From an uncultured Solirubrobacterales bacterium (GTDB lineage Bacteria > Actinomycetota > Thermoleophilia > Solirubrobacterales > Thermoleophilaceae), in contig OY970313.1 in NCBI GenBank assembly GCA_963716445.1, positions 422,731 through 486,730 of the forward strand: DNA of 64,000 nucleotides. Reading direction: 5' to 3'. Made by a program: the position numbers and the translations under genes. This document shows positions 1-64,000 of this stretch, one piece after another. The first letter of the stretch is position 1. Every line of letters starts with the position of its first letter. The notes beneath the pieces were generated by a model. The model was given only the letters and a program-made list of their open reading frames with translations. It was not told the DNA's origin and ran no database searches.

Positions 1-1
1 C

Positions 2-256
2 CAGGCGCTCGCGACCGGCGGCTGGCTCGGCCAGGCCGAGGCGCAGCAGGTGCGCGCCGCGGCCGGCCACGACGATCCCGCCGATCGGATGGCGGCGATC
101 AGCGCCCTCGTCACCGAGGAGGCGCGCATCGGCATGCTGGTCGGCGTGGCCGTCGGCTGGGAGCTGGCGCGCGAGTTGGAGTTGGACCCCGCCGGCGAGG
201 GTACGGCGGACAGGGATCGCGCCGGCGGCGGTGCGACGGACACGGACACGGACTGA
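2..256 (+). CDS. 3' end of a gene starting upstream of the window (unknown function, acidic Thr/Asp tail)
   Basis: Frame is open from base 2 to TGA at 254-256. The listed ORF 50..256 is its tail. No recognisable domain. Confidence 0.3.
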   Translation, partial: QALATGGWLGQAEAQQVRAAAGHDDPADRMAAISALVTEEARIGMLVGVAVGWELARELELDPAGEGTADRDRAGGGATDTDTD

Positions 257-271
257 GAGGGAGGAGCAGGG

Positions 272-949
272 ATGGAGATTCGCTTTCTAGGGCAGTCGTG
301 CTTCGAGCTGGTCGAGGGGGATGCGCGCGTCCTGATCGATCCGTTCCTCACCGGCAATCCGAAGGCCGGCGCCGAGGCCTCGGAGATGGAGCCGACGCAC
401 ATCCTGCTCACCCACGGCCACGCCGACCACCTCGGCGACACGGTCGACATCGCCAAGCGGACCGGCGCGCCAGTGATCGCGATCGTCGAGCTGGCGAACG
501 AGATCGCCGCCAAGGGCGTCGAGAACGTAGTCGACCCGAACCTCGGCGGCACCGTCGAGCTGCCCGGCGGCTGGGTGCGGCTGGTCCCGGCCTGGCATAC
601 GGCGGTGACGCCCGACGGGACCCCGCACATGCCGGCGGGGCTGGTGGTGAGGCTCGGCGACACGACCGTCTACCACCTCGGCGACACGTGTCTGTTCTCC
701 GACCTCGCGCTGCCGGGGAAGCGCGACGAGCTCGACGTCGCGTTGATGAACATCGGCGGCCACTACACGATGGACCGCCACGACGCGGTGACCGCCGCGG
801 AGCTGGTCGGCGCCCCGACGGTCATTCCGTGCCACTACGACACCTTCCCGCCGATCGAGACCGACGTCCAGGCGTTCAAGCGGGACGTCGAGGCGCGCAC
901 CGGCTGCTCTGTCGTGGTGCTTGATCCCGGGGAGGCGCACAGCGTGTAG
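272..949 (+). CDS. Metal-dependent hydrolase, MBL fold (UPF0173-like)
   Basis: N-terminus MEIRFLGQSCFEL and the HGHADH metal motif. GGAGG-type RBS (gagggaggagcaggg) precedes the ATG. Confidence 0.9.
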   Translation: MEIRFLGQSCFELVEGDARVLIDPFLTGNPKAGAEASEMEPTHILLTHGHADHLGDTVDIAKRTGAPVIAIVELANEIAAKGVENVVDPNLGGTVELPGGWVRLVPAWHTAVTPDGTPHMPAGLVVRLGDTTVYHLGDTCLFSDLALPGKRDELDVALMNIGGHYTMDRHDAVTAAELVGAPTVIPCHYDTFPPIETDVQAFKRDVEARTGCSVVVLDPGEAHSV

Positions 950-1174
950 GAGCAAGGGGGGTTGGGGCGGTGTGGGGTGTTGGTCTAGCTGGTGGGACCG
1001 ATCCCTTGGCTGGGTAGGGCGGAGAGGAGTGAGTGTTGGTCGGGATGCGGATGTCGCTCGGCCGGCCGTTTTGGTCGGGTGGAAGTTTGATGGGGATATA
1101 GCCCAGTCAATCTTCCACTCGTCTAAATCAGGGGAGTCCCCCGGCCGACCGGTCGGTTGCGTACGGTGAGAGCC

Positions 1175-1726
1175 ATGTCAGCCAGGAGACTCACTGCCCT
1201 CGCCGTGGCCGTTGCGATCGCGTTCGGTGTGGTCGCGTGCGGCGGGGACGACGACGGTGACGCTACGGAGACGGGAGGCGCGGCGACTGGGCAGACGGAG
1301 ACCTCCGCGACCGAGACGGGTTCGGGCGAGACCGATGGCGCGATGGGCACGGAGAACGGTCCGGACGCTGGCGGCGAGGCGGAGGGCGGCGGGGCGGAGG
1401 CTCCGCGCGGGGAGTCGCCGGAGGATCAGCCCGGCGGAGCGGGCGACGAGGTGCCGGCGAGCTCGCAGGCGCTGATCACCGGCCGTGGCGGCAGGCTCCA
1501 TCCGACCGTCGTGCGTGTGCCGCCGTTCATCGCGATCCGGGTCCAGCTGCGGTCGGCGGACGGCGTCGAGTATCGCCTCAGCGGTGGGGGTGGGAAGGTC
1601 GAGGCCGGCGGTGAGATCGAGTCGGCGGCGACGACGTTCGAGGGCCTGCGGGCCGGTGAGCGGCTGGTGTTGAGCGGACCGCAGGGCAAGGTCACGATCG
1701 AGGCGAACGCAGAGCCCGGTCCGTGA
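1175..1726 (+). CDS. Secreted lipoprotein, unknown function
   Basis: MSARRLTALAVAVAIAFGVVAC lipobox signal followed by a Gly/Glu/Thr-rich linker. ATG 1175 lies inside listed ORF 1157..1726 (TTG). Confidence 0.6.
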   Translation: MSARRLTALAVAVAIAFGVVACGGDDDGDATETGGAATGQTETSATETGSGETDGAMGTENGPDAGGEAEGGGAEAPRGESPEDQPGGAGDEVPASSQALITGRGGRLHPTVVRVPPFIAIRVQLRSADGVEYRLSGGGGKVEAGGEIESAATTFEGLRAGERLVLSGPQGKVTIEANAEPGP

Positions 1727-1732
1727 GCTGTA

Positions 1733-1814
1733 GCTTCGGTGCTCGCCGGACCTCGCTCCGGCTAGCTGTGGGACGGTCCTGTGGGACCGGTCCGGCTGCG
1801 CTCCTACGCTGAGC
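1733..1814 (+). repeat. Left copy of an ~82-bp inverted repeat (partner at 4358..4440)
   Basis: The reverse complement of 1733-1814 aligns with 4358-4440 at roughly 88% identity by eye. Contains the 10-bp palindrome GGACCGGTCC (1784-1793). Lies ~70 nt upstream of the R2-like gene ATG. Confidence 0.85.
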
Positions 1815-1884
1815 CGACTTTCATCAGTTGGCCGGCCAGCCAGCCTCGGCTAGGCTTGCCCAGACCGCGAACGGAGGAGCGGAG

Positions 1885-2799
1885 ATGAGTGAGCCGGCGA
1901 TGTCGCGGACCGAGCGCGACGACTTCCAGGCGACGGGGGATCCCGCGCTGAAGGCGGCCTCGGATCAGGGTCGTTCCGAGCTGTTGGACTACGGGGAGCT
2001 CTATCGCCTCTGGGAGCGCCAGCAGTGGCGTACCCAGGACATCGACTTCAGCCAGGATCGGATCGACTGGCATGAGCGGATCCCGCCCGACGAGCGCTTT
2101 CAGCGGATGTATGGGCTGTCGTCGTTCTTCATCGGCGAGCAGCGAGTGGCGGCGGAGCTGGGGCCGATCATGCGCGCCATGCCCGACGAGCAGGCGCGGC
2201 TGTTCCTCTGCACGCAGATCGCCGACGAGGCCCGCCACGTCGCTTTCTTCGACCGCTTCTACGCGGAGGTCGGCGTGCTCGAGGCCGACAACCTCGACGA
2301 CCGGCTCGAGGAGACCAGCGCCCACCTGAACGAGAGCTTCGGCCAGCTCTTCGACGACATGCTGGCGACACGGGTCGACCGCCTGGCGCGCGAGCCGGAG
2401 GACCTCGAGACGCTCGTCGAGGCGATCACGCTCTACCACATGGTGCTCGAGGGGATGCTCGCGCTGACCGGCCAGCACTTCATCCTCGAGTACAACGAGC
2501 AGCAGGGCACGCTGCCCGGCTTCGTCGAGGGCTTCAGCCTCGTCGCGCGCGACGAGCACCGTCACGTCGCCTTCGGCGCCCGCTTCCTGCGCGAGATGGC
2601 GAGCCGCGACCAGCGCTACGGCGACGCGATCCAGCGGACGCTCGTCGAGTGCGGTCCGGCCGCCGATGGCGTCCTGCAGCCGCCGTGGGCCGAGGAGACC
2701 GACGAGATCTTCGGGTACAGCCTCGACGAGACGCGCGCCTTTGCGATGAAGGCGCTCGAGCGGCGCCTGAAGGTCATCGGCCTCGCGCCGGTCGCCTGA
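1885..2799 (+). CDS. Ferritin-like di-iron protein, ribonucleotide reductase R2-like family
   Basis: Two ExxH motifs (ADEARH, RDEHRH) in an R2-like helical context. GGAGG RBS before ATG 1885, inside listed ORF 1828..2799. Confidence 0.8.
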   Translation: MSEPAMSRTERDDFQATGDPALKAASDQGRSELLDYGELYRLWERQQWRTQDIDFSQDRIDWHERIPPDERFQRMYGLSSFFIGEQRVAAELGPIMRAMPDEQARLFLCTQIADEARHVAFFDRFYAEVGVLEADNLDDRLEETSAHLNESFGQLFDDMLATRVDRLAREPEDLETLVEAITLYHMVLEGMLALTGQHFILEYNEQQGTLPGFVEGFSLVARDEHRHVAFGARFLREMASRDQRYGDAIQRTLVECGPAADGVLQPPWAEETDEIFGYSLDETRAFAMKALERRLKVIGLAPVA

Positions 2800-2805
2800 C
2801 AGGCC

Positions 2806-4284
2806 CTAGCTGCCGGGCGGCGGAGGCGGCGGCTGGGGGGCCGACATGTGGCCACCGCTCGGCGGTGGGGGCGGGGGAGGCGTGACGACGGTCGTCGCCG
2901 GCGGGGTGGTCGCCGGTGGTGGGGGCGGGGGAGGCGACGGTGTCGTCGTGGTCGGTGTCGTGTCGGCCGGCGGCGGGGTCGGCTTGGTCTCGGACGGGAG
3001 GGTCACCGTGCCCTCGTCCTCCTGGACGGTCGTCGGTGGCGTTACGGGCGGCGCGGGGACCGCGACGGGCGGAGTGACGGGCGCGGGCGCCGGGGCCGCG
3101 GCGGCCGGCTCGACGGCGGGCTGCTCGACGACCGTCGCGGCGGGTGCCTTCCTGACCGGCTTCGAGCGCGCCGCGGCGGCGGGACCGGCCGGGGGCGCTG
3201 GATGCGTTGCCGGCAGCGAGGACACCTGGGCGACCGGGGGAGCGGACGGCGTGGCGACGTGCTCGACCTCGACTGCGCCCGCCGTGACGATCGCCGCCGC
3301 GGCCATTCCGGCGGCCGCCTTGCCGGCCAGCGTGCCGATGCCCGCCGAGATCGCCCCACCGGCGGCCGCGGCGCCGCCAGACGCCGCCGCGGCGCCACCC
3401 GCGGCCGCGAACCCGGCGCCGCCGGCGACGGTTCCCGATCCGCCGGTGGCCGCCGCGCCGCCTGCGGCTCCGCCGAAGATCCCGAGCTTCGCGAGACCCA
3501 GCTTGTGGAGGACGACGAGCGGCCCGATCGGAGAGATCGCCGCGAGCGCCCTGGTCGTGTTGCGCAGCTCGCCGCGGAAGACGCGGCACTGCTTGCAGGT
3601 CTTGAGATGGCGGCGCGCCGGGGCGGAGGACTTGGTCAGCCCCTCGGCGACCTGGCCGAGCTCGAGCCGGACCTCGGCGCAGGTGAGCAGGCGCGCCTCG
3701 GCCGCCTCGGCGAGGCTCACGCGCGCGCGCACGAGCAGCGACTTGACGCTGGGCACCGTCGTGTCCATCGTCTCGGCGATGTGCTCGTAGGAGAGCGCGT
3801 CGATCTCGCGCAGCAGGAGCGCCGTGCGCTGGCTCTCGGGCAGCAGGCTGACGTCGGCGACGATCTGGCGGAACTCCTCGCGGCGGTGGACGGTGTCGGC
3901 GGTCGACGTGCCGTTCTCGCGCTCGAAGATGTCCATCGAGTCCTGGCCGACCTGCTTCGGCTTGCGCAGGTGGTTGAGGCAGCGGTTGCGGGCGATCCGG
4001 TAGAGCCACGGGCGCGTGTTGATCGGTCGCGTGTCCGCGAGCAGCGCGTTGTAGGAGGCGGCGAAGACCTCCTGCAGGACGTCCTCGGCGTCCTCCTTCG
4101 AGCCGAGCATGTGCCGGCAGAAGGCCAGCAGACGCGGCTGGTAGCGCTGGACCAGCATCTCGAACGCGGCCTGGTTGCCGCGCCGCGTCATCGCAATCAG
4201 CTGCTCGTCGCTGCGCAGCCGCAGAAGGGGCGACCGCCCGGGGGTCCCAGCAAGGGCCGACTGATGTAGTGCGGATGCCTCCAC
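2806..4284 (-). CDS. ECF-type sigma-70 factor fused to a ZAS (HxxxCxxC) anti-sigma motif, a Gly/Ala-rich membrane segment and a Pro-rich tail
   Basis: Region 2 (FEMLVQRYQPRLLAFCRHMLGSKEDAEDVLQEVF, WLYRIARNRCLNHLR) and region 4 (ALLLREIDALSYEHIAETMDTTVPSVKSLLVRAR). Followed by HLKTCKQC, hydrophobic G/A repeats and poly-Pro. GTG start with AGGTGAGG RBS. Confidence 0.85.
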   Translation of the reverse strand: MEASALHQSALAGTPGRSPLLRLRSDEQLIAMTRRGNQAAFEMLVQRYQPRLLAFCRHMLGSKEDAEDVLQEVFAASYNALLADTRPINTRPWLYRIARNRCLNHLRKPKQVGQDSMDIFERENGTSTADTVHRREEFRQIVADVSLLPESQRTALLLREIDALSYEHIAETMDTTVPSVKSLLVRARVSLAEAAEARLLTCAEVRLELGQVAEGLTKSSAPARRHLKTCKQCRVFRGELRNTTRALAAISPIGPLVVLHKLGLAKLGIFGGAAGGAAATGGSGTVAGGAGFAAAGGAAAASGGAAAAGGAISAGIGTLAGKAAAGMAAAAIVTAGAVEVEHVATPSAPPVAQVSSLPATHPAPPAGPAAAARSKPVRKAPAATVVEQPAVEPAAAAPAPAPVTPPVAVPAPPVTPPTTVQEDEGTVTLPSETKPTPPPADTTPTTTTPSPPPPPPPATTPPATTVVTPPPPPPPSGGHMSAPQPPPPPPGS

Positions 4285-4357
4285 GCCTCACCTGGGGAAT
4301 ACCCGCTCCCCAACCCCCTGAGACAACCGTAGCAGCGGCAAGTTGCGGTTTCGTTGC

Positions 4358-4440
4358 GCTGAAGCGGAGGAGCGCAGCCGGACCGGTCCCACAGAACCGC
4401 ACCACAGCTAGCCGGAGCGAGGTCCGGCGAGCACCGCAGC
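4358..4440 (-). repeat. Right copy of the ~82-bp inverted repeat (partner at 1733..1814)
   Basis: Same sequence as 1733-1814 in reverse complement. Palindrome GGACCGGTCC at 4380-4389. Lies ~73 nt upstream of the sigma-factor GTG (4284). Confidence 0.85.
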
Positions 4441-4449
4441 ATGAGTTAG

Positions 4450-4534
4450 TGCCCGGGACGGGATTCGAACCCGCATTGCTCGTGAGAGCCACGCGTTTTA
4501 AGCGCGCTGCCTGGACCAATTCGGCTACCCGGGC
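4450..4534 (-). tRNA. tRNA-Leu (anticodon UAA), class II with long variable arm
   Basis: The reverse complement reads GCCCGGGTAGCCGAATTGGTCCAGGCAGCGCGCTTAAAACGCG...GCGGGTTCGAATCCCGTCCCGGGCA. Acceptor, anticodon loop CTTAAAA and T-arm GGTTCGAATCC all fold. No encoded CCA. Confidence 0.9.
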
Positions 4535-4613
4535 AGGTCGATGGTAGACGGACGGACGTACGACACGGCCGGTTGGCCCTCATCGCCCCCAGCGGGACAG
4601 TCGATGCGACGGT

Positions 4614-5693
4614 GTGGGCTCGCTGCCGTTCCTCTCAGCTGCCCTGGCGGTCATCGGGCTGGGAGGGGCCTACCTGGCCCTCTCCGCGCGTGCGCGCGGC
4701 CTCGCCGACCAGCGGACGACGCTGCTGCAGGAGGTCGGCCTGCTGCAGCGGGCGCTGCTGCCGCCCGTCCCGGCGACGCTCGGCGCGGTCCGGACCTCGG
4801 TCGCCTACCGGCCGTCCGACGGGCCCGGCGCCGGCGGCGACTTCTACGACGCGCTCGTGCTCCCGGGCGAGCGGGCGGCCTTCATCCTCGGCGATGTCTC
4901 GGGGCACGGCCGCGAGGCGGTCGCGCGCACGGCCTTCATGCGCTTCACGCTGCGCGCCTACCTCGAGGCCGGCCTCGAGCCGCGCGAGGCGCTGCAGGTC
5001 GCCGGACCGGTGATCGGCCAGCACCTCGACGGCGACTTCGCGACCGCGGTGATCGCCATCCACGATCCGTCGACCAGCTCGCTGACCTACGCCTGCGCCG
5101 GGCACCCGGCGCCGATCGTCGTCGGTCCCGAGCGGCCCGAGCCGGTGCTCGTCGCATCCTCGCCGCCGGTCGGGCTCGACCTGCGAACCGGGCTGCGCCA
5201 GACGACGCTGCCGCTGCGGCCCGGCGCGGTGATCTGCCTCTACACCGACGGCCTCGCGGAGGCGCGCAAGGCGACCCGGATCCTCGGCCGGCCGCGGCTC
5301 GGCGACTTCGTCGAGCAGCTGAGTCCGACCGCGCCGGCGTCGGAGCTGCTCGAGCGGGTCGCCTCGGAGGCGCGGATCGTGACCGACGACATGGCGGCGG
5401 TGCTCATGCGACCGTCGAGCGTGCTGACCACGCCCGGCGTGCGACGCGAGCTGCTCGAGGTCGACCTCGACGACGCGTCGAGCGGGCTCGCCGAGCGGTT
5501 CCTCGAGGCCTGCTGGGTCGGGCCGGCGGAGCGGGCACTGCTCGCGGCGACCGCCGGGCGGCTCGCCTACCAGCACGGCACCGCCGTCCTCGACGTCGCG
5601 CTGACCTCGCCGCGCCCGCGGGTCGAGGTGCTGCCCGGCAACGTCGTGAGCATCGGCGTCGCCGGCCAATCGCGGGTGGCAGACGTCGGCTGA
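4614..5693 (+). CDS. Membrane-anchored PP2C/SpoIIE-family serine phosphatase
   Basis: N-terminal TM helix, then GGDFYD, GDVSGHG and YTDGLAEA motifs typical of the RsbU/SpoIIE PPM domain. Confidence 0.85.
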   Translation: MGSLPFLSAALAVIGLGGAYLALSARARGLADQRTTLLQEVGLLQRALLPPVPATLGAVRTSVAYRPSDGPGAGGDFYDALVLPGERAAFILGDVSGHGREAVARTAFMRFTLRAYLEAGLEPREALQVAGPVIGQHLDGDFATAVIAIHDPSTSSLTYACAGHPAPIVVGPERPEPVLVASSPPVGLDLRTGLRQTTLPLRPGAVICLYTDGLAEARKATRILGRPRLGDFVEQLSPTAPASELLERVASEARIVTDDMAAVLMRPSSVLTTPGVRRELLEVDLDDASSGLAERFLEACWVGPAERALLAATAGRLAYQHGTAVLDVALTSPRPRVEVLPGNVVSIGVAGQSRVADVG

Positions 5694-5786
5694 CGGCTTC
5701 AAGGAGTGCTTGACAGTTGGATAAGTACGTGTTCTTATCTACTAGTTCTTACTACGGAGGGGTGGTCTGCGAGTGAGGAGCGTGCT

Positions 5787-7604
5787 TTGAGCGGTAGCCG
5801 TGCGCTGGCGCGTGCCGCCAGCATCGCGACCGCCGTCGTACTCCTATCGATCGCGACAACGGCCACGTCGGCGCAGGCGATCTTCGACTTCTCCCCGCCA
5901 CAGACCCTCTCGCATCCAGAGGAGATTGCGACGGATCAGCGGTTGGCGATCGACTCCCGAGATCGCGTTACAGTCGTCTGGAGGGACACCAGCGCCGAGA
6001 ACGCCGTCGTCCGGGCCGTGCGTATCGACCCTCACGGTGTCCCAGGTCCTGTCTACACCCTCTCCGAGGCAGATCGGTCGTCGTCCGAGCCGAGGGTCGC
6101 GGTCGACTCCCAGGGTCGTGCCACCGTGGTGTGGTACAGCGGTCCCGGTGAGTACGTGGTCCAGGCCGTGCGCATCGACGCTGACGGGGTTCCCGGCCCG
6201 GTTTGGACTCTCGCAGGCGGTGGCGTACGCTCTCGCCCGGAGGTCGTAGTCGACTCTCGCGACCGCGCGACAGTGGTGTGGGCCCAGGAGGGAGGAGGGC
6301 TAAGCCCCGCGGTCGCCATGCGGCTCGAGCCGGATGGGACCCCCGGTCCGATCCAGGCGCTCTCCGAACCGGGCGAGTCGGGCTTCCTTCCTCGGGCTGC
6401 GGTCGACTCCCGCGACCGGGTCTCCGTGGCTTGGAGCGCCGACGACTCGATCAAGGCCACCCGCATCGGCGCCGACGGCATCAAAGGACCCGTCGTCTCG
6501 CTGTCGGAGCCCGGTTACTCCAGCTCGCACCAGTTGGCGATCGACTCGCGCGATCGCGCGACCGTCGTGTGGGAGCAGGAGAACGCCTTGACGTCACCGA
6601 GTGGCGACGTCGAGTTCGCGAGGAGGATCAAGGCTGTTCGCCTGAGTGACGAAGGTACGCTGGGGCAGGTTCGCTCGGTCTCCAGCGGGCCCGGTCGAGG
6701 GAGAGAGCCGCAGCTCGCGATCGATTCGCGCGATCGCGTCGTCGTCGTGTGGCGGGACGAGCCCGTCAACTACCTGGGCAACGGCGGGTCTGCGATCGAA
6801 GCGCTCCACTTGAGGAGCAGGGATGGCGCTCCCAGCGGACCTGAGACTCTCGTCCTCTCGTCCCCGGGCGCAGGCGACGTAACCTCGCCAATGGTCGCTA
6901 CGGATACGCGCGGCCGGGCTGTGGTGGTCTGGGACAGCTTCAGCCTCATGGAGTTCCCTGAGCTGCCGGGCTTTCCGTTACCCATCGGCGGTTTTCAATT
7001 GGCGGGCCTGAGCTCCCTGGGCGTTCAGCTCCCCGTCCAGACGCTTTCTGACACCGGCTACGGGGTCAGCTATTCGGCGCCTAACCTGGTGATCGATTCC
7101 CGCGATCAGGTCGTGGTCGCCTGGAGGCGGGACGAGTTCCAGGCGCACGCCGTTCAGATGGCCAGGCAGGTCGGGGCCGTGACACGCGACGGGCCGCCAA
7201 CACCGACTGACGCGCCAAGCCCTTCGCCGGACCGGCGCGAGCTGCGCTTTCCGGACCTGCCTGACGAGGGAGGTGAGGAGTTCCTGGCCATCGGCGCGAG
7301 GGGGGTCGTCGTCAACGGCCGGGTCGTCCTGCGCGGGGTCTGCGGGCCGGGACGCGACTGCGCCGGAGTGCTTGCGGTGTCGACGCGGGGCGGACTTCGG
7401 CGAGCGCAGCGGCGGATCATCGCGCGCGGTCGCTATCGCCTCTCCGCGGGCCGCCGGGGAAAGATCAGGGTGCGGCTGTCCAAGACCGGCCGGCGGTTCG
7501 TGAAGACTCGCGCGGAGCGTGTGGTAGGCGCCGAGGTCCGAATTCGGGGTCTCGGCGGTTCGGTTACGCGGATCAGCCTGCGGCTGGCGCGCGCGTCTCG
7601 CTAG
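5787..7604 (+). CDS. Secreted repeat protein (8 x ~45-70 aa '(A/V)(I/V)DSRDR(A/V)TVVW' units, probable beta-propeller) with a Pro-rich linker and basic C-terminal module
   Basis: TTG 5787 is preceded by GAGGAG and gives the signal peptide MSGSRALARAASIATAVVLLSIATTATSAQA. The listed ORF start 5706 lies in an AT-rich, non-coding-looking stretch. Confidence 0.75.
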   Translation: MSGSRALARAASIATAVVLLSIATTATSAQAIFDFSPPQTLSHPEEIATDQRLAIDSRDRVTVVWRDTSAENAVVRAVRIDPHGVPGPVYTLSEADRSSSEPRVAVDSQGRATVVWYSGPGEYVVQAVRIDADGVPGPVWTLAGGGVRSRPEVVVDSRDRATVVWAQEGGGLSPAVAMRLEPDGTPGPIQALSEPGESGFLPRAAVDSRDRVSVAWSADDSIKATRIGADGIKGPVVSLSEPGYSSSHQLAIDSRDRATVVWEQENALTSPSGDVEFARRIKAVRLSDEGTLGQVRSVSSGPGRGREPQLAIDSRDRVVVVWRDEPVNYLGNGGSAIEALHLRSRDGAPSGPETLVLSSPGAGDVTSPMVATDTRGRAVVVWDSFSLMEFPELPGFPLPIGGFQLAGLSSLGVQLPVQTLSDTGYGVSYSAPNLVIDSRDQVVVAWRRDEFQAHAVQMARQVGAVTRDGPPTPTDAPSPSPDRRELRFPDLPDEGGEEFLAIGARGVVVNGRVVLRGVCGPGRDCAGVLAVSTRGGLRRAQRRIIARGRYRLSAGRRGKIRVRLSKTGRRFVKTRAERVVGAEVRIRGLGGSVTRISLRLARASR

Positions 7605-8640
7605 CTGGACCGCTGGCGGAAGCGGGCGTGACCGCTGCCGGGTCGGGACCGACGCGGACGAGCATCTTGCCGATGTTCTCGCCGCCGAGCAGGCCGGCGA
7701 AGGCGCCGGGCATGCTCTCCAGGCCCTCGACGATCGTCTCGCGGTAACGGACGTCGCCGGAGCGGACCCAGCCGACCATCTCCCTGAGGAACTCGGGCAT
7801 CAGCTTGGCGTGGTCGAGCACGATGAAGCCGCGGATCGTCAGTCGCCGCGGCAGGACCGCGAGGAAGTTGTCCGGCCCGGGCTGCGGGGTCTCCTCGTTG
7901 TACTGGGAGATCGCCCCGCAGAGCGCGATCCGGCCGAAGGTCCGCATCCGCGCCAGCGCCGCGCTGAGGTGGTCGCCGCCGACGTTGTCGAAGTAGACGT
8001 CGATTCCCTTCGGCGCGTGCTCGCGCAGCGCGTCGGCGACCGGCGTCTCCTTGTAGTCGAAGGCGGCGTCGAAGCCGAGCTCGTCGGTCAGCCAGGCGAC
8101 CTTCTCGGGCGAGCCGGCGCTGCCGATCACGCGGCAGCCGCGCAGGCGGGCGATCTGGCCGGCGGCGCTGCCGACCGCTCCGGCGGCGGCTGAGACGAAC
8201 ACCGTGTCGCCCTCGCTCACCGGCGCGACCTCGGTGAGCCCAGCGTAGGCGGTCAGGCCGGGCATGCCGAGCACGCCGAGCGCCGCCGAGATCGGTGGGA
8301 CGGCCGGATAGACGAGCGTGCCGTCGCTGATCGCGTGCTCGCGCCAGCCGCCCATGTGCTGGACCCAGGCGCCCTCCTCGAAGGGGCCGCCGTCCGAGGC
8401 GATCACCTGGCCGACGGCGCCGCCCTCGAGCGCCTCGCCGACCTGATACGGCGGCACGTAGGACTTCACGTCGCGCATCCGCCCGCGCATGTAGGGGTCG
8501 ACCGAGAGGTAGCTGTTGCGGATCAGCATCTCGCCGGGGCCCGGCGCGGGGATCGGCGTCTCGACGATGTCGAAGTTGGCGGCGGTCGGCTCGCCCTCGG
8601 GACGGGAGGCGAGGCGGATCTCGCGGGTGGTCGCGCTCAT
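7573..8640 (-). CDS. NADP-dependent oxidoreductase, medium-chain dehydrogenase/reductase (YncB/CurA/PTGR-like)
   Basis: MSATTREIRLASRPEGEPTAANFDIVETPIP...SVDPYMRGRM and a GAAGAVGS Rossmann motif. ATG 8640 lies inside listed ORF 7573..8709. Confidence 0.9.
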   Translation of the reverse strand: MSATTREIRLASRPEGEPTAANFDIVETPIPAPGPGEMLIRNSYLSVDPYMRGRMRDVKSYVPPYQVGEALEGGAVGQVIASDGGPFEEGAWVQHMGGWREHAISDGTLVYPAVPPISAALGVLGMPGLTAYAGLTEVAPVSEGDTVFVSAAAGAVGSAAGQIARLRGCRVIGSAGSPEKVAWLTDELGFDAAFDYKETPVADALREHAPKGIDVYFDNVGGDHLSAALARMRTFGRIALCGAISQYNEETPQPGPDNFLAVLPRRLTIRGFIVLDHAKLMPEFLREMVGWVRSGDVRYRETIVEGLESMPGAFAGLLGGENIGKMLVRVGPDPAAVTPASASGPASETRAPAAG

Positions 8641-8726
8641 CTGAGGGACCCTAAGGCCTCGGGGAGGGCGCAGCCGGACCGGCCCTACGGCGCGGAGCAC
8701 CGCGGCCATGGCAATAAGATCGGCCG

Positions 8727-10376
8727 ATGGCGACTACTGAGCAGGGCACCGGCACGAGCCTGCACGGCGGGAGGCTCGTCGCGAAGCGCTTGAAGGCGCA
8801 CGGCGTGAGCAAGCTGTTCACCCTCTCCGGCGGGCACATCTTCTCGATCTACGACGGCTGTCGCGAGGAGGGCATCGACATCGTCGACGTCCGCCACGAG
8901 CAGTCGGCGGCGTTCGCCGCCGAGGGCTGGGCGAAGGCGACCCGCGAGCCGGGCGTCTGCGCGGTGACGGCCGGTCCGGGCGTGACCAACGCGATGAGCC
9001 CGATGGGCTCGGCGCAGATGAACCGCTCGCCGATGGTCGTGCTCGGCGGCCGCGCCCCGGCGATGCGCTGGGGGATGGGCTCGCTGCAGGAGATCGACCA
9101 CCTGCCGTTCGTCTCGCCGCTGACGCGGATGGCCAGGACGGCTGAGTCGACCGCCGAGATCCCGGGGCTGGTCGACGAGGCGCTCGCGGCGGCCGCGGGC
9201 CCTCCCGGCGGGCCGGCGTTCCTCGACTTCCCGCTCGACTACGTCTTCATGGAGTCCGACGTGGATGCCGACGCTCCCGCCGCCGAGGCCGACCCGCTGC
9301 TCGTGCCGGCCGCCGAGGGCGTCGAGCGCGCGGCGGAGCTGCTGCGCGGCGCCGAGCGGCCGGTGATCATGGCCGGCACCGGCCTCTACTGGGCGCACGG
9401 CGAGCATGCGCTGCGGGCGATCGCCGAGGAGCTGCGGATCCCGGTGTTCGTCAATGGCCTCGGGCGCGGCTGCATCCCGGCCGACCACGAGCTCGCTTTC
9501 TCGCGCGCGCGGGGCCAGGGGCTCAAGGGCGGCGACGTCGCGCTCGTGATCGGCGTGCCGATGGACTTCCGGCTCGGCTTCGGCGAGTCGTTCGGCGAGC
9601 AGACGAAGATCGTCGCGCTCGACTCGTGCGCCCCTGAGCGCGCTCACCCGCGCGAGGTGGCCGTGGACCTGGTCGGCGGCGTGCCCGCGACGCTCGACGC
9701 GCTGCGCTCGGCGGCGGCCGGCGGGCCGGACCGGGCGGCGTGGATCGCCTCGCTGCAGGAGACCGAGAACGAGAGGCGCGCGGCCGAGCAGGACGAGCTC
9801 AACGACCCGCGCGCGCCGCTGCACCCGCTGCGCCTCTATGGCGAGCTGGCGCAGGTGCTCGACCGCAACGCGATCGTGATCGGCGACGGCGGGGACTTCG
9901 TCTCCTACGCCGGCCGCGTGATCGAGAGCTACCAGCCCGGCTGCTGGATGGACCCGGGCCCGTTCGGCTGCCTCGGCGCCGGACCCGGCTATGCGCTGGC
10001 GGCGAAGCTCGCGCGCCCGGATCGCCAGGTCTGCCTGCTGATGGGCGACGGCGCGTTCGGCTTCAGCGGCATGGAGTTCGACACGTTCGTCCGCCACGGG
10101 ATCCCGGTCGTGGCGGTGATGGGCAACAACGGCATCTGGGCGCTCGAGAAGCATCCGATGGAGTTCCTCTACGGGTACTCGGTCGCCGCCGACCTGCAGC
10201 CGGAGTGCCGCTACGACCAGGTGGTCGAGGCGCTCGGCGGGCATGGCGAGCTGGTGTCGAAGCCGGACGAGCTGAGGCCCGCGCTCGAGCGTGCGTTCGC
10301 GAGCGGCAAGCCGGCGCTGGTCAACGTGCTGACGGACCCGAGCGTCGTCTACCCGCGCAAGTCGAACCTGGCCTGA
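8727..10376 (+). CDS. Thiamine-diphosphate-dependent enzyme (acetolactate synthase / oxalyl-CoA decarboxylase family)
   Basis: N-terminal TPP_N (FTLSGGHIF...[13 protein letters not shown]...TAGPGVTN) and the C-terminal [14 protein letters not shown] ThDP motif. Confidence 0.9.
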
Positions 10377-10394
10377 GCACCGACCCCGGAAACA

Positions 10395-10422
10395 GAACCG
10401 CCCGCGCGGTGGCGGGCGGTTC
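10395..10422 (+). terminator. Stem-loop terminator candidate after the ThDP enzyme gene
   Basis: GAACCGCCCGC / GCGGGCGGTTC forms an 11-bp perfect stem with a 6-nt loop, 19 nt after the stop. No U-tract, which is common in high-GC actinobacteria. Confidence 0.5.
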
Positions 10423-10676
10423 AACGACCCAATCAGGACGGGCAGGGGTACATGTCTTGATGGGCCTTACGGTCCGGACGGCGGGAGGCGCCGATACATG
10501 CGGCTACGCCCGAACCTATGTACCGGGCTTCCTCGGAGTGGCCGGCAGTCTCGCCGCACGGCCGGTCCGACCCGGCACGGACCAATATACGCGCCGTTGG
10601 CGCGCGCGGATGTACAAAATCTCGCCGAGCCGTTTGTACTAATTGGTCTGACCAGTTTAGGCACCAGGGCCGGTTC

Positions 10677-11636
10677 CTAAACCGCTCGGGGAGCGGAATC
10701 CGCGCCCCGCGCGGCATCGAGGGCGGCGCCATCGAGGATGTCGGCCTCGCTGACCTCGACCTCGTCGAGCTCGAACAGCCGCAACGCCTCGACGAGGATC
10801 GCCACGCCGGCGACGATCGTGGGCGCCCGCTCAGGATGCAGGCCCTTCGCCTTGCGCCGATCCTCGGTCGGCAGGAGGGCCAGCATCGCGAGGATCCGCT
10901 CGCAGGCGGCCAGGCTGAGGCGGTAGCCGTCGACCCGCTCGGGGTCGTAGGGATCGAGCTCTTGATCGATCGCGGCGAGCGACGTGGGCGTGCCGGCGAC
11001 GGCGATCGCGGCTCCGACGGCGGTGCGGATCCGCTCTGGCGCGGCGGCCGTCAGCGTGGCGCGCGCCTCCGCGGCGAGAGCCTCGAGCTGCTCGTGGCGT
11101 GGAGGGTCGCTCGCGATGTGGCGCTCGGTCTGGCGGACCGAGCCGAGGCGGGTGGAGACGTGGAAGGAGGGCTCTTGGCCGGGCCGGCCGATGACGAGCT
11201 CCGTGCTGCCGCCGCCGATGTCGATCACGAGGGTGTCCGCGGCTGCCGGGGGCGGGGCGCTGGCGCGGCGGTGCGTGGCGCCGAGGAAGGTCAGCCGCGC
11301 CTCCTCGTCGCCGTCGATCGTGCGGACGTCGAAGCCGAGCTGCGCGTGCACGCGGTCGGTCAGCTCGTGGCCGTTCTCGGCGTCGCGGACGGCGCTGGTC
11401 GCTACGGCGATGCGGCGCTCGGCGGCCGTCGCGTCGGCGATCTCGCGGTAGCGGGCGAGGGCGGCGCAGACGCGCTCGATCGCCGCGGGGGCGAGGCGGC
11501 CACTTCCGTCGACGCCCTCGCCGAGGCGGGTGACCTCGGTGTGGCGCTCGACCTGGGTCAGCTGGCCGTCTGGGGACGCGTCGGCGATCAGCAGACGTGT
11601 CGAGTTGGTGCCGACGTCGGCGACGGCGATTCGCAT
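10677..11636 (-). CDS. Ppx/GppA-family phosphatase (exopolyphosphatase / pppGpp phosphohydrolase-like)
   Basis: MRIAVADVGTNSTRLLIAD, DIGGGSTEL and GAT motifs of the ASKHA Ppx/GppA fold. ATG 11636 lies inside listed ORF 10677..11687. Confidence 0.85.
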   Translation of the reverse strand: MRIAVADVGTNSTRLLIADASPDGQLTQVERHTEVTRLGEGVDGSGRLAPAAIERVCAALARYREIADATAAERRIAVATSAVRDAENGHELTDRVHAQLGFDVRTIDGDEEARLTFLGATHRRASAPPPAAADTLVIDIGGGSTELVIGRPGQEPSFHVSTRLGSVRQTERHIASDPPRHEQLEALAAEARATLTAAAPERIRTAVGAAIAVAGTPTSLAAIDQELDPYDPERVDGYRLSLAACERILAMLALLPTEDRRKAKGLHPERAPTIVAGVAILVEALRLFELDEVEVSEADILDGAALDAARGADSAPRAV

Positions 11637-11735
11637 CGCGCCGAACGCTACCCGCCGGGCAGCGCGCCGGGGCCGCGCCGGTCGCACCGAGATGTCGCGC
11701 GTCGCGCTGCTCCCGGCTTCAGGCCCCGCGAAGCG

Positions 11736-12380
11736 TCAACGGGCGCCGAGCGCGTCGAAGAGCCGCCCCAGCTCGGCGGCGACGGCGCGGTGGGCCCCCC
11801 GCTCGTCGTCGGCCCGCGCGGTGGTGAGAGCCGCCTCGCAGAGCGCGCCGAAGAGCAGCGCGGCGAGCGGCTCGACCGGCCGCGTGCGCAGGCGCCCGGC
11901 CTCCATCGACAGCCGCAATGCCTCCCGCAGCCCCTCGAGCAGCCCGGCCTCCGCCTCCCGGACGGCCGCGAAGCCGAGCACGGAGAACGAGTCGACCAGC
12001 ACGATACGCTGCAGCTCGGGCTCGAGCGCCGCGTCGAGGAAGGCTCGGCAGGAGGCCTGGAGCCCCTCCCATGGATCCTGCTCGCCTTCGAACGCCTCGG
12101 CGAGCGCGTGGGCCAGCCGCCTCTGCTCACGGTCGAAGACGGCCCGAAACAGCTCGCGCTTGCCGGCGAAGTGGTGGTAGAGCGCCCCCTTCGTGACGCC
12201 CGCCTCGGCGACCACGGCGTTCAGCGACGTCCCGCCGTAGCCCTCGCGCGCGAACAGGTCGCGGCCCGCGTCGAGCAGCGCCCCGCTCGTCGCCTCCCGC
12301 CGCTCGCTCTGAGTTCTCGCGGAGACCCGCGTCTCTGACGTCGTCACCCGACCAGCGTACCGAGGGTAGGAATGTTTCAA
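11736..12380 (-). CDS. TetR-family transcriptional regulator
   Basis: HTH LFAREGYGGTSLNAVVAEAGVTKGALYHHF. Start uncertain: TTG 12380 or GTG 12347. Confidence 0.85.
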   Translation of the reverse strand: MKHSYPRYAGRVTTSETRVSARTQSERREATSGALLDAGRDLFAREGYGGTSLNAVVAEAGVTKGALYHHFAGKRELFRAVFDREQRRLAHALAEAFEGEQDPWEGLQASCRAFLDAALEPELQRIVLVDSFSVLGFAAVREAEAGLLEGLREALRLSMEAGRLRTRPVEPLAALLFGALCEAALTTARADDERGAHRAVAAELGRLFDALGAR

Positions 12381-12431
12381 GCCCGCCGACCGTTGACGAT
12401 CGGCCCTGGCTTGCTAGCCTTGTAGACGCGA

Positions 12432-12821
<390 letters not shown>

Positions 12822-12838
<17 letters not shown>

Positions 12839-13229
12839 TCGGGAGCAGCGCGACGCGGTCTACCAGGAGATCATGCTCGACCTCAGCGGGGTCGGGGACA
12901 TCTTCCACGCGCTCAACGGCGACGACTACGAGAAGGCGCGCGAGTATCGCCGTCGCTTCGAGGACGACATGCGCCTGCTCGACGATCTCGGCTGGGAGCC
13001 GGAGCGGGACGCCTACGAGTTCGAGCTGACGATGCCTCGCGCGGACCTCGCGCGTGCGTTGCGACGGCTCAGCGCCAGCGCCCGGTCGATGCTGCACACC
13101 CACATCGTCGAGCCGATCGAGGAGCGCCGCTACGCCGAGCGCGCGCTGGTCGCTCAGGGCGCCTACGGCGACGTCCTGGCTCAGCTCGTCGGCGGCGAGC
13201 AGACAGACCACGGGGACGGGGCGCGGTGA
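12822..13229 (+). CDS. Hypothetical protein (136 aa), first gene of the island, coupled to an XRE regulator
   Basis: ATG 12822 follows GAAGGGAG. The stop overlaps the next GTG (GTGA at 13226-13229). Helical, acidic sequence with no recognisable domain. Confidence 0.6.
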
Positions 13230-13537
13230 GCACCACGCCGGGCGCTCCGGTCGAAACCCCGAAGCAGGCGCTCGCCCGGGTGTTCGGCCGCAACCTCGCG
13301 CGCGAGCGCCAGCGCCAATGCAAGTCGATGCGAGCGCTCGCGCGGGCGGCGAACACCCATGGCAGCGAGATCAGCCGCTTGGAGCACGGAAAACGCGACC
13401 CGCGCTTGTCGACGATCGTGCGGCTCGCGCGAGCGCTCGAAGTACCGCTCGGCGCGTTGATCGAGGGCGTCGACTCGGGATACGCGCCCGAGGAGCCCGC
13501 CGGCTGCCCAGCGGGCAGTCCTCAGTCGTCGCCGTAG
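13226..13537 (+). CDS. XRE-family helix-turn-helix regulator
   Basis: KSMRALARAANTHGSEISRLEHGKRDPRLSTIVRLARALEVPLGALI (HTH_3 pattern). The GTG overlaps the upstream stop. Confidence 0.75.
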   Translation: MSTTPGAPVETPKQALARVFGRNLARERQRQCKSMRALARAANTHGSEISRLEHGKRDPRLSTIVRLARALEVPLGALIEGVDSGYAPEEPAGCPAGSPQSSP

Positions 13538-13947
13538 CCGGCCTCCGCTCGCTCCTTGCGGGCGCGCCGCTCCTCGGCCTCGATTCCGTCCACTCGCCGC
13601 AGGACGTTGCGCATCTGGCTCTCGGTCGGTCTGCCGTCCTGCCACGAGCCCCTGCTGAGCCCGAAGCGAGACAGCAGCGTCAGGCTATCCGGCGTCAACT
13701 GCAACCGGTTCTCATGCTCGTCTGCGCGGCGGAGCGCGTGGAGGTTGAGATCGCGATCGTCGTCGGGTAGCCCTTCGACGAAGTTCGCCAGCGTGAGCAG
13801 CGCCTTCTTCGCCCGCACGTTCTCCTTCCGGAGATCATCGTCGTGTTCGTACTCGTCGATCTTTCCCCTGCGCCAGTCCGCCGCGCTGCGGATCGTGGCG
13901 ACAAGCAGACGACGGTGATCGGAGATCGGCCGGACGGGATCGCTCAT
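13522..13947 (-). CDS. Hypothetical protein (141 aa)
   Basis: Its ATG overlaps the stop of the upstream LysM gene (ATGA at 13944-13947). Codon usage is normal for the genome. Confidence 0.5.
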   Translation of the reverse strand: MSDPVRPISDHRRLLVATIRSAADWRRGKIDEYEHDDDLRKENVRAKKALLTLANFVEGLPDDDRDLNLHALRRADEHENRLQLTPDSLTLLSRFGLSRGSWQDGRPTESQMRNVLRRVDGIEAEERRARKERAEAGYGDD

Positions 13948-14969
13948 CGCAGCCTGAGGACCGTACCGACGGCGAGGACGTCGGGATCAGCACCGATCCG
14001 ATCGCGGTTGAGCTGATAGATCCGGTTGGACTCCGCGACGATCTCGGCGTTCGTCGCGCCCGCGCCGACTAGTGCGCTCGCGATCTCCCATAGCGAGTCG
14101 TCGGGCTGCACCGTGTAGGTCGACCGACCGGGATGCACGCGGTCGCGCGACGGCACCGCCGCCACTGGGACCGGCTCGGCCGCAGTCGTTGCTACCGGCG
14201 TAGGCACCGACGCTACAGGTGCCGGAAGCGTCACCCGAACCGAGGACCGCTGACGCGCCCGATCTCGCTGACGTTCGCGCGCATTGCGGCGCTCGACGCG
14301 GGCAGCGGGGCGCTTGTCGCCCGTCTGCTGATCGGCGTTCAACTGCGGCGCGGTTGTCGCCGCCGGCGGGGCAGAGACCGGCGCGGCGGTCGGCGACGGT
14401 GAGACGGGCTCGGCCGGTGGGGCTGGCGCGTCCGTGCCGCCGTCGAGGGCCCCCGGAGCCATCGCGGCCGGGTCCTCGAGCGGAACGGCTAGCGCGTCGG
14501 GATCGGTGACCGGCTCGACGTCGACGGGCGCGCCGTCGCCCGAGTCGTGGTCGCCCCCGCCTGCAGCGATGCCGAGATCGAACGGCAGCGCTGTATCGCC
14601 GCCGGGATCGAAGTCAGGATCGGCGGTGCTGTCAGGAGGCGCGGTTCGCTCCGGTGTCGCGACGCCCTCGCGCTCTTGGTCCGCCTCCTGGGCGACGGCG
14701 ACGCCGGCCGGCAGCGTCGAGCCCAAGACGAGCGCGACGCTGAGCAGCGCCGCTTGGACGCGCTGCGAGAAGACCCGCCGCGTGTGACCGGCGAGAATCG
14801 AGACGCAGCCCGAGCCGTTGTCGCCGGGGCAGGTCTCGGGTCCGTGGCCGCACTCCTGGGCGGCGACGGCGGCGAGGAATGCCCAGTCGATGTCGAAGCG
14901 TCGGCCAGCCTGTTGGTAGAGGCGCAGCCGGCCGCGCGGTATCTCCTCGATTGCCGAGCGCGTCGGCAT
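13944..14969 (-). CDS. LysM-domain protein; the N-terminus looks chimeric (lytic-transglycosylase fragment plus internal signal-peptide-like segment)
   Basis: C-terminal LysM (YTVQPDDSLWEIASAL...YQLN...LAVGTVLRL). Residues after M(14969) read LYQQAGRRFDIDWAFLAAVAAQECGHG (SLT-like), followed by RVQAALLSVALVLGSTLPAGVAVAQ. Confidence 0.55.
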   Translation of the reverse strand: MPTRSAIEEIPRGRLRLYQQAGRRFDIDWAFLAAVAAQECGHGPETCPGDNGSGCVSILAGHTRRVFSQRVQAALLSVALVLGSTLPAGVAVAQEADQEREGVATPERTAPPDSTADPDFDPGGDTALPFDLGIAAGGGDHDSGDGAPVDVEPVTDPDALAVPLEDPAAMAPGALDGGTDAPAPPAEPVSPSPTAAPVSAPPAATTAPQLNADQQTGDKRPAARVERRNARERQRDRARQRSSVRVTLPAPVASVPTPVATTAAEPVPVAAVPSRDRVHPGRSTYTVQPDDSLWEIASALVGAGATNAEIVAESNRIYQLNRDRIGADPDVLAVGTVLRLR

Positions 14970-15963
14970 GGGGCCGGCGACGGTGCCGCCGCCGCCAAGG
15001 CAGCCGATCCCGCCGCCGCCCAAGGCAAGCGCAAACCCGAAGCCGAGGACCGAGTACCGCCGCATCCTCGACGCCAAGGCCCACAAGTTCTTCGGCAAGC
15101 GACTGCGGCTGGTCGACGTGACGCCGCTGGACATCGGCGACTTCGTCCGCTGGCTCGCCGACCCCTCAAAGCAGGGCGGTCGCCGCTACTCAGACTCCTC
15201 GATCGCCAACTTCGTCATACCGGTCCGGTCGGCGCTGGCGACCGCCAAGCGTGACGGGCTGATCCGCCACAACCCCGCCGACGGGATCGCACTTCCTAAT
15301 CGTGAGCAGATCGAGGAGGACGAGGACAAGGTCAAAGCGCTCAGCCGAGCCCAACTGCGCGCACTCGTCGAGGCTACCCCCGACACCTACAAGCTGCTCA
15401 TTGAACTGATCGCCTCGACCGGTCTGCGGATCAGCGAGGCGATCGCGCTTCAGCGCCGCGACCTGCGCTTCGAGGACGAGCTACGACCCCACATTCGCGT
15501 CCGTCGCGCGATTGTCCGCAGCCGCGTCGAGCCGCCGAAGTCAAAGCACGGCCGCCGCAAGATCCGGATTTCACGTGACCTCGCCGCCAAGCTTGACGCG
15601 CACATGGCCGACGTGCTCGACCTCAGCGACGACGCCTGGGTGTTCGCCTCGCAGATCGGCGGCCCGCTCGACGCCGACAACCTCCGCGCGCGGCTCATCA
15701 AGCCGCTGATGCGCGAGATCGGCGCCCCGTGGGCGGCATGGCACACCCTGCGCCACACCTACGCATCGCTGCAACTCGTGCGCGGCGCGAACATCGTCCA
15801 ACTCAGTCGCGCGCTTGGCCACCACTCCGCCAGCTTCACCCTCGACACCTACATCCACCTGCTCGACGGTGAGGACATCGACGCCCTCGACCTTGAGGCC
15901 GAGGTTGGTGACGCCCAGGACTGCGGAGGCGACCTCGTCGCGCTCTCGGAGGGCTCACGATGA
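14968..15963 (+). CDS. Tyrosine recombinase / phage-type integrase, probably 5'-truncated
   Basis: Catalytic-domain motifs TGLRISEA, WHTLRHTYAS and LGHHSASFTLDTYIHL (R..HxxR..Y). Only part of the core-binding domain is present, and the first ~25 codons are Pro-rich low complexity. Confidence 0.8.
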   Translation: MGPATVPPPPRQPIPPPPKASANPKPRTEYRRILDAKAHKFFGKRLRLVDVTPLDIGDFVRWLADPSKQGGRRYSDSSIANFVIPVRSALATAKRDGLIRHNPADGIALPNREQIEEDEDKVKALSRAQLRALVEATPDTYKLLIELIASTGLRISEAIALQRRDLRFEDELRPHIRVRRAIVRSRVEPPKSKHGRRKIRISRDLAAKLDAHMADVLDLSDDAWVFASQIGGPLDADNLRARLIKPLMREIGAPWAAWHTLRHTYASLQLVRGANIVQLSRALGHHSASFTLDTYIHLLDGEDIDALDLEAEVGDAQDCGGDLVALSEGSR

Positions 15964-16506
15964 ACACGAGCGACGACACCCACGTTTGCCCCGACTACGC
16001 GAGCCGCTAGAGGACGACCGCAGCAACCTGCTCTGCGGATTCATCTGCGGCCGATGCGAGATGGCCGCATCCGATCGTCGAGAAGACCCCGCCGGCCCCA
16101 CCGGCTGCCGCCGTCGGCACTCGCGCGGCTGTGCCGCGTCGTCGACCGCTACCCGCACCTTGCATCGACCCGGGGCGACTGGCACGGTCACCGAGTCCAA
16201 CGACCGGTTGGTCTGCCTTCGCATGGACCGCTCCGTCAAGGGTGCCCAGGAGGGGGACAACGAGGTCTGCTGGACGCCCGACGACAGCTCATGGAGTTCG
16301 ACGAGCCGCCGACGCTCGGAGATCGCACCCGCGCGGGGTTCTGCGACGACGCGCAGATCGTCGAGCCGAGAGACCCGCGACCCGACACGCGACAGCAACC
16401 CCAACGGCCGCTCAGCGTCTACGACCACCACCAGCGCTACGCGGACAAGGTCCCGCTTCTCAACTTGGGCGAGTTCCTAATCGGCGATTACAACGGCGAT
16501 GGAACC

Positions 16507-17634
16507 TCAGCCTTGAGTCGCGCGCCCGAGCGGTTTCAACACCGGCGCCGGAGCCGTGAGCGACAGCTCGTTGCCGTCGGGACACCAGCCGAAACTACGG
16601 AGGTAGTCGCGGACCGCTTCGAGATCGCCGGCGTGGCCGTAGCGATAGCAAGTGACCAGCGCCTCGCGCTCCGCGCCGATTCGGCTGGCGACCGCCGGTA
16701 GGTCGAGGACCAGGCCGCCCGGCTCGTCGCGGATTGCTCCAGCCCGCCAGAGGAGTTGGATGAGGTGGCGCCCGACGATGCTGCCAACGCGTGACTCGGG
16801 CTGTGGCAGCCACGCCTCGCGCAGGATGCGGTCCATGACGAGCGTCTCGGCAACGCGACGCGGGAGGTCGCCCGGGCGGCGGATCAGCATGTCCAGCGCC
16901 GCGACGTCGGCGGCGATCTCACCGACCACTGCAAGCAGTCGCTGGCGATGCTGCGCGGCGGCCTCAACGAACATCGCGTCGACCGCTTGGTGCCCCCACT
17001 CGTGGGCGAGGAAGGCGATCTCGCGGAGCCGGAGGGTATCGAGCGGCGGGCGAACCGGCCAGCCCAGCTCACGCGCGGCGGTATCGGCGTGCTCGCGGTA
17101 CAGTTCGTCCAGCCGGTCGACGAGGACGACCCCGAAGCCCTGCTCGTCCGGAGTCTCGAGGGTTGCCAGGAGCTCCGGGAAGATCACGGTGCCGTGGCCG
17201 CGCGCGAACGCGGCGCTCGACGCCACCGTTTTGGCGAGCGTGACCAGCTCGCTGCGGCTGCTGGGCGGAAACCAAGAGGGGTTGCTCGTGCAGCGCGTAG
17301 CGAACACGACCGCCTCAAGTCCGTAGTGGCCCGGCCACGGGCTGTTAGGCACCAGGAGTCGCCCGACAATCACGTTTAGCGCGCCGTTGGCGCCGCGCAC
17401 GCGAAACTGATGAGCGACCGTGGTCGACTCGAGTTCCCGGAGCGGCCGATCGGCGGCCGCCATGAAGTCGGCCACCGCCAGCGCTACTTGGTGGTGCGCC
17501 CATGCCGGGGCCGTGCGCAGGACCTTAAGGGTGACAGAATCACGGCATAGGGTATCTATTGCCTCGTTATCCGCGTCTACGGCCGCGACCAAGGCGTCAG
17601 CCCACCCGTCCGCCGCGAGTTGCGTGGCGTTCAT
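16507..17634 (-). CDS. Hypothetical protein with an HExxH motif (putative zinc metallopeptidase-like)
   Basis: 375-aa ORF with good codon bias and IAFLAHEWGHQAVD. No other recognisable domain. Confidence 0.5.
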   Translation of the reverse strand: MNATQLAADGWADALVAAVDADNEAIDTLCRDSVTLKVLRTAPAWAHHQVALAVADFMAAADRPLRELESTTVAHQFRVRGANGALNVIVGRLLVPNSPWPGHYGLEAVVFATRCTSNPSWFPPSSRSELVTLAKTVASSAAFARGHGTVIFPELLATLETPDEQGFGVVLVDRLDELYREHADTAARELGWPVRPPLDTLRLREIAFLAHEWGHQAVDAMFVEAAAQHRQRLLAVVGEIAADVAALDMLIRRPGDLPRRVAETLVMDRILREAWLPQPESRVGSIVGRHLIQLLWRAGAIRDEPGGLVLDLPAVASRIGAEREALVTCYRYGHAGDLEAVRDYLRSFGWCPDGNELSLTAPAPVLKPLGRATQG

Positions 17635-17854
17635 CGTGCCCCGGAGTCTGACGTAATCGGCCGAGTGCGAAACGCGTCCTTACTCCTTACACGCTCGATG
17701 GAGCGCGACGACACGCTCAAGCTGGTTACATCAAAGCTTGAGATCGCCCTCGGCCAAGATCCTCTTAAATGTTCTTAGACCGGACGCTGGCCTAGGCGCA
17801 CCGGACCACGAACGCCTCGTTGCTCGCGAGCGCCGGCGGCGTGGGGGAGCGCCG

Positions 17855-18707
17855 TCAGCCCGCTGCGGCGCACTCGGCCGCAACGGCCGCGTGCTCGAGC
17901 AGCAGCGCGGTTGTGACCGGGCCGACCCCGCCCGGCACCGGGCTGATGGCCGCCGCGACCGTCGCAACCGACTCGGCGGCGTCGCCGACGATGCCGCCGT
18001 CCGGCGTCGGGTTCGTCCCCACATCGATCAAAATGGTGCGGTCGGTTACGTGTTCCTCGCTGATCAGGCCGGCGCGGCCCGCAGCCGTGACGAGCACCTC
18101 CGCCGTGCGCGTCACCGCTGGAAGGTCGCGTGTACGCGAGTGAGCAATGGTCACGGTCGCATTGCGCGCAAGCAAGAGCGCCGCTAGTGGCTTGCCGACG
18201 ATGATCGAACGGCCGACGACCGTGACGGCCCGGCCCGCCAGCGGAACGTCGTGGTGGTCGAGCAACGTCACGACCGCCTCTGCGGTCGCCGGGGCGAAGG
18301 CAGGCAGCCCGGCGAACAGGCGGCCCAACGAGATCGGATTGGCGCCGTCGATGTCCTTCTCCGTCGCGATTGCCGTCGCGACCTCCTCCGCGCGCACACC
18401 ATCCGGCAGCGGGGTCTGCAGGATGATCGCGCTGGTAGCGTCGTCGCTCGAAGAGTTCGCGAAGCGTCGCGACGATCTCCGGCGCGCCGGAGATCGATGG
18501 CAGCTCGACGACCCGGCAGTCCAGCGCGACCGCCTCGGCGGCACGCATGATCGAGCGCACGTACCAGGCGCTGGCCTCGTCGCTGGTCGCAGTGACGATC
18601 GCGATCGACGCCGACGCCCCCGCGTCGCGCAAAGCGCAAATGCGCTCGGCAGTTCGCTCGCGGATCGCGTCGGCGAACTCCTTGCCGTCCAGCGAGGCGG
18701 CGCTCAC
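17855..18707 (-). pseudogene. folD: folD (methylene-THF dehydrogenase/cyclohydrolase) interrupted by a 1-nt frameshift
   Basis: The N-terminal ~85 aa are in the frame of ORF 17775..18707 (MSAASLDGKEFADAIRERT...ATLREL). The remainder is in the frame of ORF 17855..18544 (SSDDATSAIILQTPLP...GGVGPVTTALLLEH). The frames switch near 18448-18456. Confidence 0.75.
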
Positions 18708-19345
18708 GGGGAGGCCAGCGCGCTGCGCACCCTCGTGGTGACCGCGTCGGCGCGCGCGATGACATTGTCGACACTGGCGGTCACTGCGGACAACTCCTCC
18801 CGCACGGCAGCGTCGCGGATTCCTTCGACGTTGACCTCCACGTTCACCCGGGCGGTCGTCGCGGCGGCGCGTGCTGCGTCAGCAGCCGCAGCTACGTCTG
18901 TGATCACGTTTGGGTTGCCGATTGGCTGCAGCGTCTCGGCGAGCTCGACAAGCCGCGCCGCGACGCCGACGACGGCGGCCGGTGGGCGGGCGGCGCCGAC
19001 GAGCGCGTCTGCGATACGCCCACTCCGCAACGCCCGCTCCTCATCGGACTCGCGCGGCAGCTTGTAAGCGTCGCCGACGGCGCCAAACGCGTCGGCGTCG
19101 GCGTCGGCCAGCCCGAGTGCCTCGGCGCGCAGCGCGTCAGACTCATCAAGGACCGCAGCGATCGCCGGGGCGTGCTCAGCGTATCGCTCCCCGTCGCTGT
19201 ACCTGGCGACCATCGCCAGCAGAGCGGCGGACTGCGCGGCGTGCACCGCAGCGGATGCGCCGCCACCAGGCGCCGGGACGCGATCGGCGAGGCGGGCGAG
19301 GAAGTTGTCGAGCGTCTGCTCGGCTAACTGGCTCATGGCGGGCAT
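18704..19345 (-). CDS. Cyclodeaminase/cyclohydrolase family protein (FTCD C-terminal-domain-like)
   Basis: FLARLADRVPAPGGGASAAVHAAQSAALLAMVARYS and an all-helical sequence. The stop overlaps the folD ATG (ATGA). Confidence 0.75.
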   Translation of the reverse strand: MPAMSQLAEQTLDNFLARLADRVPAPGGGASAAVHAAQSAALLAMVARYSDGERYAEHAPAIAAVLDESDALRAEALGLADADADAFGAVGDAYKLPRESDEERALRSGRIADALVGAARPPAAVVGVAARLVELAETLQPIGNPNVITDVAAAADAARAAATTARVNVEVNVEGIRDAAVREELSAVTASVDNVIARADAVTTRVRSALASP

Positions 19346-19504
19346 CTTCGCACCTCGGCCGGTGGCGCGCCGACGCGGGACTAGGCTCGACTTTGATCCG
19401 CTAGTCGACAGCGCGGCCGTCTTGGAGGGGCCCTAGCGCTACAGCGCCACGCGGGACGATCAAGGTCCAACTGCTCGTTCGCGTTAGCCCGCGCCCCAGA
19501 ACCG

Positions 19505-19580
19505 TGGCACCGAAGGGCGGGAACCTTCGATGTGTCTGGACGTCCCACACGACCGTCTGCTTGCTGGGCGAGTCGGGGGC
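19505..19580 (+). repeat. Third, partial and diverged copy of the 'A' arm (matches 12703-12780)
   Basis: GGCACCGAAG..AACCTTCGATG.GTC.GGA.CGTCCCACA..CCGTC.GCTTGC.GGGC is shared with both A copies. Confidence 0.6.
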
Positions 19581-19608
19581 CGCTCAGCTTCTACGACCAC
19601 CACCACCG

Positions 19609-20025
19609 CTAGGCGCGCACACCACGCCAGCGCCCCTCTTTCGCACGATCACTTGCCCACGCTGCTCGTTGCTGCCAGCGGCGGAGAGAACCAGCCATGT
19701 AGGTGCAGTCCTCGGTGGGCGACCCGTCCGGCGTCGACGCACGCTTCGCGTAGTCGACGTTCGCCTTCTTGCCAGCTGACTTCTCTGTCGAAAGCTCCCA
19801 CAGGGATAGCCCCGAGGGAACGAATGGCGTCTCTTCGGTAGCCCGAACCGTGCCGTCCCAACCCCCTGTGCCAACTCCCTCGCCGGCCGGAAAACCTAAC
19901 TGGACGACACCCTGACCGGTCTCCATGACCAGGCGGCGGATCAGTCTCGGAAGCTCACTCCTCGCCGCAAGCGTGTCGGCCCAGCGAAGTAGGTCTTGTT
20001 GAGTAGCGAAACCAGGACGGATCAT
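19609..20025 (-). CDS. Hypothetical protein, possibly the N-terminal remnant of a larger gene
   Basis: ATG 20025 (MIRPGFATQQDLLRWADTLAARSELPRLIRRLV...). The ORF ends right next to the partial A-arm copy. Confidence 0.35.
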   Translation of the reverse strand: MIRPGFATQQDLLRWADTLAARSELPRLIRRLVMETGQGVVQLGFPAGEGVGTGGWDGTVRATEETPFVPSGLSLWELSTEKSAGKKANVDYAKRASTPDGSPTEDCTYMAGSLRRWQQRAAWASDRAKEGRWRGVRA

Positions 20026-20148
20026 CTCTCTCAGTATTCGAGACCCGGCGGATGCAGCCGAGACCACCACCTTGACCGGGCGCGGCCCTGGGCCTGATGC
20101 ACAGGGGACGAAGCTCCCGTGAGAGTCCAATCAACCACGAGTCCGCTG

Positions 20149-20230
20149 CACTCACGCGGTCGCGGGTCTCGGCGACGCGGTAGCTGCTGGCCTGCGGTGC
20201 TAGAGGAGAGCGTGTAAACCCGCCCCGCTA
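20149..20230 (+). repeat. Degenerate full-length tRNA-fMet-like relic 1
   Basis: CGCGGGTCTCGGCGACGCGGTAGCTGCTGGCC...AAACCCGCCCCGCTA aligns with the tRNA acceptor, D-arm and 3' end. About 80% identical to relic 2. Confidence 0.6.
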
Positions 20231-20871
20231 GTCATCGCGACGTCCTGCCCCAGCCCGGTCGCCTGTCGCGTCAAGCCGCCCGGTTGCTCGCGACCACGAC
20301 TGAGACGTCGTCGTGGATGTGGGCGGGGCGGCTGTCGCGCATGCGTTTGGTCACGAGCTTCGGCTGCTGAGCTGCGGGGGCGATGTCGATTGCGAACTCC
20401 AGGCCGGTCTTGCGTGAGATGTCGATCAGGGTCTCGATGCGGGGGTTGCGCTCGCCTGACTCGAGGTCGACTATCCGCGGCTGGCGTACGCCGAGCAGGT
20501 CGGCGAGCGCGCGTTGGCTGAAGCCGTTCTCGCTGCGGTAGCGGATCAGCTCGGCGGCTACCTCGCGGGCGAGTGCTAGGCACTGCCACTCGGCGGTGCC
20601 GTCCTCGCTCCTGGGCAACGCGTTTCTTCTTCCCGAAGTCGTCCTTGTCCTTGTCCTTGTCCTTGGCCACCGCCAGCACGACGTAGATGTCGCCGACGCG
20701 GCGATAGATCAGTCGCGTGGGCGATCGCCCCTGGCGCGGGCGCGGGCGCGGCTCGTTGAGGTTCGCCTCGCCCTGCAACGGCTTCATGTGGGGCGGCGCG
20801 AGCGCCTCGCCGATGCGACGGAGCTTGTCGACCGCATTGAAGGCGGCCTTACGCTCCTCCTTGCTCTTCAC
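20200..20871 (-). CDS. RelE/HigB (Gp49-like) toxin domain in the first ~90 codons; the ORF lacks a stop and reads on across the antitoxin gene
   Basis: NAVDKLRRIGEALAPPHMKPLQGEANLNE...RLIYRRVGDIYVVLAVAKDKDKDKDDFGKKKR. The true 3' end is undetermined and the gene is possibly degraded. Confidence 0.35.
   Translation of the reverse strand: MKSKEERKAAFNAVDKLRRIGEALAPPHMKPLQGEANLNEPRPRPRQGRSPTRLIYRRVGDIYVVLAVAKDKDKDKDDFGKKKRVAQERGRHRRVAVPSTRPRGSRRADPLPQRERLQPTRARRPARRTPAADSRPRVRRAQPPHRDPDRHLTQDRPGVRNRHRPRSSAAEARDQTHARQPPRPHPRRRLSRGREQPGGLTRQATGLGQDVAMTSGAGLHALL
20271..20618 (-). CDS. XRE-family HTH antitoxin-like protein (HigA-like)
   Basis: FSQRALADLLGVRQPRIVDLESGERNPRIETLIDISRKTGLEF. TTG start immediately after the toxin-like domain. 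Confidence 0.7.
   Translation of the reverse strand: MPRSEDGTAEWQCLALAREVAAELIRYRSENGFSQRALADLLGVRQPRIVDLESGERNPRIETLIDISRKTGLEFAIDIAPAAQQPKLVTKRMRDSRPAHIHDDVSVVVASNRAA
20641..20664. repeat. (GTCCTT)x4 hexanucleotide tandem repeat inside the toxin-like ORF
   Basis: Four perfect units encoding (KD)4 on the minus strand. Confidence 0.9.
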
Positions 20872-21225
20872 GCCGACTAGGACGACGAGCCACAGTCGAT
20901 CCGTCCGATAACGACGAAACCCCCGGGGCCTTTGGACGGCTGATCCGGGGCTCTAGAAATCGCCGGGCGACTTGCGTAGCTACTTCAAGCACCGTCACGC
21001 CTCGCTGTCGCCTGGCTTGGCGTGCCGCCTCGGTGGGGCTATGCAGCCTGGTTCCACCTCCGGGGGTGCGCGATCTGCGCGGCGCCCGTAGATATCAGTC
21101 TAGGAGTCCATCCGACGGAACCGCTGACGGCCCGAAATGCCGACTCCGAAGCGTGGAGCTGACCGAGGAGGAGATCGCATCCATGGCTCCGCTTCCCGTC
21201 GATCTGCAGTAGCCCGCTGAGTCTC

Positions 21226-21729
21226 TTGCTACGGCAGCTCGCAATGAGCGCGATGCGGCGAGCCTGGTGGACGATTCACTGCTATGTACCGCGCATGACG
21301 TTGGTAGCGACGTGGCGAAAATGGAACCCTACCACGCTTCGAGACGAAGACGATGGACTGCGGGCAACGCTGGAGCTCGTCGACGACTGGTACATGCCGG
21401 GCCGCCGGGAGCCCGCGCGCGCGTGGGTCGTCGAATGGCTCGACATGAGCGAGGACAAGCCGCAGATGGCGCGGACACGCCTCGACATCGCAGCCGAGCC
21501 CGCCCCGGACGAGGACGCGATGGCCCGTCTGAGTGAGGCTGGCGCTGCCGTTGCTCGAATGGCCGCTCCTGACGAGCCCGAACCGTTCGGACATGCCGAG
21601 ACCGGTCTCGTTCAGGGCAGCGAGGTCCACAGGCGTATCGAGCTGATCAGCATGCGATTCAGGAGGCGCAGACCCGTTTGCGTGATGCGGCTGGCGTCGC
21701 CGAGCCCTGGGGAGCGCACCGTGTGCTGA
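21226..21729 (+). CDS. Hypothetical protein (may be the 5' part of one gene together with 21678..22226)
   Basis: ORF only. The C-terminal ~25 codons are Arg-rich, while the +1 frame continues smoothly into the next ORF. Confidence 0.3.
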   Translation: MLRQLAMSAMRRAWWTIHCYVPRMTLVATWRKWNPTTLRDEDDGLRATLELVDDWYMPGRREPARAWVVEWLDMSEDKPQMARTRLDIAAEPAPDEDAMARLSEAGAAVARMAAPDEPEPFGHAETGLVQGSEVHRRIELISMRFRRRRPVCVMRLASPSPGERTVC

Positions 21730-22226
21730 TCGCCCTAACCGAGGCCGTCAGTTGGGTTCGGGCGCTCGACGACGCCATGAAACACGTCTGGCGGACGCTG
21801 TCTAGCGAGCGCCGTGCGGACATCACGGCCCGAATCGACAAGGCCCTCGAGAGTTCGGCCTGGGACCCCAAGTTCGTCGCGTGGGCCAAGACGCAGAGAA
21901 ACGAAACCGAGTATTCCGATTGGACCCTAGGACTCCTGGTTAGAAACGTTGGGCTGCCGCGAGAGGACCTTCGAGGGATGCGCTGGCTCGCGGGCAAGCT
22001 GCTGCACTTTGGCCCGTTGCCGGCGGTCGAGCTGAGGCATTGGCGCGAGGGGGAGCCTCCTCGATGGAAATGGCGTCCGTCGAAGGATGTCTTTCCGGCG
22101 AGCCGCGCTGAGCGCGGGTCCCATGACCGCTTGGCGTATGACGGCTACCTGGCGGGCCGTGATCTGATCGGGACCTTCAACCTCTTCCAAGCCTTCTATC
22201 GGCTGAGCGGCTGGCCTGGGATCTGA
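21678..22226 (+). CDS. Hypothetical protein
   Basis: ORF with reasonable composition (ALTEAVSWVRALDDAMKHVW...). No recognisable domain. Confidence 0.4.
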   Translation: MRDAAGVAEPWGAHRVLIALTEAVSWVRALDDAMKHVWRTLSSERRADITARIDKALESSAWDPKFVAWAKTQRNETEYSDWTLGLLVRNVGLPREDLRGMRWLAGKLLHFGPLPAVELRHWREGEPPRWKWRPSKDVFPASRAERGSHDRLAYDGYLAGRDLIGTFNLFQAFYRLSGWPGI

Positions 22227-22258
22227 CCGGGCGACCGGAGGGATAGGCCATTAGCCAG

Positions 22259-22343
22259 CACTCATGCCAGATCGCGGGTCGCGGCGATGCGGTAGATGCT
22301 GGCTAGGGGCGTGAGGGGATTGGGTTCAACCCCGCCCCCGCTG
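22259..22343 (+). repeat. Degenerate full-length tRNA-fMet-like relic 2
   Basis: CGCGGGTCGCGGCGATGCGGTAGATGCTGGCT...GGGTTCAACCCCGCCCCCGCT. The T-arm and 3' acceptor are still recognisable. Confidence 0.6.
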
Positions 22344-22831
22344 CTTCACAAGATCCCCTCCCACTGGTAAGGCCATCGGGGGAGGGTTGGCGGTACACCT
22401 TGTCACCGGGCGGGGGTGGTCGGGCTCCCTCAGAACACGGAGAAGCCCGTCGGTCTGGATGTCGCGCGCGCGACTAACCGATACATGAGTACTCCTACTG
22501 CGAGCTAGATGACAGCACCGAGTTCGGAGGGTCGGTTGGCGACGGTCGTGACGTTAAGGCTCGGCCGGAGAAGCCGTGGGGAGATGTCCGGAGCCCGACT
22601 GTGTCCTGTTGGAAGACCAGCGACTCGTAAGCGAGGGGTGGGAGGCTACGGGCTGACGGGGAGTGGCCCTAGCCCACGCGGCCAGCCGACCCGCTTGCCC
22701 GCAGGGGCTGGCGTCAAACCGTAGCTTCATGGTGGCTCGTCGTCTCAGTTAGGCTCGCGCCATGCAGCCATACAGTGATTACTTAGTTTTAGTCGCAGTT
22801 CTCGCATCCGACGTCGACGCGAGCTAGCACG

Positions 22832-23617
22832 ATGCCGGCTGCCGACGAGAATGGTGGGGCTTCCGATCGGAGGTGGTTGAAGCCGGTGGCGGTGGTCGGA
22901 ACCGCCATGCTCGTCGCCGTGGGGAGCGCGGTCGGAACGGGGCTCGGTGGGCGCATCCTCGACTTCTTCGGAGGGGAGGACCCGTCGCTGGTGTCCCACT
23001 CCGAGAGCGAACAGGTCTCGGAGTGCGGAACGTCGCTCTTCGTCAGGGAGCCACGGGCCAGCGAGCTTGCCGGCGACCGGACCTCGACCATCCCCGCCTG
23101 GGGGGACTTCCAGCACGAGACGGGAGCGGCGGTTGTCAGTCCAGACGTCGTCGAAGTCTCGATCCAGGGGGAGTCGAATCGGAGCGTCACGCTCACCGGC
23201 ATCGACTTCGAGGTGTCTCGTCGTGCCCGTCCTCAAGGGGCGGCCTTTGCCCTTCCCTGCGGCGGACCCGGGCAAGGACGGTTCGTGGAGGTCGACCTCG
23301 ATCGAGACCCAGTGACGATCACGGCGTCGTCGAAGGATCGTCAGGCGCCGGTTGGCGGTCCGGTCGCGGCCGTGCAGACCCCGGCGCAGGCGATCCGCTT
23401 CCCGTGGAACGTCTCGATCTCCGACCCTCTACTGCTGTACATCGTCGCTCGCACAAAGCGGTGTGATTGCACGTGGCGCGCCGAGATCTCCTGGCGCAGC
23501 GGCGGAAAGTCCGGCGTCCTCTCGATCGACAACGGCGGCAGGGGGTATGTCGTGGTCGGCGGTGCCGGAGCCCCTACATTCGTTCGGGACGTTAAGGGCT
23601 GGCGGGGCGCGTCGTAA
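22832..23617 (+). CDS. Hypothetical membrane-anchored protein
   Basis: N-terminal TM segment (WLKPVAVVGTAMLVAVGSAVGTGLGG) followed by a beta-rich ectodomain. No recognisable domain. Confidence 0.5.
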   Translation: MPAADENGGASDRRWLKPVAVVGTAMLVAVGSAVGTGLGGRILDFFGGEDPSLVSHSESEQVSECGTSLFVREPRASELAGDRTSTIPAWGDFQHETGAAVVSPDVVEVSIQGESNRSVTLTGIDFEVSRRARPQGAAFALPCGGPGQGRFVEVDLDRDPVTITASSKDRQAPVGGPVAAVQTPAQAIRFPWNVSISDPLLLYIVARTKRCDCTWRAEISWRSGGKSGVLSIDNGGRGYVVVGGAGAPTFVRDVKGWRGAS

Positions 23618-23696
23618 CCGCCGCCTAATGTCAAGCCCTGGGTGTGCGGACGCGGGGACGCAAGCCCCATCGGTGCCCTCCGTGCCGCGAGAATCC

Positions 23697-24068
23697 CTAA
23701 CCGTGCAGGCGTCGGTGTGCGATCTGGTAAACGCTTGCGCGTCTGCCGCTTGCAGGTGGGTGGCGTAGTCCGAATGCGAGATGGTCGAGCCGGAACCGGC
23801 CATCGGTGTCGCGAGCGATCAGGTAGACGAGGCCCCAGGGCCCGATCGGCTGGGGAACGTAGGTCTTGACGCAGCCACCGAGGCGGGTGCCATCCCGTCC
23901 CTCGCCATCGCAGGCCAGCAACTCAGCTACTGATTGGCCGCGACCCTCGAGCTTGCGACGAACCTGCCGTGCGGCATCACGTCCAGATCCGGTCGCGTTG
24001 CGCAGGTCCTCGCTCCACGCCATCTCGTCGAAGACCACGACTGCGTGGCCAGGCCGAACCTCCTGCAA
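23697..24068 (-). CDS. Putative RelE/ParE-superfamily-like toxin (weak call)
   Basis: Small protein ending ...WGLVYLIARDTDGRFRLDHLAFGLRHP...SVYQIAHRRL. Lies 10 nt downstream of a 67-aa gene. Confidence 0.35.
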   Translation of the reverse strand: MQEVRPGHAVVVFDEMAWSEDLRNATGSGRDAARQVRRKLEGRGQSVAELLACDGEGRDGTRLGGCVKTYVPQPIGPWGLVYLIARDTDGRFRLDHLAFGLRHPPASGRRASVYQIAHRRLHG

Positions 24069-24077
24069 CGCCGCCGA

Positions 24078-24281
24078 TCAGCCCTCGCCGTCGCGCGGGA
24101 GGCTGACTCCATGCTCGGCCTCGAAGTCCGCGAGAGTGGCACGCTCATGGCCGAGGCGACCAAGGATCGCGTTGGCCGAGGTGTCAGGGACCAACGTCAG
24201 CGATCCATCGGGGCGCTCATCGGCGACGACGTAGTCGCCCGTTCGGTCGCCGCTGAGCTTGACGTGGGCTTGATCTGCCAT
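24078..24281 (-). CDS. Small protein (67 aa), putative antitoxin partner
   Basis: ATG 24281 (MADQAHVKLSG...) inside listed ORF 24078..24377. Bicistronic with 23697..24068. Confidence 0.35.
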   Translation of the reverse strand: MADQAHVKLSGDRTGDYVVADERPDGSLTLVPDTSANAILGRLGHERATLADFEAEHGVSLPRDGEG

Positions 24282-24310
24282 GCCCTCGATGATGGCAGGC
24301 AGCCTGGTCG

Positions 24311-24408
24311 GTGGGCAACAGAAGGGCAACAGGCCCCGCAGAATCCCAACGATCTCCAACGCACTCGCCGGCCGCAAACCCGCATTCCAAAGCGCTCCAA
24401 CGTACTCG
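24311..24408 (+). repeat. 'B' arm repeat, copy 1
   Basis: GTGGGCAACAGAAGGGCAACAG..CGCAGAATCCCAACGATC..GGCCGCAAACCCGCATTCCAAAGCGCTCCAACG is shared with 25416 and partly with 27364. Confidence 0.85.
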
Positions 24409-24427
24409 GACGACCTCCCGCCTGCGT

Positions 24428-24512
24428 CTCATAAGCTGCGCCGCGCAGCGACCGTCCTTGTGGGAACCCGAAGGTCGCGTGGGCTCCCCTTTCCGAATCG
24501 GTACCCCCCGCT
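24428..24512 (+). repeat. Degenerate tRNA-fMet 3'-half relic, interrupted
   Basis: CTCATAA, then a 32-nt insert, then CCCGAAGGTCGCGTGGGCT..TTCCGAATC..CCCCCCGCT. Confidence 0.6.
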
Positions 24513-24568
24513 CCTCCCGCAACCCTGCAAATCAGGGTACCGCGACCACGTCGTCGCTGATGTAATGA

Positions 24569-25396
24569 ATGTCTATGCCGACCGCCGCCCTCTCCGGGGT
24601 CGAGATCCACTACGAGGAGCGCGGTGAGGGTGCTCCGCTCCTACTCGTGGCGGGCATTCCCGCAATCTCAAGCGACTGGGCGCCGCTGGCCGAGCGGCTC
24701 GCGGCGACGCGGCGGGTGATCGCTTACGACAACCGCGGCAGCGGGGGCTCGACGGTCACCCCAGGCCCGTACACGACGGTGCAGCTCGCCGACGACGCCG
24801 TGGCGCTCCTCGATCATCTCGGCATCGAGCGCAGCGACGTCTTTGGCATGTCACTCGGCGGGATGATCTGTCAAGAGCTCGCGCTGCGGTATCCCGAACG
24901 CGTCGCGTGCCTCGTCCTCGGCTGCACGCATGCCAGCTTCGCGCATGCCATCCAGCCGCCCAAGGAAACGGGCCGCGCGTTCGCGATGCAGACCGACGAC
25001 TGGACCGAGCGGATGCGCGTGCTGGCGCCGCTTGCCTTCGCCCGCGACGTGGCCCCCTCGCTGCTCGAACGCTTCACCGAGAAGAAGTCGGGCGACGTCC
25101 AGGACCCCGCGGGTTACCGGGCGCATATCGACGCCGTTCTGCACCACGACGCGCTCGACCGGCTCGGTGCGATCCCGTCCCCGACGCTCGTCGTCACCGG
25201 CGACGACGACCGCATCATCCCCGGCGCGAACAGCGAGGTGCTCGCGCAGCGGATCGCCGACGCGAGCCTTGAGGTCATGGGTGGCGCAGGGCACCTGTTC
25301 TTCCTTGAGCAACCTGAGCGCACCGTCGCGGTCCTGGAGGACTTCCTCGACGGGTCGGGAAGGGCAATGACAGCGAACGCTACCTCGCCGCAATAA
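24569..25396 (+). CDS. Alpha/beta-fold hydrolase (3-oxoadipate enol-lactonase-like)
   Basis: LLLVAGIPAISSDW, nucleophile elbow FGMSLGG, and the C-terminal GAGHLFFLEQPE. Confidence 0.9.
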   Translation: MSMPTAALSGVEIHYEERGEGAPLLLVAGIPAISSDWAPLAERLAATRRVIAYDNRGSGGSTVTPGPYTTVQLADDAVALLDHLGIERSDVFGMSLGGMICQELALRYPERVACLVLGCTHASFAHAIQPPKETGRAFAMQTDDWTERMRVLAPLAFARDVAPSLLERFTEKKSGDVQDPAGYRAHIDAVLHHDALDRLGAIPSPTLVVTGDDDRIIPGANSEVLAQRIADASLEVMGGAGHLFFLEQPERTVAVLEDFLDGSGRAMTANATSPQ

Positions 25397-25415
25397 CCCT
25401 CTGGCCCGGCGACGG

Positions 25416-25515
25416 GTGGGCAACAGGAGGGCAACAGCCGCCGCAGAACCCCAGCGATCCCCGACGAACTCGCTGGCCGCAAACCCGCATTCCAAAGCGC
25501 TCCAACGCACTCGCC
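25416..25515 (+). repeat. 'B' arm repeat, copy 2 (directly abuts the tRNA 3'-half copy)
   Basis: Same sequence family as 24311-24408. Confidence 0.85.
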
Positions 25516-25532
25516 CGGCCTCTCAGCGTCGT

Positions 25533-25908
<376 letters not shown>

Positions 25909-26011
25909 CCGGGGACCAGCTGGACGCGGTCCACCAGCCCGCCATACCCTCGACACGAGCCGGTAGTACGGTTGCTCGGGCCGACCATTCCGAGAGGGGC
26001 GGAGAAGCACG

Positions 26012-26845
26012 ATGGCCTGGAGCGAGAAGACGGTCTCAGCGAGACTCACGGCCGCCCTCGCCGTGGTGGCAGCATCAGCCGCCTTGGCATCCGCCTGCGG
26101 CGAGTCCGGCAGCCCGGCGACAGGCCGGGCGAGCGACCTGCCGCGAGGCGGCGAGGCGGTCGACCTCGACCCAGCGGACTTCACCACGAAGATCGACAAC
26201 CGCTGGTGGCCGATGCGCCCCGGCACCCGCTGGGTCTACCGCGAGACCGTTGTCGACGGCGCAGAGCTGCAAGTCGTCGTGACGGTCACCGACCGGACGA
26301 AGAAGATCGCCAACGGCGTCGTCGCGCGTGTGGTCCGCGACACCGTGAGCGAGGACGGCGAACTGGTCGAGGACACCTTCGACTGGTACGCCCAAGACCG
26401 CCAGGCGAACATCTGGTACCTCGGGGAGGACACCGTCGAGATCGAGAACGGCAGGATCACGACGCGAGCTGGCTCCTTCGAGGCCGGCGTGGACGGCGCC
26501 CTCCCGGGCATCATCATGCCGGGCGATCCCGAGCCAGGCATGCGGTACCGGCAGGAGTACTACGAGGGCGAGGCCGAAGACAACGGAGAGGTCCTGAGCC
26601 TCGACGAGATAGCCGAGACACCGTACGGACGGTTCGGTCGAGCGCTGCTCACCAAGGACACGATCACCATCGAGCCCGACGTGCTCGAGTACAAGCTCTA
26701 TGCCGAGCGGGTCGGGCCGGTGCTGGTTCTCGGCGTCTCAGGCGGCCCCGGCAGCCGTGAGGAGCTGGTCAAGCTCGACAAGGCTCCCGCCAGCTGGATC
26801 AGGCACGCCGGCCAGTCTCCCCTCGGCAGGGGGCCGACACTGTAG
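26012..26845 (+). CDS. Secreted lipoprotein, unknown function
   Basis: Lipobox signal LTAALAVVAASAALASAC followed by a beta-rich domain. Confidence 0.6.
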   Translation: MAWSEKTVSARLTAALAVVAASAALASACGESGSPATGRASDLPRGGEAVDLDPADFTTKIDNRWWPMRPGTRWVYRETVVDGAELQVVVTVTDRTKKIANGVVARVVRDTVSEDGELVEDTFDWYAQDRQANIWYLGEDTVEIENGRITTRAGSFEAGVDGALPGIIMPGDPEPGMRYRQEYYEGEAEDNGEVLSLDEIAETPYGRFGRALLTKDTITIEPDVLEYKLYAERVGPVLVLGVSGGPGSREELVKLDKAPASWIRHAGQSPLGRGPTL

Positions 26846-27006
26846 GCCTTCGCTCCACCGGGACGCACCGGCAGTCCGCGCAACGACGGAAGCCGTGGCA
26901 GCGCGCTCTACCGCGTGCCGATCAAACTGAGCGGACAGCCGCCCCCTGAGTGGGCGACCGCGTTTCCGCATGCGTGGAACCGTCAGCAGGGCGTGGTCGT
27001 GGCCTG

Positions 27007-27330
27007 TCACGCCGCGGCAAGGACGCGGCCCTCGGTCAGCGCCTGGTGGAGCATCGTGCTCTTGACCTCGCCCCACTCGGCGACGTGGTCGGCGCTTACG
27101 ACGACTACGTCGGCGGCGACGCCCAGTCCGCGCAGCTCACGACGGAGCCGGACCGACTCCGCGTGACGGTTGTCGACCTTGGGCTCGATCACGAGGAAGT
27201 CGAGGTCGCTGTCGGTGCGGGCATCACCGCGAGCATGGGAGCCAAACAAGATGACCTGAGCCGACTCGCCAGCAGCTCGAACCAGGCGATGTCCCGCCTC
27301 TGCGATCAAGGCCTCGTCAACCATGCTCAC
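27007..27330 (-). CDS. Minimal nucleotidyltransferase (MNT-type, antitoxin-like) without a recognisable HEPN partner
   Basis: The GSHARGDARTDSDLDFLV motif (GSxxRG..DxD). Confidence 0.8.
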   Translation of the reverse strand: MSMVDEALIAEAGHRLVRAAGESAQVILFGSHARGDARTDSDLDFLVIEPKVDNRHAESVRLRRELRGLGVAADVVVVSADHVAEWGEVKSTMLHQALTEGRVLAAA

Positions 27331-27363
27331 AACCGTACCTAGCAGATCGGCCTGTGCGGGTCG

Positions 27364-27440
27364 GTGGGCAACAAGTAGGCAACAGCTCCCACAGATTCCC
27401 AGCGATCCTCGACGAACTCCGCCGGCCGCAAACCCACATT
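27364..27440 (+). repeat. 'B' arm repeat, copy 3 (truncated, no tRNA core after it)
   Basis: GTGGGCAACAAGTAGGCAACAGCTCCCACAGATTCCCAGCGATCCTCGACGAACTCCGCCGGCCGCAAACCCACATT. Confidence 0.8.
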
Positions 27441-27777
27441 AGAGGGCGACAAGCTCCCGTTCGGGCTTGTTCGGCGTGCCGAAGTCGAAGCCGAACACTG
27501 CCTGGCCGTCGAGTGCTTGCGCGAGTCGCCGGATCGTCTCGGTGCTGGTTCTGTGGTGGCCGCTCTCGATGCGGGAGATGACCGAGGGGGTGGTGCCCAT
27601 TCGCTTTGCGAGGTCGCGTTGGGACAGGCCGAGCTTGGCGCGGCGCATGATGATTACGCGGGCGAACTGCTCGAAGGGCTCGAGTTGTTTCGTTGCATTG
27701 CGATAGCTGGCGCTCTTTGAGCGCTTGTGCTTGACATCGTCGGCGACGCTTGTACCGATGGGGCTGTCCTTGGCCAT
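27439..27777 (-). CDS. XRE-family helix-turn-helix regulator
   Basis: LGLSQRDLAKRMGTTPSVISRIESGHHRTSTETIRRLAQAL. ATG 27777 lies inside listed ORF 27439..27819. Confidence 0.75.
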   Translation of the reverse strand: MAKDSPIGTSVADDVKHKRSKSASYRNATKQLEPFEQFARVIIMRRAKLGLSQRDLAKRMGTTPSVISRIESGHHRTSTETIRRLAQALDGQAVFGFDFGTPNKPERELVAL

Positions 27778-27812
27778 GCCGCCTGTTCCTTCTTCAGCTC
27801 GCGATCCGCATG

Positions 27813-27828
27813 TTAGCAATATCGCTAA
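27813..27828. promoter_or_regulatory. Palindrome TTAGC-N6-GCTAA upstream of the XRE gene (operator candidate)
   Basis: TTAGCAATATCGCTAA, 36 nt upstream of ATG 27777 in an AT-richer patch. Confidence 0.25.
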
Positions 27829-28107
27829 TGCTTGAAATCAGCCGTGGCTAGCGGATCGTCGCGGCCCACTCGATCGGAACCAACGGGTCCCTTCTTGACG
27901 CCCGCGCGGCGAGCGAGCCGCCCCCCGACCGGTACGCGGCGGCCTACGCGAGGTCGAGTACAAGCGTTTGGCGCCTGAGCCTGCCAATCAGCCGCTGGGC
28001 AGCCTACCCGCGACCTCTGTCGACCACGCGGTTACCTGATAAGACCATGTCTCGTCGACCAGCAGGCGGGACGAGAGGCGACGAACAAACACAAAAAGGG
28101 GCTCGCG

Positions 28108-29130
28108 ATGGCAATCGGCAAGATGGTGAGGGCAGCGATCGGGACGGTCTGTGTTGCATTGGCGACGGCGGCATTGGCGCCAGCGGTCGCTGCGGCGGAC
28201 GTCGAGCCGAACAACTCGGTCATCGATCCCGAGGGGCCGCTGCTGGCCGGGACCCAAGGCCAAAGCGGAACGCTCAACTCGAGCGATCGGGACGACTGGT
28301 ACGTGTTCTATGTCGACGGCGTCCATCAGCTGCGCCTGTCCCACCCCGTGTCGGTCCTCCCCACCTGCTGGTCGGTCACGCTCACGGACGCAGACGGTCA
28401 GCAGATCGCGTCGAACTACACGAGCCCCGCGGGCACGACGCGCTTCTTCGTCCACGTCAGCTTCGAGCCGATCTTCGACCGGTGCGCGTCGGGGGTGGGC
28501 TACAGCTTCAACGTCGAGCCAGGCGCCGCGCTGGTGCCTGGGCCCGGAAAGCTGCCGACCAAGGGCACGAGGGAGCCCAACGAGACCCTCGCCGAGGCGG
28601 GTGGCCCGCTGGTTCCGGGCATCTGGTACTTCTCCAGGCTCGAGACCGGCAACGATCACGACTGGCTGCACTTCTACGTTCGTCCTGGTGCGCGGCAGGT
28701 CGACGTGGAGACGGTCACCTACGGCGGCGACGACTCGTGCGATGGCCAGGCGCTGTCGCTCGCTAACTCGCGTGGGATTGCGCGGCGTACCAGCTTTCAG
28801 ACGCGTGGGGCGATCGAGCACCTCACCGTGAGCACGCGGCGCGGAGCGCACCTCTTTCTCCACAGCTTCGGCTTCAAGGACGACGGCTGCGCCGGCGCCT
28901 CGGCAGTCGTCCAGGTCGGGCCGCAGGACGCGATCATGTCGAGGGCGGAGGCCCGGGCGTCATGCTCGAAGGGCCGCCGCGCGGCCCGGAGCGCGCTCAG
29001 GCGGGTCGCGGCCGACAAGCGGGCCATCGCACGCGCCGACGGCTCGCCGTCCCGCGCCCAGAGGCGCAAGCTCGCCGGCGACCGTCGCAAGCTCGAGAGC
29101 GCTCGCCGGCTGGTCTCGGTCTACTGCTAG
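28108..29130 (+). CDS. Secreted protein with two pre-peptidase C-terminal (PPC)-like domains and a basic helical tail
   Basis: Signal peptide ...ALAPAVAAADV. Two units of the EPNNS/EPNET ... D(R/H)DDW(Y/L)xFYV pattern. Confidence 0.65.
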   Translation: MAIGKMVRAAIGTVCVALATAALAPAVAAADVEPNNSVIDPEGPLLAGTQGQSGTLNSSDRDDWYVFYVDGVHQLRLSHPVSVLPTCWSVTLTDADGQQIASNYTSPAGTTRFFVHVSFEPIFDRCASGVGYSFNVEPGAALVPGPGKLPTKGTREPNETLAEAGGPLVPGIWYFSRLETGNDHDWLHFYVRPGARQVDVETVTYGGDDSCDGQALSLANSRGIARRTSFQTRGAIEHLTVSTRRGAHLFLHSFGFKDDGCAGASAVVQVGPQDAIMSRAEARASCSKGRRAARSALRRVAADKRAIARADGSPSRAQRRKLAGDRRKLESARRLVSVYC

Positions 29131-29318
29131 ACGATGCTCCGCGTGCGCTGGCTCTGCTGAGCTAGCTGAGTTGCTTGTGCGTGTGGCCGTACGGAAAGCG
29201 AGGCGGGCGAGCTGTCGGTCAGCCCGCTGGATCCGAACCCGGGGCCGAGCGGCTTTCGCCGGGCGGGGTGAGCGAGCGCCAAGCAGACTGTTCGCCGGGG
29301 AAAGGCGAACGCTGGTCG

Positions 29319-29909
29319 TCAGCGGTGGTAGACGAGGTGGGTGACGTTGGGTGTGGCGCGGCTGCTCACCGGGGTCAGCTCCACGCCCGCGGCGTCGGCG
29401 AACAGCCGCTCGCCGCCTCCGGCGACGAACGGCGACACGTGGACCCGCAGCTCGTCGATCAGGCCGGCGGCGAGGTACTGGTTGGTGACGCTGGGCCCGC
29501 CGGCGATCGAGACGTCCTTGTCGCCCGCGGCGTCGCGGGCCCGCTCGAGCGCCGCCTCGATCCCCTCGGTGACGAAGTGGAAGACGGTGCCGCCCTCCAT
29601 CTCGATGCTGGGGCGCGGGCGGTGGCAGAGGACGAACGTCGGCGCGTGGTAGGGAGGGTTGGGACCCCACCAGCCCTGCCAGTCGAGGTCCCACTCGCCC
29701 TGATCGGAGGCGAACATCTTGCGCCCCATCACGTACGCGCCCGCCGCGGTGATCGCCGCTTTCTCCTCGGCGTTCTCGTCGGCGTGTTCGAACTGCCACG
29801 CGTGCAGGCGATCCGGGTCGATGTCGCCGAACGGACTCTCCCGGCTCTGGTTCCTGCCGCTCGCGTAGCCGTCGAGGGTGATCGTCATGTCTGCGGTGAC
29901 CCTGGGCAT
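29319..29909 (-). CDS. Dihydrofolate-reductase-family protein (RibD C-terminal domain)
   Basis: MTITLDGY...YVMGRKMF...FVLCHRP...IAGGPSVTNQYLAAGLIDELRVHVSPF. Confidence 0.85.
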   Translation of the reverse strand: MPRVTADMTITLDGYASGRNQSRESPFGDIDPDRLHAWQFEHADENAEEKAAITAAGAYVMGRKMFASDQGEWDLDWQGWWGPNPPYHAPTFVLCHRPRPSIEMEGGTVFHFVTEGIEAALERARDAAGDKDVSIAGGPSVTNQYLAAGLIDELRVHVSPFVAGGGERLFADAAGVELTPVSSRATPNVTHLVYHR

Positions 29910-29994
29910 CTCTCGACCTCAGTGCGTCGGGGACATCTTCCACGCGATCGACGAACCAGGCATCCGACAGCTGCGGGTGCCGCCGCCGGCGGCC

Positions 29995-30663
29995 ATGACA
30001 CCATCCTACGACCCCGCCAAGGCTGAGCAATCGGCCTGGGGCCTCCCATCCAAAACCCCATCGCATCGCATGAGCTACCGCCCCCACCCGAGCGATCTCG
30101 ACGCGAGCGGCGTCCTGCCGGCCGGCTCCGAGTGGGGCTGGCGTCTGATCGTCCGCTCGGCGCTCAGCATCCTCGGCCTGACGATCGGGCTGTTGGCGCT
30201 CTATGCGCTCGTGCCCGTCCCGAGCGATAGCTCGGGAGCTGCCGCGATCCTCAGCATGATCAGCGGCTTGGTGCTCTTCGTCGTCCTGGTCGGTTGGCGA
30301 ATCCACCGGATCATGGGCGACCAGCACCCGGTTCTGCGCGCGATCGAGGCTCTCGCGCTCGCCCTGCCCCTGCTGATCGTCATCTTCGCCTTCAGCTATC
30401 TGACGCTCTCGCGTGCGGACCCGGCGAGCTTCTCCGAGCACCTGGGCCGCGTCGACGCCTTCTATTACACGGTCTCGACGCTCACCACCGTCGGCTTCGG
30501 CGACATCACCGCCGACTCGGCCGGGGCGCGAATTCTCGTCACGGTGCAGATGCTGTTCGACCTAGCGCTGATCGCGGTGCTCGTGCGGCTGGTCGTCCTC
30601 GTCACGCGCACCGGCTTGCGCCGGCAGAGCGCTGAGGGAGATCGCCTCGGCAGCGGCGAGTGA
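29995..30663 (+). CDS. Small potassium channel (2-TM pore, TVGFGD filter)
   Basis: YYTVSTLTTVGFGDITADS selectivity filter flanked by TM helices. Start uncertain: ATG 29995 or 30070. Confidence 0.75.
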   Translation: MTPSYDPAKAEQSAWGLPSKTPSHRMSYRPHPSDLDASGVLPAGSEWGWRLIVRSALSILGLTIGLLALYALVPVPSDSSGAAAILSMISGLVLFVVLVGWRIHRIMGDQHPVLRAIEALALALPLLIVIFAFSYLTLSRADPASFSEHLGRVDAFYYTVSTLTTVGFGDITADSAGARILVTVQMLFDLALIAVLVRLVVLVTRTGLRRQSAEGDRLGSGE

Positions 30664-30744
30664 CTCTCGACCCTGCTGCTTCGCCGCGGCGAGGGCAACC
30701 TCTCACGAGACAATTCTGGCTGAGCTCTCGTCTAGGCTGGCGCC

Positions 30745-32337
30745 GTGGCCAAGCGGGGGATCCTCACGGTCCTGGCGGCGGCTCAGTTCCTGATGGTCCT
30801 GGACCAGGCGGTGATGAACGTCGCGATCTCGCAGCTGGTCGCCGACTTCGACACCACGGTGACGACGATCCAGGCGGTGATCGCGTCCTACGCGCTGGTG
30901 ATGGCCGGGCTGATGCTCACCGGCGGCAAGTTGGGAGACCTCCTCGGAAGGCGGCGAGCCTTCACGATCGGTCTCTGCATATACGGCGTCGGCTCCGCGC
31001 TGACCGCCGTCTCGTGGAGCGTTCCCTCCCTGATGCTCGGTTGGTCGGTGCTGGAGGGAATCGGCGCCGCTCTGGTGTTGCCGGCGATGGTCGCCCTGGT
31101 CGCGGCCAACTTCGAGGGCCAGGACAGGGCGCTGGCCTACGGCGTGCTGGGCGGCGTGGCCGGAGCGGGCATCGCCGTCGGCCCGATCCTCGGTGGCTGG
31201 GTGACGACCGAGTTCACCTGGCGGCTCGTGTTCGCCGGAGAGGTGGTCGTCGCGATCGGCATTCTGCTCGGCGCGCGAATGATCCGAGAGGCGCCCCGAG
31301 TCGAGGCGCGCTCAGGCCTCGACTGGATCGGGAGCGTGCTCTCCGCGCTCGGTCTCGGCCTGATCGTGCTGGGCGTGTTGCAGGCCAGCAACTGGGGTTG
31401 GCTCCAGCCGCGCAGCTCGCCGCTGGAGCCCTTCGGCTTCTCGCTGACGCCGTTCGTGATCGCGGCGGGTGGCCTCTTGATTGCCGCGTTCGTCGCGTGG
31501 GAGCGCCGCCGCGAGGAGCGCGGAGGGGATCCGCTCCTGCACCTGAGGCTGCTCCGCCTGCCCAGCCTGCGCGGGGGCGTGGCGATGCTGCTCGCTCAGA
31601 ACCTGATCTTGATGGGGATCTTCTTCACCATCCCGCTCTTCCTGCAGATCGTCCAGGGCTTGGATGCACTGGAGACCGGCGTGCGAATGCTGCCGGCATC
31701 CGTGGGGCTGTTCGCCACCGCGCTCGCCGGGTCGAGACTGGCGAAGCGCTTCTCTGCCCGGGCCCTCGTGCGCGTCGGCCTCGCCGTCGTCTTCGCCGCC
31801 ACCCTCCTGCTGCTTGGAACGATCGAGCCGGAGCTCGACAACGCCTCGTTCCTGATCGCGATGGGCGTACTGGGGATCGGCATGGGGCTGATCGTCTCCC
31901 AGCTCGGGAACGTCGTTCAGTCGGCCGTCGTGGACCGAGACCGCAGTGAGGCGGGCGGCCTGCAGAACACCGCTCAGCAGCTGGGCTCCTCGCTCGGAAC
32001 GGCTTTCCTGGGAGCGGTGGTCCTGACCGGCCTGCTCTCGGCCTTCTCGGCCAACGTCTCATCCAATCCCCGCATCGCCGACGACGTTCAGGCGCAGGTG
32101 CAGACCCGGCTCAGCGCGGGGGGCAGCTTCGTGTCGTCCGCCCAGGTCGAGTCCGCGGCGACGAAGGCCGGCCTGAACCGCGAGGAGGTCACGGAGATAG
32201 TGAGCGACTACGAGGACGCCCAGCTCACGGCGTTGAAGACCGCGCTCCTGTTCGCCGCGCTTCTCGTCCTCGCTTCGTTCCTCGCCACGCGGCACCTGCC
32301 TGCCCGCCGCTTCGACGAGCTTCGAGCGCCGAGCTAG
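30745..32337 (+). CDS. MFS transporter, DHA2 (EmrB/QacA-like, 14-TMS)
   Basis: LMVLDQAVMNVAISQL, GKLGDLLGRRRAF, and 14 hydrophobic segments. Confidence 0.9.
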   Translation: MAKRGILTVLAAAQFLMVLDQAVMNVAISQLVADFDTTVTTIQAVIASYALVMAGLMLTGGKLGDLLGRRRAFTIGLCIYGVGSALTAVSWSVPSLMLGWSVLEGIGAALVLPAMVALVAANFEGQDRALAYGVLGGVAGAGIAVGPILGGWVTTEFTWRLVFAGEVVVAIGILLGARMIREAPRVEARSGLDWIGSVLSALGLGLIVLGVLQASNWGWLQPRSSPLEPFGFSLTPFVIAAGGLLIAAFVAWERRREERGGDPLLHLRLLRLPSLRGGVAMLLAQNLILMGIFFTIPLFLQIVQGLDALETGVRMLPASVGLFATALAGSRLAKRFSARALVRVGLAVVFAATLLLLGTIEPELDNASFLIAMGVLGIGMGLIVSQLGNVVQSAVVDRDRSEAGGLQNTAQQLGSSLGTAFLGAVVLTGLLSAFSANVSSNPRIADDVQAQVQTRLSAGGSFVSSAQVESAATKAGLNREEVTEIVSDYEDAQLTALKTALLFAALLVLASFLATRHLPARRFDELRAPS

Positions 32338-32511
32338 CTCCCGGCCCGGCCCGCGTCAGCGTGGGAGTATGTGAAGCGATCGTTACGCCCTCGGGAGGGG
32401 ATGACGCTTGGCCGAGCCGCTACATGACGCGAGACGCGCCTGACTGACGGAGCCGACACGAGCTCCGCGGCGGAGTCCGAGCCGGAGGGAGCGAGCAACC
32501 GGCTCGCTCTC

Positions 32512-34050
32512 TTGCTCGCGATGGCGATGTTCGTGTTCGTCATCGACACGTCGCTGATGAACGTGTCGATCTCGGCGGTCGTGCGCGACCTCGACACGAC
32601 GGTGAGCGGCGTCCAGTCCGCCGTCGCGATCGAGGCGCTGGTGTCCGCGGCTTTCATCCTGATCGGCAGCAAGGTCGGCGACCTGTTCGGCCGCCGGCGC
32701 GCCTTCGTAGGGGGCTTGCTGATGTACATCTCCGGGGCGCTCGCGATGGTGGTCGCCGACAGTCTCGCTCCGGTGATCGTCTTCTGGGCCGTCATGGGCG
32801 GTCTCGGCGCTTCGCTGTACCTGCCCGCGATGCAGTCCCTGATCCACGGCAACTTCGAGGGCACCGCCCAGAGGAAGGCCTACGCGCTGGTCGGGGCGTC
32901 GGCCGCGATCGCCGCAGCGATCGGGCCTCTGCTCGGCGGCTTCCTGACGACGTACCTGTCCTGGCGCGTGGGGTTCATGCTGGAGGCCGTCGTGATCGTC
33001 GTCGTGCTGCGCGGCAGCAGGCGACTTCTCCGCGAGGTGCCATACGCGGGCGAGTGTGGCGTGGACTTCGTCGGCGCGATCCTCTCCGTCCTGGGCATGG
33101 GCGGGCTCGTGCTCGGCATCCTGGCCTGGCAGGAGGGTGGCGAGTCGGTGGCCGCGCTGCTGGCGCTTGGGCTCATGGCGATGGGCGCGCTGATCTACTG
33201 GCTGGTGCGCCGCGAGCGCGAGGACAAGCCGGCCTTGCTCGATCCGCGCCTGTTCGAGTCCAAGCGGTTCAGCTTTGGGATCTCCCAGGGCATCATGCAG
33301 CAGGTGGCGCTGGGCGGTCTGCTGATCGCGCTTCCGATCTACCTTCAGATGGTGCTGGGCTACGACGCGATGGAGGCGGGCCTGTCGCTCGCGCCGCTGT
33401 CGCTGACGATGTTCGCGGTCGCGGTGGTGGCGGGGCGAAGGGCCGGCAGGCATCGATCGAGCATTCTCATACGGGCCGGGTTCGCGTTGCTGTTGGCGGC
33501 GGTGGCGCTGCTGATCCCGATCGTCCCGAGCGCGGACAGCGGCTGGTACCTGGCCATTCCGCTCGTGCTCGCCGGAGCAGGGCTCGGCTTGCTGGTCTCC
33601 CAGCTCAACAGCTACACCCTCTCCCCGATCTCGGAGGAGCGTGTCGGCGAGGCCGCCGGCGTCAACTCGGCTACGGGGTCCTTCGGCCTCTCGCTGGGGT
33701 TGGCCTTCGCGGGCGCCGTGATGCTCGCGACGCTCTCGATCGCGTTCACCGACAAGGCGCAGTCGAGCGACGTGCTCGCCCCGGCGGAGCAGCAGCGCGT
33801 CGCAGACGCGCTCGAGGACGACGCGCAGATCATGAGCAACGCCCAGCTCGAGGGGCTGCTCGCCGGCCAGCCGGACGACGTTCGCGAGGAGATCGTCGCG
33901 ATCAACGCCGACGCGCGACCGCTCGCGCTCCAGGTCGCGCTGGCCGTTCCGCTGCTCGCGGCGCTGATCGGCCTCCTGAGCTCCTTCGGCATGGTGCGAC
34001 TGCCCGATCCCCTCCCATCGCCGGCTGTCGAGGTTCCGGGAGGTAGGTGA
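32512..34050 (+). CDS. MFS transporter, DHA2 family (paralogue of the preceding gene)
   Basis: FVIDTSLMNVSISAV and SKVGDLFGRRRAF. The N-terminus may extend upstream (CTG 32440), because TM1 looks clipped. Confidence 0.85.
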   Translation: MLAMAMFVFVIDTSLMNVSISAVVRDLDTTVSGVQSAVAIEALVSAAFILIGSKVGDLFGRRRAFVGGLLMYISGALAMVVADSLAPVIVFWAVMGGLGASLYLPAMQSLIHGNFEGTAQRKAYALVGASAAIAAAIGPLLGGFLTTYLSWRVGFMLEAVVIVVVLRGSRRLLREVPYAGECGVDFVGAILSVLGMGGLVLGILAWQEGGESVAALLALGLMAMGALIYWLVRREREDKPALLDPRLFESKRFSFGISQGIMQQVALGGLLIALPIYLQMVLGYDAMEAGLSLAPLSLTMFAVAVVAGRRAGRHRSSILIRAGFALLLAAVALLIPIVPSADSGWYLAIPLVLAGAGLGLLVSQLNSYTLSPISEERVGEAAGVNSATGSFGLSLGLAFAGAVMLATLSIAFTDKAQSSDVLAPAEQQRVADALEDDAQIMSNAQLEGLLAGQPDDVREEIVAINADARPLALQVALAVPLLAALIGLLSSFGMVRLPDPLPSPAVEVPGGR

Positions 34051-34494
34051 GGAGGACTACTCCGTCGGGGTCCCCCTCAAGCTGGGTCGGGTTCCATTCG
34101 AGATCGCCGGCCGATGGCAGAATGGCGACGGTGACCTCCCCTAATCCCACGATCCAGGGATGAGCCGCTGTGGCCACGGCTGGCGGACCTCCCGCTCGTC
34201 GTCGAGTTGTGCGAATACGAGACGCTGCATGCGGTCCTCGCCAGCGAGTTCAGCCGTGTGACCACCCACGTGCGCTTGGTCGGTACCGGCGCCGACGGTC
34301 TCGGCGAGGACGTCTCGCTGATGGAGGAGGCGGCGTCGCTGCACGAGGCGACGCCCGCTCTGGGGCGAGCTGGGCGTGGGCCGCGGGCAGATCGAGCTGC
34401 TCGCGGCGATCTTCCATCCCGACGCCCCCAACGACGTCGCCCCGAGCGCCTACAACGAGGACGACCCGGCGGGCGAGCTGGCGGGCAGCCCGTG

Positions 34495-35121
34495 TCAGCC
34501 GTACTTGACCGCGATCCCCTCGAGAACGTGGCCGATGCGGTCGCAGGCGTCGATCGCCTGCTCGAGGCGCTCGAAGAGATCCTTCCAGCGGATCACGACC
34601 ATCGGGTCGATGCCGCCCACGAAGAGCGTCACGAGCGCCTCACGGCTGATCCGGTCGCCCTCGTCCTCGAGCCGCGAGATCTCCGCGATGTGGGGGCCGA
34701 GCCGGTCCAGCGACGAGAGCGCGGTGAGCGCCTCCGAGACCTCGCGGCCGCACTCGCGCAGCACGCGTGTCAGTTCTAGACCCTGCTCCATCGGAGCCTC
34801 GATCTTGTAGAGGCCGAGCAGGTCAGCGGCCTCCTCCGTGTTGTCGAGCGCATCGTCGAGCGCTGCCGCGAGCGCATGGACGTCCCTGCGCTCGATCGGC
34901 GTGTCCTTCGCCGAGGGCAGCGCGTGAAGGATGTCGTGGGTGACCCGGTCACCCTTCTCCTCGAGCGCCTTGATCTCGCCGCGCAGCTGCGGCTCGTCGG
35001 GCCAGCTACCCATCATGCGGTCGAGCAGCCCGGTGGCGAGCGCAAGGTTGCGGCCGCCCTCGTCGAAGAGGGTCACGAACGTTTGCCAACTCCCTGCGCC
35101 TGCGAACAACGGCACGCCCAT
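34495..35121 (-). CDS. DUF47 / PhoU-related (YkaA-like) phosphate-transport-regulator family protein
   Basis: Helical repeat EEKGDRVTHDI...LDNTEEAADL...EDEGDRISREAL...WKDLFERLEQAIDACDRIGHVLEGIAVKY. ATG 35121 follows GAGGAG. Confidence 0.8.
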   Translation of the reverse strand: MGVPLFAGAGSWQTFVTLFDEGGRNLALATGLLDRMMGSWPDEPQLRGEIKALEEKGDRVTHDILHALPSAKDTPIERRDVHALAAALDDALDNTEEAADLLGLYKIEAPMEQGLELTRVLRECGREVSEALTALSSLDRLGPHIAEISRLEDEGDRISREALVTLFVGGIDPMVVIRWKDLFERLEQAIDACDRIGHVLEGIAVKYG

Positions 35122-35201
35122 CGGTCCACTCCTCGGCTCGCCTACTAGCTTGGCTGCAGATTGACCGCATCCTCGGAAGATCCCGTTATGCGCGTGTAGC
35201 C

Positions 35202-35227
35202 ATCTGGTGAAAAAGTGGTGAAACTCG
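35202..35227 (-). promoter_or_regulatory. Two 11-bp-phased TTTCACC boxes (TTTCACCACTT TTTCACCAGAT) upstream of the DUF47 gene
   Basis: Read on the minus strand, 85-106 nt upstream of ATG 35121. Same motif family as 36069, 47385, 51521 and 59455. Confidence 0.5.
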
Positions 35228-35294
35228 TTACCAAGCGGTCTCGCGGGCGTATGCTGGCCGTGGGCCATGGCGCTGCAGCGTCGCCGCACCTCCG

Positions 35295-36059
35295 ATGATC
35301 AGCTCTCAAACAGGTCCCGTTCGGCTCGCGATCCTCGACGCCGACTCGGGCTTCGCCAGGGTGGTGACAAATCGCGCGGAGAGCGCAGGCTGGCAGCTGC
35401 GCCGTTTCGAGGCGCCCCCGCCGGTCGAGGAGTTCGCCGCGATGAAGGTCCACGCGCTGATCGTCGACTTGGCGATGCTCGGGCCGGACGCCTGGCGGTA
35501 CCTGGAGCAGGTGGCGAGTGCGGTGCCGGCACTGGGGATCGTCGTCGCGACCGGCCGATCCAGCGTCGCCCAGCGCGTTCGCGGGCTCAGGGCCGGTGCC
35601 GACGACTGGATGACCAAGCCCTGCCATCCCGAAGAGGTCCTGGCGCGGGTGGAAGCCGTCGTGCGCAGGCGCCAGGCAAACGACCGTCTCGCGGCCGAGC
35701 CGATTGCGGCCGGCGAGCTCGAGATACGCGCCGATCACTTCCAGGCGTTCGTCGACGGGCGCGGCGTCGACCTCACCCGCCGCGAGTTCGAGGTGCTGCA
35801 GCTGCTGGCCTCGGCGAAGGGCAAGGTACTCCAGCGCGAGGAGATCTACCAGCAGGGCTGGGGCTACTCGATGGCCCACGGCGACCGCTCGGTCGACGTC
35901 TTCGTGCGCAAGCTCCGACACAAGCTCCAGGTCGCCTCGCCGTCCTGGCGCTACATCCACACCCACTTCGGCGTGGGCTACCGGTTCGAGCCCGAGCCCA
36001 TCCCCTCAGGCGACGAGCCGATCGACGAGCCGTCCGAGCCGGCCGCATCGCCCGCGTGA
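35295..36059 (+). CDS. OmpR/PhoB-family response regulator (receiver plus winged helix), no adjacent kinase
   Basis: Receiver residues (ILDAD, IVDLAM, VVATG, TKP) and a Trans_reg_C domain (LTRREFEVLQLL...RSVDVFVRKLRHKL...IHTHFGVGYRF). Confidence 0.85.
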   Translation: MISSQTGPVRLAILDADSGFARVVTNRAESAGWQLRRFEAPPPVEEFAAMKVHALIVDLAMLGPDAWRYLEQVASAVPALGIVVATGRSSVAQRVRGLRAGADDWMTKPCHPEEVLARVEAVVRRRQANDRLAAEPIAAGELEIRADHFQAFVDGRGVDLTRREFEVLQLLASAKGKVLQREEIYQQGWGYSMAHGDRSVDVFVRKLRHKLQVASPSWRYIHTHFGVGYRFEPEPIPSGDEPIDEPSEPAASPA

Positions 36060-36068
36060 GCTCTGCTC

Positions 36069-36112
36069 GTTATCCAGATCTTCTCCAACTCGACACAAGC
36101 GATTCACCGACG
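36069..36112 (+). promoter_or_regulatory. Four 11-bp-phased boxes GTTATCCAGAT CTTCTCCAACT CGACACAAGCG ATTCACCGACG upstream of the stand-alone wHTH gene
   Basis: 31-74 nt upstream of ATG 36143. Shares CCAGAT, CTTCTCC and TTCACC with the other arrays. Confidence 0.5.
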
Positions 36113-36142
36113 TAGGCGGCGTGTCGGAAAGGGTCTTGCTCC

Positions 36143-36487
36143 ATGCTTGCCCTGCCGCCGACATCGCGGCCCTCGGACGAGGAAGTCCGGATCGAGAACG
36201 TCGATATCCGACCTGCGGAGCTGCAGGTGCTGATCGACGGACGGCGAGCCGGCCTCACCGTGCGCGAGTTCGAGCTCTTCTACGTGCTCGCGCAGCGGCT
36301 CGACCGCGTCGTGCAGCGCGAGGACATCTACCAGCTCGTCTGGGGCGGCAAGATGCCGCGGCGCGATCGCTCGGTGGACGTGCTGGTGCGCAAGGTGCGG
36401 CACAAGCTCGAGCTCGCCGCACCCGAGTGGGCGTACATCCACACCCACTTCGGCATCGGCTACCGCTTCGCGCCCGAGCGGCGCTAG
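36143..36487 (+). CDS. Stand-alone OmpR-type winged-helix DNA-binding protein (no receiver domain)
   Basis: LTVREFELFYVLAQ...RSVDVLVRKVRHKLE...IHTHFGIGYRF, about 60% identical by eye to the C-terminal domain of 35295..36059. Confidence 0.75.
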   Translation: MLALPPTSRPSDEEVRIENVDIRPAELQVLIDGRRAGLTVREFELFYVLAQRLDRVVQREDIYQLVWGGKMPRRDRSVDVLVRKVRHKLELAAPEWAYIHTHFGIGYRFAPERR

Positions 36488-36562
36488 GCGGATCGGACGC
36501 TCGATCGAGCGGTTGCCCGGCGCGTAGGGCACTCGTCGCCGCAGCCCATGGCGAGAGGACGT

Positions 36563-37345
36563 TCACTCGAACGACCCCGCGTTGCCCTGTGCCTTGTTGA
36601 AGGCACAGCGGAACAGCTCGGGCTGGCCGACGGGCTTGCCGCCCGCGAAGCCACCGCGGTCGCCGTTGTCGTAGACGGTGACGTAGTGGAGCGTCTCCGG
36701 CGACGGGTTGGCCGGCACAGGCGCCGGGTCGGGCTCCCCGGCGCGCGGGTCGCCGCGCGAGAGATCGCTCACACCCTGCGAGCCGGCGGCGCGGGCCCCC
36801 GACGCGGTGGTCGTCAGCGTGGCGCTCATCTCGCGGCGGTCCTCGAGCCCGTCCGTCGGGTCGACGTCGGTAGACGCGGTCACCTCGTTGTCATCGACGC
36901 GCCCGGCGAGCTTCACGCGTGGCGCCGCACCGATCAGCTGCGCGGCGGTCGGCAGGTAGCCGCCTAGCTCCGTGCACGCTTGGGTGGCGAAGAAGTAGTC
37001 GTTCTTGCCGATGTCGCCGCCCACCACGGGGTAGGGGCTGGTCATCAGGCAGACCGTTCCGAGGTCGACCGTCTCGGGCGCGCAGCGGTCCAGCAATGCC
37101 CGCGCGCGGCGGCCGCCGACGCGGTCGGCGTTGCGGGCGCGACGCACCTTCGGGATCGCCGCCGCCGGGAACCTCGCGCGGGCGTCGAGGCGCAGCAGGC
37201 CGAACTTCCGCGGCTTCAGGCTCGGCCCCGGCAGCGACCGGTTCTTGGCCGCGTCGGACTCGGCCGTGGTGGAGAGGACGACCGCGACGAGGGCCACGAA
37301 CAGCGCCGAGCAGGCGAGCAGGCTCGAGAGGCGGGGGTTCGTCAT
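36563..37345 (-). CDS. Membrane-anchored or secreted protein, last gene of the giant operon (C-type-lectin/DUF1566-like segment, weak call)
   Basis: ATG 37345 follows AAGGAG and overlaps the upstream stop (ATGA). TM segment MTNPRLSSLLACSALFVALVAVVL, then YFFATQACTELGGYLPTAAQL. Confidence 0.65.
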   Translation of the reverse strand: MTNPRLSSLLACSALFVALVAVVLSTTAESDAAKNRSLPGPSLKPRKFGLLRLDARARFPAAAIPKVRRARNADRVGGRRARALLDRCAPETVDLGTVCLMTSPYPVVGGDIGKNDYFFATQACTELGGYLPTAAQLIGAAPRVKLAGRVDDNEVTASTDVDPTDGLEDRREMSATLTTTASGARAAGSQGVSDLSRGDPRAGEPDPAPVPANPSPETLHYVTVYDNGDRGGFAGGKPVGQPELFRCAFNKAQGNAGSFE

Positions 37346-40300
37346 TGCGGGCTCCTTTGGTGTCGGTCGGTACGGATGAAGGCTGGTGCGGGGGCGCGGC
37401 GACTGCGGGCGCCGGGCCCGCCGCGAACCGATGCGCCGGCCACTGCGGCGAGCAGGACGAGCGCGAGCAGGTACGGCGGCACGGTCAGGCCGCCCTCCTC
37501 GGACGCGTAGCGCGAGAACGCATGCGACTCCTCGATCGCCGCCTCCTCCTCGCGTTTCTCCTCGACCTGATAGGTCCGCGCCGGCGCGCCGCCTGGCGGC
37601 AGCGGCCGCACGATCGGCGGTGGCGGGGGCGGGGGGATCGCGGGCACGGAGGACGCGGCGCCGGCGGCGAGCGGCACGAACGGGGCGGCGGCGACGGCCT
37701 GCGGCGGCGGCGACGGCGCCAGCGACGGAGAGTTGGGCGCCGGCGGCGTCAGTGGCGGCGGCTCGAAGCTCGGCGGCGGCCCGCCGCCCGCCGGTGCCGG
37801 CCCCGGCGGAGCCGCGGGCGGCGCGGTCGGTGGCGGCGCCGGGCGCTCGAAGCGGTCGGGGCGCAGCGGACGGGTGCCGCATGGGCGCTGGACGCTGCCG
37901 TCGAGGACCGTGACGCGCTCCGAGTACGAGAAGCCTCCGGCGCTGATCGTCACGGTCGTCGTGCCGGCGTTGAAGGGGCACAGCAGCCCCGATGCGCCGG
38001 CGCTGACGACCTTGTCGTCGGGTCCGATCAGCGGCTTGCGCAGATTCGTCGAGTTGGGGTCCTGGGCGACGAAGTCGGCGATGTCGGGGTCGGAGGAGGT
38101 GAAGCGATACTCGGGCGAGATACGCGTCGAGCAGCCGGAGACCGTGCACTGCTCGGGCGGGAAGGCCGTGTAGGGGTCGCCGCCCGACGGATCCGGGTTG
38201 CCAGAGCCGGCGGATGCGCGTCCCCAGCGGTCGCCACCGCGTGGCCGGCGACCGAGGCCGCGAAAGAGCGCAGGCCGCGAGCGGCGGAGCAGCGTGCCGT
38301 CGGTCGCCTCCAGCGACAGGTCCTCGATCACCGGGATCAGCCGCGCAGTCACCGGTGCCCGATTGGTCGCCGGGTCGCGCTGATGGGCGTGCACCTCGAG
38401 CAGCAGCACGCCGCTGTCGCCGAACAGCGAGTCGGGCGAGTCGATCCCGATGACGCTCGCGACGGGCGAGCGGTAGCCGAGCGTGCCGGTGCCGAAGCTG
38501 GGGATCGTCTCCGCGGCGCCGGCGGGCACGCGCGTGAAGCGGTTCTCCTCCGGACGGTCGTAGACGTAGGCCGAGACGCCCTTCTCGACCAGCAGCCGCG
38601 CGACGACGTCGCCGTCGCTTGCGACGTTGAGCTTCGGCGTGAAGTGGCTGTTGAGGTCGCGGTTGCCCATCACGACGACCGGCACGCCGTCGGCCCGCGC
38701 GTCATCGAGGACCGCCGCCAGCCAGGGCAGCTGCGACTCGTCAGGGTTCTGGTGGGCGTCGCTGGCCGCGAGCGAGCCGCGCGAGTTGTCGATCACGACC
38801 ACACGCACCCGGCCGCCGGGGCCGTCGCCGTCGAACGCGTAGTGGGTGCGCGCACCGGCGCCGGGGGCGGCGCCGGGAATGCCGTCGTTCGAGATGCCGG
38901 TGGGTGGCGACGCGCCGCCGAGCGGCGCGGGGAACGCCGAGAACGAGCCCTTGAACGCCGGCGCCCCGAGCGGCGAGGCAGCGTCGCTCGAGCCGAGGGC
39001 GGGGAACACCGGCAACGCCGGCTGCGAGGCGAGCAGCGAGGCGAGGCGCAGCCCGTCGCCGGAGCCGAGGCCCGTGCGGACGCGGTTGCCCGTGTAGAGC
39101 AGCGCGCGCGGCCCGTCGCCGCCGCGCATGCTCGCGACCGTGCGCAGGGCCGCGGCGAGGGTGCGGTCCGGCCCGATCGACTGTGGCGCGAGATCCGTGC
39201 ACGGACCGTCGCACTGAGCGTGTCCGGCGACCGCGAGCCGCGCCGGGCCGGCGGGCATCGGAACCGGCGCGGTGCCGGCGGCGTCCGGGGGCGTGGCGGC
39301 ATCGCCGTAGCGGTAGATCCCAGCCGTCCGCACCCGGCTACGGATCGCCCGCCCGCCGCCGTTGCGTGCCGAGGAGCCGCGGCCGGCGGCGTCAGCCTCG
39401 CCGCTCCAGCCGCCGATCGCCCAGCCGTTGCCGGCTGCGTCGAGCGCGAGCGCCAGCACCGGGTCGCTCTTCAAGGGCCGGTCGGCGCCCGAGCCGGCGA
39501 ACGCGGTCCGCTGCTCGTCGACCCAGCCGGAGTCGGTCTCGCGCAGCAGGTAGCCGTCGCCGGGCAGCTGGAACGGCGGGAGGATCGGTGGCGGGACCGT
39601 CGGGTCCGGCTCGGGCAGGTCGTCGGCCGGCGGATAGGAGAGCTGAGGGACGACGGAGAGGACCGCCCGGATCGGGCGGCCTGGGGCGCTCGACCGGAAC
39701 GCGGCCGCCGCGACAGCGGTGGACCCGGGCAGCGGCTGGCTCGAGAAGCGCCAGGGGGCCGTCGGGCCGTCGCGCTCGATCGCGATGTGGCGCCCGGCCG
39801 CGACGGCGCCCCCGTCGGGGAGGGCGGCGACCGCCACCAGCCGCGGACGGCCCACGCGCACGCTGTCGAGCAGCGCCCGGGCCGAGGCGTCGACGCGCCA
39901 GGCGCCGCCGTCGTTGACGAGCAGGTCGCCGCCCGCCGCGACAATCGCCTGACGTCCGGCGAAGGCGATCGAGGTCAGGTCGGCGCCCGCGAGCTCGGCG
40001 GGGAGGGGCTCGGGCTCCCAGCTCTTGCCGTAGCCGAGCAGCACGCCGCCCTTGCCGACGGCGTAGCCGCGGTCGGGGTTGCCGGGCTCGAAGGCGACGT
40101 CCATCAGGTTGCCCTCGAAGCCGATCGGGACGCCCGGGTCGGCGCTCCAGAGGCCGTCGTCGGCGTTCCATTGCCACATCGCGCCGAGGTCGCCGACGGC
40201 GTGGGCGCGCGACGGCTCCGGCCAGGCGACGCCCCGCAGCGTCGAGCGGTTGACGCTCCCGCTGGAGGAGAGCAGGAACTCGCGCCGCCAGCCGCGACCC

Positions 40301-41802
40301 GGCGCGTAGCGCGCGACGCCGCCGTCGGCGCCGACCGCCAGCGCCGGCGAGCCGAGCGAGCCCGGCGCGGCGCCCGGCGCCGTCGTCACGTCGGCGAGCG
40401 GGGCGCGCAGCGACACCGGCCACGGCCGCAGGCGGCTCGGCGCGGGCACGAACGAGACCTCGACCGGTCCCTCCAGCCACCCCTCGTCGGCGCTGGCGAA
40501 CGCCCCGCTGGGACGGAAGTTGCCGCCACCGCCAGGCATGCGGACGAATGCGCCGTCGGTCAGGCGCAGGTAGGTGCCGCGGTTGCTGTCCTCGGCCCCG
40601 CCCGGATCGAGCGGGTTGGTGACGACGCGGGCGCCGAAGCCGGGGCCGCCCCAGGCAAAGCTGCGGTAGCCGCCCTGGCGCGAGAGCCGGGCGCCGAGCG
40701 CCGCGTCGCAGGCGCTCGCGTCGCACCACTCGCGGGTCACCTGGCCCGACGCCGTGTCGTAGAAGAGCGTGACGTCGAGCTGCGCGGCGCCGATCGTCGC
40801 CGCCAGGTCGATCCAGAGCCCGCCCTCGCGGACCGTCAGCGGCTGCGCGCGGCCGCCGAGCGGCTCGACGTCCGCGATCGCGCCCGCCGGGGCGTCACGG
40901 TCGGCGAACGGCGTGCCGGCGAGCTCGCGCGCCACCCAGGTCGCGCCGCCGGAGGCCAGGGTCCGCTCGAGCAGGACGACGCTGCGGCCGAGGGCTGGAG
41001 CGGCCTCGGCGATCGCCCAGGCGTCGTCGGCGTCGGTGGCGTCGATCGCCAGGATGCGGAAGGCGCTCTCCGAGCCTGCCGGGATCTCGACCGCCTCGCG
41101 CGTCCAGTCCGTGCCGTCGAAGTGGAGGATCGCGTCCGTCACGGGGCGGCCGGTGGCCGCGACGAGGACGCCGGTGCGGTCGCCCTCGTCGAACGCGGCG
41201 ATCGCTACCCGGCCGGCGCCCTGGTCCTCGGCGATCGCCTCGGCGGGACCGTCAGGGCCCGCGGGCAGTAGGACCTCTGGGGAAGGCGGCGCGAGCGCCT
41301 GGAAGGTGTCCGCACCCGGATCACGGTGGAGCAGGACCGCCTGGCTGCCGACCGGCCGAGCCGTGTCGCGCCCGACGAGCACAGCGCCGCCACGCGCGGT
41401 GGTCCGCGCGGAGAGTGGGTTGGGCGCCGGACCGCGGTAGGGATTGCCCTGCTCGTCGAGCGGGGTCTCGTAGACCTGCCAGCCGGTCGCGTCGGTGTGG
41501 CGCAGGAAGGCGAGCTGCGGCTCGGGGCTCAGCGGGTTCGCCGGCGCCCCGAAGGGGAGTTGGCGATCGCCTGCGCGCACCGCCCCGACGCTGAGCGGGA
41601 GCTCGCGAAAGCCCCATGCCTCGCCAGGCTCCCCGCCGGGGGCGGCGCCCATCAGCGTCATGCCGGGATCGGCCGGTCCGAGGAGCGGCAGCGGCCCGAC
41701 CGGCGGGCCCGCCGTCTGGCTGCTGCCGGGCGGCGAGGCGGTCAGCACGAGCGCGAGCGCGGCGACGAGCACGCCGCCGGCCATCGGGGGCTTGCGGCTC
41801 AC
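37342..41802 (-). CDS. Giant secreted protein (1486 aa): Ycf48/BNR-like propeller blades, degenerate metallophosphoesterase-like region, Big_2-like Ig domain, Pro-rich stalk and C-terminal TM anchor
   Basis: GTG 41802 overlaps the upstream stop (GTGA) with GGAGG upstream. Signal peptide MAGGVLVAALALVLTASPP. Blade-like DVAFEPGNPDRGYAVGKGGVLLGYGKSWE, then VVVMGNRDLN, then NAGTTTVTISAGGFSYSERVTVL. Tail PPYLLALVLLAAVAGASV followed by basic residues. The upstream 416 codons of listed ORF 37342..43050 are rejected. Confidence 0.75.
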   Translation of the reverse strand: MSRKPPMAGGVLVAALALVLTASPPGSSQTAGPPVGPLPLLGPADPGMTLMGAAPGGEPGEAWGFRELPLSVGAVRAGDRQLPFGAPANPLSPEPQLAFLRHTDATGWQVYETPLDEQGNPYRGPAPNPLSARTTARGGAVLVGRDTARPVGSQAVLLHRDPGADTFQALAPPSPEVLLPAGPDGPAEAIAEDQGAGRVAIAAFDEGDRTGVLVAATGRPVTDAILHFDGTDWTREAVEIPAGSESAFRILAIDATDADDAWAIAEAAPALGRSVVLLERTLASGGATWVARELAGTPFADRDAPAGAIADVEPLGGRAQPLTVREGGLWIDLAATIGAAQLDVTLFYDTASGQVTREWCDASACDAALGARLSRQGGYRSFAWGGPGFGARVVTNPLDPGGAEDSNRGTYLRLTDGAFVRMPGGGGNFRPSGAFASADEGWLEGPVEVSFVPAPSRLRPWPVSLRAPLADVTTAPGAAPGSLGSPALAVGADGGVARYAPGRGWRREFLLSSSGSVNRSTLRGVAWPEPSRAHAVGDLGAMWQWNADDGLWSADPGVPIGFEGNLMDVAFEPGNPDRGYAVGKGGVLLGYGKSWEPEPLPAELAGADLTSIAFAGRQAIVAAGGDLLVNDGGAWRVDASARALLDSVRVGRPRLVAVAALPDGGAVAAGRHIAIERDGPTAPWRFSSQPLPGSTAVAAAAFRSSAPGRPIRAVLSVVPQLSYPPADDLPEPDPTVPPPILPPFQLPGDGYLLRETDSGWVDEQRTAFAGSGADRPLKSDPVLALALDAAGNGWAIGGWSGEADAAGRGSSARNGGGRAIRSRVRTAGIYRYGDAATPPDAAGTAPVPMPAGPARLAVAGHAQCDGPCTDLAPQSIGPDRTLAAALRTVASMRGGDGPRALLYTGNRVRTGLGSGDGLRLASLLASQPALPVFPALGSSDAASPLGAPAFKGSFSAFPAPLGGASPPTGISNDGIPGAAPGAGARTHYAFDGDGPGGRVRVVVIDNSRGSLAASDAHQNPDESQLPWLAAVLDDARADGVPVVVMGNRDLNSHFTPKLNVASDGDVVARLLVEKGVSAYVYDRPEENRFTRVPAGAAETIPSFGTGTLGYRSPVASVIGIDSPDSLFGDSGVLLLEVHAHQRDPATNRAPVTARLIPVIEDLSLEATDGTLLRRSRPALFRGLGRRPRGGDRWGRASAGSGNPDPSGGDPYTAFPPEQCTVSGCSTRISPEYRFTSSDPDIADFVAQDPNSTNLRKPLIGPDDKVVSAGASGLLCPFNAGTTTVTISAGGFSYSERVTVLDGSVQRPCGTRPLRPDRFERPAPPPTAPPAAPPGPAPAGGGPPPSFEPPPLTPPAPNSPSLAPSPPPQAVAAAPFVPLAAGAASSVPAIPPPPPPPIVRPLPPGGAPARTYQVEEKREEEAAIEESHAFSRYASEEGGLTVPPYLLALVLLAAVAGASVRGGPGARSRRAPAPAFIRTDRHQRSPQ

Positions 41803-43418
41803 CTCGCCTCCGCGACCTTGAAGGCGAGCTTGGTCGGGTAGCGCTCGCGGCTCAAGCGCAGCACGAGCTCGCGGCGGCCGGGACGGAACGTTCGCCGCGG
41901 CGTGCGCGCCACGACGCGGTTGCGGCGCTTGGCCAGCAGTTGCACCCGCGCACGCCGCGTCACGGTGAAGCTGACCGTCAGCCGCAGGCCGTCGAGCCGG
42001 GTACGGACGCGCTTGATCAGCGGCGCCAGCCGTCTCGGCGGCCTGGCCGGCGGCTCGGTGATCGGGTCGGGCTCGAGCGGCGGCGGCGCGAACAGCTGCG
42101 AGTCGTCCACGGGCGGGCGGTCCGGGATGAACTGCTCGGCCGCCTCGTTGGGCCGGAAGTCGATCGTCGTCTGGAACGCCGGATCGGTGTCGCGCGCCGG
42201 CCGCGTGCCATCGGTGTAGTGGAAGAGCCAGCCTGCCCAGGTGACCAGCCAGCAGTCGGTCGCCGACGTGCAGGCGATGCGCGCCGCCGCGCCGCGGCCA
42301 GCGCCGGCGGCTGGCAGTCGCGTGACGCTCGTCGTGCCGTCCGCCTCGATGCGAGCGACGGTTGCCTTCGAGTTGGTGCTGCGGCGCTCCCCGAAGGGCA
42401 CGACGGTCGCGAAGGCGGCGTTCGTGCCGGGGATCGCGGCGACGTCGCCGAAGCGGTCGGTCTCGCCAAGCCCCGTCTCGTCGAGCGCGATCTCCTCGAG
42501 GGCGCCGCCGGCGAGCCGCGCCGCCAGCGGTGGGCGCGGGACCGAGCCGCCCTCGGGCGCGGACGGGCCGGAGGCAGCGCCGCCGCCGACCGCCCAGAGG
42601 CTCGTCCCGTCGCTGTCGGCCGCGAGCAGCTCCGTCCCGTCGGGCGGGACGCCGTCGATCGGGACCGGCTCGAACGGGTCGTTGGCGAACGAGCCATCGG
42701 CGACGGCATGGATCAGACGCGGCGTCGGCTCGGGCTCGGCGAGGTCGACCGGCTCGCCACGCTCCTCCGGGCCGCGCCCGACGAACGTGGTCTCGTAGAC
42801 CGTGCCCGCATGAGCCTCCATGTCGCTGACCCCACGGCCCTGCGGGCCGTAGACGCTCTCGAGATCGGTCCCATCCCAGTGCAGGTGGAAGGCGCCGACG
42901 CGCTCGCCGAGCGGATCCTGGGAGCCGACGCCGCCGAACCAGCAGTCGTTCGGCCCGCTGCAGGTGGCCGAGTGCATCTGGCGGAACGGGTCGGGCGACT
43001 CGACCGCCGTGCTGTAGGAGCCGATGACCTGCCCGTCCTTGAAGCGGCACAGCGCGAGGCCCGAGCCGGCCCGCGGGCGGCTCGGCTCGCTGACCACCCA
43101 GAACTCGGTCGGCCCCGCCCAGGCGATGCGTGCGGTGTCGCCGGGTCCCCCGCAGACCGTGGCGAGCCGGCGCCAGCTCACGCCGTCGTAGCTGTAGAGG
43201 CCACGCGAGATCGTGTCGTTGCCCTCGACGGCCAGCAGCCCACGGTTCGCCGCCCAGAGCTTCAGGTCGCCGGGAGCGCCGAGCGGCACCTTGAACGGGG
43301 CGCCCGGCGGCGGCGGAGGCTGCTCGAGCCGCCAGATCGGGTCGCCGGCCTGGGCCGCCGCGGGCAGCGCCGCGACGGCGAGCGCGACGAGCGTGACGGC
43401 CTGTCGCCTCCTACTCAC
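41799..43418 (-). CDS. Secreted beta-propeller-like protein with a Pro-rich linker and basic C-terminal module
   Basis: Signal peptide [24 protein letters not shown]. Repeated blades of the form 'DCW.V...G.L.HY.DG'. The GTG overlaps the ftsH stop by 8 nt. Confidence 0.75.
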   Translation of the reverse strand: MSRRRQAVTLVALAVAALPAAAQAGDPIWRLEQPPPPPGAPFKVPLGAPGDLKLWAANRGLLAVEGNDTISRGLYSYDGVSWRRLATVCGGPGDTARIAWAGPTEFWVVSEPSRPRAGSGLALCRFKDGQVIGSYSTAVESPDPFRQMHSATCSGPNDCWFGGVGSQDPLGERVGAFHLHWDGTDLESVYGPQGRGVSDMEAHAGTVYETTFVGRGPEERGEPVDLAEPEPTPRLIHAVADGSFANDPFEPVPIDGVPPDGTELLAADSDGTSLWAVGGGAASGPSAPEGGSVPRPPLAARLAGGALEEIALDETGLGETDRFGDVAAIPGTNAAFATVVPFGERRSTNSKATVARIEADGTTSVTRLPAAGAGRGAAARIACTSATDCWLVTWAGWLFHYTDGTRPARDTDPAFQTTIDFRPNEAAEQFIPDRPPVDDSQLFAPPPLEPDPITEPPARPPRRLAPLIKRVRTRLDGLRLTVSFTVTRRARVQLLAKRRNRVVARTPRRTFRPGRRELVLRLSRERYPTKLAFKVAEAR

Positions 43419-45444
43419 TCTCCGCCTGCGTCTCGCGCGCCCGCGGCGCGTCGAGGTCGCCCTCGACGAAGGTGATCGGCGTCGGCTTGACCGTGGAGAG
43501 CACCGCGTCGAGCGCGACGCCCGAGAGCGTCTCCTGCTCGATCAGCGCCTTGGCGGTCTCCCCGACCGCTTCCCAGTTGCGGTCGAGGATCGTCTCCGCG
43601 CGGTCGACGGCCTCGCCGACGATCCGCTCCACCTCGCGGTCGATCAGCTCGAGCGTCGCCGGGCCGACGGAGCCCAGCTCCTGCAGCGACGCGCCGAGGA
43701 ACACCTCGCCGGCCTTCTCGCCGATCGTCACCGGCCCGAGCTCGGGCGACATCCCGTAGGACGTCACCATCTGGCGGGCCAGGCCGGTGGCGGCGTGGAG
43801 GTCGTCGTGGACGCCGGTCGAGACGACGCCGAACTCCAGGCGCTCGCCGGCATAGCCGGCGACGATCGCGATCAGGTGCCGGCGCATGTCCGGCTCCTGC
43901 ATCACGGTCGCGTCGCGATCGGTGAGCATGTGCGCGGCCGTGCCGAGCTGGCGCCCGCGGGCGACGATCGACAGCTTCTGCGCGGCTACCTTCTGGCCGA
44001 TCGAGCGGATCGCGACGGCGTGCGCGGCCTCGTGGATCGCGATCACCGACTTCTCGTGGCGGGTGAGGGGGTGGCTCTTGCGCGCCGGTCCCGCGACGAC
44101 GCGGTCGATCGCCTCCTCGAGCGCCGGCTGGTCCATCTCGCTGCGGCCCTCGCGCACGGTCAGCAGCGCGGCCTCGTTGATGACGTTCGCCAGCTCGGCG
44201 CCGGAGAAGCCTGAGGTGAGCTTGGCGATCTCCTCGAGCGAGGTGTCCGGCGCCAACGGCCGCTTGCCGCAATGCAGGCGCAGGATCTCGATCCGGCCGT
44301 GCACGTCGGGCACGTCGACGGTGACCTGGCGATCGAAGCGGCCCGGGCGCAGCAGCGCCGGGTCGAGGATGTCCGGCCGATTGGTCGCGGCGAGCACGAC
44401 GATGCCGGCGTCGCCCTCGAAGCCGTCCATCTCGACCAGCAGCGCGTTGAGCGTCTGCTCGCGCTCGTCGTTGCCCTGGCCGACGCCCGCGCCACGCTTG
44501 CGCCCAGCCGCGTCGAGCTCGTCGATGAAGATCAACGCCGGAGCCATCTTGCGCGCCTTCGCGAACAGGTCGCGGACGCGCGCCGCCCCGACGCCCACCA
44601 GCGACTCGACGAAGTCCGAGCCCGACAGCGAGAAGAAGGCCGCATCGGCCTCGCCGGCTGTCGCCTTGGCGAGCAGCGTCTTGCCGGTGCCGGGCGGGCC
44701 CACGAGCAGCACGCCCTTCGGCGCGCGCGCTCCCACCGATGCGTACTTCGAAGGGTCGGCGAGGTAGTCGCGGATCTCGCGCAGCTCGGCCACCGCCTCG
44801 CCCGCGCCGGCGACGTTGTCGAAGGTCGTGCGGTCGGGCGAGCTCTCGCCTCGCTTGCGCCCCTTGCCGGTGAACTTCGAGAAACCGGCGAAGGCGCCGG
44901 CGCCACCGTCCTGGCCGAGGCGCGTGAACAGCACGAACAGGCAGACGAGCAGCAGGATCGGCAGCAGGAACTGGACCAGGATCTGCTTGGCCGGCTTGTC
45001 GGCCTGCTGGTCGATCCCCACCGCCGCGCCGCTCGCCGTCAACCCCTTCAGGAGCGCCGAGGTCTGGGCGTCGGACTTCGGGTAGGCGGCGTAGAGCAGC
45101 TGGCCGCCCTTCGTGTCGACCACCACGCGGGCGTCCTGGTCGAGTAGCGTCGCGGCGTCGATGCGCTTGGCGTCGGCGAGCTCGGTGACGTCGCTGAGCG
45201 GCACCCGGTCGCCGTCCGAGCTCGGCTTGATGTCGCCGAGCAGCGCGAAGAAGAGAATCGTCAGCGCGAGCGACGCAACGAGCAGGAAAGTGTTGAGAGG
45301 GTCCTTCGCGAGCCAGCGCAGCACCGCGACGGCGCCCTCCCCGGCACGGCCTGCGACGTCGCCCAGGACACGGGCGACGTCGCGGGACTGCACCGGGGTG
45401 GGGCGCCGCGGAATGCGCCGGTCGCCGTTACCGGCGGCCGCCAC
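43411..45444 (-). CDS. ftsH: ATP-dependent zinc metalloprotease FtsH
   Basis: Two TM segments, Walker [14 protein letters not shown], Walker [13 protein letters not shown], and the HEAAHAV zinc site. Confidence 0.9.
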
Positions 45445-47311
45445 TTCCCTGCTTCTTGAGCTTGAGCGTGACCGTGCGGGTCGAGCTCTTCGGCGTTCCG
45501 CCCGTCGGCGAGAACGTCAGCTTGACCTTGACCTTCAGCTTGCCCTTCTTGCGCAGCAGCCTCTTCGCGGCGGCGCTCGGCTTGAGCCTGAGCTTGAAGG
45601 TGCCGGCCTTGTTCGCCGTCAGGACGACACGGCCGACCTTGATCTTGCGCTTGCCGGACTTCGCCGTGCCGACCAGCTCGAGCTTGCCCGCGCCCGGCAG
45701 CTTGACCGAGAGGGTCGCCGCGCCGGTCCTGGACGAGATCGTCGTGCGCGGCACCGAGAACACGTTGCTCGGCTTGGTCGGCGGCGGGGTGCTACCACCC
45801 GGCGGCGGGGTGCTCCCGCCCGGGGGCGGGGTCGTTCCACCTCCGCCTCCGCCGCCTCCGCCGGCGCCCTTGCTCCAGTCGATCGTGTTGACGCCCGCCT
45901 GAGCGAGCGCCTGGATCGCCTCGGGGAGCGGGGCGTAGTCGTTGCCGAACAGCTGGCCCTGAGTGCTGTCGGACAGCGCGTTCTGCCAGTAGTCCTTGAC
46001 CGTGCGGGCCTTGCCCTCCTCGGCCGGGACGTTGCCCCAGGCGTCGGCGTTGTCGTCGAACAGCAGGCCGTAGGTGAACGTGCAGATGCCGTAGCCCGCC
46101 GGGGAGTTTACGCCGCTGGTCTGCGACCAGTCGCCCAAGGTGCTGGCCGGCACGTTGGTGAACGTGGTGGCCTGGCAGTTGGCGCCCTTCAGCCCGTCGG
46201 TGCGGAAGCCGAACGCGTCGGCGGTCGGCTCGGTGAACGTCCCCGAGCCGTTCGGGATCTGCGTCCAGTAGGTGTCGTTGTCGTCGGCCTCTGGAGTGAT
46301 CGCGAGGCTCGGGCTGGCGTTGCGGGCAGTCGAGATGTCCGAGTAGCCCACCGAGCCGTCGGTGCTGATCAGCTTGCTGACCAGCGCCCCGTTGCCGTTC
46401 GAGCAGCCGCTGGTGAGCTGGTCGGTCGTGTCGGCCTCGCTGCCGGGGCCGTTCGGGGTGCCGGCGCAGTCGGCGCGCGGGCCGAATGTCGCTCCCGGCC
46501 ACTCACGGGTCCGGTTGGTGCCGGTCGCGTAGGTGGTCAGCCAGCCGCGGCCGCCGTTGATCGTGTTGAGGTAGTCCTTGAGGGTGAACGACGTGCCGGA
46601 GTCGTCGAAGCGGACGACGCGGATGATCGGGACGTTGCAATCGACGCCGTCGGCCGCGAGCTCGGGGAAGACCTCGGTCCAGTTGTCCGAGCTCGACTCC
46701 TTCGCCCAGATCGCCTCGAACTGCGCCTTGGTGAACCGCACGCGGATCACGTCGTCCGGCGTGGAGTTGCCGTCCTTGTCCTGCTCGGCCGTCTTCGCGG
46801 CTGTTGGCAGCAGGTTCACGTCGCAGCCATTGGGGAAGTTGACCAGCGGCGCCACCGCACCGACGCCGGCAGGCACCACGTGGACGACCGCGTTGTCGGC
46901 GGCGTTCGCGTCGGACGCTGGATCGCCGGTGGTGCCGGCGTTCATCTGGGCGACCTCGGCCGGGCTCGGGGCCTCGTCGGTCATGCCGAAGCGCGGAGCG
47001 AGCGAGCGGTCCTTCATCGCCGTGCGCCCCGCGCCACTGCCCTGGGCCTCGTAGGTGACCTCGATAGTCCCGAAGCCGGGGGTCCCGATGCAGAAGTGGT
47101 TCTTGAAGTTGAAGTTGAAGAGGGTGTGGGCGTCACGGGCGAAGGACGCGCCGCGGCCCGTGACGTCGGGCCCGGCGCACTTGCCGGTCGTGAAGGCCGC
47201 GTTCGCCTGAGGAGCCAGGCTGAGCGCGGCGAGCACCGCGGCGGCGAGGGCGATCAGCCCTGCTAGCGCGGCGCGAGAGCCCCATCGGGGGGCAAAGCCA
47301 GTGAGGCTCAT
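45428..47311 (-). CDS. PstS-like periplasmic phosphate-binding-fold protein fused to a Gly/Pro linker and basic C-terminal module
   Basis: ATG 47311 follows AAGGAAAGGAA, with a signal peptide. PstS-type motifs GRGASF, QGSGAG, RFDDSGTSFTLKDYL, DGSVGYSDISTA and GYGICTFTYGLLF. Then GGGGGGGGTTPPPGGSTPPPGGSTPPP plus a Lys/Arg-rich beta module. Confidence 0.8.
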   Translation of the reverse strand: MSLTGFAPRWGSRAALAGLIALAAAVLAALSLAPQANAAFTTGKCAGPDVTGRGASFARDAHTLFNFNFKNHFCIGTPGFGTIEVTYEAQGSGAGRTAMKDRSLAPRFGMTDEAPSPAEVAQMNAGTTGDPASDANAADNAVVHVVPAGVGAVAPLVNFPNGCDVNLLPTAAKTAEQDKDGNSTPDDVIRVRFTKAQFEAIWAKESSSDNWTEVFPELAADGVDCNVPIIRVVRFDDSGTSFTLKDYLNTINGGRGWLTTYATGTNRTREWPGATFGPRADCAGTPNGPGSEADTTDQLTSGCSNGNGALVSKLISTDGSVGYSDISTARNASPSLAITPEADDNDTYWTQIPNGSGTFTEPTADAFGFRTDGLKGANCQATTFTNVPASTLGDWSQTSGVNSPAGYGICTFTYGLLFDDNADAWGNVPAEEGKARTVKDYWQNALSDSTQGQLFGNDYAPLPEAIQALAQAGVNTIDWSKGAGGGGGGGGGTTPPPGGSTPPPGGSTPPPTKPSNVFSVPRTTISSRTGAATLSVKLPGAGKLELVGTAKSGKRKIKVGRVVLTANKAGTFKLRLKPSAAAKRLLRKKGKLKVKVKLTFSPTGGTPKSSTRTVTLKLKKQGSGGRR

Positions 47312-47384
47312 TGCGAGTTGTTCCTTTCCTTGACTGAACCGTTCGTCGCGAGAGTCGTCTCTATCCCTCCGGTCCGTCAAGTCA

Positions 47385-47450
47385 CTTCACGGAACTTCTA
47401 CGACGGCTTCACCATCGCTTATCCGACACTTCTCCAGATCGTCTCCAAAT
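47385..47450 (+). promoter_or_regulatory. Six phased boxes CTTCACGGAA CTTCTACGACGG CTTCACCATCG CTTATCCGACA CTTCTCCAGAT CGTCTCCAAAT in the only intergenic gap of the giant operon
   Basis: 10/12/11/11/11/11-nt units, 74-139 nt upstream of ATG 47311. Written on the + strand, so inverted relative to that gene. Confidence 0.5.
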
Positions 47451-47520
47451 GGGAACGGTGCGTTAGCGCCGGCGCCGAGCGCAACTGGTTGGGCCAACGC
47501 CCCGGAAGGGGAGAGGAGGC

Positions 47521-49521
47521 TTACTGACGCGTGCGACGCTCGTGACGCCGACCGCCTGCTCGGATGACGGCCCGCACCGAGGCGTTGAGGCCCCTCCCGC
47601 CCCGTGACGCGACGAAGGAGACGGCGATCCGGGCGCGGACCCGCCGGCGGCGGCGCAGCTCGGCGCGGTAGCGACGCACCGGGCGGAGCAGGATGCGCAC
47701 CGTCCCGGGCGCGCGGGCGCGCTTGGAGTCCGTGGCGAGCGTGCGCAGTCTGCGCGGCCTGCCGGCACGGGCGCGTGCGACGGCCTTGACGCCGCCGGCG
47801 GCTGGCACGGATACGGCCACCACGACAGAGCCGTCGCGCCGCGAGCGGGCGCGGGCCGATAGCCGCGGGCCGCCGCGGTCGGGGTCCTCCTCGATCGTTC
47901 CGTCGGGCCCTCCAGCTCCGGGACCGGCGGGCGGCGGCTTGGGCGGCGGGTCGGGCTGGCGGGTGGCGACGAATGCGTCGGCGCGCTGGTTGGCGTCGCC
48001 GAAGAAGAGGTTGCCGGCGAGCGACGCGAACGCGACGCGCCCGCCGTCGCTCGAGATCGTCACGCCGTTGAGGACGTCGGCGTCGATGTCGCCGCCCGCT
48101 GCCGAGCGGGTCACGCGCTCCAGCGTCCGCTCGACGAGGTCGACCACGTACAGCTCGCGTGCGGCCGGCACTGGGCGCGGATCGCCCACGAGCTGCAGCG
48201 CCGGCAGCGCGAAGCGGGTCCGGACGGTCGTGATCGCCAGATGGCGACCGCTCGAGGCCATCGCGACGCCGCTCAGCGGCGGACTCGTGGCCGGGTCGCC
48301 GTTGGTCGTGTCGCGCGTGAGCTCGACCGTCGCCTGCTTGCGGGCGGCCCCCGGTTTCATGTCGGTCACGAAGAGGTCGAGCCCCGGACCGGTGAAGGCG
48401 AGCGGGCGCGGTCCTGAGCCGGTGAGGAACGCCACCGTGTAGCCGTCGCCGCTGAGCGCCGGCAGCTGCGCGCCGATGCCCGCGCGGTTCGCCTCCTGGT
48501 CGGTCAGCGGCCCGTAGCAGGGACCGGTCGAGACCTGGTCGAAGACCGTGTCGCTCCCAGGCGGGCAGGCGGGGTCGTCAGGGTCCGCGAGGCCCGTCAC
48601 ACGGCGGGTCGGCGCGGCCGGCCCGTCGGCCACGCGCCGCCAGAGGTAGTAGAGGAAGCCCACGTCGGGGTTCTCGCCGCCGAGCAGGCGCGTCTGAGCC
48701 GCGGCGTTGGCGCCCGTCCAGGCGACCGTGGTGCCGTCGGCGCTGAGCGCCGCTCCGATCGCGCCGCCCGCCGGCTCGCCGCCGGGGGCCGTCCGCGTAA
48801 CCAGCGTCGTCGTGTCGGCAGCGCGGTCACGGAGCAGCACCTGGCCCGCGCCGGCGTCCGGCGCGCCGCCGGCCGGCAGGTCCGAGGCGACGTCGGTGCG
48901 GAACGCGACCCGCTGCCCGTCGGCGCCGATCGCCACCCCGCGCGAGACGTCGGCGCCGGGATTGCTGCCCGGAAGCGGGAAGGCGGGCGGGCCATAGCCG
49001 GCGGGCACGTCGCCGCCGTCGAGCGCCGAGACGAGATCGAAGGCGCCCGGCGCGCCGATCGGGACCGTCACGTCGCGCACGTAGACGTCGAGGTTGTCGT
49101 TGACGTCCGTGGCGACCAGCGACTCGGCCGTGGCGAACGCGACGAAGCGCCCGTCGGCGCTGATCGACGGGTTCGACGCTCCACGGCGCACGAACGAGTT
49201 GTCGTCCTCCTCGAAGAGGTCGCCGTCGGCGACCTTCTCGAGCGCGCGCGTCGCCAGGTCGAAGCGGAAGACGCCGCCCGCGCGGTAGCGGCCTGGCGGG
49301 TCGGGATCGTCGTCGGCGAAGAAGTTGCGCGCCCGGGTCTGCATCGCCACATAGCGCCCGTCGCCCGAGATCGCCGCGAAGACCGTCGCGTCGTCGCCCT
49401 GCTCGAGCCGGCCGAAGTCGGCCGAGACGATCTCGGCGCCGTTGCCGTAGAAGCCGGCGGCCGACGCCGGCAGGGCAAGCGAGACGGCAACGGTCGCGGC
49501 CAGCGTGCGCGCCGATCTCAT
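47521..49521 (-). CDS. Secreted TolB/PD40-like beta-propeller repeat protein with a basic C-terminal module
   Basis: ATG 49521 overlaps the upstream stop (ATGA). Signal peptide MRSARTLAATVAVSLALPASAA. PD40-like repeats ISGDGRYVAM and SISADGRFVAFATAESLVATDVNDNLDVYVRD. The upstream 242 codons of the listed ORF are rejected. Confidence 0.75.
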   Translation of the reverse strand: MRSARTLAATVAVSLALPASAAGFYGNGAEIVSADFGRLEQGDDATVFAAISGDGRYVAMQTRARNFFADDDPDPPGRYRAGGVFRFDLATRALEKVADGDLFEEDDNSFVRRGASNPSISADGRFVAFATAESLVATDVNDNLDVYVRDVTVPIGAPGAFDLVSALDGGDVPAGYGPPAFPLPGSNPGADVSRGVAIGADGQRVAFRTDVASDLPAGGAPDAGAGQVLLRDRAADTTTLVTRTAPGGEPAGGAIGAALSADGTTVAWTGANAAAQTRLLGGENPDVGFLYYLWRRVADGPAAPTRRVTGLADPDDPACPPGSDTVFDQVSTGPCYGPLTDQEANRAGIGAQLPALSGDGYTVAFLTGSGPRPLAFTGPGLDLFVTDMKPGAARKQATVELTRDTTNGDPATSPPLSGVAMASSGRHLAITTVRTRFALPALQLVGDPRPVPAARELYVVDLVERTLERVTRSAAGGDIDADVLNGVTISSDGGRVAFASLAGNLFFGDANQRADAFVATRQPDPPPKPPPAGPGAGGPDGTIEEDPDRGGPRLSARARSRRDGSVVVAVSVPAAGGVKAVARARAGRPRRLRTLATDSKRARAPGTVRILLRPVRRYRAELRRRRRVRARIAVSFVASRGGRGLNASVRAVIRAGGRRHERRTRQ

Positions 49522-51431
49522 CGAACGCGCACCCAGCGTCGCCAGACGGTCCGGTTGCCGGCGCGGTCGCGTGCGGTGACCCGCACGCGGTAGCGGCCGG
49601 CCGCGTCGTAGCCGTGCCGCGCGACGCGCGTCCGAGCAGCGCGAGCTCCGTCGCCGAAGCCGACGCGGACGGAGAGGCGCCGCAGCCCCGAGCCCGCTCG
49701 GCGCGGACCATCGGTGACGCGCACCGTCAGCGAACGGCCGCGGCGGCGCAGGCGGACCCGCGGCCCGTTGCGGTCGACCCGCAGGACGCCGGTCAAGCTC
49801 CCGGTCTCCTGGCCGGCGTCGTCGATGGCGAAGACCTGGATCCGGTGGCGGCCGTTCTCGACGTCGTCGCGCGTGAGGCGCGCGTGGAGGCCCCGGACGC
49901 CCTCGACCACCGGCTCGTCGTCGACGCTGACGGAGTACGTCACGCCGCCGATCGCGCTCACCGCCCGATCCCATGCGATCGGTATCCGCCGGCTGCGCCG
50001 CCAGCCGTCCGGTAGCAGCACGAAGAACGGGTCCGGCGGCGCGTCGACCACCGCCGCGACGATCTGGGCGCCGCTGCCGCTCCCCTGCCTCCAGGCGACG
50101 ATCGCATCGCCGAGACCGGAGCCACCCATCGTCAGCGTCCCGACGCCGCCGCCGCTCGGGGCGCTCAGGTCGGTCGGCTCGTCGACCCCGTCGGCGCGCC
50201 GCTCCTGAACGGCGACGAAGCCGGCGCCGTCGCGCAGCTCGCGCCACGCCGCCACGGCGGCGCCGGTCTCCGCGAGGTCGACCAGCGGGTCCCCGGCGAC
50301 GGAGCTGGTGCCGGCGTCGAGCCGCTCGGCGGGCCCGGTGGAGGCGTCGTTGCCGCTGGCGAGGAGCGTCGTGGCCGCCGAGCCGAAGCCGATCGCGAAC
50401 GCGCTCGTCGGGTCGACGGCGACGCTCGGCGGCCCAGGCGCGGTGTGCGGCGATCCGTCAGCCAGCCGGGCGCCGCCGAACTGCCCGGAGGTCTCGGCGA
50501 ACACGTCCGGGATCTCGTTGACGAAGATCCGTGCGGCCCCGAGCCTGCCGGCCTGCCCGGGCTGCTGGCGGAAGGCGATGGCTCCCTGGCCGAAGCCCGA
50601 GACGTCGAGCGAGAACGCGTCCGCGGCGCCTCGCAGGGGCGCTCCGCCGTAGGAGTCGGGGCTGGCTTGGAGTGGGATCCCGACCTGCGAGCCGAACACC
50701 CGCCGCGCCCAGATCCGGTCGACGAAGTCGTCGCCAGGCTCCTGCCAGGCGACGATGCCCTGGCCCTGGACGTCGATCCCGACCTTCGGCGAGTTGTCCT
50801 CGGCCGGCGTTCGCACGGGTATCGCCGGGTTGCGGTCGACCGGGCCGCCCATCACCGACCAGAGGCGGCCGTTGTAGCGCGCGAGGCGCACGTCTGCCCT
50901 GAGATAGCCGGGCGGGTTGGCGGAGCTCGTGTCGGTGACCACGCGGTAGACGAGGTAGGCCTGCCCGCCGCGCGCCATCGCCAGATCGGGGAAGGTGGCG
51001 CTCGCCTCGCCGACGTTGAAGTCGATCGGCACCGGCGCCTGGAAGCCACTCGATCCCGGGTCGAGCGTGGCCGAGAACAGCCGGTCGCTGTCGAGCCCAT
51101 GCTCCTGGACCCAAACGACCGCCAGCCGCCCGCCGTCGCCGGCGCCGATCCGCGGCCAGCTCGAGTCGAACGCCTGACCGACGTCCACCCGCTGGGGCGC
51201 GCTCCAACGGCCGTCCTGGAAGAGCGCGGCGAATACGTGGTCGTGGCCCTCGACCTGCTTGAGGTAGACGATCCCGCCGCTTCCGTCCTCGGACATCGCG
51301 GCGTCGGCGACCTCGACGATCGAGTCGGCCGGCCCGTCGATCGGCCGCACGTCGGAGACCACCGCCCCGGCGAGCGGCGCGGCGCAGGCGACACCGACGA
51401 GAGCGGTCGCTGTGGCGAGCGGCAGGCGCAT
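49518..51431 (-). CDS. Secreted repeat (propeller-like) protein with a C-terminal Ig-like/basic region; first gene of the giant operon
   Basis: Signal peptide MRLPLATATALVGVACAAPLAGA. Repeated '...G.(A/I)VVW(V/Q/R)' strands resembling 5787..7604. Confidence 0.75.
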   Translation of the reverse strand: MRLPLATATALVGVACAAPLAGAVVSDVRPIDGPADSIVEVADAAMSEDGSGGIVYLKQVEGHDHVFAALFQDGRWSAPQRVDVGQAFDSSWPRIGAGDGGRLAVVWVQEHGLDSDRLFSATLDPGSSGFQAPVPIDFNVGEASATFPDLAMARGGQAYLVYRVVTDTSSANPPGYLRADVRLARYNGRLWSVMGGPVDRNPAIPVRTPAEDNSPKVGIDVQGQGIVAWQEPGDDFVDRIWARRVFGSQVGIPLQASPDSYGGAPLRGAADAFSLDVSGFGQGAIAFRQQPGQAGRLGAARIFVNEIPDVFAETSGQFGGARLADGSPHTAPGPPSVAVDPTSAFAIGFGSAATTLLASGNDASTGPAERLDAGTSSVAGDPLVDLAETGAAVAAWRELRDGAGFVAVQERRADGVDEPTDLSAPSGGGVGTLTMGGSGLGDAIVAWRQGSGSGAQIVAAVVDAPPDPFFVLLPDGWRRSRRIPIAWDRAVSAIGGVTYSVSVDDEPVVEGVRGLHARLTRDDVENGRHRIQVFAIDDAGQETGSLTGVLRVDRNGPRVRLRRRGRSLTVRVTDGPRRAGSGLRRLSVRVGFGDGARAARTRVARHGYDAAGRYRVRVTARDRAGNRTVWRRWVRVR

Positions 51432-51520
51432 GGCAGCCCACCCTCACGCGCGTGAACAGCTCACTTGTAATCAACGCGCTACCGACTGGTTAAAGCGGAA
51501 CCTTCACTCGTTCGAGGCGC

Positions 51521-51575
51521 CTTCACCACTCCGTAGCCAGTTCTTATCCACACGGTCACGCGCCGTTTACCCACT
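51521..51575 (+). promoter_or_regulatory. Five 11-bp-phased boxes CTTCACCACTC CGTAGCCAGTT CTTATCCACAC GGTCACGCGCC GTTTACCCACT in the divergent pstS / giant-operon promoter region
   Basis: 69-123 nt upstream of the pstS ATG, in the same orientation as pstS. Resembles actinobacterial PHO-box direct repeats (GTTCACC-type). Confidence 0.5.
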
Positions 51576-51643
51576 CGAAGGCGGTCGCGCCGAGACTGGC
51601 CGCGTCCGAAGCACGAGAACCCGTCACCAGGAGTGACCCTCAG

Positions 51644-52474
51644 ATGACTCGCAACCGCCCACTCGCGGTCGTGGCCGCCCTCGCCGCGTCCGCGTCGCTC
51701 GCCACCGCCACCGCCGCCACGACGGCGTCGGCGAAGTCCACGCTTACCCTGAGCGGCTCGACCTCGGTCGCCCCGCTGGTCAAGGAGCTTGCCACGGCCT
51801 TCATCGCCCAGCCGAAGTACAAGGGCAAGGTGAAGTTCGTCCTGCTCCAGGGCGGCTCGGACATCGGCATCACCGACGCCGCGCGCGGCCGCGTCACGCT
51901 CGGCATGTCCTCGCGCGATCCCAAGCCGGCCGATCCGAGCGGCATCGTCTTCAACAAGATCGCGCGCGACGCGGTCTGCGTCGTGACGAACCCGTCGAAC
52001 CCGATCCCGACGCTCAGCCAGAAGCAGATCCAGGACGTCTTCTCCGGCCGGATCCGCAACTGGAGCCAGCTGCCGGGCGCACGCGCGTCGGGCCCGATCG
52101 ACCTGGTCGTCCGCACCGCGGCCTCAGGTACCCAAGACGCGTTCCAGAACATCTTCATGGGCCAGAGCCTGCGCGTGGCCGGCAGCGCGACCACCAAGTC
52201 GTCGAACGGCCTCCAGGCCCAGGCGATCAAGTCCAACCCGAACGCGATCGGCTACGCGTCGTTCAACTTCACGAAGGGCCTCTACGACGTGCCCTACGCG
52301 GGCGTGCGCTGCAACCTGCGCAACGCCAAGTCCGGCCAATACGGCGGCGCGCGCAACTTCTTCCTGGTCAGCCGCGGCACGCCACGCGGCGCGGCGAAGG
52401 CCTTCATCCGCTTCATCCGCCGGAGTGCGACCGCCAAGCGCATCACGGCGACCAACTGGGTCCCGCTGCGTTAG
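51644..52474 (+). CDS. pstS: Phosphate ABC transporter substrate-binding protein PstS
   Basis: LSGSTSVAPLV, QGGSDIGI, ARDAV and IGYASF (PBP_like_2 pattern), with pstCAB downstream. Confidence 0.9.
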   Translation: MTRNRPLAVVAALAASASLATATAATTASAKSTLTLSGSTSVAPLVKELATAFIAQPKYKGKVKFVLLQGGSDIGITDAARGRVTLGMSSRDPKPADPSGIVFNKIARDAVCVVTNPSNPIPTLSQKQIQDVFSGRIRNWSQLPGARASGPIDLVVRTAASGTQDAFQNIFMGQSLRVAGSATTKSSNGLQAQAIKSNPNAIGYASFNFTKGLYDVPYAGVRCNLRNAKSGQYGGARNFFLVSRGTPRGAAKAFIRFIRRSATAKRITATNWVPLR

Positions 52475-53514
52475 TGGCAACCAGCGAGACCGCAATCCAC
52501 CGGCGGGGCCGCGGGGGCCCCGGCCAACCACGGTCCAGCGCCGGGCAGGGACGCTGGACCGACGACCGCGTCGAGCGCATGCTCGGCGCGGTCGCTTGCC
52601 TGGTCCTCGTTCTGATCGCCGGCATGGTGGTCTTCGTCTTCGCCAAGGCGTGGCCGTCGTTCTCCCACAACGGGCTCGCCTGGTTCGGCTCGGGCGGCGA
52701 CGTCGACCTCCAGCTCGAGGACATCCTCAACTCACCGGCCGATCCCGACGCCTACGTCTACACGCTGCGCGCCTGGCCGCTGTTGTGGGGCACGTTCGTG
52801 ATCACCGCGGGTGCGGTCGGCATCGGCCTCGTCTTCTCGCTCTTCTCGGCGATCTTCATCGTCGAGTTCGCCCCGCCTCGGGTGAACCGCGTGCTCGAGC
52901 CGGTGGTGCGCCTGCTGGCCGCCGTCCCGTCGGTGATCTACGGCCTGATCGGCATCCTCGTGGTCGTCCCCTGGGTCGCCGAGCACCTGATCGGCCAGGA
53001 GCGCAAGGAGTCGGTCGCCTATGTCGTCCAGCTCGACGGGACGGGCCTGATGGTCGGCGTCCTGATCCTGACCGTGATGATCACGCCGATCATGGTCGCG
53101 ATCGTGGTCGACGCGCTGCGCGCGGTCCCGAGCTCGTGGACGGAGGGGGCGGCCGCGCTGGGGGTCAACCGCTGGCGCGTGACCTGGACGATCGCGGTGC
53201 GGACCGCCCGACCGGCGATCGTCGCGGCGGCGGTGCTCGCGACCGCCCGCGCGCTCGGCGAGGCGATCATGCTCTCGATGGTCGCGGGCTCGGCTAGCTT
53301 CGCGCCCAACCCGTTCGACGGGCTCACCTTCTTCCTCGAGCCGACGCGGCCGCTCGCCTCCGCGCTCGTCGAGAACGTCGAGGGACTGACGGTCGAGCCG
53401 TTCGGCCAGACGCTCTACGCGTTCGCGGCGGTCCTGCTGATCTCGAGCATCTGCCTGTCGCTCGGCGGCTGGCTCGCCAAGCAGCCGATGCGCAAGTACG
53501 GGGTACGGCCGTGA
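52474..53514 (+). CDS. pstC: Phosphate ABC transporter permease PstC
   Basis: Six TM segments and the EAA-like loop ALRAVPSSWTEGAAALGVNRWRV. The GTG overlaps the pstS stop. Confidence 0.9.
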   Translation: MATSETAIHRRGRGGPGQPRSSAGQGRWTDDRVERMLGAVACLVLVLIAGMVVFVFAKAWPSFSHNGLAWFGSGGDVDLQLEDILNSPADPDAYVYTLRAWPLLWGTFVITAGAVGIGLVFSLFSAIFIVEFAPPRVNRVLEPVVRLLAAVPSVIYGLIGILVVVPWVAEHLIGQERKESVAYVVQLDGTGLMVGVLILTVMITPIMVAIVVDALRAVPSSWTEGAAALGVNRWRVTWTIAVRTARPAIVAAAVLATARALGEAIMLSMVAGSASFAPNPFDGLTFFLEPTRPLASALVENVEGLTVEPFGQTLYAFAAVLLISSICLSLGGWLAKQPMRKYGVRP

Positions 53515-54455
53515 GGGCGGTCGCCGCGGCGACCTCGCCGCGCGACAGCGTCGCGAGCTGGCCGGTCCTCGACCGGCTCGGCTACTACGCCTGCTGGGCT
53601 GCGGGCCTCGCACTGATCGCGATCGCCGGCTCGATCGTCGTATACATGCTGGTCCGCGGCGCGCAGTACTTCGACCTGGGGTCGTTCCTCGAGAGCCCGA
53701 ACGCCGACCTCGACCAGTCGAAGAGCGGCGGCATCAAGGACCCGCTGATCGGGACGCTGTTGCTCACGACGATGGCGACCGCGATCGCCGCGCCGATCGG
53801 GACCGCGATCGCCGTCTGGCTCACCGAGTACGGCCGGCCGCCGGCGCTCGCCCGCGCGGTCGAGTCGGGGATCGAGGTGGTCGCCGGTACGCCGAGCATC
53901 GTGCTCGCGATCTTCGGCCTGCTCGTCTTCCAGCAGCACGCGCTCGCGTTCTTCTCGTTCGAGGCCGAGGGCGACGCGGTCTTCGGCCGGTCGTTCTTCG
54001 CCGCCTCGGCGATGATGTCGCTGATCGCGCTGCCGCTGGTGGTGGGAGCGACGCGTGAGGCGCTGCAGGCGATACCGGGCCACGTGCGTGAGGCCTCCTA
54101 TGCGCTGGGCAAGACCAAGGCCGCGACGATCCGGCGCGTGCTGCTACCGGCTGCCCGGCCGGGCATCGGCACCGGCGCCGCGCTCGGCATGGGCCGTGTC
54201 GCCGGCGACACGGCGATCGTCGTCGTCCTGCTCGGCGCGACGCTGCAGATCCAGGCGAGCGAGGGCTTCCTCGGGTTGTTCAAGGGCACCGGCAGCACGC
54301 TGACGAGCTACGTCTTCTTCAACTCTCCGGCGGGCGAGGGCAACGCGCCGGAGAAGGCGTACTTCGCGGCCTTCGTGCTGCTCGTCCTCGTCGTGATCCT
54401 CAACTTCGTCGTCACGCGGATCGCGCGTGGAAGGAGCGTGGCATGGACTCGATGA
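53511..54455 (+). CDS. pstA: Phosphate ABC transporter permease PstA
   Basis: ALQAIPGHVREASYALGKTKAATIRRVLLPAARPGI. GTGA overlap with pstC. Confidence 0.9.
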   Translation: MRAVAAATSPRDSVASWPVLDRLGYYACWAAGLALIAIAGSIVVYMLVRGAQYFDLGSFLESPNADLDQSKSGGIKDPLIGTLLLTTMATAIAAPIGTAIAVWLTEYGRPPALARAVESGIEVVAGTPSIVLAIFGLLVFQQHALAFFSFEAEGDAVFGRSFFAASAMMSLIALPLVVGATREALQAIPGHVREASYALGKTKAATIRRVLLPAARPGIGTGAALGMGRVAGDTAIVVVLLGATLQIQASEGFLGLFKGTGSTLTSYVFFNSPAGEGNAPEKAYFAAFVLLVLVVILNFVVTRIARGRSVAWTR

Positions 54456-55393
54456 CGCCCGACCGGTTCCGCGACGAGCGCGACGTGATCCTCGCGCCGC
54501 CGCCGCCGGTGCGGCGGATCGTCGTCGAGCGCGAGCCGACGGTCGTCGACCCGCCGCCTCCGGGCATGCGCCCCCGGCCGCAGCAGACCGGCATCGCCTC
54601 GACGGTCGTCCGCCGTCCCGAGCCCAGCACCGCGCCGAAGGTCGAGCGCATGCGCGCCGACGACGTCCGCATCGCCTACGGGGACAAGGAGGCGGTTTGC
54701 GGCGTGACGATCCCCGTTCGCCAGGGCGAGGTGCTTGCGTTGATCGGCCCCTCGGGCTGCGGCAAGACGACGCTGCTGCGCTCGTTCAACCGGTTGGTGG
54801 AGATCACGCCGACCGCCACCCGCACGGGCGTGATCTCGCTCGACGGCGAGGACGTCGACTCGATGGAGGTCACCGCGCTGCGCCGGAGGGTGAGCATGGT
54901 CTTCCAGCAGCCCAACCCGTTCCCGATGAGCGTGTTCGACAACGTCGCGTACGCGCTGCGCGAGCAGGGGTCGGGACGACCGGGCAAGGACGAGCTGTTG
55001 CCGGCCGTGACCGACGCGCTCCAACGCGCGGGCCTGTGGGACGAGGTCGGCGACGCGCTCGACCATCCGGCGCTGCGCCTGTCCGGCGGCCAGCAGCAGC
55101 GGCTGTGCATCGCGCGCGCGCTCGCCGCGCGTCCCGAGGTGCTGCTGCTCGACGAGCCGTGCTCGGCGCTCGACCCGCGTTCCACTCAGGTGATCGAGGA
55201 GCTGATCCTGCGGCTTCGCGACGACGTCGCCGTGGTGATCGTCACGCACAACATGCAACAGGCGTTGCGGATCGCCGACCATGTCGGCTTCATGTATCTC
55301 GGCGAGCTCGTCGAGTACGGGCCGGCCGAGCAGGTCTTCGGCGCCCCGCGCGAGGTTCGCACCCGCGAGTACGTGGGTGGTGCGTTCGGGTGA
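54443..55393 (+). CDS. pstB: Phosphate ABC transporter ATP-binding protein PstB (with a ~70-aa Pro-rich N-terminal extension)
   Basis: GPSGCGKTTLLRSFNRL, LSGGQQQRLCIARAL, LLLDEPCSALDP and VTHNMQQA. Confidence 0.9.
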   Translation: MDSMTPDRFRDERDVILAPPPPVRRIVVEREPTVVDPPPPGMRPRPQQTGIASTVVRRPEPSTAPKVERMRADDVRIAYGDKEAVCGVTIPVRQGEVLALIGPSGCGKTTLLRSFNRLVEITPTATRTGVISLDGEDVDSMEVTALRRRVSMVFQQPNPFPMSVFDNVAYALREQGSGRPGKDELLPAVTDALQRAGLWDEVGDALDHPALRLSGGQQQRLCIARALAARPEVLLLDEPCSALDPRSTQVIEELILRLRDDVAVVIVTHNMQQALRIADHVGFMYLGELVEYGPAEQVFGAPREVRTREYVGGAFG

Positions 55394-56106
55394 GCCGCCG
55401 GACGCTCGCGATCGCCGCAATCGGCCTCGCGCTGGTCATCGGCGGCTGCCAGTCGACCCAGGACAAGAGCGCCGAGCTCGCCAAGCAGGGCGGGGTCTCG
55501 GTAACCGAGAAGGGGCTCGAGATCGCCAAGCGTAGCCGCGAGGTGAAGGTCGCGCGCAAGGCCGTGCTCGACGACCCGAACGGGATCGCCGCGATCGTCG
55601 AGCTGCGCAACACCGGCAAGCGGACGCTCGTGAACGTGCCGATCGCGATCGACGTGCTCGCCAAGGGCAAGAAGGTGTTCAGCAACGACGCGCCCGGCCT
55701 CGAGCGGTCGCTGGTGAGCGTCGCGGTGCTCGAGCCGGGCGAGTCGCTCGCGTGGGTCAACGATCAGGTCTTCGCCGCGGGCCCGAAGCTGAAGGCGGTC
55801 GTCGGCGCCACGTCCGAGCGGGCGCCGGCGAAGCTGCCCGAGATCGACGTCAGCCCGCCGAAGCTCGGGGGCGATCCGACGAGCGGGATCGCAGTCGAGG
55901 GCAGGGTCGCCAACCGTTCCGAGGTCCTGCAGCGCAAGCTCGTCATCTACGCGGTCGCCCGCAGGGGCGGTCGGATCGTGGCAGCCGGGCGCGGCCAGAT
56001 CGAGCGGCTGAAGCCGGGCGCGTCGGCGGGCTACCAGATCTTCTTCATCGGCAACCCGGAGGGCGCGCAGGTCGAGCTGGCCGCTCCCCCGACGACCTTC
56101 CAATAG
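55390..56106 (+). CDS. Lipoprotein of unknown function, translationally coupled to pstB
   Basis: GTG 55390 overlaps the pstB stop (GTGA). Lipobox LALVIGGC. This is the C-terminal 238 codons of listed ORF 54427..56106. Confidence 0.65.
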   Translation: MSRRTLAIAAIGLALVIGGCQSTQDKSAELAKQGGVSVTEKGLEIAKRSREVKVARKAVLDDPNGIAAIVELRNTGKRTLVNVPIAIDVLAKGKKVFSNDAPGLERSLVSVAVLEPGESLAWVNDQVFAAGPKLKAVVGATSERAPAKLPEIDVSPPKLGGDPTSGIAVEGRVANRSEVLQRKLVIYAVARRGGRIVAAGRGQIERLKPGASAGYQIFFIGNPEGAQVELAAPPTTFQ

Positions 56107-56113
56107 GAGAGAC

Positions 56114-57031
56114 ATGGCCACCAGCGAGACACTGTCAACGGAGCAGCTCGGCCAGCCCGGCGACAGCTGCCCCTCGTGCGGCTCGCCGCTGGCCGCCGAC
56201 CAGCGCTACTGCTTGGAGTGCGGCTACCGGCGCGCCGCCTCGCGCGTGCCCTACGCGCAGCTGCTGGCCGGCCGCGAGCCCGACGACGTGCTGGCGCGCG
56301 AGGACGTCGCCGTGCAGGAGCCGCCCGCGTCGCCGCGCATCCCGGCGCAGCTGATGGCGGGCGCGGCTGGCGGGGCAGCCGCCCTGCTGCTCGGCTTCGG
56401 GCTGTTGCTCGGGTTCCTGATCGGCGGGGCCGACGACCAGCCGCAGCAGGTCGCGGCGCCCGTGCAGAAGCCGCCGATCGTGAACATCACGAACACCGGG
56501 GGCGGGGGAGACACCGTCGAGGCGGAGCTCACCGAGGACTGGCCGGTCGGCGAGAGCGGCTGGACGGTGCAGCTCGAGACGCTGCCGAAGGACTCCTCCG
56601 ACGTGGCCGCCGTCGACGCCGCCAAGAGCGACGCCGAGTCGAAGGGCGCCACCGACGTCGGGGCGCTCGACTCGGATGGCTACACATCCCTGAAGCCCGG
56701 CAACTACGTCATCTACTCGGGCGTGTTCACCGGCAAGGACGGCAGATCGAAGGCGCGGGACGCGCTGAAGAAGCTCAGGAAGGACTTCCCGGACGCGAAG
56801 GTCGTCCGCATCGCATCCGCGGACGCCGCCTTCGACGTCGAGGGCGAGCTGCCCGAGGAGAAGGTCGAGACCGTCGACGACAACGCGCTCGAGGACCTCG
56901 AGAGCTCGACCGGCCTGGAGCAGCAGAAGAAGTCGGCCCAGCTGCCCGACACCATCGGCACGGGCGGCGAGGCGCCGCCCGTCGACGACGAGAAGCCCGG
57001 CGCGGGCTCCGGAGGAGACGTGATCGAGTGA
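56114..57031 (+). CDS. Zinc-ribbon / TM / SPOR-like peptidoglycan-binding protein
   Basis: CPSCGSPLAADQRYCLECG, then a TM helix, then WTVQLETLPKDSS...YVIYSGVFTGKDGRSKARDALKKLRKDFPDAKVVRI (SPOR pattern). AGGAGAG RBS. Confidence 0.7.
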   Translation: MATSETLSTEQLGQPGDSCPSCGSPLAADQRYCLECGYRRAASRVPYAQLLAGREPDDVLAREDVAVQEPPASPRIPAQLMAGAAGGAAALLLGFGLLLGFLIGGADDQPQQVAAPVQKPPIVNITNTGGGGDTVEAELTEDWPVGESGWTVQLETLPKDSSDVAAVDAAKSDAESKGATDVGALDSDGYTSLKPGNYVIYSGVFTGKDGRSKARDALKKLRKDFPDAKVVRIASADAAFDVEGELPEEKVETVDDNALEDLESSTGLEQQKKSAQLPDTIGTGGEAPPVDDEKPGAGSGGDVIE

Positions 57032-57426
57032 GCGCGCTAGACCGAGTCAAGGACCGGCTGATGCCGACGGCGCCAGCCCCCGCAAACGGAGGCACGGCGT
57101 CCGTCGAGCGCTCCACGGTGTCGGAGAGCGAGCTCGCGCGCCGGCATGCGGCCGCGGCACGGCGGTTCGCCGAGGAGCAGTGGAACCTCGGCGGCCTCGC
57201 CTACGAGATGGCGATCCGCGACCACTTCCGCCTCGACGTCCTCCAGCGCGCCGCCGCGAAGGTGCAGGAGGCCGACGCCGAGCTCTCCAACCTCAGCCGG
57301 CTGCTCGAGCTCGAGCAGGCCGGAGCCGCGGGCGCGTGCGTGGAGTGCGGAGCCCTCTACGGCCGGGGCGCCGCTTTCTGCTCGAGCTGCGGCGTGCCGC
57401 TGGTGGAGAGCGTCCCACCGCGATGA
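57028..57426 (+). CDS. Coiled-coil protein with a C-terminal zinc ribbon
   Basis: GTG 57028 overlaps the upstream stop (GTGA). Ends ...CVECGALYGRGAAFCSSCGVPL. Confidence 0.55.
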   Translation: MSALDRVKDRLMPTAPAPANGGTASVERSTVSESELARRHAAAARRFAEEQWNLGGLAYEMAIRDHFRLDVLQRAAAKVQEADAELSNLSRLLELEQAGAAGACVECGALYGRGAAFCSSCGVPLVESVPPR

Positions 57427-59390
57427 GCCGTGTCGCGCGCCTCGAGTCCGTCCTCGCCGGCGGAACGCTGATCGCTGCGCTCGCGGTCGTGGGCACGGTT
57501 CCGGTCGAGGCGCAGGAGTCGCCAGCTCCGCCACCGCCACCAGCCGCGGTCGCGCCCGCACCGGCGAATCCGCCCGCCGACGACGTCGAGTGGGGGCCGG
57601 TCGTCGAGGAGCCCACGCCACCGCCTCCACCCGCACCGGGCGCCGGGCGCCAGCAGGCACGCGGGGGAGACGACCGAACGCCAGTCGATCCCCCGCCATC
57701 GAGCCCGCCGCCGCCGCCGGCCTCGCCCCCGACCAACCCCGATGGCTCTCCGTCGCCGTCGAACCCGACGTACATCGACGCGCTTCCAGGCCCGGCCATG
57801 ACCCAGGGCGTCCCGAACTTCGTGATCCGCAAGTTCCGAGTGCCGCTGTTCCTACTGCCGATCTACCAGGCGGCGGGGATCGAGTACGGCATTCGCTGGG
57901 AGATCCTGGCGGCGATCAACGAGATCGAGACCGACTACGGACGCAACCTCAACGTCTCCTCCGCTGGCGCGTTGGGCTGGATGCAGTTCATGCCGGCCTC
58001 TTGGCGCGCCTATGGCGTGGATGCCAACAAGGACGGGCGCAAGGACCCCTACAACCCCGTTGACGCGATCTTCGCTGCGGCCCGCTACCTGGAGGCCGCC
58101 GACTACGAGAATGACGTCCGCGGCGCGATCTTCGCCTACAACCACGCCGACTGGTACGTCGACTCCGTGCTGCTGCGCGCCCGGCTGATCTCCGGCGTCC
58201 CCGCCGACCTCGTCGGCTCGCTCACCGGACTGACCGAGGGCCGCTTCCCGATCGCCGCACGCGCTCGCTACGCGAGCCGCGGCGAGCGCGGGGCGAAGCT
58301 CTTCGCACCCAAGGGGGCCCCAGTCGTCGCGACCGCCGATGGGATCGTCAAGGCCGTGGGACGCAGCGAGCGGCGCGGCAACTATCTGGTCCTCCAGGAC
58401 GTGTACGGCAACCGCTACACCTACGCCGGCCTCGGGAGGATCACGCTCGACGTCCCGATGGCCGAGGCGCGCACCGCTCGCGGAGCCGTCGTCCACACCA
58501 AGCAGCGGCTGTTCGCCCGCCCCGACCTCGCGTCGGAGCGCCACCAGCGCAAGCTGCAGCGGGGAATGCATCTGACCGTTGGGACCGTGATCGGTCGTGT
58601 CGGAGTGACGGAGGCCGGCAAGGCGGCACACATCGACTTCGGGATCCGTCCGGCTGGCAAGGGTGCGCCGACGATCGATCCGAAGCCGATCCTCGACGGC
58701 TGGAAGCTGCTGGAGGCGACTGCGATCTACCGCGCGGAGGGCAAGAACGTGCTCTACGGCGACGGGCCGGGCGCGGGCCTGTCGATCGGCCAGATCATGC
58801 TGCTGCCCAAGCCGCTGCTCGAGAAGCGCGTGCTTGGCGACGAGCGGATAGACATCTACGAGGGCGGTCGCCAGGACGTCAAGGCGGGTCAGATCGACCG
58901 GCGCGTGCTCGCGACGATCGCCTACCTCGCCGAGTCCGGGCTGCGGCCGACGGTCACCTCGCTGAAGGCCGGCCATGGCTACCTGACCGCTTCGGGCAAC
59001 GTCTCCCACCACTCCTCGGGCAACGCAGTGGACGTCGCGGCGATCAACGGCGTGCCGATCCTCGGACACCAGGAGCCCGGAGGGGTGACCGACCAGGCCG
59101 TCCGGAGGCTGATGCGCCTCCAAGGCACGATGCGCCCCGACCAGATCATCAGCCTCCTGGACTACGGCCAGAACACGATCGCGATGGGCGACCACCACGA
59201 CCACATCCACGTCGGCTTCCAGCCGCTCTTCGGCGCCAACTTCGAGCTCGGCCGCCAGGCGATGGCAGCCCTCGAGCCCGGCCAGTGGTCCGACCTGATC
59301 GCGCGCCTGCGCGAGATCGACAACCCGGTCGTCCCCACCGAGCCGTCCAAGCACTCGCTGCCGGCGCGTACTCAGCGTCGCGAGCGGTAG
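57423..59390 (+). CDS. Secreted multidomain cell-wall hydrolase: SLT-type lytic transglycosylase, degenerate LytM/M23-like domain and LAS (VanY/M15-like) metallopeptidase
   Basis: ATG 57423 overlaps the upstream stop (ATGA), with a signal peptide. SLT: WEILAAINEIETDYG...GALGWMQFMPASW. LytM-like: GAPVVATADGIVK...YTYAGLG...HIDFGI. LAS: SHHSSGNAVDV...DHHDHIHVGF. Confidence 0.8.
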   Translation: MSRVARLESVLAGGTLIAALAVVGTVPVEAQESPAPPPPPAAVAPAPANPPADDVEWGPVVEEPTPPPPPAPGAGRQQARGGDDRTPVDPPPSSPPPPPASPPTNPDGSPSPSNPTYIDALPGPAMTQGVPNFVIRKFRVPLFLLPIYQAAGIEYGIRWEILAAINEIETDYGRNLNVSSAGALGWMQFMPASWRAYGVDANKDGRKDPYNPVDAIFAAARYLEAADYENDVRGAIFAYNHADWYVDSVLLRARLISGVPADLVGSLTGLTEGRFPIAARARYASRGERGAKLFAPKGAPVVATADGIVKAVGRSERRGNYLVLQDVYGNRYTYAGLGRITLDVPMAEARTARGAVVHTKQRLFARPDLASERHQRKLQRGMHLTVGTVIGRVGVTEAGKAAHIDFGIRPAGKGAPTIDPKPILDGWKLLEATAIYRAEGKNVLYGDGPGAGLSIGQIMLLPKPLLEKRVLGDERIDIYEGGRQDVKAGQIDRRVLATIAYLAESGLRPTVTSLKAGHGYLTASGNVSHHSSGNAVDVAAINGVPILGHQEPGGVTDQAVRRLMRLQGTMRPDQIISLLDYGQNTIAMGDHHDHIHVGFQPLFGANFELGRQAMAALEPGQWSDLIARLREIDNPVVPTEPSKHSLPARTQRRER

Positions 59391-59454
59391 GTCGCGCAAC
59401 CGCGGTGCACCGGCGTCCGCCACGCAGCCGTAGCCGCGGGTCGCTTGTTGGCAA

Positions 59455-59498
59455 CTTCTCTCCAGCGTCACCTAACCGTTACCGCTCGCTAACGGTCC
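59455..59498 (+). promoter_or_regulatory. Four 11-bp-phased boxes CTTCTCTCCAG CGTCACCTAAC CGTTACCGCTC GCTAACGGTCC upstream of the PhoX-like gene
   Basis: 65-108 nt upstream of TTG 59563, in the same orientation as the gene. Confidence 0.45.
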
Positions 59499-59562
59499 GA
59501 TAGCAAGCGCTCTTCGTGGCGGCCTTAGCGTCGTTTGCGACCCCACCGAGAAGGAGATTTCC

Positions 59563-61173
59563 TTGAGCATCCGACACATGGGGCGTCGTGCGGCCGTGGG
59601 CACGGTCGCCGCCGTCTCGACCCTTTCGGCCGCGATCGCCATCGCGGCTCCGTCGCTCGTCGGCGACGACACCGGCCCGTCCACTCCGACCGCTCCGTAC
59701 GTGCTGCCGGTCGCCGACGGCGTGAGCACGAAGTCCCTACTCACCGTCGGCGACGCCGGATCGGCCTCCAACGACTACGAGATGGCCGGCATCCCCGACG
59801 GGCTGGGCGCCGTGAGGTCGCCCAACGGCCGCGACTTCACCCTGCTGATGAACCACGAGCTGCGCAGCAACCAGGGCGTGCCGCGCCGTCACGGCGTCAG
59901 GGGCGCGTTCGTCTCCGAGCTGCAGATCGACAAGATCACCCACGAGGTTGAGCAGGGCGGCGACCTGATCGACCCTGGCGTCCGCTACTGGAACTACGTG
60001 ACCCAGACCTACGGCGCCACGCCGTCGCCCGCTGGCGACAACCCGCGCAAGGTCGACGACCCGGCCAACCCGGCGAAGGACGACTTCCTCGCGCAGATCG
60101 CGGAGTTCGCGCGGTTCTGTTCGAGCAGCATCACCGAGGCGCGTCAGCTCTTCAACCCGTCCACCGGCAACGGCTACAAGGGCCAGGTCTACTTCGCCAA
60201 CGAGGAGGACGGCGACGAGGGCCGGCTCTTCGGCGTGACGACCGACGGCCAGGCGCAGCAGCTGCCGCGCTTCGGGCAGTTCACCTGGGAGAACACCCTC
60301 GCCGCGTTCAACCGGACCGACACTACGCTGGTGATGGGCCAGGACGACGCGACCGCCGGCCAGCAGTGGGTCTATGTCGGCCGCAAGCAGGACTCCGGCA
60401 ACGAGCTCGACCGCGCCGGCCTCACCAACGGCGTACCGTTCGTGCTCGACCTCGAGGACGAGAGCATCGACTCGGATCCCGAGTTCCGCGCTGCCTACGG
60501 CAAGGGCGTCCCGGTCCGCTTCGACCTCGGCGAGGCAGAGCAGGTCGACTGGGACCAGAGCGGCAGGCAGCAGAACCTCGACGCCGTTCAGAAGGGCCTG
60601 ACGCTCAACCGGATCGAGGACGGCGCATGGGATCCACGCAACCCGTCCGATTTCTACTTCGTCACGACCGAGGGCTCGCCCGGCACGGTGCCCGGCACCA
60701 ACCCGCCGGTCTCGCGTGACGGCGGTGGCCTATGGCGAGTCCGCTTCGACGACGTCGAGCGTCCGGAGCTCGGCGGCACGATCGAGCTGCTGCTCGACGG
60801 CAGCGAGGCGCCGCATCTGAACAAGCCGGACAACGTCGCGATGGACCGCCACGGCCACCTGCTGATCCAGGAGGACCCGGGCAACAACGCCCAGCTGGCC
60901 CGCATCCTCGCCTACGACGTCGACAGCGGCGAGCGTGCCGTCCTCGCCGAGTTCGACCGGGCGAAGTTCACCGCCGGACAGCCGGACTTCCTTACCCAGG
61001 ACGAGGAGTCCAGCGGCATCGTCGACGCGCATGAGCTGCTCGGCGAGCGGACCTTCCTGCTCGACGCCCAGGTGCACAAGGCGCACCCGGACGCCGACAA
61101 GGTAGAGCTCGGTCAGCTGCTCGCGCTAGAGGTTCGGAGCTGGAAGGAGGTCTTCGCCGACGCAGCTCCATGA
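59563..61173 (+). CDS. Secreted PhoX/DUF839-like protein (putative phosphatase)
   Basis: RR-containing signal peptide. NHELR, YFANEEDGDEGRLFGV, FGQFTWENT, NRIEDGAWDP and KPDNVAMDRHGHLLIQEDPGNN resemble the DUF839 propeller. GAAGGAG RBS before the TTG. Confidence 0.6.
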   Translation: MSIRHMGRRAAVGTVAAVSTLSAAIAIAAPSLVGDDTGPSTPTAPYVLPVADGVSTKSLLTVGDAGSASNDYEMAGIPDGLGAVRSPNGRDFTLLMNHELRSNQGVPRRHGVRGAFVSELQIDKITHEVEQGGDLIDPGVRYWNYVTQTYGATPSPAGDNPRKVDDPANPAKDDFLAQIAEFARFCSSSITEARQLFNPSTGNGYKGQVYFANEEDGDEGRLFGVTTDGQAQQLPRFGQFTWENTLAAFNRTDTTLVMGQDDATAGQQWVYVGRKQDSGNELDRAGLTNGVPFVLDLEDESIDSDPEFRAAYGKGVPVRFDLGEAEQVDWDQSGRQQNLDAVQKGLTLNRIEDGAWDPRNPSDFYFVTTEGSPGTVPGTNPPVSRDGGGLWRVRFDDVERPELGGTIELLLDGSEAPHLNKPDNVAMDRHGHLLIQEDPGNNAQLARILAYDVDSGERAVLAEFDRAKFTAGQPDFLTQDEESSGIVDAHELLGERTFLLDAQVHKAHPDADKVELGQLLALEVRSWKEVFADAAP

Positions 61174-61231
61174 GACGCGGGGTGCACACCGCGAGGCCCA
61201 GCCGCTGGAGGGACGGCGAGGGCCTTTTGGA

Positions 61232-61263
61232 GAGAACGCCGGGCCCTTGGGCCCGGCGTTCTC
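61232..61263. terminator. Bidirectional stem-loop terminator between convergent genes
   Basis: GAGAACGCCGGGCC cttg GGCCCGGCGTTCTC forms a 14-bp perfect stem, followed by ATTTCGAT. Confidence 0.7.
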
Positions 61264-61387
61264 ATTTCGATGGATCGCAGCTTTCGTCGTCGCCGAGTCG
61301 ACCCCGCACTTCCTCCTGCCGCGCCACTCGCAGCGCTTCCGCTACACCGACATCTCCGGAGCCGAAGAAGGGCTCCCGACTGGCGGA

Positions 61388-61807
61388 TCAGGTGCGTATG
61401 GCGCTCGGGCGAGTCAACGCCCAGATCACCCACACGTCGAGCGCGATCACGAGGATCGCCCAGAACGGGTAGTACGGGATGAAGAAGAAGTTCGCGATCG
61501 CGCTGAGCGTCGCCAGGAAGATCGCGGTGACCCCCGCCCATGCCTGACGGCCGAACAGCCCGAACCCGGTGATCACCAGCAGCGTGCCGATGATCAGGTG
61601 CAGCCAGCCCCAGGCCGTGACGTCGAGATCGAACGCGTAGGCGCGCCCGACGACGAACAGGTCGTCCTCGATGATCGCCGCGAGGCCCGCCACGACCTGG
61701 AAGACGCCGATCATGATCAGCATGACCGCAGCGAAGCCGATGCCGGCAGTGGCCCAGCCGGACACCTCCGGCTCGTAACGGGGGTCGGGGTCGGCGTTCG
61801 CGCTCAA
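61388..61807 (-). CDS. Small integral membrane protein (DUF7144-like)
   Basis: Four TM helices with GVFQVVAGLAAI and WGWLHLIIGTLLVITGFGLF. TTG start follows GAAGGAG. Confidence 0.7.
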   Translation of the reverse strand: MSANADPDPRYEPEVSGWATAGIGFAAVMLIMIGVFQVVAGLAAIIEDDLFVVGRAYAFDLDVTAWGWLHLIIGTLLVITGFGLFGRQAWAGVTAIFLATLSAIANFFFIPYYPFWAILVIALDVWVIWALTRPSAIRT

Positions 61808-61941
61808 GAGCTTCTCCTTCAGGTAGTCGTTCGCGGCCCGTCGAGCGAACCGCCGTACGGCCTCAAGTCCCTGGTACGACTATCTCGGGCGCGCCACGGG
61901 CGGGCAAACCGGCCTGCCTGCGTCCGGGGGTGTGGTGTGCA

Positions 61942-62661
61942 TCACCGGCTCTGGTCGTGTTCGACGCGTCGCACGTCCTCCAGCGCCTCCTTCTCCGCGA
62001 GGTAGACGAGCGTCGCCTTGACGCGGGGGCTGACGTCGGTCGCGTAGGTGAGGCCCAGCTTGAGGAAGATCGAGTGGATGTGCTTCTCGACCGCGCGCTT
62101 GGTCAGGACGAGCTCGTCGGCGATCGCCTGGTTGTCGTGCCCCCGTGCGACGAACGACAGGATCTCCAGCTCCCGAGGCGTCAACTCCGCGAGCGGCGAC
62201 CGCTCGGCTCGGCGCCGCTCGTCGACGAGGCCCTCGACCACCTTCGCGTCGATCACCGAGCCACCTTGTGCGACGGCCTTTATGGCGGCGACGAGTTGCC
62301 CGCCGTGGTGGACGCGCTCCTTGAGCAGGTACGCCCGCCGGTCCGAGCCGTGCTCGAGGAGCGCCAGGCCGTAGCGAGGCTCGGCGAACTGGCTGAGGAC
62401 CACGACTCCGACGTCCGGGTGGGTCCGCCGCAGCGTCGCGGCGATCCTCAGTCCCTCGTCGGTGTTCGAGGGTGGCATCCGGATGTCGGTGACGACCACC
62501 TCGGGGTTCAGGGCCTCCACGGCACGCAGGAGCGATCCTTCGTCCTCGCAGGTCGCGACCACGTCGATGTCCTCCTCTGCGTCGAGCAGGTGAGTCAGCG
62601 CCTCGCGCGTGAGATAGCTGTCGTCGCCGAGCGCCACACGGATCGCGCGAGCTTCTCCCAT
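61942..62661 (-). CDS. NarL/LuxR-family response regulator
   Basis: Receiver (VALGDDS, VVTDIRMPP) plus LuxR HTH (LTPRELEILSFVARGHDNQAIADELVLTKRAVEKHIHSIFLKLG). ATG 62661. Confidence 0.85.
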   Translation of the reverse strand: MGEARAIRVALGDDSYLTREALTHLLDAEEDIDVVATCEDEGSLLRAVEALNPEVVVTDIRMPPSNTDEGLRIAATLRRTHPDVGVVVLSQFAEPRYGLALLEHGSDRRAYLLKERVHHGGQLVAAIKAVAQGGSVIDAKVVEGLVDERRRAERSPLAELTPRELEILSFVARGHDNQAIADELVLTKRAVEKHIHSIFLKLGLTYATDVSPRVKATLVYLAEKEALEDVRRVEHDQSR

Positions 62662-62804
62662 CCGTCGAGTATCCGCCCGTCGACCGAGTGGAGTCAACCG
62701 GCGGCGACGATGGTGCGTGCACGCGGCAGGCCTGCATGAGCATCTCCTTGCTCGGTCGTGTCGCAGCCGGCACGGTGGGACCGAGCTGAACCGAAGGAGG
62801 CAGC

Positions 62805-63194
62805 TTGGGGACAGACCGACCCGTGACGGTGCTTGCGGTTGACGACCAACAGGTCTTTCGCCGTGTGGCGCGTGGCCTGATAGCGGCGACGCCGGGCTTC
62901 GAGCAGGTCGGCGAGGCCGCTTCGGGGCCGGAGGCCTTGGAGCTGGTGGCGGAACTGCATCCCGATCTCGTGCTGATCGACGTGCGGATGCCCGGAATGG
63001 ACGGGATCGAGACCGCGCGCCGGCTGGCCGAGATCAACGACCGTGCGGTCGTGGTGCTCACGTCGGTCGAGTCGCTGCCGGAGCTTCCCTCGGTCGTGGC
63101 CTCGGGGGAGGCCGAGGCCTACATACGCAAGCAGGACCTGACGACGGCCTCGCTGCGCGAGGTCTGGAAGGCCCACGGCCCCCGCGCAGGCTGA
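62805..63194 (+). CDS. Single-domain CheY-like response regulator
   Basis: VLAVDDQ, LVLIDVRMPGMDG, VVVLTS and YIRK. GAAGGAGG RBS before TTG 62805. Confidence 0.8.
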   Translation: MGTDRPVTVLAVDDQQVFRRVARGLIAATPGFEQVGEAASGPEALELVAELHPDLVLIDVRMPGMDGIETARRLAEINDRAVVVLTSVESLPELPSVVASGEAEAYIRKQDLTTASLREVWKAHGPRAG

Positions 63195-63210
63195 CCGAGG
63201 CGCGAGCCGC

Positions 63211-64000
63211 TCAGAGCGGTCCGGTGTCGGCCGAGGCGCCCCGTGCCGGCACCTGGCCTGACACGGTGGTGCCCACACCCGCGCGCGAGTGGATGACGAG
63301 CTCCCCGTCCACCGCGGCCACCCGGTCTCTCATGTTCGCGATCCCTGCGCCCTGGGCCAGCGTGCCGTCGGTCGCGTTGACGCCGTCGTCGCGCACGCTG
63401 AACCGCAGCGACCGCCTCCCGCCGTCGAGACGGATCTCGACGCGTCGCGCGCCGGCGTGCTTGAGGACGTTCTGCAGCGCCTCGACGACGCAGAAGTAGA
63501 CGGCTCCCTCGACCTCCGGGCCGTAGCGCTCGACGCCGTGCGCCTCGACGTCGATCGGTACCGGGGATCTCCTGGCCACGACCTGGACGGCCTCGGCGAC
63601 GCCGCGATCCGCGAGCGTGGGAGGGCAGACGCCATGGGCGAGCGATCGCAGCTCCTCGAGCGCCTCGTCGACGTCGAGCTCGAGCTCCTTCAGGCGATCG
63701 ACCCCCCGGCGGGGATCGCGGCGGACGATCTCCTCGGTGAGCTCCAGCTCGATGCGCAGCGCGACCAGCCGCTGCTGGGCGCCGTCGTGCAGGTCTCGCT
63801 CGATACGGCGGCGCTCCCGCTCGGCGCTGGAGGCGATCCGAGCCCGCGACCGCTCGACTTCGCGCGTCGCCAGCCGAGCTTCGGTCGCCAAGCGCTGGTT
63901 GTCGAGCGCGACGGTCTCCATGCGTTCGAGGAGCGTCTCCATCTCACGATCGGCGAACGGTCGCCGGCGCGTGGCCTCATGCCGGACGCCGAGCCCGATC
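63211..64000 (-). CDS. Sensor histidine kinase (HisKA_3 plus HATPase_c), 5' end outside the window
   Basis: H-box RRRIERDLHDGAQQRLVAL and an ATPase domain (EALQNVLKHAGA, DDGVNA, GAGIANMRDR). The frame stays open upstream of the listed M (63942) to base 64000. Confidence 0.8.
   Translation of the reverse strand, partial: IGLGVRHEATRRRPFADREMETLLERMETVALDNQRLATEARLATREVERSRARIASSAERERRRIERDLHDGAQQRLVALRIELELTEEIVRRDPRRGVDRLKELELDVDEALEELRSLAHGVCPPTLADRGVAEAVQVVARRSPVPIDVEAHGVERYGPEVEGAVYFCVVEALQNVLKHAGARRVEIRLDGGRRSLRFSVRDDGVNATDGTLAQGAGIANMRDRVAAVDGELVIHSRAGVGTTVSGQVPARGASADTGPL

Follow-up and report, generated by a model that had tools for sequence, protein, structure and literature searches.

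What regulates a group of large secreted proteins that lies among phosphate genes in a soil bacterium? Solirubrobacterales are abundant in soil, where phosphate is often limiting, and they are almost unstudied. We analyzed a 64-kb stretch of DNA, here called the window, whose source genome belongs to the Solirubrobacterales (Thermoleophilia) and in which direct repeats with an 11-bp period precede both kinds of gene (Table 1).

Table 1. Repeat arrays and genes of the window discussed in the text, in order of position.
Feature	Positions	Strand	Description
DUF47/PhoU_div gene	34495..35121	-	true start at ATG 35121, behind a GAGGAG ribosome-binding site
Site 1	35191..35223	-	TTTCACCACTT TTTCACCAGAT and degenerate third unit GGCTACACGCG, then CATAAC
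Response regulator	35295..36059	+	OmpR family; no kinase alongside
Site 2	36069..36112	+	GTTATCCAGAT CTTCTCCAACT CGACACAAGCG ATTCACCGACG; ends 30 nt 5' of the wHTH start codon
wHTH1	36143..36487	+	stand-alone OmpR/PhoB-type DNA-binding domain protein, 114 aa, no receiver domain
Gene G	36563..37345	-	small secreted or membrane protein
Gene F	37342..41784	-	protein of about 1480 aa
Gene E	41799..43418	-	secreted protein, 539 aa
Gene D	43411..45444	-	FtsH protease, above the TIGR01241 cut-off
Gene C	45428..47311	-	secreted PstS-like binding protein with C-terminal beta-sandwich extension; true start is the ATG at 47311
Site 3	47374..47472	+	in the B-C intergenic region; ~9 phased units on the strand opposite to the coding strand of C
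Gene B	47521..49521	-	secreted PD40 (TolB-like) beta-propeller protein
Gene A	49518..51431	-	secreted protein with PKD/Ig-like domain
Sixth array	51451..51494	-	TTTAACCAGTC GGTAGCGCGTT GATTACAAGTG AGCTGTTCACG; upstream of gene A, on its coding strand
Site 4	51521..51575	+	CTTCACCACTC CGTAGCCAGTT CTTATCCACAC GGTCACGCGCC GTTTACCCACT; upstream of pstS
pstS-pstC-pstA-pstB	51644..55393	+	phosphate ABC transporter
Site 5	59455..59498	+	CTTCTCTCCAG CGTCACCTAAC CGTTACCGCTC (GCTAACGGTCC); upstream of the PhoX-like gene; marginal
PhoX-like gene	59563..61173	+	alkaline phosphatase

The core TT[CA][AT]CC has 64 matches on the two strands of the window, and the same-strand spacings of up to 45 bp between them are solely 11 (four times), 22 (three times), and 33 bp (once). 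As a control, we made 300 dinucleotide shuffles within 100-bp blocks, whose mean pair counts were 0.013 (11 bp) and 0.027 (22 bp), never more than one per shuffle. The motif therefore came through the comparison with shuffled sequence that had been proposed for it, with four pairs at 11 bp against no more than one in any shuffle. The word TTATCC occurs five times in the window, three of them within arrays. A unit consists of a 7-bp core (found as TTCACC, GTTCAC, GTTAC, or GTCACC) and a 4-bp spacer, with information content along positions 1 to 11 of 1.35, 1.61, 1.85, 1.36, 1.66, 1.96, 1.43, 1.13, 0.68, 0.94, and 0.98 bits, that is, high at positions 1 to 7 and low at 9 to 11. Between two and nine consecutive units make up a site in the window, and the spacings measured across 50 independent loci have their maxima at 11, 22, 33, 44/45, and 54/55 bp.

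The five arrays listed in the sequence-only reading are present with the positions and sequences it gave, and the array upstream of gene A is additional to them. When matrices were built with one site left out, sites 1 to 4 were regained straight behind the training sites, and site 5 came at rank 10 with 12 bits, which is weak; the repeats claimed upstream of the PhoX-like gene are thus in place with marginal statistical support, and clear GTTCACCnnnnGTTCAC boxes stand in the phoX promoters of two related loci (L002 and L034). Site 1 lies within the divergent promoter of the DUF47 and response-regulator genes and is oriented toward DUF47; its layout (units, then CATAACGG) recurs in the promoters of the regulator and of wHTH2-pstS in L052 to L054, wHTH2 being a second receiver-less protein described below. 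The array between genes B and C had been reported as six units at 47385-47450; it exists and is longer than that. Its unit closest to C overlaps a TTGAC(G/A) −35-like hexamer, and strict sigma-70 scans at sites 3 and 4 found no promoter. Its inverted orientation, raised earlier as a caveat, is no difficulty, given that Streptomyces PhoP activates from the non-coding strand as well (PMC2275107). A further element at 5734-5755, offered as an extra hint, gained no support: it is a GTTCTTA repeat spaced by 14 bp, not 11, and BLASTP found no similarity between the supposedly paralogous repeat protein downstream and the proteins of the cluster.

For validation, a matrix trained on the window units only was applied to 38 independent related loci. 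The best phased three-unit array lay upstream of C, wHTH/pstS, or A in 38/38 loci, with ftsH instead in 2/38. In about 40 genomes, the promoters of the orthologues of pstS, stand-alone wHTH, A, and C carry arrays, so phasing and promoter conservation, on which the sequence-only reading had staked its case, both held up. Site 2 is kept in 23 genomes and is near-identical in L051 and L052. At site 3, mean pairwise identity over 35 genomes is 74%, versus 39% for the distal spacer; the C-gene array is reversed in most genomes and forward in L030 and L037. The gene A array, with a consensus of tTaACCActt gGTagCgcc.t.gTtACAt that holds in 38 genomes, is less strong than any other conserved array and partly near-palindromic. 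Sites 2 and 4 share one divergent wHTH/pstS spacer in most genomes and are 15 kb apart in the window, and this difference in layout indicates that the arrays travel with their genes. The comparison supports our taking the arrays to be conserved operators.

All array targets are phosphate-related or pst-linked, and the secreted-protein cluster adjoins pst genes in every genome examined; no phoU follows pstSCAB in the window. Through the arrays, the conserved seven-gene cluster is linked to the phosphate transport genes. The cluster had been described as a single 15-kb operon; instead, it divides into transcription units A-B and C-G, and each of these has an array of its own. Since the gene D product scores above an FtsH equivalog cut-off and may be housekeeping, strict starvation-only expression of C-G seems doubtful. 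The gene E protein matched no family or solved structure, and the gene G protein no family. Protein F runs from a signal peptide through a Ycf48/BNR-like beta-propeller, a metallophosphoesterase-like fold (residues ~830-1210), and a proline-rich linker to a C-terminal membrane anchor. For this fold, a predicted model (pLDDT 64, pTM 0.70) matched GAP50, Lmo2642, and Rv0805 with Foldseek probability 1.0 and E values of 7e-8 to 1e-6. Protein F has no Pfam Metallophos match, and the metal-ligand motifs DxH, GDxxD, GNH[DE], and GHxH are not conserved in its alignment consensus as read by eye.

Which protein might bind the arrays? Both DNA-binding proteins encoded beside the cluster match Pfam PF00486 (Trans_reg_C; 77.7 bits for the regulator and 70.5 bits for wHTH1, cut-off 26.2). 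The regulator's receiver scores 35.6 bits, barely above the 30.2 cut-off; residues D15, D17, D58, T86, and K108 are invariant among 20 family members, giving the acidic pocket, phospho-acceptor Asp, Thr/Ser, and Lys of a phosphorylatable receiver. Its closest solved relative is PrrA, and those of wHTH1 are the DNA-binding domains of WalR, VicR, and PhoB. An assignment of the regulator as a PhoB/PhoP orthologue with a cognate PhoR was not borne out: it falls below the equivalog cut-offs (103.5 bits against 296.2 for TIGR02154, the PhoB equivalog, and 114 against 270 for NF053854), and no histidine kinase stands beside it in the window or in L051 to L054. In 4/4 contigs examined, the response-regulator family is divergent from wHTH2-pstSCAB-phoU-DUF47-CHAD/Ppx/PPK, in which wHTH2 (117-126 aa) has Trans_reg_C only. 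The regulator domain thus has two receiver-less paralogues, wHTH1 and wHTH2. These bare DNA-binding-domain proteins (110-126 aa) are, at 52% identity, clear paralogues of the regulator's own domain, and all three have in common the helix DRSVDVxVxK[LVI]RxKLE and the wing IHTHFGxGYR. As Trans_reg_C stands alone in them, with no BTAD domain, we rejected their assignment as SARPs. The two local proteins are good candidates for the binder; their families are always pst-linked and have one common recognition helix.

We consider it likely that the arrays are operators of the PHO-box type for OmpR/PhoB-family domains and define a phosphate-type regulon, with the local regulator family as the most probable binder. 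Such domains would sit head to tail on an array, with a monomer on each 11-bp unit, like PhoP on the PHO boxes of Streptomyces. The regulon would comprise pstSCAB, the PhoX-like phosphatase (a weak site), the DUF47/PhoU-like gene, the receiver-less regulator gene, and units A-B and C-G. The repeats, their phasing and conservation, the gene linkage, and the common helix are observed directly; on the binder, we infer that the likeliest candidates are the phosphorylatable family of local response regulators, which have no kinase next to them, and their receiver-less paralogues. The signal would be phosphate and the direction of control activation. In the promoters of pstS, wHTH, and A, a conserved −10-like hexamer follows ~16 nt after the promoter-proximal unit (at site 4, which is conserved in 26 genomes, it is GAGACT, 16 nt past the last unit), and this puts the unit over the −35 region, which is the geometry of activation. 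At gene C, the array is long and reversed and lies directly against a good TTGACA −35, and the sign of control there could be either.

That the repeats regulate nothing and merely reflect chance or the composition of AT-richer intergenic DNA we regard as close to negligible. T-rich words are enriched in intergenic DNA of this 70% G+C genome, and neither site 5 nor the 5734 element rises above chance; against this, the shuffles, which preserved local composition, never had more than one pair at 11 bp against the four observed, the spacings in the window are exclusively multiples of 11, and in 38/38 loci the arrays are kept in orthologous promoters whose flanking spacer has diverged. We reject a chance origin for sites 1 to 4 and the gene A array and allow it for site 5 alone. 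A more serious alternative, though an unlikely one, accepts the arrays and has them bound by a canonical PhoR-PhoP system (SenX3-RegX3-type) encoded elsewhere, the local proteins being regulon members or having other targets. It would account for the resemblance of the units to the Streptomyces PhoP box and for a local regulator that has no adjacent kinase and is no PhoB/PhoP equivalog, and the inspection spanned 64 kb of the genome. It sits poorly with a regulator family and DNA-binding-domain-only paralogues that are invariably pst-linked and carry arrays in their own promoters, with the family's retention of all phospho-acceptor residues, and with 54 loci (each ~15-22 kb), none of which holds a PhoR/PhoP pair.

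Still less probable is a different OmpR-family circuit, MtrA-like or devoted to the cell envelope and not primarily phosphate-responsive, for which pstS would be a shared integrator promoter. The GTCACC-type units of site 3 presumably resemble MtrA-type boxes, and the products of the cluster are FtsH and envelope or secreted proteins. Several Streptomyces regulators have boxes in common at pstS; other actinobacterial OmpR-family regulators, namely MtrA, GlnR, AfsQ1, and AfsR, bind similar or the same boxes, so the motif alone does not name its binder (PMC6988585). An envelope circuit does not readily explain arrays upstream of phoX (L002, L034), DUF47/PhoU-like genes, and both pst operons, linked loci that include phoU, ppk, ppx, and CHAD genes, or a cluster with a PstS-like protein C and a phosphoesterase fold in protein F.

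The likeness of the units to the Streptomyces PHO box, noted from the start, was borne out: PhoP units there are 11-nt direct repeats, G(G/T)TCAYYYR(G/C)G, in sets of two to eight on either strand (Sola-Landa et al. 2008, PMC2275107), and those here agree with them in length, in a ~7-nt core related to GTTCAY (as nTTCACC, GTTAC, or GTCACC) with a variable spacer of ~4 nt, in runs of two to nine units with well-conserved core units and degenerate extension units, and in the use of both strands. Their positions agree as well, upstream of pstS, phosphatase genes (the phoX site of the window being weak), and a PhoU-type gene whose divergent promoter is shared with a regulator gene, here joined by the wHTH and wHTH2-pstSCAB-phoU promoters. 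Unlike PhoR-PhoP, the regulator belongs to a distinct OmpR-family lineage, below the PhoB/PhoP equivalog cut-offs and with PrrA as its nearest solved match, has no PhoR-type kinase adjacent, and is accompanied by two receiver-less paralogues, and the regulon includes the seven-gene secreted-protein/FtsH cluster. We know of no Streptomyces counterpart of that cluster. Boxes for Escherichia coli PhoB and Bacillus subtilis PhoP/WalR are likewise head-to-tail direct repeats with 11-bp periodicity in which the proximal repeat takes the place of the −35 or overlaps it; the arrays here differ in lineage and core details, in their much greater length (nine units), and in the receiver-less proteins. 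We take the TTCACA/GTTACA units to match the B. subtilis TT(A/T/C)ACA box. SARP/AfsR-type regulators compete with PhoP at PHO boxes, placing a receiver-less OmpR-type domain on the phosphate regulator's direct repeats, including those of pstS and the regulator's own promoter (PMC6988585); in contrast to the bare domains described here, SARPs also contain a BTAD domain and, in many cases, ATPase/TPR domains.

The operator principle is textbook, and the advance therefore lies in the regulon content and the lineage, not in the mechanism. The analysis yields a testable operator model (a consensus for the unit, six sites with mapped positions, and conservation across about 40 genomes) and a first lead on the function of a conserved, uncharacterized cluster of large secreted proteins. 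It also brings to light a regulator family with receiver-less paralogues, which could serve as a simple natural system for OmpR-type competition or cooperation on long direct-repeat operators. A bolder and distinctly tentative reading is that Thermoleophilia run their phosphate regulon with three paralogous DNA-binding domains and that the seven-gene module is its core extracytoplasmic phosphate-response machine. The set would consist of one phosphorylatable regulator with no adjacent kinase and two receiver-less copies made from array-controlled promoters, one as the first gene of the pstSCAB-phoU operon and the other beside the secreted-protein cluster. On the long operators, these bare domains would be found alongside the regulator and would either compete with it (negative feedback) or extend occupancy as its partners, and the machine would be built of the PstS-like binder, FtsH, the propeller proteins, and the probably non-catalytic phosphoesterase-fold protein. 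If this were true, the module would be a previously unrecognized phosphate-response machine of an abundant soil lineage.

The five arrays of 11-bp-phased direct repeats described in the sequence-only reading are all present where it had placed them, and the observation is here confirmed and extended. Matches to the core TT(C/A)(A/T)CC number 64 in the window (both strands), and the same-strand spacings of up to 45 bp comprise only 11 bp (four times), 22 bp (three times) and 33 bp (once). As a control, we made 300 dinucleotide shuffles in 100-bp blocks, which preserve local composition; these averaged 0.013 pairs at 11 bp, and none of them had more than one. The arrays, ∼330 bp altogether, hold 11 of the 64 core matches, ∼40-fold the background density. 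When matrices were built leaving one site out, sites 1 to 4 were regained directly behind the training sites. Site 5 is an array at the proposed place but, left out, ranked only tenth; clear GTTCACCnnnnGTTCAC boxes in the phoX promoters of two related loci (L002 and L034) lend it some support. Gene A has a sixth phased array upstream of it, which was absent from the sequence-only reading and stands back to back with that of pstS. Part of this sixth array (TAACCActtGGTA) is near-palindromic, and a second factor possibly acts at that part. The element at 5734-5755, put forward as a weaker member, was rejected as a regulon site, as it is a GTTCTTA repeat at 14 bp and not an 11-bp array. The 636-aa secreted protein beside it (5694-7604, +), which had been taken for a paralogous repeat protein, has neither BLASTP similarity to the products of A to G nor a Pfam match. 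No Rfam RNA family was found at any array. One further match, weak and of two units (CGTAACGATCG CTTCACATACT; 32366-32387, −), lies between a pair of MFS transporter genes and scored 13 bits, which is chance level.

Genes and phased arrays of the window (G+C ∼70%), with genes placed by third-position G+C phase and Pfam/NCBIfam matches
Feature	Position	Strand	Remark
DUF47/PhoU_div	34495-35121	−	true start ATG at 35121
Site 1	35202-35227	−	DUF47/response-regulator spacer
OmpR-family response regulator	35295-36059	+	
Site 2	36069-36112		stand-alone wHTH gene promoter
Stand-alone Trans_reg_C protein	36143-36487	+	114 aa
Gene G	36563-37345	−	
Gene F	37342-41784	−	about 1480 aa
Gene E	41799-43418	−	
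Gene D, FtsH	43411-45444	−	640 bits against TIGR01241 (cut-off 600)
Gene C, PstS-like	45428-47311	−	signal peptide; true start ATG at 47311
Site 3	47385-47450		gene C promoter
Gene B	47521-49521	−	PD40 propeller
Gene A	49518-51431	−	PKD domain
Sixth array	51451-51494	−	gene A promoter
Site 4	51521-51575		pstS promoter
pstSCAB	51644-55393	+	
Zinc-ribbon protein and SLT/M23 protein	3' of pstB		
Site 5	59455-59498		PhoX-like gene promoter
PhoX-like gene	59563-61173	+	

A scan of species-representative genomes yielded 50 loci with an orthologue of gene C, taken with 10-kb flanks. Protein C shows 100% identity to a protein encoded by a 2.6-Mb contig, and its homologues are labelled Solirubrobacterales by their sources. 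Genes A-B-C-D-E-F-G are syntenic in nearly all 50, including Thermoleophilaceae, Conexibacteraceae-like genomes and one Ilumatobacteraceae MAG. The arrays proved to be conserved in orthologous promoters, upstream of C, wHTH/pstS and A. Across the 50 loci, core spacings peak at 11, 22, 33, 44/45 and 54/55 bp, these counts not being phylogenetically independent. In a 35-genome alignment, the array upstream of C comprises about nine phased units (CTGTCAAGccG cTTCACAGGAC TTCTACG.... cgTTACAtg.c GTTATCAa..G cgTcaCCAgAT CGTCaCCAgt. ggTgAC..... gTTCACttccg), with a mean pairwise identity of 74% in the array versus 39% in the spacer beyond; within the 11-nt unit, per-position information is high at positions 1 to 7 and low at 9 to 11. 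Most genomes carry the stand-alone wHTH gene convergent with G and divergent from pstS, and the common spacer holds the site-2 array facing wHTH and the site-4 array facing pstS. In the window, these two arrays lie at opposite ends of the cluster, which indicates that they moved with their genes. The element upstream of A is kept in 38 genomes (tTaACCActt gGTagCgcc.t.gTtACAtCtc tGacacg), even where pstS is not adjacent. As an independent test, we scanned the 38 loci that measure 15 kb or more, on both strands, with a matrix built only from window units. In 36 of them, the top-scoring three-unit phased array lay upstream of C, wHTH/pstS or A; in the other two, which are the most distant, it lay upstream of ftsH. 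In the most distant loci L033, L045 and L047, a strong reversed array (GTTCACCATTC GTTCACCAGTC GTTCACCGAAC ..., ∼12150-12300) stands directly upstream of ftsH, and a G+C-rich hairpin that follows gene C comes before it; by these sequence features, ftsH is itself a predicted direct target there.

Alignments and direct reading revealed a conserved −10-like hexamer 16 nt past the last unit, GAGACT at pstS, A(A/G)GGGT at wHTH and GAACGT at A. With this spacing, the last unit would overlie the −35 region at these three promoters, as in activator-dependent pho promoters. The −10 and −35 assignments at the pstS, wHTH, A and C promoters are tentative because they derive from conserved alignment hexamers, and strict sigma-70 and terminator scans of sites 3 and 4 returned no matches. 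The C array lies on the non-coding strand and adjoins a TTGAC(A/G) hexamer; a TTGACA hexamer also occurs upstream of the 5694-7604 gene (region 5700-5760). We considered whether array orientation might mark repression. That reading was ruled out, since Streptomyces PhoP activates from either strand and since the C module is flipped in two Conexibacteraceae-like genomes, L030 (∼9790-9900) and L037 (∼9790-9890), relative to all others. There the unit order is unchanged and now runs toward C, with a much shorter B-C spacer. Orientation is thus uninformative on the sign of control. A single 15-kb operon spanning A to G, as had been proposed, was likewise ruled out by the 210-bp B-C spacer, which bears its own array and promoter-like elements. 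Neighboring genes overlap or almost abut within C to G, and likewise A and B, and the spacer parts the cluster into two units, A-B and C-G.

The Trans_reg_C domain scores well above cut-off in both local regulators. The response regulator is a member of a well-conserved and very abundant family, whose recognition helix and residues D15, D17, D58, T86 and K108 do not vary; it has no PhoB/PhoP equivalog match, and PrrA is the nearest relative with a solved structure. A paralogue with 79% identity (P0123) is encoded elsewhere on the same 2.6-Mb contig. Of the two copies, that of the window has diverged more, and its neighboring pst-phoU operon has been lost, with only DUF47 kept; no Pit gene follows DUF47 in the window. 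On four independent contigs (L051 to L054; regulator homologue at position 10001 in L051 and 7001 in the others), the regulator is divergent from an operon that begins with another stand-alone Trans_reg_C gene, the second of its kind (117-126 aa), and continues in the order pstSCAB, phoU, PhoU_div and CHAD/Ppx/PPK, and this arrangement is the canonical phosphate locus of the lineage. In the regulator/pst spacer, GTTCACAGCAT CTTCACAGCCC face the pst operon, and site 1 matches the layout of this spacer, including the trailing CATAACGG. None of the four contigs has an adjacent kinase. Conserved genes downstream of the regulator encode proteins of ∼155, 465-490 and ∼50 aa; none of these matches a Pfam family, and there is no histidine kinase among them. 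They could be an unrecognized sensor. The recognition helix DRSVDVxVxK(L/V/I)RxKLE and the wing IHTHFGxGYR are common to the two receiver-less proteins and the DNA-binding domain of the regulator, and we infer that all three very probably read the same unit.

The arrays satisfy the sequence-level definition of a PHO box (PMC2275107). The window's regulator does not qualify as a PhoB/PhoP orthologue with a cognate PhoR. SARPs such as AfsR are also receiver-less OmpR-type proteins active at PHO boxes (PMC6988585), but the stand-alone proteins here differ from them in having no BTAD domain. Because several actinobacterial OmpR-family regulators use common boxes, the motif alone cannot name the binder. 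Comparative evidence supports the interpretation of the arrays as a putative phosphate regulon. The operator principle is already known; the novelty lies in the lineage, in what the regulon contains and in its set of paralogous regulators. Our search found no paper on phosphate regulation in Solirubrobacterales.

All products of A to G except FtsH have signal-peptide-like N termini. Searches of Pfam, NCBIfam and solved-structure sequences, with single sequences and profiles, identified only the PKD domain of A, PD40 in B (matched in all orthologues) and a Ycf48/BNR-like propeller segment in F, and nothing for E and G. A model of F residues about 830-1210 (38161-39303, −; pLDDT 64, pTM 0.70) matches calcineurin-like metallophosphoesterases (GAP50, Lmo2642, Rv0805, Mre11 and UshA). 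As we read the consensus of the alignment, the canonical metal-ligand motifs appear replaced, not conserved; this modeled domain may be a noncatalytic pseudo-phosphoesterase in a 1480-aa membrane-anchored surface protein. Protein C retains GASF, GSG and RxxxSGT motifs, which we take to recall the PstS phosphate site. Modeling of C from 15 aligned sequences gave a poor structure (pLDDT 50), with only the C-terminal beta-sandwich confident. The features of the cluster are compatible with a possible phosphate-related extracytoplasmic role.

No phoU gene follows pstB in the window; the place expected for it is taken by an unannotated gene (55400-56106, +; ∼230 aa, no Pfam match). The zinc-ribbon gene after it (56114-57031, +) keeps its synteny with pstB across many related loci. 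Regulatory genes elsewhere in the window encode an ECF-type sigma factor whose C-terminal extension is long (2806-4287, −), a SpoIIE-type phosphatase (4548-5693, +), Ppx/GppA and a TetR regulator (10677-12413, −) and a NarL-type two-component pair (61942-63999, −), and there are tRNA genes at 4450-4534 (−) and 12432-12505 (+).

Follow-up and report, generated by a model that had tools for sequence, protein, structure and literature searches.

FtsH proteases work together with proteins on the noncytoplasmic face of the membrane in E. coli, as FtsH-HflKC, and in cyanobacteria, with Psb29 and Ycf48; Ycf48 and FtsH act there in the biogenesis and repair of photosystem II (PSII). To our knowledge, operonic or translational coupling has not been described for any of these complexes. 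In actinomycetal Pho operons, such as pstSCAB under PhoP/PhoR, a pstS-family gene is preceded by direct repeats that are phased at 11 bp and have a core resembling TGTGAA. A link between FtsH and phosphate has been reported in Synechocystis, where PhoU and the Pho regulon are under the control of FtsH1/3 (Krynicka et al. 2019, reviewed in PMC11287208); it concerns starvation signaling, is posttranslational, and involves unclustered genes.

In the locus presented here, Solirubrobacterales, a soil actinobacterial order, encode the FtsH membrane protease in a conserved operon with phosphate-binding and secreted propeller proteins. The first-pass annotation knew of no system that couples FtsH with such proteins, and none was found in literature searches; the association of ftsH with genes for a phosphate-binding protein and secreted propellers is one that has not been described previously. 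The locus has no SPFH/Band-7 partner, unlike FtsH-HflKC, and no photosystem, unlike cyanobacteria. The candidate FtsH partners are instead an exported protein that is probably a propeller and a stalked, multidomain type I membrane protein of 1,486 amino acids (aa).

Organization of the locus

Within the window (the whole 64,000-nucleotide [nt] stretch analyzed, from an uncultured Solirubrobacterales bacterium, GCA_963716445.1, OY970313.1:422731-486730), all seven minus-strand open reading frames were present at the coordinates listed in Table 1. They are coding by their GC3 signature, as GC3 was 0.92 to 0.95 in all seven genes and in every 300-nt subwindow, in a genome of 70 to 77% GC. All consecutive genes overlap except g2 and g3, which are separated by a 209-nt gap. 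The overlaps are 4 nt at g1/g2 and g6/g7 (ATGA) and at g5/g6 (GTGA), 17 nt at g3/ftsH, and 8 nt at ftsH/g5, where the start of g5 overlaps the end of ftsH. The coordinates, the GC3 values, and the reading of each junction bore out the original description of seven codirectional genes joined by such overlaps. The start of g3 at 47311 is backed by a GAAAGGA ribosome-binding site, which 70 of the 76 upstream regions from orthologs retain. Signal peptides or anchors had been assigned to all non-FtsH products; this held for five of the six, which passed an N-terminal hydrophobicity threshold, whereas g2 fell below it, although by eye its N terminus reads as a signal peptide.

Table 1. Genes and associated features of the ftsH locus, numbered from the first nucleotide of the window
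Feature	Position	Strand	Evidence or detail
OmpR/PhoB-family response regulator and upstream boxes	35195..36059	+	Gene 35361-36059, start uncertain
Orphan OmpR/PhoB-type winged-helix protein, 114 aa	36143..36487	+	Trans_reg_C only; Pfam E = 1.2e-19
g7, 260-aa N-terminally anchored protein	36563..37345	-	Four invariant Cys
g6, 1,486-aa type I membrane protein	37342..41802	-	Family profiles, AF2, hydrophobicity
g6 residues 836-1158, calcineurin-like metallophosphoesterase fold	38329..39297	-	AF2 and Foldseek
g6 residues 524-633, Ycf48/HCF136-type (PSII_BNR) blades	39904..40233	-	Family profile
g5, 539-aa exported all-beta protein with basic C-terminal beta-sandwich	41799..43418	-	AF2, Foldseek
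ftsH, 677-aa membrane AAA+ zinc protease	43411..45444	-	TIGR01241
g3, 627-aa secreted PstS-family phosphate-binding protein (predicted)	45428..47311	-	PBP_like_2
Array of boxes and promoter-like site between g2 and g3	47370..47457	-	Seven phased 11-nt units at 47381-47457
g2, 666-aa secreted PD40 (TolB-like) beta-propeller protein	47521..49521	-	PD40, 23.6 bits versus cutoff of 20.9 (Pfam)
g1, 637-aa secreted protein	49518..51431	-	GC3 0.93; hydrophobic N terminus
g1/pstS intergenic boxes and divergent canonical pstSCAB	51451..55393	+	Boxes 51451-51628, operon 51644-55393

Conservation of the cluster across Solirubrobacterales

The cluster was found to recur in 80 distinct species-level Solirubrobacterales genomes, among them those of the cultured species Solirubrobacter soli and S. 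phytolaccae, with many of the genomes being single chromosomes of 2.4 to 3.0 Mb. The ftsH gene lies immediately upstream of g5 in all 81 loci fetched (80 distinct), and g1, g3, g6, and g7 are present in 67, 76, 78, and 46 of the 80 distinct loci, respectively. The 8-nt ftsH/g5 overlap was kept in 58 of 80 loci and the 4-nt overlaps in 33 of 51 (g1/g2), 41 of 74 (g5/g6), and 39 of 46 (g6/g7). Given this recurrence and the conservation of the overlaps, the arrangement is far beyond chance. The neighborhood is thus conserved throughout the order, as are the start/stop overlaps around ftsH from which the first-pass annotation had proposed translational coupling. The g1-g2 pair moves independently, as a unit, in 18 genomes and is best explained as a separable accessory unit.

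A divergent lineage carries an FtsH that is 58% identical, preceded by a g5 homolog (hhalign 97.6%, E = 4e-12) and followed by a PF01663 phosphodiesterase, and accompanied by an SLT giant with a g6-like propeller (hhalign 94.6%). Gene order differs from that of the main cluster; the linkage of FtsH, g5 homolog, and g6-like propeller therefore survives rearrangement.

A PstS-family protein behind an array of phased boxes

The assignment of g3 as PstS-like was upheld by a match to PBP_like_2 in Pfam (E = 3.8e-8, 33.8 bits versus 27) and by comparison of its family profile with the PDB, in which PstS chains were matched at E = 1e-14 to 1e-7, including PstS 8ods_A (1e-14) and the E. coli phosphate-binding protein 1ixh (2e-8). 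The protein belongs to the same type II periplasmic-binding-protein fold family as these and shares their ligand motifs. Across nine orthologs (32 to 59% identity), the ligand residues are invariant in GRGASF, GSGAG, RFGxTD, and RxxRxDxSGT, which align with the corresponding PstS motifs and which we take to hold Thr10/Phe11, Ser38, Asp56, Arg135, and Ser139-Thr141 of E. coli PstS. Unlike PstS, g3 is twice the size and contains large insertions; a linker rich in Gly and Pro joins it to a basic beta domain at the C terminus, and it is encoded apart from pstCAB. It matched TIGR00975 with E = 9e-17 but with only 61.1 bits against a cutoff of 205, which is below equivalog level, and a canonical pstS already heads pstSCAB; g3 was therefore rejected as the PstS of the PstCAB transporter and is regarded as a PstS-family paralog.

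Upstream of g3, seven 11-nt units (CGTTCCCATTT, GGAGACGATCT, GGAGAAGTGTC, and GGATAAGCGAT as units 1 to 4 and GGTGAAGCCGT, CGTAGAAGTTC, and CGTGAAGTGAC as units 5 to 7) are followed directly by a -35-like TTGACG at 47375-47380 (TTGACA/G in general). The seven units were conserved in 62 of 76 loci, and in an alignment of these 62 the consensus has G as the second nucleotide of the unit in 99% and A as the fifth in 82%. A position weight matrix (PWM) of the g3 boxes was enriched about 3.7-fold, with 11-nt phasing, in 51 pstS promoters; relative to the gene, the g3 boxes lie in the orientation opposite to that of the strongest pstS boxes. The PWM clusters in three Pho-type intergenic regions of the window, one of them at 35195-35236, ahead of the response regulator gene, and its counts inside the window alone were not above those in mononucleotide shuffles; the putative regulatory role of the boxes is argued from their conservation and phasing. 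The boxes, which have a TGTGAA-like core, resemble the C. glutamicum PhoR site CCTGTGAAaatCCTGTGAA (PMC3353115), in which a linker of 3 bp separates two tandem repeats of 8 bp. In these genomes, the promoter of the canonical pstSCAB operon carries the same predicted boxes. In contrast to the Pho operons, seven consecutive units are present here in an array that ends on a near-consensus -35, with ftsH and giant envelope genes downstream instead of transporter subunits, and the regulator could alternatively be an orphan winged-helix protein.

The first-pass annotation had placed all seven genes in a single operon. Because of the conserved, putatively regulated promoter in the 209-nt gap and the independence of g1-g2, the cluster is probably not one simple seven-gene operon, and a core operon of g3-ftsH-g5-g6(-g7) is the best explanation; as no terminator was found after g2, read-through from g2 to g3 is possible. 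The predicted regulator of the g3 promoter is of the OmpR/PhoB type and most likely that of the Pho regulon. OmpR sites at ompF have a similar upstream-to--35 placement, and by this analogy activation is favored over repression, since the boxes span about -112 to -35; with a near-consensus -35, the boxes could instead repress.

The orphan winged-helix gene is convergent with g7 and travels with the cluster, next to which it was found in 62 of 80 loci. The canonical pstSCAB operon (PBP_like_2 at E = 5.7e-32, two BPD_transp_1 proteins, and ABC_tran in Pfam) is adjacent in 44 of 80, this adjacency being absent from the 18 type II loci. Genes for PhoX, PhoU_div, and Ppx lie elsewhere in the window, and one for an SLT/M23 wall hydrolase lies near the cluster. 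The connection with phosphate, offered in the first-pass annotation as an alternative, gains support from the g3 ligand motifs, the adjacency of pstSCAB, and the boxes common to the g3 and pstS promoters.

FtsH and its proposed role

The identification of FtsH was confirmed at equivalog level by TIGR01241 (639.8 bits versus a cutoff of 600), together with AAA (2e-42), AAA_lid_3, and Peptidase_M41 (1e-41) in Pfam; FtsH_ext was matched at E = 5e-4, below the gathering score. Hydrophobicity places transmembrane segments at residues 49 to 73 and 151 to 179, with a periplasmic loop between them. The translation contains complete Walker A (GPPGTGKT), Walker B (IFIDELD), second region of homology (SRH), and zinc (HEAAH) motifs, by which the protease is catalytically intact. 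The ftsH gene is the most conserved of the cluster, with a median identity of 81%, like pstB/pstC.

The locus is best read as an envelope module that is centered on FtsH and controlled by phosphate status. More specifically, and with a confidence that stops somewhat short of even, we propose an order-wide envelope cluster whose core operon, g3-ftsH-g5-g6(-g7), is under OmpR/PhoB-type control, most likely that of the Pho regulon. The phased boxes abutting the -35-like site suggest that this operon would be coregulated with phosphate uptake. The g3 protein would bind phosphate outside the membrane while tethered to the envelope, FtsH would be produced at a constant ratio to g5 and g6 by way of the overlapping stop and start codons, and g5 and g6 may together serve the FtsH hexamer as partners outside the cytoplasm or be its clients. 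Such a module would couple proteolysis at the membrane to the phosphate status of the cell. One role of FtsH might be to trim Pho-signaling or transport components, by analogy with the lowering of PhoU by FtsH1/3 in Synechocystis, where the link is posttranslational whereas here it lies only in the genome and its regulation; another might be the assembly or turnover of the surface complex. Operon membership and the overlaps indicate coexpression, not contact of FtsH with g5 or g6.

The conservation of ftsH at the level of pstB/pstC would also be expected of a housekeeping gene that simply happens to be located here, that is, a single general-purpose FtsH that is only cotranscribed with an order-specific envelope operon. 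Conserved operons often include essential genes for reasons of expression, the canonical motifs are complete, one ftsH copy is plausible in the many small, single-chromosome genomes, and no Band_7/SPFH (HflKC-like) or other known FtsH modulator domain was found in any cluster protein using Pfam and NCBIfam. We nevertheless consider this explanation rather unlikely, as the 8-nt ftsH/g5 overlap is widely retained, the rearranged linkage in the divergent lineage is not predicted by pure hitchhiking, and other FtsH types in other contexts occur in metagenome-assembled genomes labeled Solirubrobacteraceae (P0513), so that the group is not limited to one kind.

The envelope proteins g5 and g6

No Pfam, NCBIfam, or PDB sequence match was found for g5, and its more than 1,100 homologs are all unnamed or hypothetical and all from Solirubrobacterales. 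Although of low confidence (pLDDT 53), the AF2 model is all-beta, with Foldseek matches to propellers only, and g5 is probably a beta-propeller on this modeling.

From the N to the C terminus, the g6 protein comprises a signal segment and one or more propeller regions, then a domain resembling metallophosphoesterases, one resembling Ig, and a stalk rich in Pro. Next to the membrane lies an acidic segment that is conserved, and a transmembrane segment (residues 1437 to 1462) and a basic tail of ~24 aa complete the protein. The degenerate metallophosphoesterase domain was absent from the first-pass annotation. It was modeled by AF2 with a pTM of 0.62 and a mean pLDDT of 58 (mostly 70 to 94 in the domain region), and the top 20 Foldseek matches in the PDB all have the metallophosphoesterase fold (E = 5e-7 to 1e-2, probability 0.97 to 1.0), with GAP50 (3tgh, 5e-7), Lmo2642 (2xmo), acid sphingomyelinase, Mre11, and 5'-nucleotidase among the top structures. 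The canonical dimetal motifs DxH, GDxxD, GNH(D/E), H, and GHxH appear to be replaced at the strand ends by AGH/N, TGN/S/GR, GSxD, GN/SR, and DRPEEN (16 to 25 orthologs; positions by motif order), and no Metallophos match was found with Pfam in g6 or its orthologs. The metal ligands thus appear to have been lost, as judged from these motifs. GAP50, the best match, is a noncatalytic, membrane-anchored member of the fold without metal-binding residues, and the g6 domain likewise seems to lack these residues and sits on a membrane-anchored protein; however, the two share 12% identity and no sequence relationship, and differ in organism and domain context.

These features bear on a second alternative, surface phosphate scavenging, in which g1, g2, g5, and g6 would bind or hydrolyze organic phosphate or wall polymers, g3 would collect phosphate for PstSCAB, and FtsH would serve only insertion or quality control. 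The retained g3 phosphate ligands, the phosphoesterase fold of g6, the PF01663 phosphodiesterase adjoining FtsH in the divergent variant, the nearby PhoX and SLT/M23 hydrolase, and the Pho-type boxes all agree with it. It is nonetheless distinctly unlikely, as the g6 domain apparently lacks canonical metal ligands and has a noncatalytic best match, none of the propellers has a phytase or PhoX match in Pfam or NCBIfam, and it gives no specific reason for translational coupling of ftsH in the middle of the operon.

More improbable still is a novel FtsH holo-complex, in which a dedicated propeller scaffold of g5 and the stalked g6, with its apparently ligand-depleted phosphoesterase fold, would cap the small extracytoplasmic domain of the protease and, with the tethered PstS-like subunit, report external phosphate or phosphate ester to FtsH. 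If this were true, regulated proteolysis of Pho-signaling or transport components, and not a histidine kinase alone, would set the phosphate response of the order.

The Ycf48-type blades that had been noted in g6 were recovered at profile level (8am5_S, E = 9.6e-8; 5oj3_A, 4.5e-6), and PF14870 was found in 19 of 25 orthologs. As a Ycf48 equivalog, g6 was rejected: it scored 15.6 bits against 326 for PRK13684 and is multidomain, whereas Ycf48 is a single-domain, seven-bladed protein of about 330 to 440 aa. The suggested parallel with PSII repair, in which g6 and g5 would act on the lumen side or exterior to assemble a membrane complex from which FtsH removes damaged subunits, is an analogy from domain similarity and from the joint service of Ycf48 and FtsH in cyanobacteria, and it is highly improbable, given that the match covers two to three blades (about 110 of 1,486 residues), PSII_BNR-type propellers are widespread among nonphototrophs, the neighboring genes include none for a candidate client complex, and the phosphate context is left unexplained. 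Genes for photosynthesis were absent from the window genes that were scanned, and the relatives all belong to Solirubrobacterales, which are chemoheterotrophs as far as is known.

The proteins g1, g2, and g7

The domain calls made originally (PD40, Ycf48-like, Ig/PKD, Pro-rich stalk, and PstS-like) all hold. The g1 protein begins with a signal-like segment, continues with an all-beta region of no assigned family, and ends in a PKD/Ig domain, the latter passing the Pfam cutoff for PKD_4 (E = 7.6e-8) and matching, as a family profile, the PKD domains of ColH (E = 3.7e-5). The g2 protein shares the PD40 propeller with TolB of the Tol-Pal system but, unlike TolB, has no TolB_N match in Pfam and no tolQRA-pal context, with no tol or pal genes among its neighbors. 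Its basic C-terminal beta domain is common to g2 and g3 (hhalign 97%, E = 8e-11). No recognizable family was found for g7 in Pfam or NCBIfam, and the gene is present only where g1-g2 lie upstream.

The ftsH cluster and its conservation

The seven minus-strand open reading frames (ORFs) reported in the first-pass annotation, designated g1, g2, g3, ftsH, g5, g6, and g7 in the order of transcription, were all found in the window. GC3 was 0.92 to 0.95 in each and even along the length of the gene; in such a genome (G+C content of 66 to 77% in the window), this high GC3 marks them as real genes rather than spurious ORFs in other frames. Every junction was also as described, with overlaps of 4 nt at g1/g2, g5/g6, and g6/g7, 8 nt at ftsH/g5, and 17 nt at g3/ftsH, and a gap of 209 nt between g2 and g3. 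The claim that all six non-FtsH products carry a signal peptide or anchor held for the five that passed an N-terminal hydrophobicity threshold; g2 was just under it, although its N terminus reads as a signal peptide when judged by eye.

Features of the ftsH cluster and of the region upstream of g3
Feature	Coordinates	Strand	Location	Description
g1	49518-51431	minus		ORF in window
g2	47521-49521	minus		ORF in window
box array	47381-47457		upstream of g3	seven 11-nt units
-35-like hexamer	47375-47380		upstream of g3	TTGACG
g3	45428-47311	minus		ORF in window
ftsH	43411-45444	minus		ORF in window
g5	41799-43418	minus		ORF in window
g6	37342-41802	minus		ORF in window
g7	36563-37345	minus		ORF in window

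Scanning an alignment of g5 against one genome per GTDB species yielded 80 loci, originating from Solirubrobacterales/Thermoleophilia metagenome-assembled genomes (MAGs), Solirubrobacter soli DSM 22325, and S. phytolaccae. Synteny scored by tblastn across these species-level loci confirmed that the neighborhood is conserved: ftsH was directly upstream of g5 in all 80, g6 was downstream of g5 in 78, and g3 was ahead of ftsH in 76. The overlaps were kept at ftsH/g5 (-8 nt) in 58 of 80 loci and, at -4 nt each, at g5/g6 in 41 of 74, at g6/g7 in 39 of 46, and at g1/g2 in 33 of 51. In 53 loci (type I), which include the kind found in the window, g1-g2 precede the core on the same strand, and g7 and an adjoining pstSCAB are usually present, while 18 loci (type II) have g1-g2 downstream on the opposite strand and carry neither g7 nor pstCAB; in three loci, g1-g2 are missing from the surrounding 10 kb. 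As the placement of g1-g2 and g7 varies among these arrangements, the invariant core is g3-ftsH-g5-g6, a conserved operon with overlapping stop and start codons around ftsH.

Domain composition of the encoded proteins

From its sequence, the ftsH product is unambiguously FtsH, scoring 639.8 bits against TIGR01241 (cutoff, 600), with AAA, lid, and M41 domains detected and HEAAH present in the translation. An outer loop of roughly 80 residues lies between its two transmembrane segments.

The product of g3 was above the Pfam cutoff for PBP_like_2, and a profile of nine orthologues matched solved PstS structures with E values of 1e-14 to 1e-7, which identifies it as a PstS-family protein. The phosphate-ligand positions of Escherichia coli PstS, located in the motifs GRGASF, GSGAG, RFGxTD, and RxxRxDxSGT, are invariant across g3 orthologues that are only 32 to 59% identical; this PstS paralogue therefore has its ligand motifs intact. 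It was rejected as the PstS of the transporter itself because its equivalog score is far under the cutoff, it is twice the size, and its C-terminal end consists of a Gly/Pro linker and a basic beta domain. The latter is homologous to the C terminus of g2 (hhalign, 97%; E = 8e-11), the only relatedness found among the cluster pairs tested; paralogy was not detectable between g5 and g6 or between g1 and g2. The domain common to g2 and g3 (47521 to 47890 and 45428 to 45800, respectively) comprises approximately 100 Lys/Arg-rich residues without a Pfam family and may be a lineage-specific envelope-tethering module. PD40 repeats were identified in g2 and a C-terminal PKD domain in g1, whereas g7 gave no family match in any search. 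Single-sequence and profile searches of the PDB returned no match for g5 or g7 and nothing useful for g2.

The Ycf48-like blades noted in the first-pass annotation were located in g6 (1,486 amino acids [aa]), where residues 524 to 633 match Ycf48/HCF136 at the profile level (E = 9.6e-8); PF14870 was detected in 19 of 25 orthologues. The sequence pattern of residues 836 to 1158 first prompted the suspicion of a metallophosphoesterase fold. When an AlphaFold2 model of residues 836 to 1320 (pTM, 0.62) was searched against the PDB with Foldseek, the top 20 matches all had this fold (best E = 5e-7) and included GAP50, Lmo2642, acid sphingomyelinase, Mre11, and 5'-nucleotidase, supporting the assignment of residues 836 to 1158 to it. 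The canonical metal-ligand positions, as assigned by motif order rather than structural superposition, read AGH/N, TGNR, GSxD, GN/SR, and DRPEEN in all orthologues. Because these positions appear to be replaced and Pfam found no Metallophos domain in g6, the domain is probably noncatalytic. The exported or anchored propeller proteins of the cluster include one with an apparently ligand-depleted phosphoesterase fold. The C-terminal end of g6 continues with an Ig-like module, a Pro-rich stalk, and a highly conserved acidic juxtamembrane stretch, followed by a transmembrane helix and a short basic tail.

No family was detected for g5 in domain-family or PDB searches. Its AlphaFold2 model, built on a shallow alignment, was poor (pLDDT, 53) yet all-beta, with a confident C-terminal beta-sandwich; as the model was poor and its Foldseek matches were generic propellers only (TM of about 0.2), Foldseek was used for fold class alone. 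Homologues of g5 fall into more than 1,100 clusters and those of g6 into more than 300; all are unnamed or "hypothetical," with Solirubrobacterales as the named sources. The domain assignments made here are the first for these two large families. The signal segment of g5 starts with MSRRRQAV (family consensus, MSRR) and resembles a twin-arginine-like export motif, which would imply that a prefolded propeller is exported. One database protein, P0157 (2,036 aa), looks like a fusion of g5 with g6, a frameshifted g5 C terminus running into the g6 signal segment. Because of the frameshifted junction it was set aside as Rosetta-stone evidence, and it is probably an indel error of long-read assembly.

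A phased box array upstream of g3

The region 5' of g3 is strikingly conserved across the loci. With the alignment anchored on CGTAGAA (62 of 76 loci), seven consecutive 11-nt units were identified, with the pooled consensus (G/T)G(T/A)nA(A/C)(G/C)nnn(T/C), in which position 2 is G in 99% of units and position 5 is A in 82%. Directly after the last unit comes TTGACA, which in the window is replaced by the -35-like hexamer listed in the table, and then a conserved leader of approximately 60 nt and a GAAAGGA ribosome-binding site. The unit resembles the PhoR site of Corynebacterium glutamicum, an 8-bp tandem repeat with a 3-bp linker, CCTGTGAAaatCCTGTGAA (PMC3353115).

In 51 pstS promoters, matches to a matrix built from these units, leaving out those of the window, were enriched about 3.7-fold relative to shuffles, and the 11-nt phasing was seen again; the box array is common to pstSCAB. 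The four densest 120-nt clusters of matrix matches in the window lie at the g3 promoter, in the g1/pstS intergenic region, at the promoter of the gene for an OmpR/PhoB-type response regulator (gene at 35361 to 36059), and, with weak scores, over the g3/ftsH junction. The match count inside the window alone was not above shuffles; it is their phasing and conservation that make the case for the boxes. In 62 of 80 loci, the cluster is found together with an orphan winged-helix gene (36143 to 36487 in the window), which encodes Trans_reg_C as its only domain and whose product might alternatively be the protein that binds the boxes.

The core thus has a predicted regulated promoter of its own, consistent with g1-g2 moving independently. 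Both features count against the earlier description of one seven-gene operon. However, no terminator was found after g2, where folding was no better than in shuffles (z = -0.19), and the seven genes may therefore be partly cotranscribed. A scan of 36 to 52 kb with a strict sigma-70 consensus, which is uninformative for a high-GC actinobacterium, found no promoter.

Other FtsH types and a rearranged association

An exhaustive representative search was performed with the window FtsH, and another search was run from P0253, its nearest full-length nonorthologue, which is of a Dormibacteria-like lineage. In MAGs labeled Solirubrobacteraceae, two more FtsH types were identified, type B (P0497 and P0486) and type C (P0513), sharing 58% and 54% identity with the window FtsH, respectively. 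Type B neighbors an SLT-domain giant, the propeller segment of which matches g6 (hhalign, 94.6%), and a g5 homologue of 574 to 638 aa (hhalign, 97.6%; E = 4e-12); a further neighbor is either a protein of 938 aa and unknown family or a PF01663 phosphodiesterase. The gene order is unlike that of the window, as the g5 homologue precedes FtsH. Judged from these profile matches, the theme of FtsH, a g5-family protein, a g6-like propeller, and a phospho(di)esterase recurs despite rearrangement.

The window also encodes an SLT/M23 wall hydrolase (57798 to 59390), the N terminus of which is 54% identical to the SLT giant adjoining type B FtsH in locus L084. The type C ftsH gene (1966 to 4023 in locus L082 and 3013 to 5070 in L083) is downstream of holB and is flanked by a CpsB/CapC-type phosphatase gene on one side and, on the other, by a block of genes for glycosyltransferases and polysaccharide export.

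Proposed function of the cluster

FtsH, a membrane protease, occurs universally and is usually essential; outside the HflKC and photosystem II cases, little is understood, to our knowledge, of what it recognizes or of its extracytoplasmic regulation. We tentatively favor a reading of the cluster as a phosphate-regulated operon in which FtsH has g5 and g6 as outer partners and g3 is tethered. The operon would be part of the phosphate regulon or of an OmpR-type regulon closely allied with it. FtsH would be produced in a constant ratio to g5 and g6, and these two proteins would serve as its partners or clients on the outer side of the membrane; g3 would bind phosphate at the surface, tethered via its basic C-terminal domain. 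A precedent for a link between FtsH and phosphate is known from Synechocystis, where induction of the Pho regulon requires the FtsH1/3 complex, which lowers PhoU (PMC11287208).

Somewhat less likely, FtsH may simply be the housekeeping protease resident in an envelope operon. Its conservation is the highest in the cluster (median, 81%), on par with that of pstB and pstC and compatible with an essential role, but the rearranged yet recurring type B association argues against chance neighbors, a possibility raised in the first-pass annotation. We give little credence to the cluster being a pure surface phosphate-scavenging complex. The parallel that had been drawn with cyanobacteria, where a Ycf48 propeller and FtsH cooperate in photosystem II repair, has only two or three g6 blades behind it, and these fail the Ycf48 family tests, making an assembly or repair role of that style highly improbable.

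The component families are all known (FtsH, PstS, PD40 and PSII_BNR propellers, PKD, and the metallophosphoesterase fold), as are FtsH with accessory proteins and Pho-box-controlled operons as kinds of system. Nothing relevant was found in the literature on FtsH in Solirubrobacter, Ycf48 in nonphototrophs, or FtsH/PstS operons, in agreement with the earlier statement that no system of this kind had been described. Nor was a literature description found of this combination, which comprises order-wide operonic and translational coupling of ftsH with exterior propellers and a PstS paralogue, a seven-box array before the operon, and the rearranged recurrence of the theme.

The Solirubrobacterales are a largely uncultured but abundant soil order, and the whole order has fixed ftsH in an operon, probably with translational coupling, that includes a phosphate-binding protein and large exterior propellers and has phosphate-regulon-type boxes at its promoter. 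If the proteins interact, they would represent a new class of extracytoplasmic FtsH partners and give direct genomic access to the FtsH-phosphate link, which has been seen only at the physiological level and in cyanobacteria; proof of phosphate-dependent proteolysis or of a physical FtsH-g5-g6 complex would greatly add to the importance of the cluster. The array is now a defined cis-element open to testing, and experiments are feasible, since two cultured Solirubrobacter strains carry the cluster.

Other genes in the window

Besides pstSCAB, the phosphate genes in the window encode a Ppx/GppA exopolyphosphatase, a PhoU_div (DUF47) protein, and a PhoX-type alkaline phosphatase (10677 to 11636, 34495 to 35076, and 59596 to 61173, respectively). 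The position after pstB, where phoU often lies, is occupied by a gene in the same orientation (55390 to 56106) for a 238-aa protein without a family. Its N terminus is lipoprotein-signal-like (LVIGGC), and it is kept after pstB in 26 loci at approximately 49% identity. A tRNA-Met gene (12432 to 12505) is followed by a phage-type integrase gene (14968 to 15963), and from there to approximately 29 kb the G+C content is 0.66 to 0.69, compared with 0.70 to 0.77 elsewhere, with few confident genes; the region from 12432 to 29000 looks like a mobile element integrated at the tRNA gene.

Follow-up and report, generated by a model that had tools for sequence, protein, structure and literature searches.

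Three secreted proteins encoded in a 64,000-nucleotide stretch of DNA from an uncultured Solirubrobacterales bacterium (hereafter the window) carry at their C-termini what profile evidence identifies as one homologous domain of about 100 aa, which constitutes a previously undescribed domain family. As far as searched, the family appears to be confined to the order Solirubrobacterales, and its use at the C-terminus of varied secreted passengers resembles that of a modular address tag. Its likeliest function, for which we infer both the role and the binding partner, is the non-covalent, charge-based retention of its carriers on the cell envelope, a reading to which we give a probability of roughly 55%.

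Cationic tails of five proteins

An earlier note on the window had described a Pro-rich linker and a basic beta-strand module at the C-termini of five proteins, here named A to E, and had tied all five into one functional family. The tail positions that it gave are confirmed. The single module holds for B, C and E, which are homologous; D belongs to another family, and A shows marginal similarity at most. The proteins, linkers and tails are as follows.

45428..47311, minus strand: protein B, secreted PstS-like substrate-binding protein (627 aa; signal peptide, Gly/Pro linker, cationic tail)
45776..45868, minus strand: Gly/Pro-rich linker of protein B, GAGGGGGGGGGTTPPPGGSTPPPGGSTPPPT (sequence reading; P+G fraction 0.53)
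45452..45775, minus strand: cationic Ig-like C-terminal domain of protein B (independent profile 80.7 bits, E 5.5e-23)
47521..49521, minus strand: protein C, secreted PD40-repeat protein of 666 aa (PF07676, 4.8e-5) with the signal peptide MRSARTLAATVAVSLALPASAAG
47872..47961, minus strand: Pro-rich linker of protein C, preceding the tail
47551..47871, minus strand: cationic Ig-like C-terminal domain of protein C (independent profile 53.0 bits, E 2.3e-14)
5787..7604, plus strand: protein E, secreted repeat protein of 605 aa (signal peptide by sequence reading)
7188..7280, plus strand: Pro-rich linker of protein E, preceding the tail
7281..7601, plus strand: cationic Ig-like C-terminal domain of protein E (independent profile 24.9 bits, E 1.3e-5)
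41802..42017, minus strand: tail of protein A (gene 41799-43418), a shorter cationic Ig-like sandwich (AlphaFold pLDDT 86)
42018..42125, minus strand: Pro-rich linker of protein A, preceding the tail
49521..49763, minus strand: tail of protein D (gene 49518-51431), a PKD domain (PF18911, 7.6e-8)
49764..50039, minus strand: second Ig-like domain of protein D, directly ahead of the PKD tail

The body of protein B matches PF12849 in Pfam (3.8e-8) and TIGR00975 in NCBIfam (9e-17, under the cut-off of that model), while the body of protein E has no significant match in Pfam.

Homology of the B, C and E tails

Pairwise phmmer comparison of the five tails gave only one clear signal, between B and C (22 bits), and a weak one between B and E. 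An iterated HMM search of the genome converged on 14 ORFs, each with at least 62 bits and with the next ORF at 10 bits; B, C and E belong to this set and A and D were unmatched. An independent profile was made from 119 foreign sequences that are less than 50% identical to any member from this genome, and was searched against 12,988 ORFs. It recovered the tails of B, C and E, and neither A nor D was matched by it. The tail of E represents a two-cysteine subtype (VCGPGRDCAG) and is similar to the tail of a paralogue at 1818923-1820878 (phmmer 1.2e-8).

The resemblance of the tails could be attributed to nothing more than the Arg/Lys content that GC bias imposes on beta-rich sequence, with no true common domain behind it. 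Such an explanation fits A and D to the extent that these two resemble the family only by composition and by a generic Ig-like fold. For B, C and E, composition is ruled out as the source of the scores, as 300 shuffles of each tail reached maxima of only 11.2, 3.7 and 5.0 bits, respectively, against 80.7, 53.0 and 24.9 bits for the true sequences; the compositional reading is thus rejected for these three. The bodies of the same five proteins are acidic (pI 4.1-4.9 or net charge -26). Likewise, the tail of B is rich in Lys (21 K and 10 R, net charge +30) in a genome of 71% GC, and hence GC bias is not the cause of the cationic tails. The tail is also retained in more than 170 orthologues of B, at 59-86% identity. 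For the tails as a set, GC bias is therefore a highly improbable explanation.

At most, the tail of A is distantly related to the family, in truncated form. Its profile similarity is marginal and limited to four strands, with hhalign P values of 4e-5 and 4.9e-4 at probabilities of 70% and 32%, respectively, and a search of the genome with an A-tail profile found no paralogue; its orthologues keep the tail at 58-78% identity. The tail of D is assigned by its Pfam match to a different family, the PKD domain, with 32.8 bits for PF18911 against a gathering cut-off of 27 (residues 584-628) and a weak match to Big_13. It shares with the B, C and E domain the Ig-like sandwich fold class, although the latter domain does not match the PKD models (PF18911 / PF00801), and it departs from the PKD norm solely in its net charge of +23. 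The linker described earlier was found ahead of the tails of A, B, C and E, whereas the tail of D is preceded by another Ig-like domain. The proposal that a shared domain makes the five proteins one functional family is hence not upheld, as A is not a demonstrable member and D ends in a PKD domain. Rather, the five proteins are linked by a common physical property and a conserved operon. For example, in the syntenic operon of one relative, the A-, B-, C- and D-like orthologues all have tails with a charge of +17 to +25.

Fold, charge and architecture

The description of the tails as Ig-like and highly cationic is borne out. The AlphaFold model of the B tail (pLDDT 91.6) has seven strands and a helix at 68-77, ahead of the sixth strand, and the model of the A tail (pLDDT 86) has seven strands and no helix, so that predicted structure covers these two tails and the assignment of D comes from its sequence. 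A Foldseek search of the PDB with both models yielded no specific relative, all matches being generic Ig-like folds (TM at most 0.64-0.66). The net charge lies between +22 and +30 in all five tails, with +22 for A, +29 for the Arg-rich tail of C and +24 for E in addition to the values given above for B and D. A charge scan of all ORFs returned mostly Arg-rich out-of-frame ORFs and a few further cationic-tail candidates, read by eye.

Across the family, the alignment columns hold 24.5% K/R versus 2.4% D/E in an alternating pattern; the strands alternate inward hydrophobic residues with outward Lys/Arg, and acidic residues are nearly absent. Both Lys-dominant (23) and Arg-dominant (125) versions exist. 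The domain ends 0-13 aa before the stop codon in all 14 genome copies, and within 15 aa of it in 139 of 148 top representatives. The 40 aa upstream of it contain 18% Pro, compared to 7% in the body (family-wide n=98, Wilcoxon p=2e-17).

The bodies of the carriers have a median net charge of -35 and the tails one of about +24 to +25. These opposite charges could mean that the tail pairs with the acidic passenger of its own or a neighbouring molecule, in surface-layer or complex self-assembly or as charge masking during folding, and the products of the conserved operon could combine into a single assembly. However, tail and body charge are uncorrelated (r = -0.10) and the passengers are structurally unrelated, and we regard such pairing as quite unlikely.

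Carriers and distribution

The family has 14 copies in the 2.6-Mb genome, 13 of them with signal peptides, and forms 2,996 clusters among 1.84 billion proteins. The carriers are diverse and include a PstS-like PBP, an S8 subtilase, NHL/FN3/PD40 giants and PD40 (beta-propeller) proteins. Members were found in 108 of 151 Solirubrobacterales genomes, spanning all 6 families sampled, and in none of about 289 further genomes of the phylum. The proteins, 12 tails and the tail profile were also compared with Pfam, NCBIfam and PDB sequences, in which the family had no match, and no description of the domain or of surface anchoring in Solirubrobacterales was found in the literature.

Comparison with known sorting and anchoring systems

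The earlier statement that the tails are neither sortase nor lipobox signals stands. Sequence reading and a regex scan found no LPXTG-like motif, hydrophobic C-terminal segment or short charged/basic stub in any of the five tails, and no lipobox is evident. The signal peptide of D contains a possible relaxed lipobox (VGVAC). The tails resemble LPXTG signals in their C-terminal position on putative surface proteins of a Gram-positive lineage, after a Pro-rich segment that would span the wall, but they lack all the elements of the signal itself. The genome encodes one sortase and about 3 LPXTG-like proteins (regex scan), as against 14 proteins with the tail domain.

The proposed job of the domain, which is the non-covalent hold of Sec-exported proteins on wall polymers, is that of the CWB2 (on the anionic polymer PSII), SLH, GW/SH3-8 and SLAP modules (PMC5817068, PMC4973711). 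Conserved Arg residues are implicated in binding by CWB2 and SLH (PMC5817068). These modules differ in having other folds and in acting as tandem repeats or trimers, at the N- or C-terminus, whereas the present domain occurs as one Ig-like copy, invariably at the end of the protein, and its net charge is far higher. The Pfam profiles for SLH, CWB2, LysM, GW, SLAP and choline-binding modules were unmatched in the five proteins, 12 tails and eight paralogues, and SLH domains had no match in the genome.

In its anatomy, the domain resembles the C-terminal domain (CTD) of the T9SS of Bacteroidota, which is also an Ig-like beta-sandwich (about 80-100 aa) at the very end of many unrelated secreted proteins, modular and lineage-restricted. 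By analogy, a strictly terminal single-copy sandwich of some 100 aa that is attached to many unrelated passengers in one lineage could be a secretion or sorting signal read by dedicated machinery, and maybe removed or swapped for a covalent anchor after export. Several observations make this improbable. Neither the whole proteins nor, at E up to 10, the 12 tails matched the T9SS CTD profiles Por_Secre_tail (PF18962) and TIGR04183, and the domain differs from these CTDs in being polycationic and in carrying a helix. The host belongs to a Gram-positive actinobacterial order, with no outer membrane to cross. The unrelated Ig-like domains of A and D have only charge in common and, to our knowledge, T9SS CTDs do not show such an extreme conserved charge. 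The common export route suggested by the earlier note gained no support, as no candidate machinery was found in genome searches for SprA_N and Por_Secre_tail, in which the control genomes were likewise unmatched.

Proposed retention on the cell envelope

Under the retention reading, the carrier protein, which is acidic outside the tail, would be exported by its Sec-type signal peptide, and the flexible Pro- or Gly-rich linker would bridge part of the wall. The polycationic sandwich would then adhere non-covalently, largely through charge, to some anionic part of the envelope, such as a wall glycopolymer or acidic lipid head groups, and binding proteins, proteases and propeller proteins would as a result stay on the cell. 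Proteins A and D would arrive at the same physical outcome through different Ig-like domains, namely the short variant and the PKD domain, which suggests that charge, rather than a specific sequence, is the selected property. Two LCP ligases in the genome make wall-linked polymers likely, and Conexibacter woesei, a member of the same order, is Gram-positive (PMC3035278).

Some features count against retention. A TagF-type teichoic acid polymerase was not found in the genome, and a domain with a net charge of +25 to +30 is an unusual passenger for Sec. Known non-covalent wall-binding modules are usually tandem repeats at either protein end (PMC5817068), and the strictly C-terminal, single-copy position of the family domain is more typical of sorting signals that are recognised by machinery. 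In addition, 43 of the 151 genomes of the order had no match, which may reflect the sensitivity of a profile made from a single genome.

Solirubrobacterales are typical of soil, and the members of the family come overwhelmingly from uncultured, metagenome-assembled genomes of this order. The tail may be viewed as an adhesin that targets external polyanions (extracellular DNA, polyphosphate, acidic exopolysaccharide, or negatively charged clay and humic surfaces) and would fix secreted enzymes and binding proteins to matrix or particles and not to the cell's own wall. The same charge evidence speaks for such an adhesin, and the missing teichoic acid polymerase is in its favour. Sequence analysis alone cannot separate it from binding to the own envelope. 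However, a substrate-binding protein like B can serve its purpose only close to its own transporter, and the restriction to one lineage suggests a lineage-specific partner. An external target is for these reasons considered unlikely.

A broader form of the retention reading, put forward tentatively and rather doubtful at present, is that most surface proteins of Solirubrobacterales may owe their display to charge-based addressing instead of sortase or lipid anchors. An anionic envelope polymer specific to the lineage would hold any Ig-like C-terminal domain with a net charge of about +20 to +30, and the dedicated family, the short variant and even the PKD domain would then all qualify. Such addressing would be generic and sequence-independent, with several convergent origins within one operon.

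Significance

Solirubrobacterales are abundant soil bacteria that are seldom cultured, and we know of no account of the means by which their secreted proteins stay on the cell. With about 3,000 tagged protein clusters and up to 15 tagged proteins in a genome, the domain offers a ready marker for the order's surface proteome. Defining it as a family would let thousands of 'hypothetical proteins' be annotated. If it is a true charge-based anchor, the few known modules for non-covalent wall targeting would be joined by one with a new fold, which would also provide a compact display tag.

A shared polycationic domain in three secreted proteins

The five proteins considered here, A to E, are encoded in a genome consisting of a single contig of 2.6 Mb with 71% GC, and all of them (5/5) have a Sec-type signal peptide at the N-terminus. 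Homologue names assign the genome to the order Solirubrobacterales of the Thermoleophilia.

Protein A: window 41799-43418, minus strand
Protein B: window 45428-47311, minus strand
Protein C: window 47521-49521, minus strand
Protein D: window 49518-51431, minus strand
Protein E: window 5787-7604, plus strand

The body of B, i.e., the protein without its C-terminal tail, has a PstS-like periplasmic-binding fold and C contains PD40 repeats; A and E matched no Pfam family. What is common to all five is an Ig-like tail of high positive charge on an acidic body, and for the Ig-like, highly cationic tail the earlier note was right for 5/5 (net +22 to +30). The tails of B, C, and E carry +30, +29, and +24 on bodies of pI 4.1-4.9, and those of A and D carry +22 and +23 on bodies of net charge -26.

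The further claim that the five tails form one homologous module holds for B, C, and E and fails for A and D. When the last 130 residues were compared pairwise with phmmer, B-C gave 22 bits and B-E a weak match; A and D matched none of the other tails. More than 170 orthologues of B retain its tail, with 59-86% identity, and a profile of these orthologue tails, searched against the six-frame ORFs of the genome, matched the extreme C-termini of C and several other large proteins. Alignment of the genome's own tails resulted in one layout, with strands, AGxVxVxLxLS, a short basic helix (ARRxLxRxGRL), two strands, and the end of the protein. The HMM search of the genome proposed in the earlier note, when iterated, converged on 14 ORFs including B, C, and E, all with at least 62 bits and the next ORF at 10 bits, and in all 14 the match ended 0-13 residues from the stop codon.

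An independent profile was derived from 119 foreign representatives, none of which reaches 50% identity to a member from the genome. Among 12,988 ORFs it found 13 of the 14 members, scoring 80.7 bits for B (E = 5.5e-23), 53.0 bits for C (E = 2.3e-14), and 24.9 bits for protein E (E-value 1.3e-5), and matched neither A nor D. Shuffled versions of the tails (300 per tail) scored at best 11.2, 3.7, and 5.0 bits for B, C, and E, respectively. Hence, the similarity among these three tails reflects homology, and a shared Arg/Lys composition is ruled out as its cause.

In 149 representatives of the family, the match columns contain 24.5% K/R vs 2.4% D/E, and hydrophobic and basic positions alternate strictly along the strands. 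Since Lys-dominant versions (23) exist beside Arg-dominant ones (125) and the B tail has 21 Lys at such a GC content, the charge is selected rather than a by-product of GC. The proposed Pro-rich linker is borne out family-wide, as the 40 residues upstream of the domain have 18% Pro, compared with 7% for the body (n = 98, p = 2e-17), but not in D, whose tail has no such linker.

AlphaFold modeled the B-type family domain (29-row alignment; pLDDT 91.6, pTM 0.79) with seven strands and a helix at residues 68-77, and Foldseek against the PDB returned only generic Ig-like sandwiches with TM ≤0.64 (CRIg/Vsig4, CTLA-4, GbpA domain). Three members have a CxxxxxC-type motif near strand 2 (CGPGRDC, CSAADGPC, and CNSRYDC in E and two paralogues), which suggests a disulfide-stapled variant.

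E tail: window 7281-7601, plus strand, two-cysteine subtype
Paralogue: genome 803302-805200, plus strand, two-cysteine subtype
Paralogue: genome 1818923-1820878, minus strand, two-cysteine subtype

The tails of A and D

The A tail shows 58-78% identity among A orthologues and has no paralogue in the genome by A-tail profile search. The Ig-like fold expected for the tails is also predicted here, as a compact seven-strand sandwich (pLDDT 86) lacking the family helix, and in Foldseek it came closest to immunoglobulin folds of generic or designed type. In profile-profile comparison, four of its strands aligned to family strands 2-5 with P of 4e-5 (probability 70%) or 4.9e-4 (32%). It is possibly a truncated relative of the family and is not counted as a member. 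The C-terminus of D is a PKD domain (PF18911, 32.8 bits vs a cut-off of 27), and a weak Big_13-like Ig domain lies directly before it. The signal peptide of D (MRLPLATATALVGVACAAP..., window 51380-51431, minus strand) holds a possible relaxed lipobox, VGVAC, and D may be lipid-anchored besides having its cationic tail.

Distribution and carriers

Sequence searches of Pfam, NCBIfam, and PDB with the proteins, tails, and family profile gave no match to the domain, which is outside every catalogued family; its carriers are named 'hypothetical protein' or after the passenger only. Against 1.84 billion cluster representatives the profile found 2,996 proteins at E ≤1e-3 and 81 at ≤1e-10. The family is present in 108 of 151 sampled genomes of the order, in all six sampled families and typically at 1-15 copies per genome. 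At E ≤1e-5 it occurred in 0 of ~289 sampled genomes of the phylum outside the order. As the profile was made from a single genome, all these counts are minimum values.

The carriers in the genome are diverse. Besides the PstS-like B they include PD40 proteins, an S8 subtilase whose prodomain is of the fervidolysin type, a set of five giant paralogues (1,340-1,460 aa) with repeats of the NHL, FN3, and PD40 types, and several proteins without a known domain. A signal peptide is recognizable in 13/14. The exception (genome 225061-225924, plus strand) is a member of 287 aa in which the propeller body is reduced to its final portion. Truncation or a frameshift is the probable reason, and a weak match lies just upstream in ORF 224573-225010.

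A conserved operon with three tail types

D, C, B, ftsH, A, and a 1,486-aa giant form one minus-strand operon (window 37342-51431) with overlapping or close stop and start codons. A relative whose B tail is ~68% identical has the syntenic order D-like, C-like, B-like, FtsH, A-like, giant (L013:6128-20684), and in its four orthologues of A to D (4/4) the bodies are acidic and the tails have net charges of +17 to +25. The conserved operon thus holds three different cationic Ig-like tails, namely the family (B, C), the A type, and PKD (D). That these have only charge in common favors charge as the property that matters functionally.

The giant (window 37342-41802, minus strand) has no cationic Ig-like tail. 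Its C-terminus, in which LPXTG is absent, runs from a Pro-rich stretch through an acidic segment and a hydrophobic helix to a basic stub and looks like a membrane anchor. The canonical PstS of pstSCAB (window 51644-52474, plus strand) has a signal peptide without cysteine and no cationic tail. Cationic non-family tails on acidic bodies are seen in further secreted-looking ORFs (genome 2485518-2486771, minus; 1841095-1842780, plus; 1016723-1018531, minus; 1672310-1675024, plus; 2429622-2431688, plus). In four of them the tail seems beta-rich and Ig-like, and one of these four has a body resembling a copper-binding cupredoxin by eye; the fifth has a helical tail, rich in Lys/Arg, after a Pro-rich linker.

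Proposed retention on the envelope

By kind, the domain would be a C-terminal surface-display module, with the T9SS CTD as its closest anatomical analogue. It lies ≤15 residues from the C-terminus in 139 of the top 148 representatives, among which only P0224 (467 aa) has two tandem copies (266-370 and 366-467). Such strict terminal position is typical of sorting signals read by dedicated machinery, and the tail could be one. However, it shows no sequence match to the T9SS CTD, the host has no outer membrane, and no sorting machinery was identified, although the T9SS searches that gave no match in the genome gave none in control genomes either. The tail might instead bind the acidic passengers themselves, but tail and body charge are not correlated (r = -0.10). 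Binding to external polyanions such as DNA, polyphosphate, or soil particles is another alternative.

The signal peptide, acidic passenger, Pro-rich spacer, and terminal folded polycationic domain, on unrelated passengers within one Gram-positive order, point rather to surface retention, a role like that of CWB2, SLH, GW, and SLAP. Against this reading, the wall-binding modules known so far mostly come as tandem repeats and are not confined to the C-terminus (PMC5817068). Conexibacter woesei, a member of the order, is a Gram-positive organism whose peptidoglycan is of the A1-gamma type (PMC3035278). The genome encodes one sortase and ~3 LPXTG-like ORFs vs 14 tail proteins, and its two LCP ligases suggest wall-attached polymers; no SLH domains were found in it. 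Nor was a TagF-type polymerase found there, so the partner of the tail may be something other than classical glycerol-phosphate teichoic acid. Judged from its sequence features, the family tail would be a surface-retention module, folded and polycationic, that probably holds its passengers on an anionic component of the envelope without a covalent bond and mainly through its charge.
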